A stretch of DNA of 50,098 nt from assembly GCA_010093705.1 (NCBI GenBank), contig MU006089.1, forward strand, positions 1,004,157 through 1,054,254, in the 5' to 3' direction. The notes below the pieces were generated by a model. It was not told where the DNA came from, ran no database searches, and was given only the letters and a program-made list of their open reading frames with translations. Positions 1 through 50,098 of this stretch are shown one piece after another (the first letter of the stretch is position 1; each line of letters opens with the position of its first letter). Source of the DNA: Patellaria atrata CBS 101060. Lineage: Eukaryota. A program made the translations under genes and the position numbers.

Positions 1-3000
1 CTTGTGCGCCACCGCAATCACGGTATGACTGGCGAACTTCTCTCGGATGACTTTCTGCATAATATCGTCTGTTTTACTGTCGATACTGTACAATCCGTTA
101 GTATACGAAAAAGGAAAGAAATTATGCCAAGACCTCGGGTCGATCATTCAGCAAAAGGAATTATCTTACCTGCTCGTGGCTTCATCCAAAACTAACACCG
201 TACTTGGTCGAAGCATCGCTCGTGCGAGACAGAACAACTGCCTTTGTCCGTGTGACAAGTGGAGGTTGTCAATATCAGCATCCAAACCTCCTTTCCGTTT
301 GATGATTTCCCACAGTTGAACCGATTTTAGCGCTGACACTATCGCCTCGTCCGCTGCTGTGCCCGTTGGGGTTGCGTTCAGTCGTACGCTCCCTTTGAGG
401 ATGTACGCATCTTGCGGTACTCCAATAAGTCTCGAGCGTACCTCATTGCGAGGAACAGTCGAGATGTCAACGCCATCCACTATGATGGATCCGCCGGCTA
501 GTTCTAGCATGCGGAACAGCGACAGAATCATTGAACTCTTTCCACTGTTCGAACAAAGTTAACATCGGATCTCGACATTTAGATGATTCGACTTAATTGT
601 CATACCTTCCGGTACGCCCACAAATTCCTATTTTCTCGCCTGCACGTATGGTAAACGAGATATTTTTCACCACGGGTTCCGACACCCTATTACCAGATTA
701 GCATCACAAATACATACGATAAAGAACGAAACGCTTACTTGTACCCGGCCGATACAGATCTGAATTCGATTGCTCCCTTTGAAGGCCATGATGGTGGGGG
801 TGTATCATTTTCACTTTCCAAATCCTCAGAGACGGCCTCAGCAGTAAAATTCTTGATCCTTGCGATAGCCCCGATGTGGGTTTCAAGCATAGTCCAGAAG
901 GTGATAAGCATCTTGATACTCTGACTGAACATGATGACATTTAGCAATGCTACACCCACATAACCGGCACTAATTGTTCCACGTAGTTTTACTACTAGAA
1001 CAATCAACAGTACGGCGATGGCGGCAACCATCAAGTCAAGTACTACGGTCAACCAGCGCTGAACCGAGAACAAGAGGTAGAAAGGTCTTTGCGAACGATC
1101 TAACATTTCACGGTTCTTGTCTTCGAAGTCCTGCTGCCATCCGAACGCTCTCACGGTTGCGAGTCCGTTAAGGCATTCAATAAAGTGTGAGTATAGAGGA
1201 GACTTAGCTTCCAAGTCCAAGAACCGAAGTTGTCTTGAAGTTCGGAGGTAGAACTTCTGGATGAAATATATCGCCGTCAGACATATCGGGAAGGCGATTG
1301 CCGCATACACGGACGCGACACCGATGAGGACCATCTGTGCAATGACCAAGACGAATGTCGCAAACGTATTCAGAGCAGATATCGGTAACTCCATATCAAT
1401 GAGCTGGAGATCTTGACTGAATCTGTTGATGGTAATGCCAGTATCTGTTGTTGCGAAGAAAGAGAGAGGAGACCTTGTTGGTATTGTTAACTTGGACCAT
1501 CCAGTTGCACCACGTGGATTGTACCTACTTTAAGACTGTCGTCAAGAGTGTCCAATGGAATCGCTCCCCCGATCGAGGCACCATGGTGATAATCATCTGC
1601 CTGGACATTCGGTTAGACTTCACCCTCGTGGAGTTTGTGAACCTGTCGAGGAACTCACCAGCAACTAACAACAAGCGATAGGATTGCTAAACCCCCTAGA
1701 AGACCGTAGATTCCGAGATAGTATCCGAGCCTCTCGTTAGGGTCCTCCGCATTAGCAGTTGCCCACCATTTAAGCCAAATATCTGTGGTACCATATGTTA
1801 GTGTGCATCATCAGGCGAAATAGATGGAGTATACTGACTCGGGAATGAGAAACAAAATACGAAACTTGTGATTGCGAAGACGAATATGAATGTAGGGAAC
1901 CAGCCAATCGATCCAACGTAGTAAATATAGATGGAAACATCTCCAGTACGTCTGTTACTTTCGGCTTTTGTTGACTCATCGGTTTCAACAAGCTTAGCGA
2001 TTTCGGGCTTCACTTCGTTTAGGGTAATACTGCTGTTCGACTTCTCCATATCATCCAGGAAGGAATCGTCACGACCCTTGGATGCCTGGAGGTCGAAGCT
2101 TGAAATATAACCTCCTAGTTTGGCTAGTTCCTCGAACGTACCTTGTTCGGCAATATGGCCATCGCTCGTTAGGACTACTACATAATCTGCGTCTGGGACT
2201 CGTTTTGCTACGTCGGTGTTAGTCGCGAAATCTTCCCACCTACTACCATTACTGTTAGAACTTACTGGAAGAAGAAGCCATGATAACAGTAGAGTTGCTC
2301 CCTCGGAGCAGCCTGAACACATCACGGAAGACACGTGACTCTGTGTCCGAGTCAAGTCCACTGAGCACATCATCAATTATAACTAGCTCCCGTTGTGCAT
2401 ATACTGCTCTTGCTAAAGACTGCAACACGATATATTAGTTTGGCACGGTTTTCGAAAACGCATGGGTACTTACGATTCGTTGACTTTGACCGCCACTCAA
2501 CGCTATACCTTTGCTCCCAATCCAGGTATCATCTCCACGTGGTAGTTGTCGGAAATCTTCCTCCAGAGCACAAGCCCTAACGACCGAGGCATACCATACC
2601 GCGTTGAAAGGTGTGAAACCTACAATACTCTCCTTGATCGTTCCATTCATTAACCAGGGAGTCTGATCGCAGTAAGCGACCGACAGCGAAGACACCTGGA
2701 CTATGCCCTTCATGGCAGGAATCTCTCCCAAAATAGCTTTGACGAGTGTCGACTTTCCACATCCCACAGGTCCAACTATCATCGTTAGCTTTCCCCTGGG
2801 TACCACGATGCTTATCTCGTGTAACAAAGGTTCCTTGTCCATATCCCAACCGAAGTTGCCATCCTGGATGACAACCGCGTCAGGATGGAACAACGAGTTC
2901 TGCTCCGATTTCTCCGTTGAACTTTCTGTCAAATCGCTCTGACTCTTCTCCTGTGAACTCCTATAGTCGATGGTATAGTTATTCATTGGCCTTGATCGTG

Positions 3001-4958
3001 CATCCACACGCGGTTCAGTCTTGATGAAAGCTTCAATACGATCAAAGCAGCCAATGGCTCCCATGAACGTGGCTAATGCCATGATAAGAGAAGCGAGTGG
3101 TTCGGACAGTAAAGCGAAAAGAGACAGAGATGTGAACACTCTCGCAGTATCCAAAGTCCGAGTGCCATTGTTCTTTGCCAGGACGGAGAAGACCGCAAAA
3201 GTAAGAATAGGAGCCACAACTGGTGTTATATAAGCTATGAGAGGTCCGGTTAGTCTTAACTCGAGAATCATGTCTTAAAGTAATCTAAACATACAGATGG
3301 CCATATTCCAGATGAGAAGCTTTCTGAACTTCTTCGAAATCTGCAACTCTTCCACTCTGAGGTCATGGATGTTCTTCTGAAGAATTTCAGTGAGGCCACA
3401 CATCTTCACTCCTTTCATCGCTCCGAGCATAGCAGTAGTGGCTGCTATACGTCTCTCGATAGCCTCGAGCCATAACTGTTGGCGAGCCATGACTAGACTA
3501 GTCACAATAAGAGATCCGACCATCGAAACTGTTTACTCACGTGATTAGCGTCACGCTTTGGTTAAAACGGATATATACATACTTATCGCGACGGCAATTG
3601 GAATCAAGCAGGCCACACCAAGTTGTCTGTACAACAAATAGATAGCTAGGGCAATTTCGATGCTGTTACCATACAGTTCCGGCATTGTCTGCCAACCAGT
3701 TGCGATCCGCTCTATATCTGCGCTCATAAGTGTTAGCGAGGCGGAAGGATCTACCGACTGGATGCTCAGATCGGCCGTCTTCCGAAACAACATGGATACT
3801 AGGCCACCCCTTGCCATCGTTATCGCTCTGTAGGTCAGGTGTTGATATTGTCCGGTGGTCACGGCCATGCCAAGATAGACGATGATGTATGCACCGATTA
3901 GACCGTATCCGATGTTCGTAGTGTGCTCATCAACAGGTTCTTGAGACAAAGAGATAGCTCGATTGATCAAGAACGGCTGGCAGAACTGGAAGCCGATAAG
4001 GCATAGTCGTGGTACCGTGATCGTGAGAATGGGCCACTTGAGAGTTCGAATAGTGGTCCAAAATAACGCGTGTGAACCCTTTTTCGAAACTTTATATACG
4101 TTAACATCATTCAACGAAATGATATGTCAAGACAACTCACCTCTATTCCATCCGGCATGCAGCAATTTTGACAAATAAGTCGACTGAAGATGTTTATCCA
4201 GAAAATACAGGTCGTCGAGCGCCAGCAAGTTACCATAACCCCTGAGAAACAGTGGGTTCAGCCACCAGAAAAATCCTCTGCTGATAGGGCTAGCGATCGC
4301 TTCTTTCGGCTCATCTTTATACTCTGGTTTAAGATATCGACGCTTCTCCAAGGACTCAAGCACAAGCAGCACAAATTTTACAACGGTGCTTATCGTCAAT
4401 ACAATTGCGTGGCTGGACATGTACCCTTGCAGCCATAACGTCCTTGACTGCGCAATATCAAACAAAAGAGAGAAGAAAAGATATCCATTTATTATCAAGG
4501 ATGGTCGCAGAGAGTGGATGTGCTCTGCGTAAGAAAGTAAGGGCAGAAGCAATGACAAGACCAAGAGCAAAGCTGCCGATGGAATCGAAACATCGGTTCG
4601 TCCTGTTTTATTCTGCGCCCATAGGACGAGTAACGCAAGCTGAAGCGCGCTGAATATGACCCCAAATATCTGTGAGAATCTCGATGTTAGATTTCGGTAT
4701 CTCTGTTCTCGATTATGTGTCCTAACATACCAACTTCGCCGTGAGTAGAATGCCTCCGGTAGCCTTCGCGGATTTTGTGAATAGGTACCATATACGAAGT
4801 GGTGCTATGAGTAAGAATACGGAGACGATCGGTACTGATAAGATACTCTGCTCGAACAGCAGGGTGAAGTCGAATCCGCCGCGACAATGTTCTGCGTAAG
4901 GACCAAAGGTGTTATCGATACGCTGGCACGACAGCGACGATGGAGAGGGCGCTGCCAT
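1..4958 (-). CDS. ABCC/MRP-type full-size ABC transporter (TMD0-TMD1-NBD1-TMD2-NBD2); C-terminus truncated by the window edge
   Basis: ATG at 4958 (MAAPSPSSLSCQRIDNTFGPYAEHCRGGFDFTLLFEQSIL). An open frame is restored by 12 GT-AG introns read by hand: 4670-4730, 4090-4140, 3529-3582, 3235-3294, 2420-2473, 2208-2265, 1783-1838, 1601-1658, 1474-1528, 687-738, 545-605, 86-169. NBD1 has GPVGCGKS, LSGGQ and VIIDD. NBD2 has GRTGSGKS (split by an intron), LSHGQ, VLDEATS and VAHK at the window edge. TMD2 motifs NRFSQD, RQLRFLDLEAKSPLYSHF and QRWL are present. Confidence 0.95.
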
Positions 4959-6217
4959 TGCTGGATGTTTCGTCGGTTGTCAGTTGTCAGTTCGAGGGAA
5001 CGATGCTCAGCAGAAAGCAGCGCGCTGGGTGTGGATAAACAGGCCTCACCTGGACACGGAGAGGGCGTTCGGTGCGTTATGGAGCAGAGCCGCAGAGCCG
5101 TTCAGTTCGCCATCATCGACGTCTATGATGAGCTACTGGAAAATTCCATCGACGAGAACGGCAGTCGAAGAGAAAGTGGTCCAAGCGAATCCCTGTAGGA
5201 GATCTCGAAAACTTGGTGTGCTTAAAGAACATGCGCGTCAGGTTAAGATCGTCATCATACATGATACGTACATGGTGTAACAATACGGTTCCGTGTCGAA
5301 ACTAGCACAACAGCAAGGAAATGTGCAAAAAACTTGCTGTGCACGTTATGCCTGCTGTGGCTACCCGTGTACAGCGTGTAGCAAATTCTTTTCTACCGGC
5401 GCTGGACCGACGGTACACGGTAAATGCCACCGCGTGGCCGGCATGAGGCAATATATTACAGGAACCCAAATATAGACGCTTTGGGACTGCCGACGAGAAT
5501 CACGTTACATGGGGGGACTACTGGGTGATGCTGCCAAAAGCCTGTAGGTCTGCAAGAAAAACTGCAATATAATCAAGGGAAGCCCTGAGCAGCACTGAAG
5601 CCGAGTGGAATTCGGGACGAAAGAGCTGGGTAGAGTGGATACAATTCATCAGGGAGAGCCCGTTTCCACATGCGGTATGCCGGGATGCCATCAGACATAT
5701 TAAAAGGGTAATATTCGAAGAGATTTCTAACGGCAAGTTATGGAAAGGGCAGGTTGGTATTATGGAAAAATGCTCGTATGAGCATGTATATCCGCCTGTG
5801 TGGCATCGATCTACGTCGCTAAAAGATGTGCGCCATGGGGCTAGGGGAACCCGTCGTGCGTGGCGTCAGCTGGTAAGATCCGTGGTCCCTGAGCTAATCT
5901 CGAGTTCAATTTTGTGGGGAGAAATTATTGGCTTAGATACTCCAAGCAGGCCCACCCAGCGTGCATCAAGTTGGGACTATTGGTTAAGGGGTAAGGGCAT
6001 GGGAAAAAAAATACTTTTTTGACAATTTGACAGGCAAGCGTAGGCTGCACCGCTGCTGCAAGCACCACAGGCTATGGATCTCTCTGAAACACAAAACCCT
6101 TTTTGGGGCGTTTGAGGTCGCCAGTTGTCGCTCTCCCGGGAAGCCGGCTGGAAGGCGCCATGTCTTTTGGCTGATTCGTCTCGACGACTCTGGCACTTTG
6201 GACCTCGCCGTTGTATC

Positions 6218-6260
6218 CCTGGACCTTGCCTGGACCTTGCCTGAACCTTGCCTGCACTTC
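6218..6260. repeat. 11-bp tandem repeat (CCTGGACCTTG x ~4, degenerating) in the ABC/NRPS divergent intergenic region
   Basis: CCTGGACCTTG CCTGGACCTTG CCTGAACCTTG CCTGCACTTC read directly from 6218. Confidence 0.85.
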
Positions 6261-6945
6261 TCTTAGACTTTCCCTGGATCCACCCTTCATGCTTCTCGGG
6301 AACCCATTTGACAGTTTTGTACCTTCTCACAGCTTCTTAACACCTTTTACACTGCTGGCCGCCCTCGATGTTGCGGCCACTCAAGGCGCCGTGCGGAGTG
6401 CGGGGAGATCTGCGCCGGCTTTGCTCTCTCTTCGCACCAACGAGATCCCGGACATCCCCTCCCGTCCCCTTGTCGGCGCCACCCGGTCGGGTCGTTATGA
6501 ATAACTTGCCATCCGCCCAATAATGGTATTGTGATAGACCACTAGTCGACAATACAAACCCCCTAACGCCGCGAAGGGCAAAGAAGGATCAATGCTATCG
6601 AAATTCCATCGACGCTTCGCTGTCCATCAATAGCGGGAATGCCCCCACCACATACACCACATTCACACACTACTGCGGCTATGAATCCTGTCAATCTTCT
6701 GATTCCCTGTAGCAGCTCAGGGGCGGTTAGAGACTTAGAGTTCTGCTCATCGTGATCATCATGACGCTCATCTACCGCATCGGGTAGTCGAACCTGTTTG
6801 GACTATGATCAAACTGTCATACCAAGCCACACCGCTTTCCTTCTATCCTATCCTCTATCTCTCCTTTCCGTTAGTCCCCTCAGTAGTCCCCTACGATCGT
6901 TTTCTAGGGCAAAGGGATCGACCCTTGGACCCCTCACATCTTTTG

Positions 6946-6972
6946 TTCTTCTTCTTCTTCTTCTTCTTCTTC
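6946..6972. repeat. (TTC)9 microsatellite in a pyrimidine-rich tract
   Basis: Nine perfect TTC units. Confidence 0.95.
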
Positions 6973-8775
6973 TCCCTGATCTACACGCCTTAACAACCTT
7001 ATTTCAAGTCACTATTACATGGTGATTTCGACTGAGTTACACAGCTAACGATTTACTAGTCCTATAGAACTTTTCTCAATACACCACTATTATTCGACTG
7101 CAACGTTTTCTGTCAGATCGTCCCTGCTGAAGGCCGCGATCCCCTCAGATAAATAAAGGGATTCATTGGTTTATGCAGCTTAAGTCATCGCTTGCCCATG
7201 CGGCCGCTATTTTGGCTGGCACGATCTTCGCATGGGTTTTCCAAGACTTCAGCCTCAGTATCCTTGCTCTGGCGCATGCTGAATTGACCTCGTATATGTC
7301 GATGCACACGGACCTGACATGCAAATTCTGCCTTTGGACCTGTCGTACAGCACAGTACCTCCCCGAAGTGTCACACTTGGCCGCTTCATCCGCTTGGAAG
7401 TCTCTACTACTGTGCTGTCAGCAAAGCAGCCGATGCTCGCGATATTCCCAATCGGTATGCCATCAATCCATTATTCTGCAAACCCACCCACGTTGATGCT
7501 CTTCGCCGTTTCGTGGAACCACGAAACGACGTTCAACATCTTTTGGGATTTGGAACTTGTGCATTATTTACACTTTTCTGTAATGTGCTCGCCCCGAGCC
7601 AAGTTTCAGTGGCAGTGGGGCCAAGTACCGGTGGGTCAAGTTAACTACCAGAGTACCTCGAGCTCAGGACTGCTCAGTTACTTTGGTATAGTACTTTGGG
7701 CAAGCGCTACCCACTCTCGAAATGATTCTTTTGACCGCAATCATCCCGCACCATTATACTGGTATTTATCCTTATACGTCATCAAAATTTATTCGGTTGT
7801 TCGTTTGGCCAAGGGAAAACTCTGATCTGAAAGCCTTTCTTCATGTTTTCGAACCCCACACCCTGGCTTCGGACTTTCCCATACTCGTCTTAATTTGAGA
7901 CTACATTCAACCGATTGAGTCTGCACAACGGGACGTTACACTAACATCTGACTCTACGATTGCGATGGTCGTTTTGACTTCGCGGCAACCTTCTAGCGTG
8001 GCAACGCTTCGATGGAAGCTTGCACAGAAAGAAAGATGCATCTTCCCTGAAAGAGTAGCAATAGTGTCCATAGCGCCGGTCTAACAAACACGTCTCCCCC
8101 GGACTTTCATTCCGCCGAAATTTGGAATTCGACGTAATTGTTAAAAATAATGACGATCAAGCTGAAGGGACTATTGGAAACTTGTAAATTGTTTTCAATG
8201 ACAATATATTTTCAGCCGATAATCGTGCCTGTAAACCTGGAGGACGGTACTACTGTATTCTCCCAATTCAGGCCTTAATCAACTTAGTCACGGTCTATCT
8301 GTTGGTATGATTCGAGTTTATTCGAACTGCTGGATAAGGGTTAGATTAATGATCGGCTTCTGTGCATATCCAGTTATCCACCACGGCCAGAGATTCCCGA
8401 TCAAGCCAGTTGCGATACTGGCGACTTTCCAAAATGCAACCCCTTGCCGCTGTGACTTCGAGGTGCAATGCCGGCAGGGCGTCTCTATATTTCTTACTTT
8501 GCTTGAATTCAATACCTGGGACTGCTGGACGCCACCCTGCAGGCACATCTTTACCAGATGAGTTCGAATACGCCACATCTCCTTTGGTCACGTAATCGAG
8601 CAAAGCTTCCTTGGATCGTGATCCCCTGTATCAATATTTTCGTCTGGTACGTGCGTATGGCTGGTGAACGATCATCTGCATACCTGTTCCCAAGTCACAT
8701 TATCCGAATACGGATATGTTTCGACCTCATGCCCTGTGTCGTCAATGGCTGATCTTAACAATCTGCAGAGCCAGC

Positions 8776-8832
8776 ATGTCCGAGGATGTGGTTGTTGTTC
8801 CACCTGGAGGCGATAGTGAACCAGTAGTGTGA
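8776..8832 (+). promoter_or_regulatory. Candidate upstream ORF (MSEDVVVVPPGGDSEPVV*) in the putative NRPS 5' leader
   Basis: ATG at 8776 and TGA at 8830-8832. It lies 7 nt after a branch/acceptor-like GCTGATCTTAAC...CTGCAG (8768) and before a GTATGA donor-like site (8848). Confidence 0.3.
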
Positions 8833-9142
8833 TAGTGTGTTGCTGTTGTATGAATAGATCGCGTTCCGGTCAACCGGCTTGCTGTGGGTTCTAAACAAGT
8901 TTTGATTGCGAGTTATTTCGTAAAAAAGGTGTAGAGATCTATTATCTCAAAACCAAAACACCGTCTTCCAACAGTCGAGAGCACTCGTACTACCAATACA
9001 GGAATCTTCCTGAGATCGTGAGATTGTCCATGGCCTGATAGCTCACTACAGCAACTAAACGCGTATCTAGGTTATTCTTCTGTTCGATTCCTCGACTCTC
9101 TCTTTCCATCCCTACGAGATAAAAGTTTTACCATAAAACATA

Positions 9143-12100
9143 ATGTCTCAAACAATCATTAACTCAAACGGTGACGCTCAAAGCTATTGGAAAGACGTGT
9201 TGGCAAGTATGGAACCTTGCAACTTTCCCCCCTTAGATGGAACCACGGAGGGACCGACTCGGTCGATGTCTCTAAAGGTGGACTTGAGTTGTGCGGCAAA
9301 GCTGGAAGAGCTTGCCGCAAAGGACGAGCACGAGTTGGCCAACGCTCTCCTCAGCGGCTGGGCTTTGGCAATTCGCTGCTATACCGGTCTCGAAAACGTC
9401 TGTTTCGAGTACCAGGAGATCGGGGAGGATGCTACTAATGTATCAGCGCTGAGGTTGAGGTTGGAACAGACCATGACCTTGAGCGCGTTGACGGACTGTG
9501 CAGCTCGGGCCCGAAACGATGGAAATGCTCATGCGGTTGAGAGTGCATCTCGCATGCCTCGTATGGATGCGTACAATACCGCATTTACCTATAAGAGTGC
9601 TAAAGCTGCGTCTGCCCGTGAAGCAAAAGTGGGATTGTCGCAAACCGGGGACAAATCGGTCAGTGCTCTTTTCCCTCTTCCAATCGAGAAAGAGTAACTT
9701 TAACACAATTTATAGACCAAACTTAGACTGCAAACTAAGGTCACCCAGCAACGGGTGACCGTTTTTCTCGAATGGGACAGCTCCTTCCTGTCAGCAGAGC
9801 AGGCCGCGAACGTCGCGCGGACGTTCGATGCTGCTCTCACTGATCTGTTGGAGCACCCAGAATCCTCAATCGCCTCCATTGACTGCGTGGGTGGAAGCAG
9901 CAGGAGGCAGATGTTAAAATGGAATAGCGAGCCTTTGGTGGAGGTTCGAAGATGCGTGCATGAGATCTTCAGAGAGCGGGCCGTGTCGCAACCGAATGCG
10001 GAAGCGATAAGCGCATGGGATGGTAGCTTCACCTATCGTGAACTCGACCAGGTCGCAACACGACTTGCTCAACAACTTAGAGAATTGGGAGTCGGCCCTG
10101 AGGTCTTCGTCCCTCTTGTATTCGACAAGTCAAAATGGAACGTCGTCGCCATGTTGGCGACAATGTACGCTGGTGGCGCATTCGTCCCTTTGGATCCCGC
10201 CAGCCCACTGTCCCGGCTCCAGGAGCTTGCAGGCAGCGTCAACGCCACGGTACTACTGTGTTCTCGTCAACATCGAGACAATGTTGCTACAGTAGCCCAA
10301 ATCGTTTTCCCTGTGGACCAGGAAGCCGTTAACCAGCTTCCTGCGGCTCCAGAAACCACCTTCGACTTTGCGACCTGTGATAATGCGGCCTATCTTATCT
10401 TCACCAGTGGCTCAACTGGTATGCCTAAGTCCACTGTTCTCACCCATTCTGCGTTCTGCTCGAGTTCAATGGCCCATGGTCGCGCCCAGTTACAAGATTC
10501 TCCTGAGACTAGGATCCTACAATTTGCTGCCCATACTTTTGATGCAAGTTTAGTCGAGATCCTGACCCCTTTGCTCCACGGAGGATGTTGCTGTATTCCA
10601 AGCGAAAGCGATCGTCTTAACGACATCGAAAACTTCATCAACAACCATAAAGTCAATTGGGCTGTGCTAACACCCTCGTTTGTCGAATTCTTAAACCCTT
10701 CCGCAGTACCAGGAATCAAGACATTAGTCTTAGCCGGAGAAGCCATGGCCGAACACCATATCAGGACCTGGACAGAAGCCGGTGTTCGACTAGTCAACGG
10801 ATATGGTCCTAGTGAATGTGCTGTCTGCTCCGTTGCTAACAATAACGTTACCCTGAAGACTGGCCCGAAGAATATTGGTCACCCCGTCGGTGTGCACTGT
10901 TGGGTTGTGGATCCAGAGGATGTCGACCGTCTAGTACCTATCGGTTGTATCGGAGAGCTTATTATTGAGGGACACACGCTTTCTCGTGGATACCTCAACG
11001 ACAGCGCAAAGACAGCTGAGGCCTTCATCCAGAATCCCGCATGGGCAACAGCGTCTGCTGACGGTCGCCCGAGAAGGATGTACCGAACCGGTGATCTGGT
11101 CCGCTACAGCTCGAACGGATCGATCTATTTTGTAGGAAGAAAAGACACCCAGGTGAAGCTCCACGGGCAGAGAATCGAGCTTGGTGAGATTGAACATCAT
11201 CTGAACGCAGACGATGATACCAGCTATGGCCTCGTATTGCTTCCTAAGCAAGGATTTTATAAGGAGCGCCTTGTCTCGGTATTATCCTTGAAGCTCACTT
11301 CGGTCAACGATGGTACCCCCCTTCGATTGCTGGAAGGTCCGCAAATGACTGAAGCTGCCTCAACTATAGAAGGAATCCGTGCTCGCCTCTTGCAACGACT
11401 CCCAGAGTATATGGTCCCCACTACATTTCTAGCTGTTGAGGCCATGCCTTTCCTACCGTCCGGAAAGCTAGATCGCAAGAAGATAAGCAACTGGCTCGCG
11501 CAATTGACAGATGAAGTGTATAGACAAGTGCATGAGCCTATGGATGAAGATGAGTTCTCTGCCACCCCTGCAAATGATACGGAGAGTACTATCCGCCTTG
11601 TTTGGGGACAAGTGCTCAATCTCCCACTTGAACAAGTGAAGCTAGACCGATCATTCTTGAGCCACTCCGGAGATTCCATCACTGCGTTGTCCTGTAAAGC
11701 TCAATGTCAGAAGCGAGGTATCACTCTTCAAGTCCAGGATATACTAAAGAGCAAATCAATCCGAGAACTCGCCCGCCGAGCAAAGGCAACAAAATCTCCT
11801 TCTTTCATTCAAGAGGACGTCGAAGAGCCATTCGACCTTTCCCCCATCCAGAAATTGTTCTTCAGTATGCCAGATCAAGGTCGCACGCATTTCAACCAGA
11901 GTTTCTTCCTGAAAACGACTCGCAAGCTCAAGGAAGAAAGGCTCAGCCGAGCCCTCGAGACACTCCTTAGTGTCCACTCTATGCTGCGAGCCAGATTTTC
12001 CAAGTCTGGCCCGCAAGGACAGTGGCAACAGCGTGTGACAAATGACATTGCGGGATCTTACAGACTCCGAACATATGCAGTTGCTTCGGTAGACGAGGCC

Positions 12101-15100
12101 TCGTCTGCAATTGAGAAGAGCCAACAGTCTCTGAACCCGGAAGTGGGTCCCATCTTTGCTGCCGACCTTATAGAGGTCGATGGTGGAGAACAGCTCCTCT
12201 TCATGACCGGACATCATTTGTGCATTGATCTCGTTAGCTGGAGAGTGATACTAGGAGACCTTGAAGAATTGCTCACGAATACCGACACGTCCGCATCACT
12301 ATCGAAACCAATGCCTTTCCAGGCTTGGAGCAAGCAACAAGCCGAGCACGCCAGATCTCTTTCCCTGAGTAGAGTCCTCCCTGTCGACGACGTTCCTGCA
12401 GGAGACGGTGTATACTGGGGTATGGACGGAGTTCCTAATCTGTACGGAGATGTGCTCCGCCAAGGCTTCGAGCTCGATAGCTCAACAACTTCGAAGCTCA
12501 TGAGCGACTGCCATCAAGCTCTACGCACTGAAACTGTTGACTTACTTCTATCAGCACTTATTCATGGATTTGCACAGACATTCACGGATAGGGATGTCGC
12601 TCCTATCTACAACGAAGGCCACGGCCGTGAGATCTGGAATTCAGATATCGACTTGAGCAGAACAGTAGGTTGGTTCACCACCATGTATCCGCTATACGTG
12701 CCGGGAGCGACTTCTAGTGATATTATCGACATCGTAAAGGGAGTAAAAGACTTCCGTAAACGCCTCCTCGGTAACGGTCGCCCGTACTTCGCTAGTCGCC
12801 TTCTCACGCCTGCTGGTGACGAGAAATTCCATCACCATTGGCCTCTAGAACTTACATTTAATTACCTTGGTCAATACCAGCAACTGGAGCGCCAGGATGC
12901 TTTGTTGCGTCCTGTCGAAGAAATGGCTGGTGAGGCTCGCGGTGCAGGTGGAACCGCAGATGTCGGCCACTTGACTCCTCGTTTCGGGCTTTTCGAAATC
13001 TCAGCTGTCATTGCCGCTGGCAAGCTTCGATTCTCATTCACATTCAATCGCCACATGAAACATCAACAGGAGATCTACAATTGGGTTTCGACAGTTGAGG
13101 ATTCGCTCAAAGTGATCTCACAAAGACTCGTCCAAATGCAACCTGAGCCGACTCTGAGCGATTACCCATTGATGTCTCTGAACCGTAGCAGCCTCCAGGA
13201 GCTAATCACTCAACGCCTTCCTGCCATAGGAATCCGCAATATGAGCGAGATTGAAGATATTTACCCTTGCTCCGCGATGCAGCAAGGTCTATTGCTGAGT
13301 CAGACGAAGGACGCTGGATACTATGCTGTTCAAATTACTTGCGAAGCTAAACATCAGCAAGGTAGCATGGTAAATGCTGGTAAACTCACCGCAGCTTGGC
13401 AAAAGGTAGTCAATCGCCATGCGTTACTTCGCACTGTATTCCTAAACGACAGTAACAATGGTATGTATGACCAGGTTGTCTTCCGTACGATTGATGCCCC
13501 AATCGTTCAACTGGAATCCAACAACACCGAGCACGCATTACAGATGCTTAAGGAACAGCGAACTCTGCATGAAAATGCAGGTACTGTGCCCCATCGCTTC
13601 ACTGTTTGCCGTGTAGGAAACCAACAGACCTTCTTCAAATTGGAGATGGGCCATACTATCATGGATGGAACATCTATGTCGGTTCTACTGCGTGACCTGA
13701 AACTAGCATATGAGGATAAACTCGAAGCTTCAGGACCCCTTTACAGCGAATACATCGCATACTTGCAACAACAACCCTTCGAGGAAGGTATCGAGTATTG
13801 GAAATCGTATTTGCGAGATGTTGAACCATGCCAATTTCCGATTCTCAACGACGGTCTTCCCAAACCCCGCCAGCTTCACTCGATTCGCGTCGGCTTCAAG
13901 AACATGTCAGCGCTGCAGCAGATTTGTCAGAAGTATGGTGTTACCTTATCTAATGCTTTCCATACGGCCTGGGCCCTCACTTTGAGGTCTTATACAGGTT
14001 CCGATGGAACATGCTTTGGATATCTCATCTCCGGTCGTGACATTCCAATCGACGGTATTGAGGAGGCGGTCGGACCTTTTATCAATATGCTCGTATGCAG
14101 GGTGGATATGCCCAGCAAATCTAGCATCGTCGATGTCATGTCCCAGGTGCAAAAGGACTACACCGACAGCATTCCACACCGTTATACCTCGCTAGCTGAA
14201 GTTCAGCATGCGTTGAAGTTGGGTGGAACAGCCTTGTTCAACACCGCGCTCTCATATCGACGCCTCCCGCCTGATACGGATGTTGTTGAACCTGGTGTTT
14301 CCTTCACCGAATGCGCCCCCACTTTTGATCCCACTGAATATGATGTTTCTATTAACGTTGAAGTAGCGGACCACGATGCATACATTGACCTCGATTACTA
14401 TGTTGACTACCTGTCTGATGGCCAAGCATCAAATGTTGCAAACACATTTGTTCAGGCTTTGGAGAATATTATTCAGCAAGCAGACACCAGAATCGAAAAA
14501 CTCGACGGCTTGAGCGAAAACGACCGACACCAGATCATGAGCTGGAACAGCCAGATGCCGCCGACGATCAATAAATGTGTTCACGAAATTGTTCAGGAGC
14601 GCGTCTTAGAACGCCCCCAAGCGTCAGCTGTCGAAGGCTGGGACGCCAAATTTACGTATGTTGAACTTAATAAGAACGCTAACCTACTTGCACAGTACTT
14701 GATGAACCTTGGAGTCGGCGCGGAAACTTTAGTGCCTGCATGCTTCGATAAATCCGCTTATACCGTTGTTGCGATGCTCGCGATAATGAAAGCTGGTGGT
14801 GTTGTCGTAAGTTAGATCATCGGAGCAGTGTTCTCCACGAAATGCAGGACTTGTTAGTTAACGTCTTTACTTCAATAGGTCCCATTAGGTGCAAACCACC
14901 CTAAATCTGCACTGGAAGATCGTGTTCAAGACACTCAGGCCAGTATCGTATTGGCATCCACAGAACGTGCACCTATCTTTGATGACGTAGTACCGACTGT
15001 GGTTGCTGTCAATGCTGAGCTCTTGAAGGAACTCGCGGCCGAATACGGCCTTGTGGAGAATCCTGCTCGAAATGTCGTACCTGAAAATGGATGCTTTATC

Positions 15101-18100
15101 ATCTTCACCTCAGGAAGTACCGGAAAACCGAAAGGCGTCGTTCTTGAGCACCGTGCCCTTGCAACTAGCCACAATGCTCACGGAACTGCTCTTGGCCTCG
15201 GACCACACTCAAGGGTTCTGCAATTCGCTTCTCACACATTTGACAACAGTATCGAAGAGATGTTCACTACTCTCACGCGAGGTGGAACTGTATGTGTTCC
15301 GTCAGAGCATGACCGCATGAATGATTTGGCTGGAGTTATTACTCGTCTCAACTGCAATTTCATGGATCTAACTCCCACCGTGGCGAACACCCTTGTACCA
15401 TCAGATGTGCCCTCTATCAAGAGCATGGCTCTTGGTGGTGAAGCGATCACCAAACGCAATGCGGACACTTGGGGCAAAGCAGTTCAATTGCACGGACAAT
15501 ATGGCCCTTCGGAATGCTCCATCAACTGCGTCTGGAACGGAGACATTGGAGCATCACCGGAACCAACTAATATTGGACGTGCCGTTGGCAGCGTCTCTTG
15601 GGTGGTCCATCCTCGCGATCATAACCTACTCATGCCAGTCGGAGCTGCTGGTGAACTACTCGTAGAAGGTCCTATCCTTGCTAGGGGTTATCTTAACAAT
15701 CCAGAGAAGACAGCAGAGGTTTTCATCGAAAATCCTCTTTGGGCATCTGCTTCAAAAGACTTCTCTGTCCGCCGATTCTACAAGACTGGAGATTTAGTCC
15801 GATATAACTCCGATGGTACGCTCACGTACCTAGGCCGAAAAGATACACAAGTTAAGCTCCACGGTCAGCGTATCGAGCTAGGTGAGATCGAGCACAACGT
15901 CAAGCAGAGTCTCACTCTTGATGGAGAAGTTGGTGTGGAGCTCGTTAAGATCAACGGTGTCAAGGCACTCGCAGCGTTCTTGTGCCTACCAGACGCAGTT
16001 GATAGCGAGGTTGAATCCATTCCTGGTCTCTTGCCAATGACAGATTCTTTACGATCTATTGTCGGTGGACTGGAGCAAGCATTGAGCGATCTTTTGCCAA
16101 CGTACATGATTCCGTCACTCTTCATACCCGTTGCCGAAATGCCTTTGACCACTTCTGGAAAGCTAGACCGTCGTGCCTTGCGATTGATTGCAGAGGGTCT
16201 TTCGGAACAACAGTCAGCAATGTACAGACTTGCAGGTGGCAGTGGCCGAGCACCGACGACCGATATGGAAATTGCACTCCAGGAGCTTTGGGGTAGCGTC
16301 TTGCCAGTAGATGCGAAATCTATTGGTGCTGATGATGGTTTCTTCAGGCTTGGTGGTGACTCTATTGCCGCAATTTCTCTCGTCACAGCAGCGAGGAAGA
16401 AGGGTATCAGTCTCACAGTTGCTACTATTTTCCAGAAACCCAAGTTGTCAGATATGGCGAATCACTGCACATTCAATTCTGCGCAAGAAATTAACAAGAC
16501 AGAGGCCCCGGCCCAGCCTTTCGCGCTCTTAAACGCTACCGCTAGTTCTCTCGATGATATCATCCACGAGCTTGCTCAGGAATGCAACATCGAAACTCAC
16601 GACGTTCAAGATATATACCCTTGCTCCCCTCTGCAAGCAGGTCTTGTCGCTCTCTCCAACAAGCAAGATGGCGCATATGTTGCACAAAATACCTACCGAC
16701 TTCCTTCTGACATTGACATCGAACGGTTTCAGGAGGCATGGCGACGAGTTGCACAGTCAGAAGCGATCCTGCGCACTAGGGTTGTGCACACAAAGAGGAC
16801 TGGCTTCGTCCAAGTCGTCATTCGTGAAGATATCCACTGGAATACCGCCAGCACCTTTTATGATCTATCCGAAGACAGCAACAAGTTGCAACTAGGCAAT
16901 GGTGGACGCCTAACTAACTTCGCTTTGGTAGGTCCATCTCAGGGTGCTTATCATTTCGTCTGGACTATCCACCATGCCTTGTATGACGGATGGTGTATCG
17001 ATTTGATGCTCCAGAAGGTGAAGCAGTGTTACGAACATTCCAAGATCACCCAATCCGCTCCTTATTCGAGCTTTATTAGGCACCTTACAGCTCTCGACAA
17101 TGATGCATCAGACGACTTCTGGATTTCGAAACTATCAGAATCTTCCTCTCGACAGTTCCCGCAATTGCCGAGTCCGGCATATGCAGTTTCACCAACAAGC
17201 TTACTTACGCACACTATGCTGGTACCACAGAAGCCCAGTCCTGATGTTACATTACCTTCTGCCATCAGAGCTGCTTGGGCTCTTATCGTTGCTGCTTACT
17301 CTGGTTCAGACGATGTTCTTTTCGGCGAGATATTGACCGGCAGAGACGCTCAAGTCGACGGAATCGAAAGTATAGTTGGACCCACTTTGACAACTATTCC
17401 TGCTCGATTCCAGGTGAATCGTGATTTGAACGTAGAAGATTTTCTCCGAGAGGTTCAGAATTCCTCAGTGGAAGCAATGCCATATCAGTTTGCAGGCCTT
17501 CAACATATCAAGCAATTGGAAAGGAAGTCATCATCACTTTCTTGCGAATTCCAGAATTTACTGGCGATCAACAGCAGCGAAGATGAAATTGACAACTTCT
17601 GGGTACCTGAAGCAGCTGATAGCGCCATGGCTCACTTCTACACCTACCCCCTTACCATTGCTTGTACGATCGGCAAGAAAAACCTGTCATTCGAAGCCCA
17701 TTTCGATCAAGACATCATCCCGAACTGGCATGTGCAGCGTTTGTTGTACCAATTCCAATCAATGCTTGAGCTACTCACTGGATCAGCAGCCAAGCAGGTT
17801 AAGGTAGGTCAAATGGCACTACTAAGCTCACAGGACAAGAACACCATCAGAAATTGGAATTCAAGCCTCCCGCAGGCCGTTACAAGATGCATCCACGAGA
17901 CAATCCACGATATTACTTTGTCCAAGCCGGACTCTCCCGCCATCGCTTCCTGGGATGGCAGTTATACATACAGCCAATTGGATCGCCGCTCCACGTCATT
18001 GGCTCGCCGTTTGGTTCTGGAAGGTATACGCCCAGGCGATATTGTTCCCCTTTGCTTCGAAAAGTCTGCACTTACAATCGTCGCAATGCTCGCTGTCTTG

Positions 18101-21100
18101 AAAACAGGAGCCGCATTCACATCTTTAGATCCTAATGCTCCTATTGCTCGTCTACGAGTCATTGTGGAGGAAGCGGAATCACGAATGATAGTATGCTCTC
18201 CACAACAAACTGAACTCTGCAAGAATATCATGAACAAAGTCTATACCTATGCTCACGAATCCTCGGATGAGTGTGAGACTTCCCGTACAAGTTTGCCCGC
18301 GGTCAATTGCGAAAACACAGCTTATGCGATCTTTACCAGTGGTTCCACTGGAACACCTAAAGGAGTACTCGTTAGCCACAAAGCGTTCTGCACTGGAGCA
18401 GCTTGGCACGGTCCGGCCTTACGCATTGGATCAGACACTCGCGCGCTTCAATTCGCCTCCTATACCTTTGACGCCAGTCTTTTGGAAATCTTCACTACTC
18501 TGTCTGTCGGTGGCTGTGTCTGTGTTCCAGATGACACCCGAAGGATGAATGATATAACCGGTGTGATCAATGAGCTCCAAGCAAATTGGTCACTCTTGAC
18601 CCCATCATTTGCCCAGTTGATTCAACCTTCTACTGTACCGACTCTTCGAACTCTCGCACTTGGTGGAGAGGCAATGTCTCGCGCCCATATCACCACCTGG
18701 TCCACCGAGGTGCATCTTATTAATGCTTACGGTCCTAGTGAAACTGCTGTAGTTGCGACTGCGAACTCTCACGTAACCTCTACAACCGATCCCGCAAACA
18801 TGGGTCGGGCCGTGGGTGGTCGCTCCTGGGTTGTTGATCCACTGAATCATGATCGACTAATGCCTATCGGCGCAATTGGAGAACTCTGTGTTGAGGGTCC
18901 TATTCTAGCATCTGGGTATCTTCACAACGAGAAGAAGACTGCAGAAGTATTCATTCAAGACCCGAAATGGACTAATGAACTTATTTCTGGGGAAAATGGA
19001 AATGCTCGGGTTAAAATCTATAAGACTGGTGATCTTGTTAAGTACGATGCAGACGGATCCCTACTTTACTTGGGACGAAAGGACACACAAGTCAAATTAC
19101 ACGGCCAAAGACTTGAGCTCGGCGACATTGAGCATCATTTGCGAACCGATTCCCTGATCAAACATGCCCTCGCTGCAATCCCCACGACTGGTGTATGTGC
19201 CAAACGCATGGTAGCCGTACTTTCATTGCAAGAGATTGCTTCTTCTAGCAGTGATTCAGGATTACTTCACCTCGTTGCCCGCGAAGCAGCAGCCTTCAAT
19301 CTTCCCGAAATCCGCGACAGAATTAGCGGCAAGCTTCCGGCTTATATGGTACCATCAATCTGGGCTGTCGTGCAGGAGCTTCCTCTCCTTCCTTCTGGCA
19401 AACTTGATCGCCGCCAAATTATCACATGGGTCGAACAGATGAGTCAAGAAGTGTATCAACAGATTACAGAGGTCGCTGTTTCCAACGATGCCACAAATTC
19501 TATGTCTGGAGCAAGCGATATCGAGCTCCGTCTTCAGAAGATTTGGGCTTCTGTTCTAAATCTGCCACAGGATCAGATCGCATTGAATGTACCATTCCTT
19601 CACCTTGGTGGCGATTCAATCAGCTCTTACGACGTTGTTGCTCAAGCACGTGCAGAAAATATTGGTCTTACCGTACAGGATGTCATCCGCTCCAAGTCTA
19701 TCTCCGCACTTGCGCAAGTTGTCACTTTACCCGAGGAAGTTTCTTACCAGAGCGAAAAGGTTGGACAGGCGTTCGATTTGTCTCCTATTCAGAAACTTTT
19801 CTTTGAGTGCGTCGGAGAACGCTTCAACCACTTCAACCAGAGCTTGCTACTCCGTATCTCCAGATCAACTGGGCATCTTGAAATCAGCCGTGCCGTTGAA
19901 AGTATTATCCGTGCACATTCGATGTTACGTGCGCGATTCCATAGAACCATTACAGGAGTGTGGCAACAAAGCATTAGCGATGATGTTACAGGCTCGTTCC
20001 AATTTCAGTCCCATTCAATCGGCCATAGCTCTCAGGAAATGTACGACCTGATCGAGAAGAGCCAAAAGAGCTTGAACGTTGAGCAAGGTCCGCTGTTTGC
20101 GGTTGACCTGTTCACAATCAACGGCGACGAATACCAAGTTATGTCCCTCATTGCTCACCATCTTTCTATCGACGTCGTCTCATGGCGCATCATTCTACGT
20201 GACCTGGAAGACCTCCTCCAATCCGACTCCGCCAAGCTCTCTGCTTCAGTACCATTTCAGATCTGGTCTGATGCTCAGGCCGAGAAGGCTCAGAAAGATG
20301 TGGTCACTTCGGGATTACCTATTCAGGAGTCAATTCATTCTGATTTTAGCTACTGGGCTATGGATGAGGAGCCGAACGTTCATGGAGACGTTATTGTTGA
20401 TGAGTTCGAGCTCGATATGTCGATGACAACGTCCATTCTCAATTCAGGCACATTGATAGCCGAACCTGTGGATATCTTCATTGCAAGTTTGATTCATTCC
20501 TTTAAGAAAGTCTTTACCGACCGCACAGCCCCTGCAATCTTCAATGAGGGTCATGGTCGCGAGCCCTGGAACTCGATGGATCTCTCGAGAACTATCGGCT
20601 GGTTTACGACTCTTTGTCCAATTTATCTACCTTCTTCAGCTAAGACTGATAGAATTGTGGATATCGTCCGATGGGTCAAAGACTTCAGGTCCCGGACGCC
20701 AGGAAAGGGCAGACAATATTTTGCCAGCCGTATGCTCACAGACGCAGGCAAAGAGGCTTACACTTCCCACTGGCCCATGGAAATCACGTTCAATTATCTT
20801 GGACAACTAACACAAATGGATAAACAAGATTCTCTCCTCCGATCTTACCTTCCAGAGGATAGTACCGCAGCCGCCAAAGCTGCTCTTGATGCTGACCAGG
20901 ACATGCCCAGGTTCTCTTTGTTTGATATTTCTGCTGCAGTCATGGATGGGCAACTCAAGTTCTCGTTCGGCTACAATCGCAACATGAGGCGCCTCCCTGC
21001 GATTGCAAATTGGGTGAAGGAGTGCAAGATCTCCCTCTCCGATTTCGCAACTCAGTTAGTGATGTTGAAGCCCGAACCAACGTTAAGCGACTACCCCCTA

Positions 21101-24100
21101 CTCCCGCTCAGTTTCGATGGTATTTCCAAAGTGCATTCCGCTATCAGTGAGATCGGAATAACTTCTCTTGAAGATATTGAAGATGTGTATCCTTCTTCAC
21201 CAATGCAACAAGGCTTACTCCTCAGTCAAATTAAGAATGCCGAGTTGTACTCTTACCACTGCAACTTCGAAATCCGCTCTACACAACCCGGGACATCTGT
21301 GGATATTGGGCGTTTTGCTCAGGCATGGCAAGCTGTGGTAGCGCGACATCCTGCGCTCAGAACCTGTTTCGCCAGTGCCACATTTGATGGAGCTCAGGAT
21401 CAGATTGTGCTCAGAAAGGCCACACCAAGGATCTCCTGGTTAGAAAGTTCGGATGAGAATGCCATCGTCCTTCTAAATGAGCAGCAACCAATCAACTGCC
21501 GCGATCTCCAACCACCTCATCGTATGATTATCTGCAAGACCGATTCTCAGCGTGTATTCTGCAGGCTTGAAATCAGTCACGCCATTTCCGACGGAACTTC
21601 CATGCCAATCCTATTGCGGGATATTATGAAAGCATACAGCGGAACTCTTCCCCACGACAAGTCTGGGCCTCGCTATAGCGATTACATTGCTTACCTACAG
21701 AGCATATCTAAGGAAGCTGACATCAACTACTGGAAGACTTATCTTACTGACATTGAGCCATGCAACTTCCCAGCCATCAATGACAAGGCAGAAGGCGCTG
21801 GAGAGTTGAAATCGGTGACCGTAAATCTTGGAGACAACATTGATCTCCAGAGCTTCTGTACAAAACATGGTCTCACAGTATCCAACGTGCTGCAATTTGC
21901 TTGGGCCCTTGTTCTGCGACACTATACCGGATCGAACGAAATCTGTTTTGGTTATTTGACCTCTGGTCGTGATGTTCCAGTAGCTGGAATCCAAGAAGCT
22001 ATTGGAGCATTCATCAACATGCTTATTTGCCGTGTCAACTTCAACCCAGAGGTTTCAGTGTCTGACACTCTAGATAAGATCCAGTCAGACTTTGTCGCTA
22101 GCATGTCCCACCAGACCTGTTCTCTCGCCGATGTTCAACACGAGTTGGGTCTGTCCGGTACCGCGTTATTCAATACGGCCTACTCTTTCCAGAAGCGCGT
22201 AGGTGGTCAGGATTCGAAATCTGATGCCATTGATTTCGACGTACTCGATGCTCATGATCCAAGTGAGTATAGCGTAACGGTCAATGTTGAACAGATGGAG
22301 ACTGGTACCGAAGTCAGCTTCAGCTACTGGTCGACTCACCTATCAGAAACCCAAGCGGAGAACTTAGCAAACACTTTCCACCACATCACGAATACCATAA
22401 CCCAACGCCATGTTGGTACCAGAGCCATTAAGGAACTGGACTGCTTCGGAAAGCACGGCAAGCAACAAGTGCTAAGCTGGAACAAGACGCTCCCTGCAAA
22501 GGTCAACAAGTGCGTGCACCAGGCTATCAAAGAACAAGCACGTCTCCGCCCAGCATCGGCCCAGGCGATCTGCGCTTGGGATGTTGAATTGACCTTTACT
22601 GAACTCGAAGAATCTGCAATCCGCCTCGCCCATCACCTTCGCAGCTTGGGCGTTCGCCCTGGTGTTTTCGTTCCGCTGTGTTTCGAGAAGACTGGTTACG
22701 CCATTGTCTCTATGATGGCCGTCAATTTGGCCGGTGGTGCATTTGTTCCCCTCGACTTCTCGCATCCTGTTAGTCGCTTGAAGAATTTAATCGATAACGT
22801 CAAGGCCAGTGCAGTGCTTTGCTCTCCAAAGCACGCCGAGAAAGTGTCGTCTGCAGCACCTCTAGCTGTTCCGGTTGATGGAGCTTTCATTGCAAGCTTA
22901 CCAACAGTTTCTTCATCGCTACCGGAGGTCGATCCAGATAGTCCTTCATATGTCATCTTCACCTCCGGTACAACCGGAATGCCCAAAGGAACAGTTATTG
23001 AGCATGCAGCGTTCTGTACCAGCGCTACAGAGCATGCCAGATCTATGTATATGGACTCATCGTCTCGTGTATTCCAGTTTGCCTCTTACACTTTCGATGC
23101 AAGCGTCATGGAAATCTTGAGTACACTTATTGTTGGTGGCTGCGTTTGCGTACCAAGCGAAGAGGAGCGTATGAACGACATCCCAGGAGCTATGGTCAAG
23201 AGGAATGTGAACTGGACCTTATTGACACCCTCTGTTGCAAACACACTCAAGCCCGAATCGGTTCCTACCCTGAAAGTCTTAGTCACTGGAGGTGAAGCCA
23301 TGTCATCTAGCCATATCTCCAAGTGGAAAAATCACTGCAGCATCATCAACGCCTACGGACCAAGTGAGTGCTCCGTCATTGCTACTACTAGCACGAAGGT
23401 CGACATCAACGGCTCTTTGGTGGACAGCGATACGTCGAACATTGGTCCTGCGGTCGGTGGTCGCTGCTGGGTTGTGGATCCCCAGAATCACAACCAGCTT
23501 GTCCCAGTTGGTGCAGTCGGAGAACTTGTTGTTGAAGGATGGATCGTGGCTCGAGAATACCTCAACGATCCTGCTAAAACAGCGGCGGCGTTTATTAGCA
23601 ACACGACATGGGGCCCTGAGATGGGAATCGCAAAGAATCAACGCATGTACAAGACGGGCGATCTAGTGAGATATAACTCTCGCGGACAGTTTGCCTTTAT
23701 TTCGCGCAAGGATACCCAGATCAAGTTGAACGGCCAGCGTATCGAGCTCGGCGAAATCGAGCACAACATCAAAGCGTGTCTACCAGACACATGCCAATCC
23801 GCAGTGGAGCTCGTCGTACCACAAGGAGGTCGCAGTGGTGCCAAAGCACTTGCTGTTTTCTACACCACGGAGAGCGCCAGAAGAGGCAGCACTCACAACG
23901 GCGACAAGTCTGCCCTATTCGCCTCTGACATGTCTCCTTCTGATGAACTCCTCCTACCTATGTCCGACGGTGCCCGTCTCATTGCGAAGAACCTCGAGAA
24001 CTCTCTCGGAGGCGTGCTACCCGCATACATGATTCCCTCTATTTATGTACCAGTCGCTAAGCTCCCTTGGACCAGTTCCGGCAAACTTGACAGAAACCGA

Positions 24101-27100
24101 CTCAAGACCATGGTACAGGCATTGGCTAAAGAGACAATGGCACCATACAGACTCGCCAATGTCGCCTCCAAATCTAAGAAGGCTCCAATGTCCGAACTCG
24201 AGACTAAACTAGCCAAACTTTGGGAGATCATTCTCCAACTGAAACCAGGATCGGTTGCCAACGATGACAATTTCTTCAGACTATCTGGTGACAGTGTTGC
24301 AGCCATGCGTCTTGTTGCAGCTGCTCGCACTGAAGGTCTTGTCCTAACGGTGATCAACATCTTCCGCAATCCCAAGCTCGCTGAGATGGCTAGTGCATGC
24401 ACCATCTTGGAAGACGATGATTTGACTGTTCTCAAACCTTTCGATCTACTTCTAAAGGGCGAATCCAAGGAAGCCACGATCGCGGATCTGGCTTCAGAGT
24501 GTCAAACCAAACCCGAAGCCTTGGAGGACGCTTACCCAGTCAGTGCACTTCAGGAGGGTCTCATAACCCTGACTATCAAGCAACCCGGAGCGTACGTGGC
24601 TCGGAATGTCTTCCGCCTTCCCTTACATGTTGATATCAATCGCTTCAAAGCAGCCTGGCACAAGGTTGTGGCGGAAGTTGATATCCTTCGTACTCGCATA
24701 GTCAACACGAAAGCTGGTTCCTTCATTCAAGTAGTAATGAAGGAGGACCCAATCACATGGAATTCTGCCCCAGATTATGACTCTGTGTTGGCTCAACCAA
24801 GCCATCTTCCTTCAAGGAATGGTGGTCAATTACAGCGTTTCACCATCACGGAAATTGACACCGCAGCTGAGGCAAGATACTTCATCTGGGAGATTCATCA
24901 CGCGTTGTACGACGGTTGGAGCATGCCTTTAGTTCTCAAGAGGGTTGAATCCGCGTACTTTAATACAGCGTCAAACGTGCCAAAAGCTCCTTACGCTCAA
25001 TTCATCAAGTATCTCCGCCTAACCGATCAGAAGGCTTCTGATACTTTCTGGAAGAACAAGCTAGCAGACTCATCCTCCATGCAATTCCCCGAGCTGCCTC
25101 ATTCTTCTGCCGAGCGCACTCACGATGGCCGCGTTTTCTCCCACAGTGCACCAATCAAGATTACTAGTGGCGACATCACAATGCCGACAGTCATCCGCGC
25201 TGCATGGACTTTCCTCATAGCTGCCTACACAGGCGCTGACGACGTAGTCTTCGGTGAAACCTTGACCGGTAGAGATGTCTCAGTCCCTGGCATCACCGAT
25301 ATTGTCGGTCCAACGCTTACAACAGTACCAACAAGACTTCAGCTCGATCGCAGCATTACTGTCAAGGAATTCTTGAACAGAATCCAAGAAGCATCCACGG
25401 CGGCAATTCCCTACCAGCATGCTGGTCTGCAGCATATCAAGAGACTGAACGATGATACTGCAAGGGCATGTGACTTCCAGAATCTTCTCGTCATCCAAAC
25501 TGCAGAAGGAAGGATGAACGATGGATTATGGGATCCTCAAAGCAGCGGTGTTGGCTCGAACTTCTTCACCATGCCACTCGTTGTGGAATGCAGAGCCGGT
25601 CCAAGCGATGTTGAACTAGACATCCATCATGACGCAAATATTCTGTCCCCATGGCAAGCAGAGAGACTTGCCTTCCAATTTGAAACTGTTCTCTCCCAGA
25701 TCAATTCCTCCCTACTTGAAGGTGGTAATCGCTTGGTCGCAGATATCAGCTCCTTCAGCCCACAAGATCAAGAGATGATCAGCAGCTGGAATGCCCATGA
25801 ACCACAACCACTCAACCTCACAATCCACGGATTGTTCAAACGGATTGCTCGATCTCAACCCGAAGCGGAGGCTATCTGTGCATGGGATATGAATTTGACA
25901 TACAGGGAGCTCGAGGACCGAGCATCAGCATTGGCTTCCTGCCTTGTTGAGCTAGGTGTCGGACGCGGCGTTCTAGTACCTGTTTGTGTTGATAAATCCG
26001 CAGTCGGAATCGTATCATACCTAGCCGTACTCATGGCTAACGGGACCTTTGTGCCATTAGATCCAAGCCATCCCATCGAACGACATATCCAAGTCTTCAA
26101 GGATACTGAAGCAACCATTCTTATCTGCTCACCTCAATACCAAGAACGATACGCTAGCAGTGTTAAGGCTATAATTGTTGCCAACAAGGAAACCATGATG
26201 AGCCTACCGCCAGCAACATCCATTCTGGAGGAGGCCACCGCAGCGACGCCTGACGATACTGCTTACGGAATCTACACTTCCGGTTCCACTGGTAATCCGA
26301 AGGCTGTTATGGTCTCTCATAACGCATTTGTTACCAGTTCCGAGGCTTACAGGACAGCAATGCTGATGGAACCGAATTCACGAGTCTTCCAGTTCGCTTC
26401 GTACACTTTCGATGTCGGTCTTATGGAAGTCTTCACAACGCTAACATATGGAGGATGCGTCTGCTCTCCCAGTGAAGATGAGAGGACCAGGAACGTTGGT
26501 GGAGCGCTTGCCTCATTAGCCTGCACATGGGCTTTCTTGACTCCATCAGTGGCTAGCATCATTGATCCGTCTGCTGTTCCATCTATGAGAGTCCTTGTTA
26601 CTGGTGGCGAAGCAATGTCCATCGAGACTGTTACGATGTGGGCAGACAAGCTTACACTCGTGAACGGTTATGGCCCAACTGAGGCCGCTGTTATTGCTGT
26701 GGTCAACAATCGCGTCTCCGAGCAGAAGGATCCTTCCAACATTGGTAAAGGTCATGGAACTTGCATTGCCTGGATCACCGACGCCAACAACCATGACCGA
26801 CTTGCTCCTGTCGGCTGTATCGGTGAGTTAATCCTTGAAGGCCCAATTCTTGCGAAGGAATATCTCAACAACCCGGAGAAGACCGCATCATCATTCATTG
26901 ATGCACCTTCTTGGCAATCAAACTTCGCAAGGCGAGATGGTCAGCAACGTCGCATTTATAAAACCGGTGATCTTGTCAAGTACAACGAAGATGGTAGCTT
27001 TATGTTCCTCGGCCGCAAGGATAACCAAGTGAAACTCAACGGCCAACGTCTTGAACTTGGAGAAATTGAACATCGTCTTGAGATTTCTGCAGATGTCCGC

Positions 27101-30100
27101 CACGCAGTCGTTGTCATGCCAAAGAAGGGACCATGCTCGAAACGTCTGGTAGCCGTTGTAGCTTTCAACGGCGAGGAAGGCGAAGATACGTCGCTCACTG
27201 CTGGTGAAGGCGCACTTGTTTGCGAAGAGAATCAATCGAAATCAACATTGACCAAGCTTTCTAAAGCCAGACGCAACGTGGCTGACCATCTTCCGCCATA
27301 CATGGTTCCTACCGTATGGGTACCAGTCAATGCGATTCCCCTTCTTGTATCTGGTAAATTAGACAGGAAGCAAGTTGAGCGCTGGGTGATCTCTATGGAT
27401 GAGACAACCTATGATCGCGTCATGGGCTACGAGGAAGACGAAGATTCGGCCGCTCCGACAACTGCCACTTCCAAACTTCTGCAGACTATCTGGTCTAAGG
27501 TCCTCAATATCCCCATCGAAAGGGTCAAACCCAACCGTTCGTTCATGCAACTTGGTGGTGACAGTATTACAGCCATGCAGGTTGTCGCAAGGTGCAGGAA
27601 GGAAAATATTACCAACCTTTCGCTCCATGACGTTCTTCGCAGCAAGGGGGTGGCGCAACTTGCACTAGTTGCTGGTACAGGCCATCAAATCTCATATCAA
27701 GAAGAGAAGGTTGATCAGGATTTCGAACTTTCACCGATTCAGCAATTGTATATGCAATGTGCTGGAAATCTTCCAAGGGGAGGCCATTTCAACCAGAGTT
27801 TCTCGCTCAAAATCACGCAGAAAGCAGAAGGTAAGACCGTGCTCCAGGCTATCAAGACGATCGTCTCTCAGCACAGTATGTTACGATCAAGATTCAGAAA
27901 ACAAGCCTCCGGCGAGTGGAGACAACGCATTACTACGGAAGTGGACTCTTCCTTCAGATTCCGAGAAATCAATGTTCCCTCCAAAGAGGAGATCATCCCA
28001 GGAGTCGAGGATAGCCAGAAATGTTTGGACGTAATCGAAGGACCTGTCTTTGCAGTCGATCTCTACAACATCAACGGCGGCGAACAAATGATTTTCCTAG
28101 CTGCCCACCATCTTATCATTGATATGGTGTCTTGGAGAGTCATTCTAGGAGATCTGGAGGAGTTTCTGAAAACAAACGCTCTCTCCGAAGAGAAGGGTTT
28201 GTCGTTCCAGACTTGGTTGTGCTTGCAACAGGACCGCGCCCAACGCATGGTCCAAAAGGGCAACAAGGTACTACCATTCAAGATTGCACCCGCGGAAATG
28301 GCTTTCTGGGGCATGGATACTACACCTAACACCTACGCCGATGTCATTTCTGAAGGCTTCGCCATGGACAAAGCATTGACGGAACCAGCGATCCAGGGCT
28401 GCCATTCCAGCTTGCGTACTGAGCCCATTGACCTGTTCTTAGCTGTGCTTTCACACGCTTTCAGTCGCATTTTCACCGACAGAAACACTCCAACCGTATA
28501 CAACGAAGGTCACGGACGTGAAGTCTGGGACACAAGCATCGATCTAACCCGCACCATCGGTTGGTTCACTACTATCTGCCCTGTTCACGTTCCCATTGAC
28601 AGAGAAGAGGACGATGTGGTAGAGACTGTGCGCAGAATGAAGGATCTTCGACGCCAAGTACCTGGCAATGGACGTGACTACTTCGCTCACCGTTACCTCA
28701 CAGCCGAAGGAAAATGGCAATTCGCCGATCACATGCCAATGGAAATCATCTTTAATTACCTTGGACGCATGCAGCAATTGGAGGCCGACGACTCTCTACT
28801 ACAGCAGATGGACTTCGTAGAGAAGAAGGAAGACCAGACACGCGTGTCCGACGTAGGTGCTAATACCCCGAGAATGGCACTTTTCGAAATCTCCACCGCT
28901 GTTATGGAAGATAAAATCCAATTCACGTTCTTGTTCAACAAGAAGATGAAGCATCAAGATCGTATCCGACAGTGGCTCAAGGAAACTGAGCGCCTCATGC
29001 GACAAGCAGTCAAGGGGCTCATGCGCGTTAAACCTGAGCCTACTCTGGCCGATTACCCACTATTGCCAATTACTTACGAGGGTATCAAGAAATTGGTCGA
29101 CGAGACCTTCCCCAAGCATGGAATTTCCCATCACGACGAAATCGAGGATATTTACCCATGTGCGCCAATGCAAGAAGGTCTCCTACTTGCTCAGCTCAAG
29201 GATCCCCGCGCATATCTATTTAATACAATCTTCGATCTCAGCTCACCCAAAGGAGAAAAGATTGATGGTAGGCGATTGCTGAAGGCGTGGCAAAAGGTTG
29301 TTGACCGGCACCCTGCCCTCAGAACTTTATTCGTTGATTCCGTCTACAAGGGCGGTGTCTTCGATCAGATTGTAATTGCACACGCCGAAAGCGGAGCCCT
29401 TTTCTACGAGTGCGAAAATTATGAGGAGGCGTTCAAGAAACTCGACAACATCCATCTTACAGAGACCCAGTACCTCGAGCATCCAAGACTCCCTCATCAG
29501 TTCACTGCGTGCCAGACAAAAGATGGTCAAGTTTTGATGAAGCTTGAGATCAATCACGCAGTCATTGACGGTGGATCTGCTTCCAATCTGCTGCATGACA
29601 TAGCTGCTGCCTATGAAGACCGCTTAACTCCTGGCTCTGGACCTCTTTACAGCGATTATATTTCATACATTAGAAGCGGCCCTCCAAGTGCTGACGTCAA
29701 GTTCTGGAAGGAATATCTCTACGAACTTCAACCATGCTACTTCCCTGTCATCAACACTGCACAGGATGCGTTGGAGCAGAAACGCCTCGCTTCCGTGGCG
29801 ATCAAATTTGATCGATTCGCAGAGCTACAAACTCTTTGTGAAAACCGAAAGGTTACCATGTCCAACATTATGCAAGCTACTTGGGCAATGATCCTACGCA
29901 AGTACACAGGGGCTCAAGATGTCTGCTTCGGGTATCTTACATCAGGCCGTGACGTTGATGTGAAAGGTATCCAGGAAGCTGTCGGAGCTTTCATTAACAT
30001 GTTGGTCTGTCGCGTTCAATTCACTGCTTCTGCAACACTCGCGGACGTTTTTCAGAGAGTGCAAAACGACTTCTTGGACTCCCTCCCTTATCAGCATTGT

Positions 30101-32998
30101 TCCTTGGCTCAAGTCCAGCATGATCTTGGACTTGCTGGTAAACCACTCTTCAATACCGCCGTTTCTATCCAGAATCACTCCATGGCCAGTGACGCCGCCG
30201 AGGAGACAATTATCTTCGAGCCTACATCCGCTCACGATCCTAGCGAAGTAAGATACCAATTCTACTTATATAATGACCAGTTTCTAATCATATTTTAGTA
30301 CGTCTTGACCGTCAATATTGAGACAGCGCGTAACGATGAGGGTGTCGTCTTCCGATACTGGACAAATATCGTTTCAGACGCACAAGCAGAACAAATTGCT
30401 GCTGATTTTGCACAGGTGCTTTCAGGCATCATTGATGAGCCAGACCAAGCGGTCATTCAAGTAGGAAAACCACAAGAAGTCAAGATGGAGCAGGTACAAG
30501 TACCAGAAAAGACTCCTGTAGTCGGAATGGACGCTTTCGAAATGACTGCGTTGTTGAGGAGTATTGTGAAGGAGTGTGTTGGTGAAGTCATTCAACAGAT
30601 GTTCAAGGATGGAGAATTAGTGAGATACAACAAAGGTGGAGTCAATGATATTGGCGAAGAGATTGGCGAAAAGATTGAAAGGACGGCGATAAAGAGAGTG
30701 CAGACTATCAAGCCCGAGGAGGAGCAGCATCAGCAGCAGCAGCAGGAGATCAAAGCAGTGGAACCAATCCCACCAACTACCGTCGAGATAGAACCTCGTG
30801 ATGTCGATGATCTAAGGAAGAAGGTCGCGTCACTTTGGAGTACCGTCCTGGAAGTACCTGAAGCGACGATTGAGAACGACGACAGCTTCTTCGCGGCAGG
30901 AGGTGATTCAATCCTCGCGATGAATATGGTAGGTATGGCTCGCGAGCAAGGTCTGCCTATGATTGTTGCAGATATCTTCCGTAATCCGGTTTTCGAAGAA
31001 CTCGTCAATGCCGTCGCAAATAATCAACTGGACGAACTAGCGGAGTCGGGTGCCACTGCGCAAGCAGTCATCGACTTGGTCAACGATCAGAAACCCGTCA
31101 CGACTGTTGTGAAGCTCGAACACAAGTCTTACGAGCCATTCTCTCTGCTCCGTACGAACCAAGTCGAGGACTTCCTTCAAGATCACATTTGCCCTAGGAT
31201 CCACGTTTTCCGAGGTGGAGTTGCAGATGTATACCCTGTGACTGACTTCCAAGGCCTTGCAGTTACAGGAGCACTCCTCGAATCTAAATGGATGCTTAAC
31301 TGCTTCTACTTGGAAGGAAATGGTGATGTTGATGTGGCTAAACTGAAGCGCAGCCTTTACCGTGTTGTTGAATCATTCGACATCCTGCGTACAGTATTCC
31401 TTTCCCACGAAGACCAATTCCTTCAAGTTGTTCTTCGACATCTCAAGCCAGAATTCTCCGTGGTCGACACAGATCAAGACTTGGCAGAGTTCACGTCCGA
31501 GCTATATCAAGCCAGTCGCAAGAACAGTCCTAAGATGGGAGAGTCGTACGTCCAGTTCACCTTAGTCAAACACAAGGGATCCAAACAGCACCGCATCCTT
31601 ATGCGCATCTCTCACGCTCAATACGACGGTGTTTGCTTGCCGAGAATCCTCATGGCACTCCAAGAAGCGTATGTTGGTAATTCTATTCCTTCAACGCCAC
31701 CGTTCGCGACATTCGTCAGGAGCTCAACGGGAGAGGCGTCAGATGCTAGCTTCAAATACTGGAAGAATCTCCTACAAGGCTCGAAGATGACCAACATCAT
31801 TCAACGTCCTGGTCCCAACTATACTGTCAGCGCAACTACCACTATCAAGCGTGTTGCTACTCTTCCCTCTCTGTCGTCAGTCAACGTCACCCCTGCGACG
31901 GTAATCAAAGCTGCATGGGCTGTGACTCTTGCACAGCTTTCCGCCAACTCGGATATCGTCTTTGGACACGTTATCAGCGGAAGAAATGCCAACGTGTCGG
32001 GTGTCGACAAGATTGTTGGACCTTGCTTGAACATGGTTCCGGTTAGAGTCAAATTCCAACCATCATGGACGGTACTCGATCTTCTTCGCTTCGTCCAGGA
32101 CCAACAAATCTCTAACATGCCATTTGAGTCGCTCGGATTCCGTGAAATCACCAAACACTGCACTGAATGGCCAGACTGGACAACATTCACTTCGGTCGTT
32201 CAGCACCAAAATATTGAACAGGGCGGCACTGTCTCATTGGGTACCAACGAATACACTCTTGGTGCCCTCGGATCCCAGGACGACTTCGCAGATTTCACCA
32301 TCGTCTCAACGCCTGTGTTAGGCGAACCTGATCGCATCGAAATCTGCTTGAGCTATCCACAAAATCCTTCAGTGACTGCCACATTTGCCAACAACCTTCT
32401 CGACACTCTCTGCGACCTCGCCAGCAAATTCGCCGAGGAACCATCCGCAGATCTCCCATCTCCAACAGAGTTTGACATGATGAAGAAGAACACTCTGAAG
32501 GACACTATGGAGAAGCCGGCCACAACGGCAGCGACAGCCGATCTTACTGGTTTAAGCAAAGAGGAGCTTTTATCACTTTCCAATACCCTCACCCGCGCTT
32601 GGTCAGCAGTCCTCCGGGACGAAAAGGGTGGCTACGTTACCATCTACCCCACATCATCATTCTACGAGCTTGGAGGAGACATCATGGATCTCGCTCGTGT
32701 CGCTCAGCTTTTGGCACAGGATGGTTTCTACATCCGTATTGAGGATCTGGTCGACCACCCGATCATGCTCGAGCAGTTGGCTCTTCTCTCTCTTGCGAAT
32801 GCTGGTGAGAAGGAGAAGGAGAAGGAGTTGGACTTGTTCCATAGCAATTCGTCGTCGAGTACGCTACAGGAGCCGGAACATATTGTTGTGAGGCAGAATA
32901 GCAAGGAGGGTCTTTGGGCCAAGAGTGTGGGACGGTTTGCGAAGAAGTTTACTAGAAAGAGGTCGGATAGGGAGGTCCCTAGAGCATTGGATGTTTGA
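9143..32998 (+). CDS. Multimodular non-ribosomal peptide synthetase, NPS4/NRPS4/Pes1/HcpA-like, 5 A domains, ~7,891 aa
   Basis: Exons 9143-9658, 9716-14806, 14879-30247 and 30299-32998 join in frame (introns 9659-9715, 14807-14878, 30248-30298). Five A domains carry (F/Y)TSG(S/T)TGxPK, YGP(S/T)E, YxTGDL and SGKLDR. T motifs: SGDS ~11666, GGDS ~16352, GGDS ~19607, SGDS ~24284, GGDS ~27554, GGDS ~30899, GGDI ~32672. E domains: HHLCID ~12212, HHLSID ~20156, HHLIID ~28106, each with NEGHGRE and RTxGWFT. C domains: GHTIMDG, HHALYDG, SHAISDG, HHALYDG, NHAVIDG and terminal SHAQYDG ~31610. Confidence 0.97.
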
Positions 32999-33137
32999 GA
33001 TGGTGTATGGGATATAGTATAGTACATCTATTTTGTTTTTCATTCGGAGGGTTTTCTTGTCACTTGGCGCATCGGATGGGTTGTACAGTACACGGTTTGG
33101 ATCTTTCGCTCATATAATTTCATATCACTTTTCCTAT

Positions 33138-33203
33138 GTATGGGGTCTAGGTATGGGTATAGGTTTGGGTTCGGTTACGGATATGGGTTTCGTATGGGTC
33201 TGG
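33138..33203. repeat. Degenerate G-rich 11-13-bp tandem repeat (GTATGGGT...) downstream of the NRPS stop
   Basis: Units GTATGGGGTCTAG, GTATGGGTATAG, GTTTGGGTTCG, ATATGGGTTTC, GTATGGGTCTG. Confidence 0.6.
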
Positions 33204-33383
33204 TTGTACTCTCACTATGTTCACTAGTATAGATCTCTTTATAGTAGCAACATATGCTCTTCTAGTCATAATTGTCCCATCCTGTGCAGCCTTAAGTGAT
33301 TTCTACATTAATAACAGCTAAATAATACCTCTTCCCATACAAGACTACCTACTCAGCCGGTGACATTACCTTACTGTTACCAT

Positions 33384-33501
33384 TTAGTCATACTCATATT
33401 TCAAGCGGGGTAGGTGCTGAAAACAGCATATACTCCGAAATCGGTGAGGTGGGGGTCAAACTGAACTATACAAACAGTGACGAACAGACGCGAAGAGTCA
33501 T
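33384..33501. promoter_or_regulatory. Candidate Gcn4/CpcA (bZIP) sites upstream of SER1
   Basis: TTAGTCA at 33384-33390 and GAGTCAT at 33495-33501 (reverse complement ATGACTC), 100-210 bp upstream of an amino-acid biosynthetic gene. The motifs are short and could occur by chance. Confidence 0.4.
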
Positions 33502-33596
33502 GCACCCAGAAGAAACTTACACCATATATAGTTTTCATACTTTCACAAACCCCCCAATTTCTTCTCAAATACTCCAATTCTCGCTCAGCACCAACC

Positions 33597-34946
33597 ATGC
33601 CTTCCCGCTCCGAAATTCACTACTTCGGCGCTGGACCCGCCCCGCTCCCAACCCCTATCATCGAAGCCGGGGCCGCTGCGTTCCAAAACTACAAGGACAA
33701 AGGCATTGGTATTGCGGAGATCTCGCACCGCTCTGCGGATGCCAATGAGGTCCTTGCTCAGACCAAGGAGGCATTAGCCACATTACTAGATATCCCCACC
33801 GGAGATGATGGCTATGAGATCTTGTTCTTACAAGGGGGTGGGAGCGGCGAGTTCAGCGCTGTGGTGTATAACTTGGTGTCAGTATGGGTGGAGAGGAGGA
33901 GACAGAGGATTGCGCAGGAGCTTGGAGATAACGAGGAGCAAGTGTTGGAGAGGTTGAGGGAGGAGGTGCAAAAGGAGTTGATGCTGGATTATCTCGTTAC
34001 AGGGTCCTGGTCCCTGAAGGCGTCGCAGGAGGCTGCGAGACTCGTAGGCTCGGAGTATGTGAACGTGGCACTCGATGCTCGGAAGGTGAATGGCGGGAAA
34101 TTCGGTGATATTCCCGCCGAGAGCGAGTGGAACCTCACGTTGTCAAAGGGTAAAGGGCCAGGTGCCGCCTTGACCTACTACTGTGACAATGAGACCGTCG
34201 ATGGAGTCGAGTTCCCTGGGTTCCCGGCCGTGTTGGAACCTAAAGGCGATGATAACCCCATTGTCGTGGCAGACATGTCATCGAACTTCATCAGTCGCCG
34301 CGTCAACGTGCGGAACTACAGCGTCATCTTTGGCGGTGCACAGAAGAACGTCGGTGTGACCGGTATCACGATCACGATCGTGAAGAAGAGTCTACTACCG
34401 CCACATTCCAAGCATGCAGACCCGGCGCTGTTGAGAAAGCTGGGTTTGCCTGTTGGGCCAATCGTGCTGGACTGGCCTACTATCGCGAAGAACAACTCGT
34501 TGTATAACACGCTACCAATCTTTGATGTGTGGATTGCGGGCCAGGTCATGAGACGGCTGCTGGATATGTATGGAACGGAGAAGATCCAGGGGCAGGAGAA
34601 GGTCTCGGGCACTAAGGCGGAGATGATATACAGAGTGTTGGAGAAGTATCCGGATACGTACCATATTGTACCTGTTAAGGCTATTAGAAGTCGGATGAAT
34701 ATCTGCTTTAGGGTGGGAGGAGGAGATGACGCCAAAGAGAAGGAGTTCCTGGCTGGTGCTGAGAAAAGGGGTTTGCAGGGCCTAAAGGGCCATCGTAGTG
34801 TCGGAGGCATCAGAGCTAGTAATTGTAAGTTCTCAACTTCCAGGTAATGCCTGGGTATAACTAACAATTGGATAGACAATGCTGTGGAGCTGGAGGGGGC
34901 GCAGAAGTTGGTCCAGTATCTGGAGGACTTTGCGAAAGGGACATGA
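33597..34946 (+). CDS. SER1: Phosphoserine aminotransferase (class V PLP enzyme)
   Basis: True start MPSRSEIHYFGAGPA at 33597. Motifs EISHRS, FLQGGG, TGSWS, NETVDG, DMSS, GAQKN (PLP lysine), YNT, RSRMN and GHRSVGGIRAS are present. Intron 34825-34875 (GTAAGT...CTAAC...TAG) gives the C-terminus YNAVELEGAQKLVQYLEDFAKGT*. Confidence 0.96.
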
Positions 34947-36880
34947 GTGCCAACGTCCAGAAAAGTGAAATTCTGCATATTCTTTTCGTGTATATCTTCA
35001 ACACACAATACCCAGAGCTCAACGCTACATATTCCGGCAAGCTTTCTGGGCAATGTGAACCAATTGACAAGTGCTAATCGACCGACTGGACGCCTATCCC
35101 CATTTCTGCCTTAACCCCGATCAAGACAGACCCACAGTAACAAGGCTACTCCCGAGCCCGAAAATTACATAGATCAGAAATCGGTCGATCAGCTGGGAAT
35201 GTCAGTCAAGCGTTTTCACTTCTATAAAATCACTTCCTCACTCGCTAGCACACTGACAGTCCGGAATCCTTTCCAGTTGACCGCTTAGTGTCTTACAAGT
35301 GATATCCTCTGCCCTCATCCCTCGCCGAAATGCTGGTGGGTATCCATCTGAGCCAATTCTCATATGCCCTAGGCAGGAGATTACTGTGAATTGAGTCTGC
35401 GATGATACCCTCAGTTGTGAATGTGAACGAATTGGATTAGTCGCCGAATCTTGCTACGAGAGTGAGCCCAATGCACGTGTTTCAGCCGCCCTTGCGTCGT
35501 ACCATACTCTCAGCCATGCGAGATATGCTAACTGAACCAGAATAGACAGGCCTTGCCGAGGGATAGTGGCGTAGAGAAGTACAATGCCGATCTTCAACTC
35601 ATACGAACGATCCGAGACCGAGAGAGAATTTGGCTTGAATGTATAGTATGACGATGTCTGAGACGGCAGTTTATCTCGACGAAGAGATACTTGTTTACGC
35701 TGTGGAAGGCGCTGGGTGTTCATAAAGGATACTGGGGGTGCTCTGCTGGAGATGCTCGGACGGAAGACAGTTAAAGACTATCTTCCCCGAAGCAAAGAAA
35801 AATTTCGTCATTACGAAAGAGCCCACTAGAGCGAGATTGAAATGCGCTTTCCCTTCCTCCATGCGGTGTGTCTTCCCCTTGGTATCGGCGCCGTCCCAGC
35901 CCTAGAGCCGCGGAAGTGTCCAGTAATGACTTGTGCGACGTCGACGGATGTGTGCGGAGATGTCTACGGAGGGTAAGTTCTCTGACGTCCCTTCGTAAGT
36001 AGATAAGAAACGATAGGACTGACACTTAGTAGCTGCTATGATAAGTGTAAAGGCGACATTAAATACTTCTATCTGCCGCCTGCTTGCGCCACACCTCACG
36101 GCTTGGAGAACGCTGGCGTCCTACATCCGACGTTAACAGCAGTGCCCTTTATAGAGACGCTATGTGAGCTGGGCAAGCAGACCATCTGTGTTGATGTGAT
36201 CAATTCGTGCGGGATCCGATATGGAGGGTAAGAACCTTTAGTCCTTGCGGTCGCTTTTAGAGAGTATCCCAAGGGAGGCGGATGTATTGGTAATTTTGAG
36301 CGTATCGACTGACTGAGCATCTTATAGGTGCCATGATAAATGAGAGATAGATTCAATAACGCCACCTCCTTGCCCAACAACGGACCCTGTCGCGAGAGAT
36401 ACGCTGCCCGAGCCGACGGCGACGGGAGATACGCAGCTGGAAGTACAGCTGAATAGTATGCTAGTGACGCCCGTTATGCCCGTTGCGACGGTCACTAAGG
36501 TCCCGGACGTTATCGTGAGGGTGATGATTAAATGAGTTGATGTGAGCGTTTTGCGGTCCATGCGAGGAGTTGTAGGTTGTGATCCTATGGGTAATATTCT
36601 TCATGTGGATATGAAAGCTCAAGATGAGAAAGAGGGAAAGGGATGGACGTGGTATGTCCAGTTATGATTGACGATAGTATATTCCACGAATAGATATATC
36701 CTATAGTTGTTTTCTTAGCGTTGAATCTCAGAAGTCTAAAGTCACGTCTTACCCTTTGGTCACGTTTCTGACTCCCTTCTCCGTTTTCTGTGACAACTTT
36801 CGACGAACTCCCCCTTCCCGTAAACAAACATCACTCGTGCACCTTATTATTCCTAAGTTCCTGCCCCACCTTCGAATCAT

Positions 36881-36972
36881 GGGGCTTTGGCCCAGCGGTA
36901 GTACGCGGTACTTACGCTCAAATCAACCTCCTACGTTGCAGATGGTCGTGGGTTCATCCCCCGTAGCAGCCG
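36881..36972 (+). pseudogene. Degenerate tRNA-like sequence (pseudo-tRNA or tRNA-derived SINE head), anticodon position reads TAC (Val)
   Basis: A-box TGGCCCAGCGG at canonical position 8 (36888-36898), CT-TAC-G at canonical anticodon-loop spacing (36911-36916), T-arm GTGGG-TTCATCC-CCCGT (36948-36964), then AGCAGCC-G. The acceptor, D and anticodon stems pair poorly, and the B-box lacks A58. Confidence 0.45.
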
Positions 36973-37100
36973 TCTGTGGCTGCTTAAGGACTCTCATTTG
37001 AGATTAAGGAAACGGGAGCTGCTCGCCCATAATCTCATGTTCGCCGCAGCAAATCAGTTCGCCTGGTTTCTGGGATCTCTCGAGGGATTTTCTTTTGCAA

Positions 37101-37206
37101 TTTTTCCTCTTTGGAAGTTCTTATGGATAGAGTTCTCACGAGTCCGTCCTCCTAGGAGCAGAGTTTTTTCTTTTTAAGTTCTTCAGGATAAAGGTCCTAG
37201 GAGTCC
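37101..37206. repeat. Degenerate direct repeat (two ~45-bp copies, ~62 bp apart)
   Basis: TTTTCCTCTTTGGAAGTTCTTATGGATAGAGTTCTCACGAGTCC versus TTTTTTCTTTTTAAGTTCTTCAGGATAAAGGTCCTAGGAGTCC. Confidence 0.55.
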
Positions 37207-37460
37207 TCCCAGTATTAAAGGCTTTTATTTTTGTAATGTTTTTCTTTGATTTCTGACTGTTCTGCTACAATTGAATTTGCCCGGATGTCCATTTCGCAGG
37301 TTGAGAGATTCCGTAAGGTCAAGTTTATGGATACCGCGGAGTCGACATGGATGATGGAGTCTTACTAGAGTGATGACTACTCTATCACACCGATGGTCTT
37401 ATTTGCAGGTTAACAGGACAAACGGACAATAAGGGCATGATATAGGGACGTATCCAACGT

Positions 37461-38228
37461 TCAACCCAGCTGACCAGCACTCTTAGGCCGCTTAATACTC
37501 TCAGACTTTAACAAAAGCTTCAACCTCCCTTCCGCCGTTTGGGGCATCTTTCTATTACCCGCAAACAACCCCGTCCACGACCACCACCCAGAACTACTAC
37601 TACTATGTTCCTCCCCCCTATCACGCACCTCCACGCCTCCATCGCACGCCGCGCTCCCAAGACTCACCATAACCTCCGCTCCTCCAAGATCGATACCCGC
37701 GGTATCCAGGGACAAATTTCTTCTCCCAACGCGCCGCGCCAATAGTCTCTGGGAAGCCGGCTCCTCAGTTGCTCCGATAGCTATGTTTGGCACCAGTGAT
37801 AGCTCTTCCGCGCTCTCTCGAGCTTCGGGCACACTCGCCAGTCCCAGTCCCACAATCTCCCCCGTCGGCGGTAGGTGCGCCGCATGCTGATTCGCCAGAC
37901 TCGTCCTGCTCCTCGCGCATATATCTGCGATGGCGTCGATGGCTGGGTCGGCTTCCGCACTCACTGCTTGCAGGATGTTTGCGAAAGAGAAGGCGGAGAG
38001 GGGTGGGAGGGAAGAGGGTAGAGCGCCATGTGAAGATGAGGTGGAACGTTGAGGGCGATGGCGCGGGGACGGAGCTGGAGGGTGGTACGCTCGTACTAAA
38101 ACGGGGGACGTGATGTTGGACGCGGTGGATCGCGTGGTGGGTTTGTTCGAGGTGAGAGTGTTGAGGTGGTGGAGTGCGGATGTGATCAGTGAATGCGACG
38201 CTTCCGCAAGTTCCTGATTTGGGGCCAT
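37461..38228 (-). CDS. Hypothetical protein, 255 aa, function unknown
   Basis: Intronless ATG-initiated ORF divergent from YJU2. Low-complexity S/P-rich segments flank a structured-looking core (LPPLSAFSFANIL...IDAIADICARSRTSLANQHAAHLPP) that I recall resembling Pezizomycotina hypothetical proteins; not verified by search. Confidence 0.75.
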   Translation of the reverse strand: MAPNQELAEASHSLITSALHHLNTLTSNKPTTRSTASNITSPVLVRAYHPPAPSPRHRPQRSTSSSHGALPSSLPPLSAFSFANILQAVSAEADPAIDAIADICARSRTSLANQHAAHLPPTGEIVGLGLASVPEARESAEELSLVPNIAIGATEEPASQRLLARRVGRRNLSLDTAGIDLGGAEVMVSLGSAACDGGVEVRDRGEEHSSSSSGWWSWTGLFAGNRKMPQTAEGRLKLLLKSESIKRPKSAGQLG

Positions 38229-38709
38229 GATGCTACGGGTTCTGTATTCTTATACTTGAGATCAGGGGAAAGTTGTCGACGAGACGTCGATGAGTATGAG
38301 AGCGCGTTGCAATCAAGCTTTCCGCTCCCCGGGTGGAGGTGGGGCCGCCCAACTCCCTGCAGCTGTGGTGGCGGAACCCGATTTGTAAGGTACTTCAACA
38401 CCAGATCGGATTACAGCTGGTGGGAGTATTGAACTAAGACGATACTGTATACGCTGAGCATATGCTAACCTACCTTAAGCTGATACTGTATTAATGCGTG
38501 GTGATATCCTTAAGCTGGCAGGGGGTCGACCCCGCCGGAACTTTTTAGCCCCTGCCGAACTGACAGCCGCCACAAGATCACTTTCATCTTCCATAGAGCT
38601 ACCGTACAGCTTATATTTCACGCATCCCTCCGCTTTCTACTTCTCTAGGCATTTTCACCTTCAAAAAGTTTAAATCTCATCAAGAAGATCCTCTTCAACA
38701 CTTGCTGCA

Positions 38710-39694
38710 ATGTCTGAACGCAAAGTTTTAAGTGAGAACTCGCCCTAGTCGTCAAATCACCCACCAAATTCTCGTTGTACACGACTAACACAGAATAATA
38801 GCAAAGTACTACCCACCAGACTTTGATCCCTCTAAGATCACTCGCCAGCGTGGCCCCAAACAAGCTGGTCCCAAACAACAAGTCGTCCGCCTGATGGCTC
38901 CATTTTCCATGAAGTGCACCATGTGTGGCGAATATATCTACAAGGGACGAAAGTTCAATGCTAGGAAGGAGACCACGGAAGAACGGTATTACAGCATCAA
39001 AATCTTCCGGTTTTATATAAGGTGTACGAGATGTTCCGCAGAAATCAGCAAGTACCTTCTATCCCAGATATAATGAGATAGTTGTGTACTGACATCTCCT
39101 ACAGCATTCAAGACCGATCCGAAGAATATGGATTACGAGTGCGAACGCGGGGCCCGCCGGAATTTCGAGATGTGGAGGGAGGCCAAGCTAGCAGAAGAAA
39201 CTGAAGAGGAAAGGCTGGATAGACTGGAAAGGGAGGAGGGTGAGCGGGACAGGATGCAGGAACTCGAGGGCAAAACACTCGACGCAAGACAGGAAATGCT
39301 GATTGCGGATGCGTTGGACGAGATCAGAACACGCAATGCCCGGATTCAGAGAGCGGAGAAAGAGGGCAAAGACGCTGCCGCCGTTGTGGTAGCGGACAAA
39401 ATAGACGAGGAAAGAGATAGGCAGGATAAAGAAGATACAGAAGCGGCTAAAAGAGCGTTTGAGAATTTATGGGATGGGGATGAGATCATACTTGACTTAG
39501 AAGACGTAAAAGAGGATGATGAAGAACAACACTCGGATGGGAAACCAGAGGACGCAGCAAAACCCGCTGTTCAGACGGCGCCGGTCCCTACCTTTAAAAG
39601 GGCGGTTAAGAAAAAGAAAGATCATGCTGCTGCGCTAGGGATCAAGAAGAAGGCGGTAGTCCTAGTACCAGGTTACGGGTCTGATTCAGACTGA
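38710..39694 (+). CDS. YJU2: Pre-mRNA splicing factor Yju2/Cwc16 (CCDC94 family)
   Basis: The spliced product starts [17 protein letters not shown] and contains [29 protein letters not shown] and [23 protein letters not shown]. Exons are 38710-38731, 38802-39047 and 39105-39694; the second intron has a GC donor. Confidence 0.95.
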
Positions 39695-40174
39695 ACTTTT
39701 CTTTATCTTTTGCATTTATTCAGCGGCTACAGGAGCATTATACCCGTTCTTAACCAATATTAGAAGACTATGTATTCTTGAGAATTGATGGAAAATCGAA
39801 CATTTGAATCCCATCCACCCCTTGAAATGTTTTTGACAACCCATCAAGTAACGAAGATATCCTCAGTTCTTTTAGCACTATGAACGCAGAAGTCAAATTG
39901 AACCATCAAATTTGTTATCATGTTAAATTTAGAACATTTCAGTTAGTTATCCAGTCCATTTTTAGGTATACTCGTAAGGTAGTCTTGAAATATTCGCAGT
40001 CAAAAGGTTGAGGTAGCCCACCATGCAGTCTACGATAGACTAGTGAAATTTCCCCACCATTCAATGCTAGGTTCCTTGTCTTAATATTTTTTTGCCTCTC
40101 TCTTAGAACACTTTGGAACCTCCAATTGATCTCTCATCTGCAAATGATCTTACATAGAGCTCTCCTCTAATCTG

Positions 40175-43100
40175 ATGGCAGCAGTACAGGGACCGTACCT
40201 TTCTATCCCCGGCTCCTCTGCCTTCTCCGACTTTCGCCTTGCCCGTCTAGCAGCACAACTCAGTGCAATCGACGTGCGCGCAATATGGATTCACTACGTT
40301 AATCCGCTTAGATCGCTCGGGGAAGAGCAACTGCGGACACTTGGGCTACTACTCGAATATGGCGACGTACCAGATTCACACGATAGACTGAGCCAGACAC
40401 TACTCGATGCCCTTATCCGCAACGACAACCCCAGAGACCCAAATGTAGCGTTATTCTATGTCTCACCGCGCGCAGGTACAATATCACCATGGAGCTCCAA
40501 GGCTACCAGTATAGCACATGTGTGCAATCTCAAGAGCTACGTCAAGCGAATCGAGCGTGGCATGGTTATTGCAGCATCATTTACAGAACCTTTGGAATCG
40601 AATCTCATTCCTAACCCAGATATCCTGCACGATCGCATGACCCAAACCATCAGTCGAACTTCTCCTGGTCTAGACACCTTGTTTGTAGAACATGATCCAG
40701 CTCCCGCAAGAAGTATACCATTACGAGCAAACGGGTCTACGCCTGAAGAAGCGCTCCAAAATGCGAACAGGGAATTGGGTTTAGCATTGGATGAGTCAGA
40801 AATTGACTATTTAGTCGATGCATATACTAAGCAGTTAAAGAGGGACCCTGTTGATGTGGAACTATTTATGTTTGCTCAAGTCAATTCAGAGCATTGTAGA
40901 CACAAGGTTTTCAATGCTGATTGGACTGTCGATGGCATGCGCAAAACCAAAACTCTATTTGGAATGATACGCAGCACCCATCAACGTAATTCTAAATTCG
41001 TCGTGAGCGCGTATAGCGACAATGCTGCCGTTCTTGAAGGGAAAACCGCCAGCTTCTGGGCGCCAAATCATTTCACAGGTGAATGGACACAGTCCAAGGA
41101 AACAGTTCATTATTTGGCCAAAGTGGAAACACATAATCACCCAACCGCAGTCTCCCCTTATCCCGGCGCAGCTACCGGATCTGGTGGAGAAATCAGAGAT
41201 GAAGGTGCGGTTGGACGAGGGTCGCGGCCAAAAGCTGGGCTGGTAGGATTCAGCGTCTCCGATCTATTGATACCTGGTTTCGAGCAGCCCTGGGAGTTAC
41301 AGATTGGTAAACCTGCTCACATAGCATCTAGTTTAGATATCATGCTTGAGGCTCCGATCGGAAGCGCAGCCTTCAATAATGAATTCGGCCGTCCCTGTAC
41401 CACAGGATACTTTAGAACACTTCTCACGAAAGTTCCAGTGGATAGGGGTGAATCAGAAATCAGGGGTTACCACAAACCAATCATGATTGCAGGAGGAGTA
41501 GGTACCGTGAGGCCGCAGCATGCCGTGAAAAATCAGGATCTGGTCAGACCTGGGGCACACCTGATTGTTCTTGGAGGCCCTGCCATGTTGATTGGTTTAG
41601 GAGGCGGTGCCGCCTCAAGCGTACAGTCTGGCGATAGTGCAGTTGAACTTCAATTCGCGAGTGTTCAAAGAGGAAACGCTGAAGTCCAGCGGCGAGCCCA
41701 AGAGGTCATCAACGCCTGCGTCGCCATGGGGGATGATAACCCAATCCTATTCATCCATGATGTAGGTGCGGGAGGTTTAAGCAATGCTCTTCCAGAACTT
41801 GTCTATGACGCCAGGCTTGGAGGAAAATTCGAATTACGTGAGATCGACAATGCGGACAAAAGCTTGAGTCCCCTTCAAATCTGGTGCTGTGAAGCTCAGG
41901 AAAGATATGTAATGGCTGTGTCTACTGAAAAGCTAGAAATATTCAAACAACTCGCGAGACGGGAAAGATGTGGTTACTCAATCGTTGGCCAGGCAACCGC
42001 AGGCCGCACAGAGCAGGAGAAGAGACTTGTCGTCATGGACAGGAATTCCAAGGATTTCCCAATTCCCATCGATCTTCCCATGTCTGTTCTCTTCGGTAAA
42101 CCTCCTAAGATGACAAGGATTGTCGAATCCCGACATTCCATTCTTCCGGCTTTCGATAGCAGCATCTCGATCTATCTTCCGGACATTCCCAAAAGTGAAC
42201 TTTTCAATGAAGCGGTCAATAGGGTGCTTGCTTTGCCTTCAGTCGGCTCCAAATCATTCCTTATCACTATAGGAGATCGTACAGTCGGAGGACTGACCGT
42301 TCGAGATCAAATGGTTGGTAGGTGGCAAACACCGGTGTCAGATGTATCTGTAACTGCTACGTCTCTACTCCAAGGTGTCAGGACTGGAGAGGCAATGGCT
42401 ATGGGAGAGAAGCCTACACTAGCCTTGATATCTGCGACGGCCTCTGTTCGTATGGCCGTTGCAGAATCACTAATGAATTTGGCAGCAGCATCTGTACCGG
42501 GCCGCCTTGAGAGAATAAGACTTTCGGCAAACTGGATGTCGGCTACTTCACATTTAGGGGAGGCAGCTGCCCTTTATGAAGGGGTTGAAGCTTGTACAGA
42601 CATGTGCAAAACTCTTGGAATTGCCATCCCTGTAGGGAAAGACTCCTTATCAATGAAAATGAAGTGGGAAGACAAAGAAGTTATATCGCCGCTATCGCTT
42701 GTTATATCGGCATTCGGATTCGTTGATCACATTGACCGGACTTGGACGCCTGCTTTGCGGCGATACGAAGAGGCTGGAGAGACGACTTTAATCTTCGTAG
42801 ACCTAGCCAGTGCACAGCGGTCACTTGGGGGCTCTGCACTCGCCCAGGTATTTGGCCAAGTTGGAGATAATGCTCCCGATGTCCGCGACGTAGACATGAT
42901 AAAGGACTTTTACGACGCGGTTGATCAACTTCATGAATCTGGGATTGTCCTGGCATACCATGACCGTTCCGACGGAGGTCTATTTACTACTCTCGTAGAA
43001 ATGATGTTTGCCGGTCGTTGTGGCGTTGAACTTATGATCGATGGCATTTGCCAAAGTAGCCACCCTCGAGATGTCATGGAATGTCTTTTCAATGAGGAAT

Positions 43101-44281
43101 TAGGTGCAGTCTTCCAAGTCCGCAAGCGCGATGAGATTGAGTTCCACAAATGCTTTGCAACTTGTGGTCCACCCCCCGGTCTCATCAAAAAGATAGGACG
43201 TATCCCTCCATCTTCAAAACAGGAACTATCGATTCGGTTTGGTGCTGAAGTCGTCTATAGGGGCCGTAGGACAGAACTTCAGCAACGCTGGTCTGCGACA
43301 TCTCACCAAATGCAAAGATTACGGGACAACCCTGCTTGTGCGGATGCCGAAATGGACAATATCACTGATGATAAAGATCCAGGTCTTGCTTACAACATCA
43401 GTTTCAAACCTCAAGAAAATATCCTTCCCTTTACCGCAAACATTTCCTCGGTCTTCTCAGCTAAGCCGCGCGTGGCCATCCTCCGGGAGCAAGGCGTGAA
43501 CGGTCAAGCGGAGATGGCCTTCGCCTTCAACGTGGCCGGTTTCTCAGCCATCGATGTGCATATGACTGATATTCTTTCCGGGCGCGTATCTCTCGCTTCA
43601 TTTGTTGGTCTCGCAGCTTGTGGTGGTTTCTCGTACGGCGACGTTCTCGGAGCGGGTCAGGGCTGGGCCAAGAGCGTCCTGTTGCACGAAGAGACGAGAA
43701 ATGAGTTCCAGGCATTTTTCGAACGGAAAGATACTTTTGCGCTAGGCGTATGCAACGGATGTCAGTTCCTCTCCCGTCTTAAAGAGCTTATCCCAGGCAC
43801 CGCTTCGTGGCCGACTTTCGACCGTAATGTGAGCGAGCAGTACGAAGCCCGCGTCTGCATGGTCGAGGTTATTGATTCACCGCGACCGAGTTCCACGCCC
43901 TCTGTCTTTCTACATGGAATGAACGGCTCCACCCTCCCCATTGTGACGGCCCACGGTGAGGGCCGCGCCAGCTTCCCAGCGGACCCAGCAGATGCAACAC
44001 GTACTCCACAAGCTCTCCTCGAGCAAGGACTAGTTTCTCTGCGTTACGTAGACAACTACCTCCGTCCTACGGAACGATATCCCTACAACCCGAACGGGTC
44101 GCCGATGGGTGTGGCGGGTGTAAGGACGCCGGATGGGCGTGTTCTTGCGCTGATGCCGCATCCGGAGCGGACAATCATTCGGGACGTGGCGAGCTGGTTG
44201 CCTGAAGAGAAATCCAAAGACTGGGGGGATTTCGGGCCGTGGGTTAGGATGTTCAAGAGCGTGAGGAGGTGGGCGGGTTAA
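40175..44281 (+). CDS. ADE6: Phosphoribosylformylglycinamidine synthase (FGAM synthase, large PurL type)
   Basis: Intronless 1368-aa ORF with [38 protein letters not shown] and HDRSDGG. The glutaminase domain has GVCNGCQ and MPHPER. Confidence 0.98.
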
Positions 44282-44836
44282 ATCAAAGTCAATAAACGGG
44301 GCACAAATTGGCTGGGTATGTAATGATCATTATGATCTATGGGGCTGGGATGTTATTGGCGTAAGATCATATAGTGGAGTTTCGGCGACCTACTCTGAAA
44401 TATTTGAATCTATAGGCGGTATGTGCTTATGCTTTTGAGACTTTTGTATTCACGGTGAGGTAAAATAGAGAAAAGACTATAGATTTGTCCTTTACCATGT
44501 CGGTATGGATACAACATCGCTTCTGCGTCGTGCTACGTCTTGAAATCTAAATATGAATTTTCGCATCTCAACTGAAATTTATTCATTTCTCTTAGAACCC
44601 TAATCAATCATTGGGAGGTACTGAGCCGAATGAGTTTGTGAATGATCATGGGTACAGTACAACTATCCCGGTACGATGTATTAGTGTTTCACTGATCGAG
44701 AGTAGTCGTACAAAGGATCTACGAATTCAATTCTTGACAATAGTGATCATATCCTACTAATGTCTGGAGATAGAGGTTAGAAGTTCGTCTAGGGTTCCGT
44801 AAAACTTTGTATTGAAATGATTCGGAACTTCGTCGC

Positions 44837-44859
44837 ACGCGCTGTCGACGCGAACGCGA
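44837..44859. promoter_or_regulatory. Cluster of MCB-like (ACGCG) cell-cycle elements upstream of MCM7
   Basis: Three ACGCG cores (ACGCGC, ACGCGA, ACGCGA) within 23 bp, 120-145 bp upstream of the ATG of a DNA-replication gene. Confidence 0.65.
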
Positions 44860-44979
44860 CTTTCCAGATCCCAGCCCCCTCTGCTCTGTATGAACCTTCC
44901 ACTTGCTTCATTGAAATCTTGTTTAAAGAATCTTTCTCTAGTATTCGAATAAAGAAGTTTCGGTTTTTTCATTTGTGAA

Positions 44980-47524
44980 ATGTCTCTTCTCACTTGGCAT
45001 AAACCTGTAAACTATGAGCAACAACAAGGTATGCTTATTCCTCGGCGTACAATATACCTAACTAACAATTTTTCCAGAGGCATTCGAGGACTTTCTGAAA
45101 TCGTACAAGTCAACATCCACCCAGGCGGAAGATGCGCTAGAAGATCTCAACATTGGTGAGGATGAGGACGAAGATGAAGACGAGTATGATTTCATGGACG
45201 AGTCAGACGATAATAGAAACGGAGAGAGAGCGCGAACAAATAGGCGCAGTGCGAAAAAAGAAAAATACTTTCAGAAATTGCAGGATGTCGTGGACAGAAA
45301 GACATCGAAGATTGTAATAGAACTGGATGACTTGAATGCGTATGAGAAGAGTATGGACGAACTTAGGCCGCTAAAACTCGTCGAGTCGATTGAGACGAAT
45401 GCGCACCATTACATTGAGATCATGTCGAGAGCGGTAGATAAAGTCATGCCGGAACCTCAATCGGAACCAAATTACAAAGATGATGTGTTAGATATTATCA
45501 TGTCACAGCGCTCGAGACGGAACGAAAAGGTTCAAGCAGCGCAAGAAGCTGGCGTAGAATCTTCAGTCCCACAATCTCTATTTCCGCCCGCGCTGACCCG
45601 AAGATATTACCTGACCTTTAAACCTATCACTCCAGCAGGGTCAAGCAGTGAGCGCGACTCAAAAGCATTGGCCGTACGACAAGTTCGTGGTGAGCATCTG
45701 GGTCGTCTGATCACTATACGAGGTATCGCGACAAGAGTCTCAGATGTTAAACCCTCCGTTCTTGTCAATGCTTATTCCTGCGACCGCTGCGGTTGTGAGA
45801 TATTCCAACCAGTGACGTCGAAACAGTTCTCGCCTTTGACTGAATGCCCTTCGGAAAACTGCAAACAAAACAATTCAAAGGGTCAATTGTTTCTATCCAC
45901 CCGCGCGTCGAAGTTCGTACCATTCCAGGAGGTCAAAATCCAGGAGATGGCGGATCAAGTCCCTGTTGGTCACATTCCAAGGCAATTGACAGTCCATTGT
46001 CATGGAACTCAAGTTCGGACGATAAACCCCGGGGATGTTATAGATGTAGCGGGCATATTCCTCCCAACTCCTTATACGGGATTCAAAGCGATCCGCGCTG
46101 GATTGTTGACAGATACCTACCTCGAGGCTATGTACGTCAACCAACACAAGAAGGCCTACGATGATATTGTGCTGTCTCAGTCTGCCATAAATAGAATGAA
46201 TCAGCTCGAGAAATCTGGCCAACTGTATGAGTATCTTGCCCGCTCGATTGCTCCGGAAATCTTCGGTCACTTAGATGTCAAGAAAGCACTCCTTCTCCAG
46301 CTCATAGGTGGCGTAACTAAGACAATGGGAGATGGGATGCGCATCCGCGGTGACATCAACGTTTGTTTGATGGGTGATCCTGGTGTTGCCAAATCGCAGC
46401 TTCTCAAATATATTACCAAAGTAGCTCCCCGAGGAGTCTATACAACAGGTCGTGGTAGCAGCGGTGTCGGTCTCACTGCAGCAGTGATGCGAGATCCAGT
46501 CACAGATGAAATGGTCCTCGAAGGAGGAGCACTCGTCTTAGCTGATAACGGCATGTGCTGCATCGACGAGTTTGACAAAATGGACGACTCAGATCGGACA
46601 GCCATCCATGAAGTAATGGAACAACAAACCATTTCCATCAGCAAGGCTGGCATCACTACTACGCTCAATGCTAGGACCTCCATCCTCGCCGCCGCTAATC
46701 CTCTCTATGGTCGATATAATCCACGAATCTCCCCTGTTGAGAACATCAATCTACCAGCAGCTTTGTTATCCCGTTTCGACGTCCTCTTCCTTATTCTCGA
46801 CACCCCTAGCCGCGACGCTGATGAGGAACTTGCCCGTCACGTTACTCACGTTCATATCCACAATAAACATCCCGAGGCCGCTGGTGGCGTCGTCTTCACT
46901 CCCCACGAAGTGAGGCAGTGGGTCGCACGGGCCCGAAGCTTCCGTCCCACTGTCCCTAAAGAGGTCAGTGATTATGTCGTTGGTGCATACACTCGAATGC
47001 GTCAACAGCAAAAGCGGGACGAAGGGTCCAAGAAAGCGTTCACGCATACCTCCCCTAGAACTCTACTTGGTATACTTCGTCTCAGTCAGGCACTCGCGCG
47101 TCTTCGATTTGCGAAAACGGTTGTCTCTGAGGATGTTGATGAGGCTCTACGACTAATAGAAGTTAGTAAGGCATCTTTGTATGGTGACGACCGTGGAAAG
47201 GGCGATCAGACGCCTAGCTCCAAGATCTATCATCTGATTAGGAGCATGGCTGCTAGTGGTGCTGCGGCTGTCGGAGATGGAAGGAGAGGTGAATTGGACC
47301 TTAGAAGAGTTCGGGAGAGAGTCCTCGCTAAAGGATTCACTGCGGATCAGTTTGAGGAGACTATTGATGAATATGCTCTACTTGATGTAAGTGTTATCCC
47401 GGTATGACTTTGACAAGATTCCTAGGTGCTAATTCTTTTTTAGGTTTGGCAAACAGCTGGCGAGGGTACTAGACTGGTGTTCATTGAGGCTGACGATGAG
47501 GATATGGATGATGATAGTGAATGA
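44980..47524 (+). CDS. MCM7: DNA replication licensing factor MCM7
   Basis: Exons 44980-45028, 45078-47386 and 47444-47524. Zn finger CDRC...[20 protein letters not shown], Walker [16 protein letters not shown], Arg finger SRFD and TSPRTLL are present. Confidence 0.97.
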
Positions 47525-47727
47525 GTAATGGGTGTTTACAGCATACTGGGCGTTCGGGATCAGTTGTACGATAGCTTCTCGTTTGGGTCGGTCTGAGGAT
47601 GTTTGCATGATACCTGTAATGCACATTTGGTAGAGCCAGAAGTGTAGTGTTCTTTCAAATTCAACGTGTATACGACAAGTGGCACAGGTGATGATTTCGG
47701 TATTTGACTCAAGCTGTTTTTATTATC

Positions 47728-48807
47728 TCATCCCCTTAACGGGAGAATATGCTGCACCAAGCTCGTCTGCCTACAAAGCGGACACTCTGGCTTCTCCCTA
47801 CACCAGTCTCCAATACACGTCCAACAAAACACATGTCCACATGTGGTCACGCTCGGATCTTTCATCTCATCCAAACAAAGCGTACACTTCCGCTGCTGCC
47901 GTCCATTAATCCACTGCATCGTTTCCGCATCCTGAAGCCGATATCTCGGCTCCTCCAGCGCTGCCGTATGAGTCACCTTCTCCAAACCCTCCAGCTTATC
48001 TCCGCGCGTGCCCGTTGTCTCGAATAGTAGCGCGTTATTACTGCTGTACGCGTTCGGGTCGAGCGAGACCTCGACTCCGTGGTCGAGCACGGCGCTGCTC
48101 CCTGCCTGTGAACTCGCGTTCGCCACGGTTACCGTCTGGTGGAGATGCAGGTAGCCTTGCACTGCAATCTGCAACACCAGCAGTACGCCCAGGACCTCGT
48201 ATCCGACGCGCTGCTCGCCGGCTTCGACGTTGCGCGTGAAGGTGTACCGGAGGCCCCAGAGACGCTTGCCGAGGTGGTAGTATGCGCCGGAGAAGTAGAA
48301 TGTTGCGAGACTGAGAGCGTAGACGGGGGAGGGGGAGGTGATGGTTTCGAAATTGGTGAGGAGGTAGGATTGAATGTGGGTGCGTAGGGACGTTTTACCC
48401 CCTCTTCGAGCCGATTTGGAAAGGTTTGCTTCGAGCTTCGCGCGTATTCGCCGTCGGAAGGCTGGGAGGAGCTTATTGAGGGAGTATGGGAGGAGGATCG
48501 TGGTCAGGATGTATGCGCCACGGCGTTGTATGGAGGGGAGCTGGAGAGCGTCGTCTTCGACTTGGACTATGTCGCAGTATTCTTCCCCTAGCGTCCGGTT
48601 GCCGATGAATGTTGTGAGACCGAGATATATGAGTTCAGAGAAAGTCCGCGCTTCTGATGTGTAGGTGTGTGCGAAGCGGGCGCCGTAGAGTCTGCGGAGG
48701 ATGCTGGAGAGCTGTTCTAGGAGTATGCCTTCGAAGTATGCGTCTTTCTGGTTGGAGCGGATTATATCCGGGGAGGAGGCGAAAGGGTAGTGGTAATTAC
48801 CCACCAT
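47728..48807 (-). CDS. PEX10: Peroxin 10, peroxisomal RING E3 ligase
   Basis: N-terminal YPFASSPDIIRSNQKD and TLGEEY (Pex2/Pex12-type domain). C-terminal C3HC4 RING CTLC...CGHVFCWTC...CPLCR. Confidence 0.95.
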   Translation of the reverse strand: MVGNYHYPFASSPDIIRSNQKDAYFEGILLEQLSSILRRLYGARFAHTYTSEARTFSELIYLGLTTFIGNRTLGEEYCDIVQVEDDALQLPSIQRRGAYILTTILLPYSLNKLLPAFRRRIRAKLEANLSKSARRGGKTSLRTHIQSYLLTNFETITSPSPVYALSLATFYFSGAYYHLGKRLWGLRYTFTRNVEAGEQRVGYEVLGVLLVLQIAVQGYLHLHQTVTVANASSQAGSSAVLDHGVEVSLDPNAYSSNNALLFETTGTRGDKLEGLEKVTHTAALEEPRYRLQDAETMQWINGRQQRKCTLCLDEMKDPSVTTCGHVFCWTCIGDWCREKPECPLCRQTSLVQHILPLRG

Positions 48808-49068
48808 GGTGATATTCCCTAGATTTTATTTGGCGAGAGAGTCAAGCTATAGCTTAAGTACGAGGTCGGTATCTTTCGAGCGCATGAGGTTGAATATCTT
48901 CTTGGCGCGTCGTGATTGAAGTATGAACCTCGGCTGGTAGTCCGTTAAGGGTCTTGTTCAGGCTGTGCACGGTTTCAAAGCGTGCACGGTCGCCCACCAA
49001 AATTTAGTTCTCAAAATACACGTATCCGGAGAATAATAAGGACTACTTTTTACTCCACCACCACCAAT

Positions 49069-50098
49069 ATGATTCCTATTGAGGCCGCGCTTGAGAGTCT
49101 AAAGCTTCAAGATATCCCTAATATAACGCAAACTGCAAAAGAGTATAATTGTGACCGCACGACGTTGTCGCGGCGTTTTCGTAATGTCACTGTTTCCCGC
49201 GAGGTAGCAATCGAAAACTCTAAATTAATGACCGAGGCGCAGTCTAAAACACTTATTAAATATATCAATCGATTAACTGATCGTGCTTTCCCTCCTACGC
49301 CTGCAACTGTACGAAATCTGGCNNNNNNNNNNNNNNNNNNNNNNNNNNNNNNNNNNNNNNNNNNNNNNNNNNNNNNNNNNNNNNNNNNNNNNNNNNNNNN
49401 NNNNNNNNNNNNNNNNNNNNNNNNNNNNNNNNNNNNNNNNNNNNNNNNNNNNNNNNNNNNNNNNNNNNNNNNNNNNNNNNNNNNNNNNNNNNNNNNNNNN
49501 NNNNNNNNNNNNNNNNNNNNNNNNNNNNNNNNNNNNNNNNNNNNNNNNNNNNNNNNNNNNNNNNNNNNNNNNNNNNNNNNNNNNNNNNNNNNNNNNNNNN
49601 NNNNNNNNNNNNNNNNNNNNNNNNNNNNNNNNNNNNNNNNNNNNNNNNNNNNNNNNNNNNNNNNNNNNNNNNNNNNNNNNNNNNNNNNNNNNNNNNNNNN
49701 NNNNNNNNNNNNNNNNNNNNNNNNNNNNNNNNNNNNNNNNNNNNNNNNNNNNNNNNNNNNNNAGACCGTTTTTGACCGTTCTACTAAAACCAAAGCTGGT
49801 CGAGCTTGGAGGCTTCTTATTGTCGATGGCCATGGCTCCCATATCAATATGCCTTTTTTGAAGTATTCTATAAGCAATAAGATCATATTAGCCAACTATC
49901 CTCCTCACTCTACGCACAGATTGCAGCCCCTCGACGTCTCCTTATTCTCTCCTTTCGCCACGTATTACAGCCAAAATCTCGACGACTTTTTGAGCCGATC
50001 ATAGGGCATATCGAATATTGCAAAACGGAACTTTTTTGAGCTATTTTAGCCCGCTTACCAGAAGGCTTTTACAGAGAAAAACATCCTCGGGAGCTTTA
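49069..50098 (+). pseudogene. Fot1/pogo transposase pseudogene (HTH psq-like, CENP-B-type HTH, DDE_1)
   Basis: The frame reads MIPIEAALESL...TAKEYNCDRTTLSRRF and LIKYINRL...PPTPATVRNL. After the gap it reads RLLIVDGHGSH and PPHSTHRLQPLDVSLF. In-frame TAG stops lie at 50002-50004 and 50047-50049. Confidence 0.88.
49323..49762. other. Assembly gap (N run) inside the transposon
   Basis: 440 consecutive N. Confidence 0.99.

Follow-up and report, generated by a model that had tools for sequence, protein, structure and literature searches.

We assign a probability of roughly 0.8 to the reading that this locus represents the NRPS4/HcpA/Pes1 'WARP' type in Patellaria atrata and follows the cyclic D-L-D-L-D-L hexapeptide mechanism set out below; a cyclic hexapeptide of this configuration is the likely product. 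Gene pairs of this type are already known in other fungi, where cyclic D/L peptides keep the surface water-repellent, and P. atrata is an ordinary further member. A WARP cluster is defined by a nonribosomal peptide synthetase (NRPS) with an upstream ABC transporter and epimerization (E) domains in every other module (bioRxiv 10.64898/2026.07.13.738209).

In the proposed mechanism, the adenylation domains A1-A5 would load the carriers T1-T5, and E1, E3 and E5 would epimerize residues 1, 3 and 5 to D, with D-configured donors being taken by the condensation domains C2, C4 and C6 and L-configured donors by C3 and C5. An A domain is missing from module 6 (C6-T6), so that T6 would be charged in trans, and if fusahexin is a guide, A5 would be the donor; residue 6 would then be the same amino acid as residue 5, but in the L form. 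The terminal condensation-like domain, CT, would release the chain by head-to-tail cyclization, and the cyclic hexapeptide would probably be exported by the ABCC pump and probably contributes to surface hydrophobicity.

Gene models and domain organization

The window (the whole analyzed stretch of 50,098 nucleotides) contains exact matches to two annotated proteins of P. atrata CBS 101060, P0001 (the NRPS) and P0121 (the ABC transporter), which bears out the head-to-head arrangement of an ABCC transporter and a giant NRPS given in the preliminary description; the two genes are divergent, with start codons 4184 bp apart. P0001, of 7891 aa, agrees at every residue with the translation of 9143-9658, 9716-14809, 14882-30247 and 30299-32995 (stop codon, 32996-32998), i.e. 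the NRPS coding sequence (9143-32998, forward strand, like all synthetase domains below) has four exons separated by three introns (9659-9715, 14810-14881 and 30248-30298), all in frame and bounded by GT..AG.

The domain order is C*-A-T-E-C-A-T-C-A-T-E-C-A-T-C-A-T-E-C-T-CT-T*, with five A domains rather than six, six intact T domains and a module 6 consisting of C-T only. Core motifs A3, A7 and A10 are kept in all five A domains, and GDS in all six T domains. The protein opens with C* (9146-9922), a remnant comprising only the C-terminal half of a condensation domain, without the His motif: residues 2-241 align with positions 178-432 of a profile built from the nine C and E domains of the same protein (51.6 bits), and Pfam gives no match in this region. 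A1 (9971-11464; 10-residue code DAVVVAGVCK) is followed by T1 (11573-11806; SGDS), A2 (14594-16159; DNEDAGQINK; split by intron 2) by T2 (16259-16492), A3 (17906-19399; DALLAGAVVK) by T3 (19514-19747), A4 (22529-24082; DAMLVGAVIK) by T4 (24191-24424), and A5 (25838-27355; DVMFVGGVIK) by T5 (27461-27697).

Classes of C and E domains

The E-specific NCBIfam model TIGR01720 matched 6 of 30 overlapping pieces, which fall into no more than three regions, one each in modules 1, 3 and 5: E1 (11813-13204; HHLCIDLVSW), E3 (19766-21133; HHLSIDVVSW) and E5 (27716-29095; HHLIIDMVSW). As these matches score 28.7-59.5 bits, short of the curated 74.2-bit cut-off, the assignment rests on them together with the domain tree and the HHLxIDxVSW motif, which agree on all three; the earlier claim of E domains in modules 1, 3 and 5 only is thereby upheld.

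In the tree (63 domains from 7 proteins, read without support values), four groups are seen, namely E1/E3/E5, C2/C4/C6, C3/C5 and CT, and each position clusters with the same position in other proteins. The after-E type comprises C2 (13253-14545; GHTIMDG), C4 (21179-22480; SHAISDG) and C6 (29144-30505; NHAVIDG; split by intron 3), the last of which opens the A-less sixth module, and the type following a module without E comprises C3 (16607-17857; HHALYDGW) and C5 (24524-25789; HHALYDGW). This separation of the condensation domains, along with the grouping of T6 with T2 and T4, agrees with the predicted D-L-D-L-D-L pattern.

Comparison with Fusarium NRPS4

The NRPS is collinear with Fusarium NRPS4 over nearly its whole length: in an alignment with P0280, the F. 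graminearum orthologue, residues 23-7055 are 44.9% identical to residues 20-7036 of that protein (about 7100 aligned positions), and residues 7150-7697 are 43.7% identical to residues 7079-7621. Both enzymes have five A and six T domains, with epimerization confined to modules 1, 3 and 5, as well as a C-terminal C-T-C tridomain and an ABC transporter in the cluster. The likeness to NRPS4 that had been noted earlier holds for the collinear sequence, the alternate E domains, the CT-type end and the divergent ABCC neighbour. The enzymes differ at both ends, in that a recognizable half C domain at the N terminus was detected only in P. atrata, and the Fusarium protein terminates with CT, whereas that of P. 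atrata carries an additional serine-less carrier-like domain, T*. According to the available part of PMC10967133, the Fusarium cluster also holds a glycoside hydrolase and an MFS transporter, neither of which was seen to the right of the P. atrata NRPS, and the other genes of that cluster are described there as uncharacterized.

The pocket codes of P. atrata and Fusarium, with positions set from motif anchors rather than a reference structure, match at 4/10 (A1), 7/10 (A2), 8/10 (A3), 10/10 (A4) and 7/10 (A5) positions. The Fusarium codes for Thr and Pro are one position apart. Since these codes do not discriminate among NRPS4-type synthetases, no residue of the P. atrata product can be called. 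The suggestion from the pockets that the product is not fusahexin is accordingly only partly sustained: 45% overall identity and the divergent A1 code are in its favour, but the A4 codes are identical and the Fusarium code hardly separates Thr from Pro.

The F. graminearum enzyme, with five modules plus C-T-C, yields cyclo(D-Ala-L-Leu-D-allo-Thr-L-Pro-D-Leu-L-Leu), and module 5 is reported to be reused (bioRxiv 10.64898/2026.07.13.738209; PMC10967133, the latter in its available part). This reuse in a collinear enzyme, along with the finding that none of the P. atrata A domains is out of order, makes it unlikely that any A domain but A5 charges T6, a case in which residues 5 and 6 would no longer be one amino acid in D and L form. 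Such loading is nevertheless suggested by HcpA, for which the accessible portion of PMC4041764 proposes that a distant A domain serves the A-less module, and by A5 itself, the least conserved counterpart: A1-A4 are each closest to their positional counterparts in the Fusarium enzyme, whereas A5 is 43.4% identical to Fusarium A5 vs. 44.6% to Fusarium A3.

Related synthetases and the role of the peptide

Exactly five A domains were found in 12 of 12 relatives examined and six T domains in 16 of 16. The divergent NRPS/ABC pairing is conserved as well: homologues of the two genes have adjacent locus tags in Chlorociboria (g5755/g5754) and Cudoniella (g5108/g5109) and share a contig in Glonium (33 kb) and Mollisia (65 kb), and a divergent NRPS homologue is located beside an ABC homologue in all three metagenome loci whose upstream flank extends for 8.9 kb or more.

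Other members of the class were compared by description. HcpA of Penicillium chrysogenum and Pes1 of Aspergillus fumigatus, the fungisporin synthetases, belong to the WARP class like the P. atrata enzyme and share with it alternating E domains, a terminal C with a PCP and, as predicted for P. atrata, a trans-charged A-less C-PCP and cyclic hydrophobic D/L peptides (bioRxiv 10.64898/2026.07.13.738209; PMC4041764, the latter in its available part); they differ in having four A domains and making tetrapeptides, and the domain order of HcpA is non-linear. Cochliobolus heterostrophus NPS4 and Alternaria brassicicola AbNPS2 are Dothideomycete members implicated in conidial surface hydrophobicity and wall integrity, and ChNPS4 is tetramodular, vs. 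five A domains in P. atrata (PMC2823734, in its available part). No Pleosporales synthetases were present among the best 120 NRPS matches. Apiospora arundinis NRPS4 similarly belongs to a WARP cluster with an ABC transporter, has E domains in alternation and uses modules iteratively, but is hexamodular, starts with T-C-A-T-E and makes imidazolidinone heptapeptides, the apiosporins; both these and fusahexin contain heterocycles (bioRxiv 10.64898/2026.07.13.738209).

Conservation of architecture and synteny, together with the wettable phenotypes caused by deletion of orthologous genes in several ascomycete classes (bioRxiv 10.64898/2026.07.13.738209), argues for a contribution to surface hydrophobicity. 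It is doubtful that the peptide is as predicted but serves in another capacity, e.g. as an antimicrobial, a signal or a toxin, even though the identity of P0001 to any relative is only 45-55% among the matches listed (45% to the characterized Fusarium enzyme) and a literature search on Patellaria atrata and nonribosomal found nothing.

The sixth module and the C terminus

The six-residue reading holds with respect to the configuration pattern, but depends on a trans-loaded A-less C-T module that was absent from the preliminary description. The sequence identity of T6 (30806-31039; GGDS), which lacks its own A domain, is 38-39% with T2 and T4, neither of which is followed by an E domain, and 24-26% with T1, T3 and T5. 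In the C6-T6 linker, a 27-residue segment (30593-30673; MFKDGELVRYNKGG) may be a relic of an A domain, around the A7 core motif: a linker profile of 12 sequences compared with an A-domain profile by hhalign gave a probability of 66% (E = 5.6e-5), vs. 0.3% and 0.2% for the control comparisons with C and T profiles, a result that is suggestive only.

With no more of an A domain than this possible relic, module 6 could conceivably add no residue, T6 merely taking over the pentapeptide for CT, and the product would be a cyclic D-L-D-L-D pentapeptide; indeed, module count and peptide length are not always equal in WARP-type synthetases (bioRxiv 10.64898/2026.07.13.738209). We regard this as decidedly unlikely, given that the xHxxxDG motif of C6 is intact and this domain falls together with the working after-E domains C2 and C4, that T6 retains its serine besides grouping with T2 and T4, that the collinear Fusarium enzyme makes its hexapeptide with five A domains, and that the A-less C-PCP module of HcpA is loaded by a trans-acting A domain (PMC4041764, as far as available). 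The cyclic hexapeptide therefore remains the preferred reading.

CT (31223-32491) forms a separate clade in the tree, and its motif, ISHAQYDGV at residue 7430 of P0001, confirms the terminal SHAQYDG C domain recognized earlier. In fungal CT domains, the first His of HHxxxDG is generally replaced. The best solved relative of CT is the corresponding domain of TqaA, a trimodular fumiquinazoline synthetase (PDB 5dlk, 5egf and 5dij; E = 2.4e-41, 145.5 bits, with bacterial C domains reaching no more than 87.8 bits); only this terminal domain is related. Behind CT lies T* (32573-32815), which carries another residue in place of the phosphopantetheine serine (GGDI). It was not detected by Pfam, but a tail profile of 12 sequences matched 96 T domains with a probability of 98.3% (hhalign, E = 2.2e-14). 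This serine-less domain is a conserved feature: of the 16 relatives examined, 12 have it, and the 4 Hypocreales do not.

The transporter and the borders of the cluster

The ABCC (MRP-type) transporter gene occupies positions 1-4958 of the reverse strand, with its ATG at 4958, and encodes TMD0-TMD1-NBD1-TMD2-NBD2. P0121 (1479 aa) maps exactly to 13 exon pieces in the window (4958-4731, 4669-4142, 4090-3584, 3526-3296, 3232-2474, 2419-2267, 2205-1840, 1780-1658, 1599-1528, 1472-738, 685-608, 546-172 and 87-1); base 1 is reached at residue 1418, and therefore the last 61 residues (the 3' end of the gene) are outside the window. Pfam detects TMD0 (35.3 bits, cut-off 27), two ABC_membrane and two ABC_tran stretches in P0121, a set that corresponds to the long ABCC form. 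Walker A motifs are at residues 654 and 1261, Walker B reads VIIDD in NBD1 and VLDE in NBD2, and the signatures are LSGGQ and LSHGQ. Among the relatives listed, the ABC homologues from Bipolaris maydis and Alternaria are 55-56% identical to the P. atrata transporter. That the cluster is silent or non-functional in P. atrata is most improbable, considering the intact 23.7-kb reading frame with canonical introns, the catalytic motifs in the A, T, E, C and CT domains, and the intact Walker motifs of the transporter. The two sequencing runs in which the stretch occurs consist of DNA contigs.

The right border of the cluster is a SER1-like housekeeping gene for phosphoserine transaminase (33477-34847, forward strand; Aminotran_5). 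Its NF003764 match (271.5 bits, cut-off 253) begins at about nucleotide 33612, roughly 600 bp past the NRPS stop, as had been described. Tailoring-enzyme and transcription-factor Pfam families, likewise described as missing, had no match in the 11 ORFs of the intergenic gap or in those ORFs between 34.3 and 39.1 kb that were tested. The search for cluster genes covered the gap and the right side, the window beginning inside the ABC gene; because the left flank lies outside it, 'two-gene' and 'untailored' stay claims beyond the window.

The divergent intergenic region (4959-9142; 4184 bp) is presumably the shared promoter region of the two genes. No gene was detected in it: Pfam gave no match in the 11 ORFs wholly or mostly inside, a search of 1.84 billion proteins with the ORF at 7319-7822 gave no relative at E<=0.001, and tblastx and blastn comparisons with the equivalent regions of loci L001-L009 gave no match. 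The region contains a (TTC)9 repeat at 6946-6973.

Organization of the NRPS and ABC transporter genes

Listing of ORFs and family scans revealed a giant plus-strand reading frame for an NRPS and, at the left end of the window, a fragmented minus-strand reading frame for an ABC transporter. A protein search with residues 1000–1900 of the largest NRPS exon gave as the best match P0001, a protein of 7891 aa named 'nonribosomal peptide synthase [Patellaria atrata CBS 101060]' by its source, with 100% identity over the searched region. P0001 maps residue for residue to four coding pieces on the plus strand (9143–9658, 9716–14809, 14882–30247 and 30299–32995), and the three introns are in frame and have GT..AG ends. 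With one ABC exon as the query, we found P0121, a P. atrata protein of 1479 aa that maps to the minus strand in 13 exon pieces, with the ATG at 4958; the window edge is reached at residue 1418, so that 61 C-terminal residues lie beyond the window. The two sequencing runs that cover this stretch (X1 and X2) are continuous DNA contigs across the introns and the intergenic region, without splice joints. As mapped, the two genes are divergent, with start codons at 4958 (minus strand) and 9143 (plus strand) separated by 4184 bp, and the exact mapping of both proteins bears out the head-to-head layout given in the preliminary description.

P0121 contains the Pfam domain TMD0_ABC (35.3 bits, cut-off 27) and matches ABC_membrane and ABC_tran in two stretches each, i.e. 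TMD0 followed by two TMD-NBD halves, as in the long form of ABCC proteins. Walker A is intact in both NBDs, with LSGGQ and LSHGQ as the signatures, and Walker B ends with DD in NBD1 and with DE in NBD2, an asymmetry that is a mark of the ABCC family. Homologues of P0121 are named subfamily C/MRP by their sources. By its sequence, P0121 is a long-form ABCC (MRP-type) transporter.

A hidden gene in the 4.2-kb gap between the two start codons was considered and rejected. The 11 ORFs wholly or mostly inside the gap matched no Pfam family, the longest ATG ORF (7319–7822) had no relative among 1.84 billion proteins, and comparison of the gap with the equivalent regions of related loci (tblastx and blastn) gave no match; the gap was therefore treated as non-coding. 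The intergenic region from 6000 to 8000 is C- and T-rich on the plus strand (GC skew −0.175, AT skew −0.141), and a (TTC)9 repeat at 6946–6973 is the contig break point of public assemblies.

Domain architecture of the NRPS

Overlapping 500-aa pieces of P0001 were compared with NCBIfam and Pfam, as well as with profiles derived from the domains of P0001 itself. The resulting order is C*-A1-T1-E1-C2-A2-T2-C3-A3-T3-E3-C4-A4-T4-C5-A5-T5-E5-C6-T6-CT-T*, where C* is an N-terminal C remnant and T* is a serine-less carrier-like domain after CT. What had been observed from the sequence alone holds overall, except for the number of A domains, of which five, not six, were found. Core motifs A3, A7 and A10 are kept in all five A domains and GDS in all six T domains (T1–T6); the spacing between C6 and T6 is about 100 residues.

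The E domains had been assigned to modules 1, 3 and 5 only, and three lines of evidence agree with this assignment. TIGR01720, the marker of the C-terminal half of E domains, matches six of the 30 pieces in just three regions, in these modules, with scores of 28.7–59.5 bits, i.e. below the curated cut-off of 74.2 bits; the other two lines are the HHLxIDxVSW motif and a separate E clade in the tree of C-type domains. This tree (FastTree; 63 domains from seven proteins, nine per protein; support values not inspected) contains four groups, namely, E1/E3/E5 with HHLxIDxVSW, C2/C4/C6 with xHxxxDG, C3/C5 with HHALYDGW and CT with SHAQYDG, and each of the nine positions clusters with the same position of the other proteins. 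C2, C4 and C6 each directly follow an E domain. Among the carriers, T1, T3 and T5 share 38–42% identity and T2, T4 and T6 share 38–46%, compared to 24–34% for cross-group pairs. Given the tree and carrier groupings, C6 resembles condensation domains that accept D-configured donors, and T6 resembles carriers whose residue is left unepimerised.

The last C-like domain contains ISHAQYDGV, as expected from the terminal SHAQYDG C domain described previously. Among solved structures, the best relative of CT is the TqaA terminal condensation-like domain (E = 2.4 × 10−41, 145.5 bits), whereas bacterial C domains score at most 87.8 bits. The C-terminal position, the relationship to the TqaA CT, the altered His motif and the clade of its own are those of a fungal CT domain, for which a cyclising role is predicted.

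Conservation of the locus and its assignment to the WARP type

After P0001, the best of the NRPS matches listed show 56–57% identity over the searched region; full-length identity to P0001 is 55.3% for P0002, 50.9% for a Zopfia protein and 49.7% for a Glonium protein. For the Fusarium graminearum comparison, we used P0280, a protein retrieved with a Fusarium query that does not itself carry the NRPS4 name but has close relatives, P0282 and P0283, named FpNRPS4 and NRPS 4. P0001 and P0280 are collinear, with 44.9% identity between residues 23–7055 and 20–7036, followed by 43.7% between residues 7150–7697 and 7079–7621, and they have in common the layout of five A domains and a C-T-C end. For A1 to A4, the best match is the positional counterpart in Fusarium; A5 is the exception (43.4% identity to Fusarium A5 vs 44.6% to Fusarium A3). 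Five A domains are found at equivalent places in all 12 relatives examined, and six good T domains in all 16. Many NRPS homologues are annotated at about 6800 aa (e.g. P0005, P0009, P0012 and P0058); P0058, the only one of them that was checked, breaks off within C6 and aligns to P0001 as far as residue 6992, where the third intron of the P. atrata gene lies. Such homologues look like gene calls cut at the intron, not a shorter form of the enzyme.

The pairing of the two genes is kept in relatives. The locus tags of the NRPS and ABC homologues are consecutive in Chlorociboria (g5755/g5754) and in Cudoniella (g5108/g5109), and the two homologues lie on one contig in Glonium (33 kb), in Mollisia (65 kb) and in several further records. 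A metagenome scan with P0121 yielded nine loci. Three of them (L003, L005 and L009) have an upstream flank of 8.9 kb or more, and in all three the opposite strand carries an NRPS homologue collinear with P0001; in the 4 kb flank of L004 no NRPS homologue was found. In L009 (1–10000), the closest ABC homologue (63% identity) adjoins an NRPS that apparently starts T-E-C-A-T-C; unlike in L003, L005 and the window, there is no A domain in the 3.5 kb between the first NRPS T domain and the ABC gene.

NRPS4, HcpA, Pes1, ChNPS4 and AbNPS2 have been grouped as WARP makers, and the canonical WARP cluster, a type tied to surface water-repellency in which loss of the NRPS gene makes the surface wettable, combines an NRPS gene with an ABC transporter gene lying upstream and has an E domain in every other module (10.64898/2026.07.13.738209). 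The P. atrata pair has this organization: the ABC gene lies upstream of the NRPS gene in divergent orientation, E domains alternate, being present in modules 1, 3 and 5 only, and the five complete modules, with a further C-T module that lacks an A domain, fall within the range of three to six modules; homology to a characterised member is given by the collinearity with P0280. The likeness to HcpA, Pes1, ChNPS4 and AbNPS2 is drawn through published descriptions. The anatomy and homology of the NRPS-ABC locus being directly observed, the collinearity with P0280, the alternating E domains, the CT end and the conserved ABC pairing support the earlier interpretation as an NRPS4/HcpA/Pes1-type system; on sequence grounds, the locus belongs to the known WARP cluster type. 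A literature search for 'Patellaria atrata' and 'nonribosomal' found no paper. The locus adds a member from Patellariales (Dothideomycetes) to a peptide system that has recently been proposed as the basis of water-repellent fungal surfaces, leaving the general picture of the family unchanged.

F. graminearum NRPS4 is five-modular with a C-terminal C-T-C tridomain (10.64898/2026.07.13.738209), and ChNPS4 is tetramodular (PMC2823734). The Fusarium-type layout is present in each of the 12 relatives examined, those named being Dothideomycetes, Leotiomycetes, Sordariomycetes and a lichen fungus. The five-A layout in the Dothideomycete relatives implies that the tetramodular form reported for Pleosporales is not the sole form in Dothideomycetes.

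Adenylation pockets and the predicted product

Pocket codes of 10 residues were extracted from an alignment of 55 domains, at presumed code positions anchored on the core motifs. Compared to F. graminearum (whose reported substrate is given last in each case), the P. atrata code is identical in 4 of 10 positions in A1 (DAVVVAGVCK vs DVTLVGCVVK, Ala), 7 in A2 (DNEDAGQINK vs DNADAGCVNK, Leu), 8 in A3 (DALLAGAVVK vs DAMLVGAVVK, Thr), all 10 in A4 (DAMLVGAVIK in both, Pro) and 7 in A5 (DVMFVGGVIK vs DIGFVGGVFK, Leu). The Fusarium codes for Thr and Pro are one position apart, so that the code is unable to name substrates, and substrate calls from it were rejected. The preliminary description had taken the pockets to suggest that the product is not fusahexin. 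A fusahexin synthetase would have the same pockets in all five A domains, and the codes indeed differ in A1, A2, A3 and A5; A4 is identical, and the code discriminates weakly in this family. The P. atrata product is, tentatively, probably not fusahexin, which makes the locus a reasonable target for a new cyclic D/L peptide.

The F. graminearum NRPS4 product is cyclo(D-Ala-L-Leu-D-allo-Thr-L-Pro-D-Leu-L-Leu), made via module reuse (10.64898/2026.07.13.738209), and a review gives module 5 as the reused module (PMC10967133). For HcpA, a trans-acting A domain was proposed for an A-less C-PCP module (PMC4041764). From the domain order and the CT domain of P0001, the peptide is predicted to be cyclic and hydrophobic, with D and L residues in alternation. 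The predicted chain is six residues long and has the D form at positions 1, 3 and 5; judging from the family, T6 would receive its residue in trans, with A5 as the most likely source, CT would cyclise the chain, and the ABCC pump would export the product. By analogy, we infer a role in hydrophobicity for the P. atrata product.

Unusual segments of the NRPS

The linker between C6 and T6 includes a stretch, MFKDGELVRYNKGG (30593–30673, plus strand; aa 7091–7117), that resembles the adenylation core motif A7. In hhalign comparisons, this linker matched the A domain with 66% probability (E = 5.6 × 10−5), compared to 0.2–0.3% for C and T controls. The presence of the A7-like stretch is suggestive of deletion of a sixth A domain, of which the stretch may be a relic. 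A degenerate sixth A domain was rejected, the short A7-like stretch being all that remains.

After CT, P0001 has a tail of 170 residues that includes T* (32573–32815, plus strand; aa 7751–7831). A Pfam scan of this stretch gave no match; a 12-sequence profile of T* matched a 96-sequence T-domain profile with 98.3% probability (E = 2.2 × 10−14). GGDS is changed to GGDI in T*, i.e. the phosphopantetheine serine is replaced. Of the 16 relatives examined, 12 have T*; the four without it are the Hypocreales, in which the proteins end with CT. Conceivably, T* is a working pseudo-carrier that helps in-trans charging of the A-less module 6 or places T6 for cyclisation, with P. atrata making an undescribed WARP hexapeptide; we consider this combination rather unlikely. 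If true, a working pseudo-carrier would account for the breaking of the colinearity rule by these enzymes. T* and the possible A7 relic are testable handles on the origin and charging of the A-less module.

At the N-terminus, C* (9146–9922, plus strand; aa 2–241) is half a condensation domain, the C-terminal half without the His motif, recognised with 51.6 bits by the profile of P0001's own C and E domains; a Pfam scan of residues 2–241 gave no match.

Genes to the right of the NRPS

A phosphoserine transaminase (SER1) match starts about 600 bp past the NRPS stop (271.5 bits, cut-off 253), in agreement with the position given previously. The housekeeping genes on this side encode phosphoserine transaminase, Saf4/Yju2, FGAM synthase, MCM7 and a Pex2/12 RING protein. 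A hidden downstream regulator was rejected: the ORFs tested at 34.3–39.1 kb gave Saf4/Yju2 and nothing else. On the minus strand, a run of ORFs at 35200–38300 (the longest, 37461–38249, of 262 aa), without a Pfam family, lies between SER1 and Saf4/Yju2; it may represent an uncharacterised gene and is probably unrelated to the cluster. Near the right end of the window, 440 N at 49323–49762 lie within ORFs that overlap on both strands.

Follow-up and report, generated by a model that had tools for sequence, protein, structure and literature searches.

The window analysed here is a stretch of 50,098 nucleotides from Patellaria atrata CBS 101060 (contig MU006089.1, positions 1,004,157 to 1,054,254), and all coordinates below refer to it. 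Its forward strand carries an NRPS gene at 9143..32998 with exons at 9143-9658, 9716-14806, 14879-30247, and 30299-32998. The spliced product is a five-module protein of 7,891 amino acids with an open frame throughout, and the prediction is 100% identical to the annotated ‘nonribosomal peptide synthase [Patellaria atrata CBS 101060]’. Pfam matches and a motif scan give the domain order C-remnant, A1-T-E, C-A2-T, C-A3-T-E, C-A4-T, C-A5-T-E, C-T-CT, and a T-like tail. E domains directly follow T1, T3, and T5 only and are recognized in the motif scan by HHxxxD together with EGHGRE, R-T-[VI]-GWF, and FNYLG. Module 1 has its HHLCID motif at 12212..12229, followed by EGHGRE, RTVGWF, and FNYLG; the counterparts occupy 20156-20173 in module 3 and 28106-28123 in module 5 (all forward strand). 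Given E domains in modules 1, 3, and 5, the residue introduced by A2 would come after a D-residue and would itself stay un-epimerised, and the pattern fits the cyclic D/L peptide that the initial annotation had proposed. The region 26900-32995 matches Condensation, PP-binding, and Condensation in Pfam, which corresponds to a terminal C-T-C arrangement with no thioesterase match. The terminal condensation-like CT domain (SHAQYDG motif at 31610..31630, forward strand; motif scan and Pfam) is presumed to be a cyclisation domain by analogy with fungal CT domains; CT-domain cyclisation is described for GLNRPS4 in the accessible part of PMC3672099.

An ABC transporter gene is divergent from the NRPS gene and lies as fragments on the reverse strand at 735..4804 (Pfam: TMD0 4127-4804, ABC_tran 2435-3274, ABC_membrane 735-1529), probably cut by the window start. 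A class-V aminotransferase-like ORF on the other side (33465-34847) was considered as a cluster member and dropped, since it corresponds to a phosphoserine aminotransferase (8.9e-86 to 8i28_A), which is a housekeeping enzyme. Farther downstream lie Yju2, FGAR amidotransferase, MCM7, and Pex2/12-type genes (Pfam). Judged by the Pfam content of the window genes, the NRPS and the ABC transporter are the sole cluster genes here, and no tailoring enzyme accompanies them.

The A2 adenylation domain takes up amino acids 1769-2339 of the protein (14504..16288, forward strand, hmmsearch envelope of Pfam AMP-binding). AMP-binding (PF00501, ANL superfamily) was matched in every A-containing piece of the NRPS, and the piece 14879-16400 matches LgrA at 5e-100 and 1amu_A at 1.6e-47. 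A 72-base intron (GTAAGT...AATAG, 14807..14878, forward strand) falls inside core motif A2 of this domain, and its splicing is confirmed by the identity with the annotated Patellaria protein. The core motifs of A domains read A3 SGTTGxPKG, A4 FDxS, A5 NxYGPTE, A7 Y[RK]TGD, A8 GRxDxQVKIRGxRIELGEIE, and A10 PxxxxGK. Their counterparts SGSTGKPKG (the ATP phosphate loop, 15110..15136), FDNS, YKTGD, GRKDTQVKLHGQRIELGEIE, and PLTTSGKLDR (16142..16171) are present, with motifs A3, A4, A7, A8, and A10 intact. Motif A5 is altered and reads LHGQYGPSE (15488..15514), with H320 and a G for the usual N321. A Gly codon at 14888..14890 takes the place of the Asp in core motif A2 (VVVPLGANHP, thus VPLG versus VPLD). 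The carrier domain T2, whose phosphopantetheine site LGGDSI lies at 16349..16366, would carry the substrate of A2 (all forward strand).

The specificity pocket was placed by 1AMU alignments and MAFFT/HMM columns. Its stretch at 15242..15526 (forward strand), already marked in the initial annotation, runs exactly from codon 235 to codon 331 in GrsA numbering. Residues 1-27 of the translated piece 15212-15304 align without gaps to 225-251 of 1amu_A, which yields D=235, N=236, and E=239 opposite D235, A236, and W239 of PheA. Residues 5-59 of the piece 15350-15544 and 277-331 of 1amu_A are of equal length, with the printed TycA alignment ungapped, and this sets D=278, A=299, G=301, Q=322, I=330, and N=331. 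An alignment of amino acids 2-434 with 118-523 of 1amu puts K428 of the aligned piece at 517, given no gap in the last six residues. On the forward strand, the codons are D235 15242-15244, N236 15245-15247, E239 15254-15256, D278 15365-15367, A299 15428-15430, G301 15434-15436, Q322 15497-15499, I330 15521-15523, N331 15524-15526, and K517 16160-16162. The code of A2 by alignment to GrsA-PheA (PDB 1AMU) is DNEDAGQINK, the same as first read, including the E239/D278 pair. D235 and K517 bind the alpha-amino and carboxylate groups in A domains for alpha-amino acids, and A2 has both. The remaining codes, taken from the same columns of the MAFFT/HMM alignment, are A1 DAVVVAGVCK, A3 DALLAGAVVK, A4 DAMLVGAVIK, and A5 DVMFVGGVIK; all equal the earlier reading and bear out its description of four hydrophobic pockets. 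GrsA-PheA shares its fold and core motifs with A2, but its pocket (DAWTIAAICK, Phe) is hydrophobic and that of A2 is polar. An AlphaFold2 model of 14879-16400, computed with 17 full-length relatives as alignment rows, reached a mean pLDDT of 60.5 and a pTM of 0.36 and is too poor for geometry; the segments that form the pocket, at residues 116-127 and 208-246 in the modelled stretch, stayed below a pLDDT of 50.

Conservation of the pocket was counted in 119 other proteins, which were picked among the matches listed by their C-terminal E-C-T-CT region and not by A2; a domain was called A2-type if BLASTP against the five A domains of Patellaria matched it best to A2. Exactly one A2-type domain is present in each of the 119 relatives. 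D235 is conserved in 119, N236 in 111, D278 in 111, G301 in 116, and N331 in 115 of them, and position 239 is occupied by E (90), A (26), or Q (3). The full code is identical to DNEDAGQINK in 39 of the 119, among them orthologues from Alternaria, Trichophyton, Chaetomium, and Talaromyces. This count was used instead of an earlier one on 131 domains, which had been chosen by code pattern and is circular for positions 235, 236, 239, 278, 301, 330, and 331. Among those 131 code-picked domains, E239 occurs with Q322 (71 domains) and A239 with C322 (27 domains). The E239/Q322 form is found in most Dothideomycetes, Onygenales, Talaromyces, Teloschistales, Chaetomium, and the Patellaria gene, and the A239/C322 form in Hypocreales, Helotiales, and Ostropales. 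Taken together, the A2-type code spans Dothideomycetes, Eurotiomycetes, Lecanoromycetes, Leotiomycetes, and Sordariomycetes. In a FastTree phylogeny of 266 A domains from 55 hand-chosen proteins, the A2-type domains form a single clade of 37 tips with support 1.0. In a biased sample of 1,589 A domains from 323 fungal NRPSs, an acid at both 239 and 278 was found outside the clade in only 24 domains, and N236 outside the clade belongs mainly to echinocandin A6 (16 of 22 such domains). By these sequence comparisons, the acidic A2 pocket is a conserved family hallmark and not a peculiarity of the Patellaria gene. A literature search for A2-type and related code strings returned nothing relevant, which is weak evidence that the A2 code is unpublished, because codes mostly sit in tables, figures, and supplements.

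The two motif deviations singled out in the initial annotation are both present, but only one of them is special to Patellaria. HGQYGPSE is typical of the clade, with N321 in 39 of 119 and H320 in 73 of 119 relatives among the matches listed. The Gly of VPLG is found in Patellaria only, and the 119 relatives all have Asp (120 orthologous domains, among the matches listed). This unique D-to-G change and the G at position 321 could mean that the Patellaria A2 is inactive or skipped, so that the peptide would lack its residue. Such a loss of function is very improbable: motifs A3, A4, A7, A8, and A10 are intact, K517 included, and the frame is open across 7,891 amino acids. N321 is replaced in 80 of the 119 orthologues among the matches listed, and its change therefore belongs to the clade. 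The same motif A2 Asp also varies in other modules of the family, with S in 33 of 112 A5-type and E in 28 of 118 A4-type domains.

The Patellaria gene looks like an NPS4/WARP synthetase, a family for which ChNPS4, AbNPS2, FgNRPS4, Pes1, and HcpA served as references (accessible part of preprint 10.64898/2026.07.13.738209; Bushley & Turgeon 2010, PMC2823734). It has E domains in alternate modules, a terminal C-T-C without thioesterase, and an adjoining ABC transporter, all three being traits of the family. The canonical WARP cluster is described in the accessible part of the preprint as an NRPS with an upstream ABC transporter, and the role of the family as surface hydrophobicity, with knock-outs giving wettable colonies (10.64898/2026.07.13.738209). 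From the sequence, we tentatively infer orthology to the named reference proteins; ChNPS4, AbNPS2, FgNRPS4, Pes1, HcpA, and Apiospora NRPS4 themselves were not among the matches listed in the searches for relatives. The best full-length relatives among the matches listed include tetramodular Pleosporales proteins of the 7.2-kb class (ChNPS4 type) from Alternaria, Parastagonospora, and Pyrenophora, and five-module Nectriaceae/Hypocreales proteins (Neonectria, Thelonectria) are also among the closest ones listed. The Pleosporales forms are without A1 and start with T-E-C-A(DNED), whereas the Patellaria NRPS has A1. A search of representative proteins with the C-terminal exon gave none longer than 7,982 amino acids among the matches listed, and a search for longer proteins with the A2 stretch gave only fragments of 889-2535 amino acids. 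A match of 6,269 amino acids that was suspected to be Pes1 is actually from Myriangium duriaei.

A2 has an acid at pocket positions 239 and 278, a trait of A domains for basic substrates. The D-x-E-D-x-G pattern, which the first reading had tied to such substrates, is documented with one in ApnA A1 of the Planktothrix anabaenopeptin synthetase. According to the accessible part of PMC5311044, the codes DVEDIGAIEK, DVEDIGAVEK, and DVESIGAIEK of ApnA A1 go with Arg alone; near variants yield Lys as well. DVEDIGAIEK and DNEDAGQINK share six of ten positions (D-x-E-D-x-G-x-I-x-K), and the equivalence of E239 is seen in the alignment to 4d4g_A (ApnA A1 structures: PDB 4D4G-4D57). The pockets also differ: ApnA A1 carries V236, I299, A/G322, and E331, the last being a third acid, whereas N236, A299, Q322, and N331 occupy these positions in A2. 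Moreover, ApnA A1 is a bacterial starter module with no phylogenetic tie to A2 beyond the A-domain fold. Agreement with proven basic codes is highest with ApnA A1 (six of ten) and stays below a match of at least eight of ten; the Orn code of EcdA A1 shares three of ten. The accessible parts of the pyoverdine and pneumocandin papers yielded no Lys or Orn codes.

Further likenesses connect A2 with the echinocandin-type synthetases EcdA and McfA, in which A1 is assigned to Orn, A5 to Thr or Gln, and A6 to a proline-type residue (PMC10832530). The Orn-type A1 (DVMELSSITK or DVCEVSSIVK) has an acid at 278, as in A2. The Gln code of McfA A5 (DAQNIASINK) shares I330-N331-K517, so that A2 looks like an acidified version of it (Q239 to E, N278 to D), and A6 (DNTMITAMSK) shares N236. 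None of the EcdA/McfA A domains has the E239 + D278 pair, and they lie outside the A2-type clade. In work by Stachelhaus from 1999, D278 is reportedly also present in bacterial Gln and Glu codes.

We see about an even chance that A2 is the module-2 pocket of an NPS4/WARP-type NRPS that activates a single L-amino acid whose side chain is long and polar, for which a cationic residue would be the likeliest choice. A basic substrate is plausible from the code, with Lys ranked first, followed by Orn or Arg; the cation would be held by E239 from the floor of the pocket and by D278 from its wall. Several points count against a basic substrate: the known A domains with proven substrates lie outside the A2-type clade, D278 reportedly also belongs to bacterial Gln and Glu codes, 26 of the 119 orthologues have A and not E at 239, N236 outside the clade is mainly found in the A6 domains for proline-type imino acids, and Patellaria is alone in having G for D in core motif A2. 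A family product provides the nearest parallel. Apiosporins A and B, made by NRPS4 of Apiospora arundinis, contain L-Lys directly after D-Tyr in an otherwise hydrophobic D/L ring according to the accessible part of the preprint (10.64898/2026.07.13.738209), the only relevant source that a literature search on apiosporin returned. L-Lys after a D-residue is the arrangement predicted for Patellaria module 2 and fits a module placed after an E domain. Apiospora NRPS4 differs as a six-module enzyme with a heptapeptide product, for which the authors assign Lys to module 6, whereas the Patellaria enzyme has five modules. Position and chemistry are what would tie the A2-type domain to Lys.

The acidic and amide residues of the pocket could also hydrogen-bond the side chain of a neutral polar or non-proteinogenic substrate, such as Gln, glutamate-5-semialdehyde/P5C, 2-aminoadipate-6-semialdehyde/P6C, or a proline-type imino acid. 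We know of no A domain proven to load an amino-aldehyde, and the loading of P5C by PerA is a proposal. A heterocyclic acetal formed spontaneously from a neutral or aldehyde substrate would explain a cluster without tailoring enzyme, as found here with the NRPS and the ABC transporter next to a housekeeping phosphoserine aminotransferase gene. The N236 common to A2 and the echinocandin A6 imino-acid domain and the I330-N331-K517 common to A2 and the McfA A5 Gln code point in the same direction. The ‘Pro’ of fusahexin can arise from a Glu delta-aldehyde by acid-promoted, diastereoselective cyclisation (accessible part of PMC12340964), and a +H2O analogue exceeds fusahexin in abundance in F. avenaceum (PMC11677700). 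By our own arithmetic, the [M+H]+ of 814.5 given for apiosporin A in the accessible text is nearer to an allysine-level product (814.507) than to a head-to-tail Lys ring (815.539). However, a cationic ligand is the simplest explanation of two pocket carboxylates, the Arg-specific ApnA A1 has the identical E239/D278 pair (accessible part of PMC5311044), and the preprint names the apiosporin residue lysine in its accessible part (10.64898/2026.07.13.738209). A neutral polar or non-proteinogenic substrate is considered rather unlikely.

Fungal specificity codes are poor substrate predictors, as the initial annotation also remarked, and this record speaks for a misleading code, in which case A2 would activate an ordinary hydrophobic residue such as Leu and the ring would be all-hydrophobic. 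The colinear model of fusahexin assigns D-Ala, L-Leu, D-allo-Thr, and L-Pro to modules 1-4 of NRPS4 (accessible part of PMC10967133); if module 2 of FgNRPS4 belongs to the A2-type clade, the L-Leu of this model would make the acidic code misleading. That four polar pocket residues are strongly conserved throughout five classes of fungi argues instead for polar contacts, and in these proteins the hydrophobic modules have codes of the DA[MLV]L[VA]GAV[IV]K type. In the Nectriaceae relatives, A3 (DAMLVGAVVK) and A4 (DAMLVGAVIK) are near-identical, which suits D-Leu/L-Leu better than Thr/Pro. Judged by these codes, a permuted ring in which module 2 supplies the special residue would fit better than the published order. 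A hydrophobic substrate of A2 is considered unlikely.

In the preferred reading of a polar, probably basic substrate, T2 would receive the A2 residue, which would then be attached behind the D-residue that module 1 supplies. The resulting chain would read D-X/L-polar/D-hydrophobic/L-hydrophobic/D-hydrophobic, perhaps with one more residue on the extra C-T pair, and the CT domain would cyclise it once finished. The polar residue may end in an acetal-type heterocycle, by analogy with the Lys unit of apiosporin, which sits within a 4-imidazolidinone (accessible part of 10.64898/2026.07.13.738209), and the special residue of fusahexin, which sits in an N,O-acetal (accessible part of PMC12340964). 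The final peptide would then not need to be charged. The initial annotation had gone further and inferred a cyclic D/L peptide that is cationic and amphipathic, in contrast to the neutral fusahexin and fungisporin, and that possibly acts on membranes or as an antimicrobial. An acidic pocket among otherwise hydrophobic ones and the alternating E domains are in favor of such a product, free and functionally distinct, but several points make it distinctly unlikely. The acidic pocket is the norm of the family, and the contrast with fusahexin is not established, as relatives from the Hypocreales (the order of Fusarium) carry the same domain clade with D278 in the code DNADAGCVNK. Apiosporin and fusahexin illustrate that a pocket for a basic residue need not give a cationic product. 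Antimicrobial or membrane activity is unsupported: family knock-outs are wettable according to the accessible part of the preprint (10.64898/2026.07.13.738209), and the expected role of the Patellaria product would be surface hydrophobicity, as in other family members, and not antibiosis. The observation behind the initial annotation is thus confirmed, and its interpretation of the A2 pocket is partly supported.

NPS4-type synthetases belong to the small set of NRPSs kept across filamentous ascomycetes; surface hydrophobicity and the integrity of the conidial wall depend on them, as does virulence in some pathogens. We know of only three types of NPS4-type product, all described as hydrophobic. 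The conserved acidic pocket of module 2 is not mentioned in the accessible part of the preprint (10.64898/2026.07.13.738209). As a finding on one domain of one saprobe, A2 is ordinary, a correctly read code whose meaning is still a prediction. A tentative wider proposal is that the DN(E/A)D-x-G-x-(I/V)-N-K domain installs a heterocycle-forming Lys/Orn-type residue or amino-aldehyde in NPS4/WARP peptides throughout the Pezizomycotina. The E239/Q322 form would give a six-carbon unit at the Lys or allysine level, as in apiosporin, and the A239/C322 form a unit of five carbons, which in fusahexin shows up as the oxidised ‘Pro’. If this is true, the module order of fusahexin would be shifted by two relative to the published one, with D-allo-Thr from module 1, the special residue from module 2, D-Leu/L-Leu from modules 3/4, and D-Ala from module 5. 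The conserved, polar, doubly acidic pocket supplies a straightforward sequence marker for one NPS4 module and suggests a link to the unusual acetal-type rings found in apiosporin and fusahexin. For the products of ChNPS4 and AbNPS2, and for those of the dermatophyte, Talaromyces, Chaetomium, and lichen enzymes, it leads us to expect a single polar residue, probably of the Lys/Orn type. If the proposal holds, the ‘hydrophobic’ surface peptides of this family would generally include a single polar residue in masked form, which makes the ring more rigid.

The A2 domain (window 14504-16288, + strand; aa 1769-2339) houses the substrate pocket of interest, and its code was anchored to GrsA-PheA (PDB 1AMU) by a solved-structure search. 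Window 15212-15304 aligns ungapped with 1amu_A 225-251, which places the D, N, and E of "FDNSIEE" opposite D235, A236, and W239. Residues 5-59 of window 15350-15544 match 1amu_A 277-331 at equal length (the printed TycA alignment is ungapped) and yield D278, A299, G301, Q322, I330, and N331, while residues 2-434 of window 14879-16400 against 1amu 118-523 put K428 at position 517. The A2 code is DNEDAGQINK, as the initial annotation had read it, and its interval 15242-15526 runs exactly from codon 235 through codon 331. The same columns reproduce the other four codes as well (A1 DAVVVAGVCK, A3 DALLAGAVVK, A4 DAMLVGAVIK, A5 DVMFVGGVIK). The predicted structure of the pocket (mean pLDDT 60.5, pocket segments <50) is too poor to use.

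Relatives were sought with the C-terminal E-C-T-CT part (aa 6140-7891), a region without A2, and 705 proteins matched; the following counts cover the best 120 of these, query included, so that distant family members lie outside them. A domains were cut out by a profile of the five Patellaria domains, and each was assigned by its best BLASTP match among the five. Exactly one A2-type domain is found in all 119 other proteins, at 47-61% identity. Position 235 is D in 119/119, 236 is N in 111, 278 is D in 111, 301 is G in 116, and 331 is N in 115; position 330 is either I (98) or V (21), and position 239 is E in 90, A in 26, and Q in 3. The full code is unchanged in 39/119. Among the named carriers are Glonium, Zopfia, and numerous Pleosporales (Alternaria, Parastagonospora, Pyrenophora, Plenodomus), the dermatophytes Trichophyton, Microsporum, Nannizzia, and Arthroderma, and further Talaromyces, Rasamsonia, Chaetomium, Usnea, and a large number of Teloschistales lichens. 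Another version of the code, DNAD[ASG]GC[IV]NK, occurs in Helotiales (Cadophora, Chlorociboria, Venustampulla), in Ostropales lichens, and in Hypocreales (Neonectria, Thelonectria, Trichothecium, Stachybotrys). Residues 239 and 322 go together: E239 pairs with Q322 in 71 and A239 with C322 in 27 of 131 domains selected by code pattern. Judged from these alignments, the predicted acidic pocket is a hallmark of the family, and the initial annotation's view of it as an exception gives way to that of a family norm.

A FastTree phylogeny was built on 266 A domains taken from 55 hand-chosen proteins, of which 40 are family members and the other 15 include echinocandin-type synthetases; in this tree, the A2-type domains group as a single clade (37 tips, support 1.0). 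The acidic pair has been lost in six tips of this clade: P0285, P0293, and P0333 from Teloschistales lichens and P0255, P0302, and P0306 from Helotiales and Xylogone. Their codes (DTQSAGCINK, DPQAAGCINK, DIQVAGCINK, DVADCAAVN-, DVANCALVHK, DVAN---IYK) likely reflect recent substrate switches beside relatives that keep DNEDAGQINK. Outside the clade, acids at 239 and 278 together are rare, with 24 instances among the 1,589 domains (323 proteins) of a biased sample. DNEDVSSVAK is found at A5 of an unrelated six-module NRPS family represented by P0138 and P0151 (Venustampulla, Amylocarpus; ~7,290 aa, six A domains), whose Penicillium and Aspergillus flavus relatives carry DVEEASTVSK or DVDEVSSVCK at that domain. 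By its code, this A5 type is a second lineage of putative pockets with two acids, placed by the tree in the group sister to the A2-type clade, at a weak support of 0.77.

A single, very large + strand gene encodes the enzyme. Frame analysis resolves it into four exons (9143-9658, 9716-14806, 14879-30247, and 30299-32998) separated by three short GT...AG introns, of which the one at 14807-14878 (72 bases) interrupts the A2 domain within core motif A2. The spliced product of 7,891 aa is identical to P0124, the annotated [quoted passage not shown], and Pfam detects AMP-binding, PP-binding, and Condensation domains along its whole length. A motif scan resolves the order as a weak N-terminal condensation remnant, A1-T-E, C-A2-T, C-A3-T-E, C-A4-T, C-A5-T-E, C-T-CT, and a T-like tail, with the E motifs HHxxxD, EGHGRE, RT[VI]GWF, and FNYLG only after T1, T3, and T5. 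The stretch in front of A1 (9173-9406, aa 11-88) gives a weak partial Condensation match (E 0.001, profile positions 193-274 of 456), and the protein opens with the truncated remains of a C domain, not with a clean A-T starter. Behind the terminal CT, within the last ~250 aa, lies a carrier-like stretch (...SSFYELGGDIMDLARV..., 32672-32686, aa 7784-7788) with Ile at the usual phosphopantetheine Ser place (GGDI versus GGDS). The GGDI form is also the consensus of 17 relatives and may mark a conserved, non-loadable tail.

Alternating E modules, the C-T-CT end, and a divergently transcribed ABC transporter (735-4804, - strand; Pfam TMD0, ABC_tran, ABC_membrane) are the three traits that the accessible text of a 2026 preprint on water-repellent peptides (WARPs) describes as the "canonical warp cluster" (10.64898/2026.07.13.738209). 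These traits likewise fit the tetramodular ChNPS4 as described by Bushley & Turgeon (PMC2823734). Pleosporales relatives of ~7,190-7,260 aa (P0308, P0319, P0264, and others) are of this tetramodular type and start T-E-C-A(DNED...); the ~7,190-aa enzymes represent the same line without A1, and since their module 1 consists of a carrier and an epimerase, the carrier would have to be loaded by the A domain of another module. Membership of the Patellaria enzyme in the WARP/NPS4 family is well supported, judged on architecture rather than orthology. The NRPS is directly followed by a housekeeping phosphoserine aminotransferase (33465-34847, +), and further housekeeping genes encode a Yju2-like splicing factor (39077-39694, +), an FGAR amidotransferase (40148-44281, +), MCM7 (45062-47407, +), and a Pex2/Pex12-type RING peroxin (47728-48825, -). 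No tailoring enzyme was found in the window, and the cluster appears to consist of the NRPS and the ABC transporter alone. The ~4.3 kb between these two (4805-9142) contain short ORFs only, and the two tested (5573-6022 and 7283-7825) gave no Pfam match; the region is presumably a long shared promoter or may hold unrecognized small genes. The final ORF region of the window contains 440 consecutive N (49323-49762), from an assembly gap or from masking.

The bacterial codes that go with Glu, Gln, or basic residues are distinguished chiefly by position 239 (K, Q, or E) beside D278, and E239 would accordingly fit a cation. Six of the ten code positions of Patellaria A2 are shared with Planktothrix ApnA A1, whose genotypes DVEDIGAIEK, DVEDIGAVEK, and DVESIGAIEK are reported with Arg only, while close variants go also with Lys and Tyr (PMC5311044); its E239 is visible in the printed alignment to 4d4g_A. 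Echinocandin-type synthetases are described as using Orn at A1, Thr or Gln at A5, and a proline-type residue at A6 (PMC10832530). The codes extracted here are DVMELSSITK or DVCEVSSIVK for Orn, DAQNIASINK for Gln (McfA), and DNTMITAMSK for A6, and A2 resembles the McfA Gln pocket after exchange of Q239 for E and N278 for D. Within the family, the WARP NRPS of Apiospora arundinis makes the apiosporins, cyclo[Leu-D-Leu-Leu-D-Ala/Leu-Leu-D-Tyr-Lys], whose Lys unit is incorporated in a 4-imidazolidinone (10.64898/2026.07.13.738209). This L-Lys right after a D-residue is the outcome expected from a module placed after E1, like Patellaria A2; the preprint authors give it to module 6. Taken together, these precedents point to a long cationic L-amino acid as the most likely single substrate candidate for A2, at roughly even chances, with Lys put first because E239, as the floor residue, suits a long chain. 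The basic residue proposed in the initial annotation was a fair first guess from a correct code, with documented precedent.

A serious rival is a neutral amino-aldehyde, cyclic imine, or imino acid. E239 is missing in a quarter of the 119 orthologs among the best 120 matches, and a Fusarium NRPS review lists L-Leu for module 2 of NRPS4 (PMC10967133). N236 is near-invariant in the A2-type clade, and most of its other occurrences (16/22) are in the A6 imino-acid domain of echinocandin-type synthetases. Although neither an oxidase nor a transaminase belongs to the cluster, the two "special" residues known from the family have the oxidation level of an aldehyde. The "Pro" of fusahexin is reported to arise spontaneously from a Glu δ-aldehyde peptide (PMC12340964), and a +H2O analog dominates in F. 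avenaceum (PMC11677700). For apiosporin A, the 814.5 [M+H]+ given in the preprint (10.64898/2026.07.13.738209) implies an odd nitrogen number and, by our arithmetic, equals a ring with an allysine-level residue (814.507) rather than head-to-tail intact Lys (815.539); the actual structure may account for this ion.

The Nectriaceae relatives P0325 and P0335 carry the codes DVTLVGCVVK, DNADAGCVNK, DAMLVGAVVK, DAMLVGAVIK, and DIGFVGGIFK. Fusahexin is cyclo(D-Ala-L-Leu-D-allo-Thr-L-Pro*-D-Leu-L-Leu), and the published order, as summarized in the review, gives D-allo-Thr and L-Pro to modules 3 and 4 (PMC10967133). The near-identical hydrophobic A3 and A4 codes would suit D-Leu/L-Leu better than Thr/Pro, in which case D-allo-Thr would go to module 1 and the special residue to module 2. 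Such a ring permutation by two modules is allowed by the E domains and, seen from these relatives, would fit better, although it contradicts the published order.

Both motif deviations singled out in the initial annotation, LHGQYGPSE and VVVPLGANHP, are present in A2. N321 of "NxYGPxE" is kept in 39/119 orthologous domains (G 43, C 15, A 8, S 5, T 4), and His occupies position 320 in 73/119, so HGQYGPSE is the normal form of the clade, and only VPLG is specific to Patellaria: the Asp of "VPLD" is D in 119/119 (all among the best 120 of 705 matches), which makes the Patellaria Gly (14888-14890) unique. An inactive A2 is unlikely, since other modules of the family show variation at this position (S in 33/112 A5-type, E in 28/118 A4-type domains) and the remaining A2 core motifs are all intact.

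A basic building block alone would make the product neither cationic nor antimicrobial, as had been proposed, and the supposed contrast with fusahexin is not shown; the function known for the family is surface hydrophobicity (10.64898/2026.07.13.738209). The A2 code was not found in literature text, such codes sitting mostly in tables and supplements, and the accessible preprint text does not discuss a conserved polar module (10.64898/2026.07.13.738209). The pocket is of an ordinary kind, an A-domain specificity pocket of a known NRPS family; its interest lies in its family-wide conservation and in a possible link to the heterocycle.
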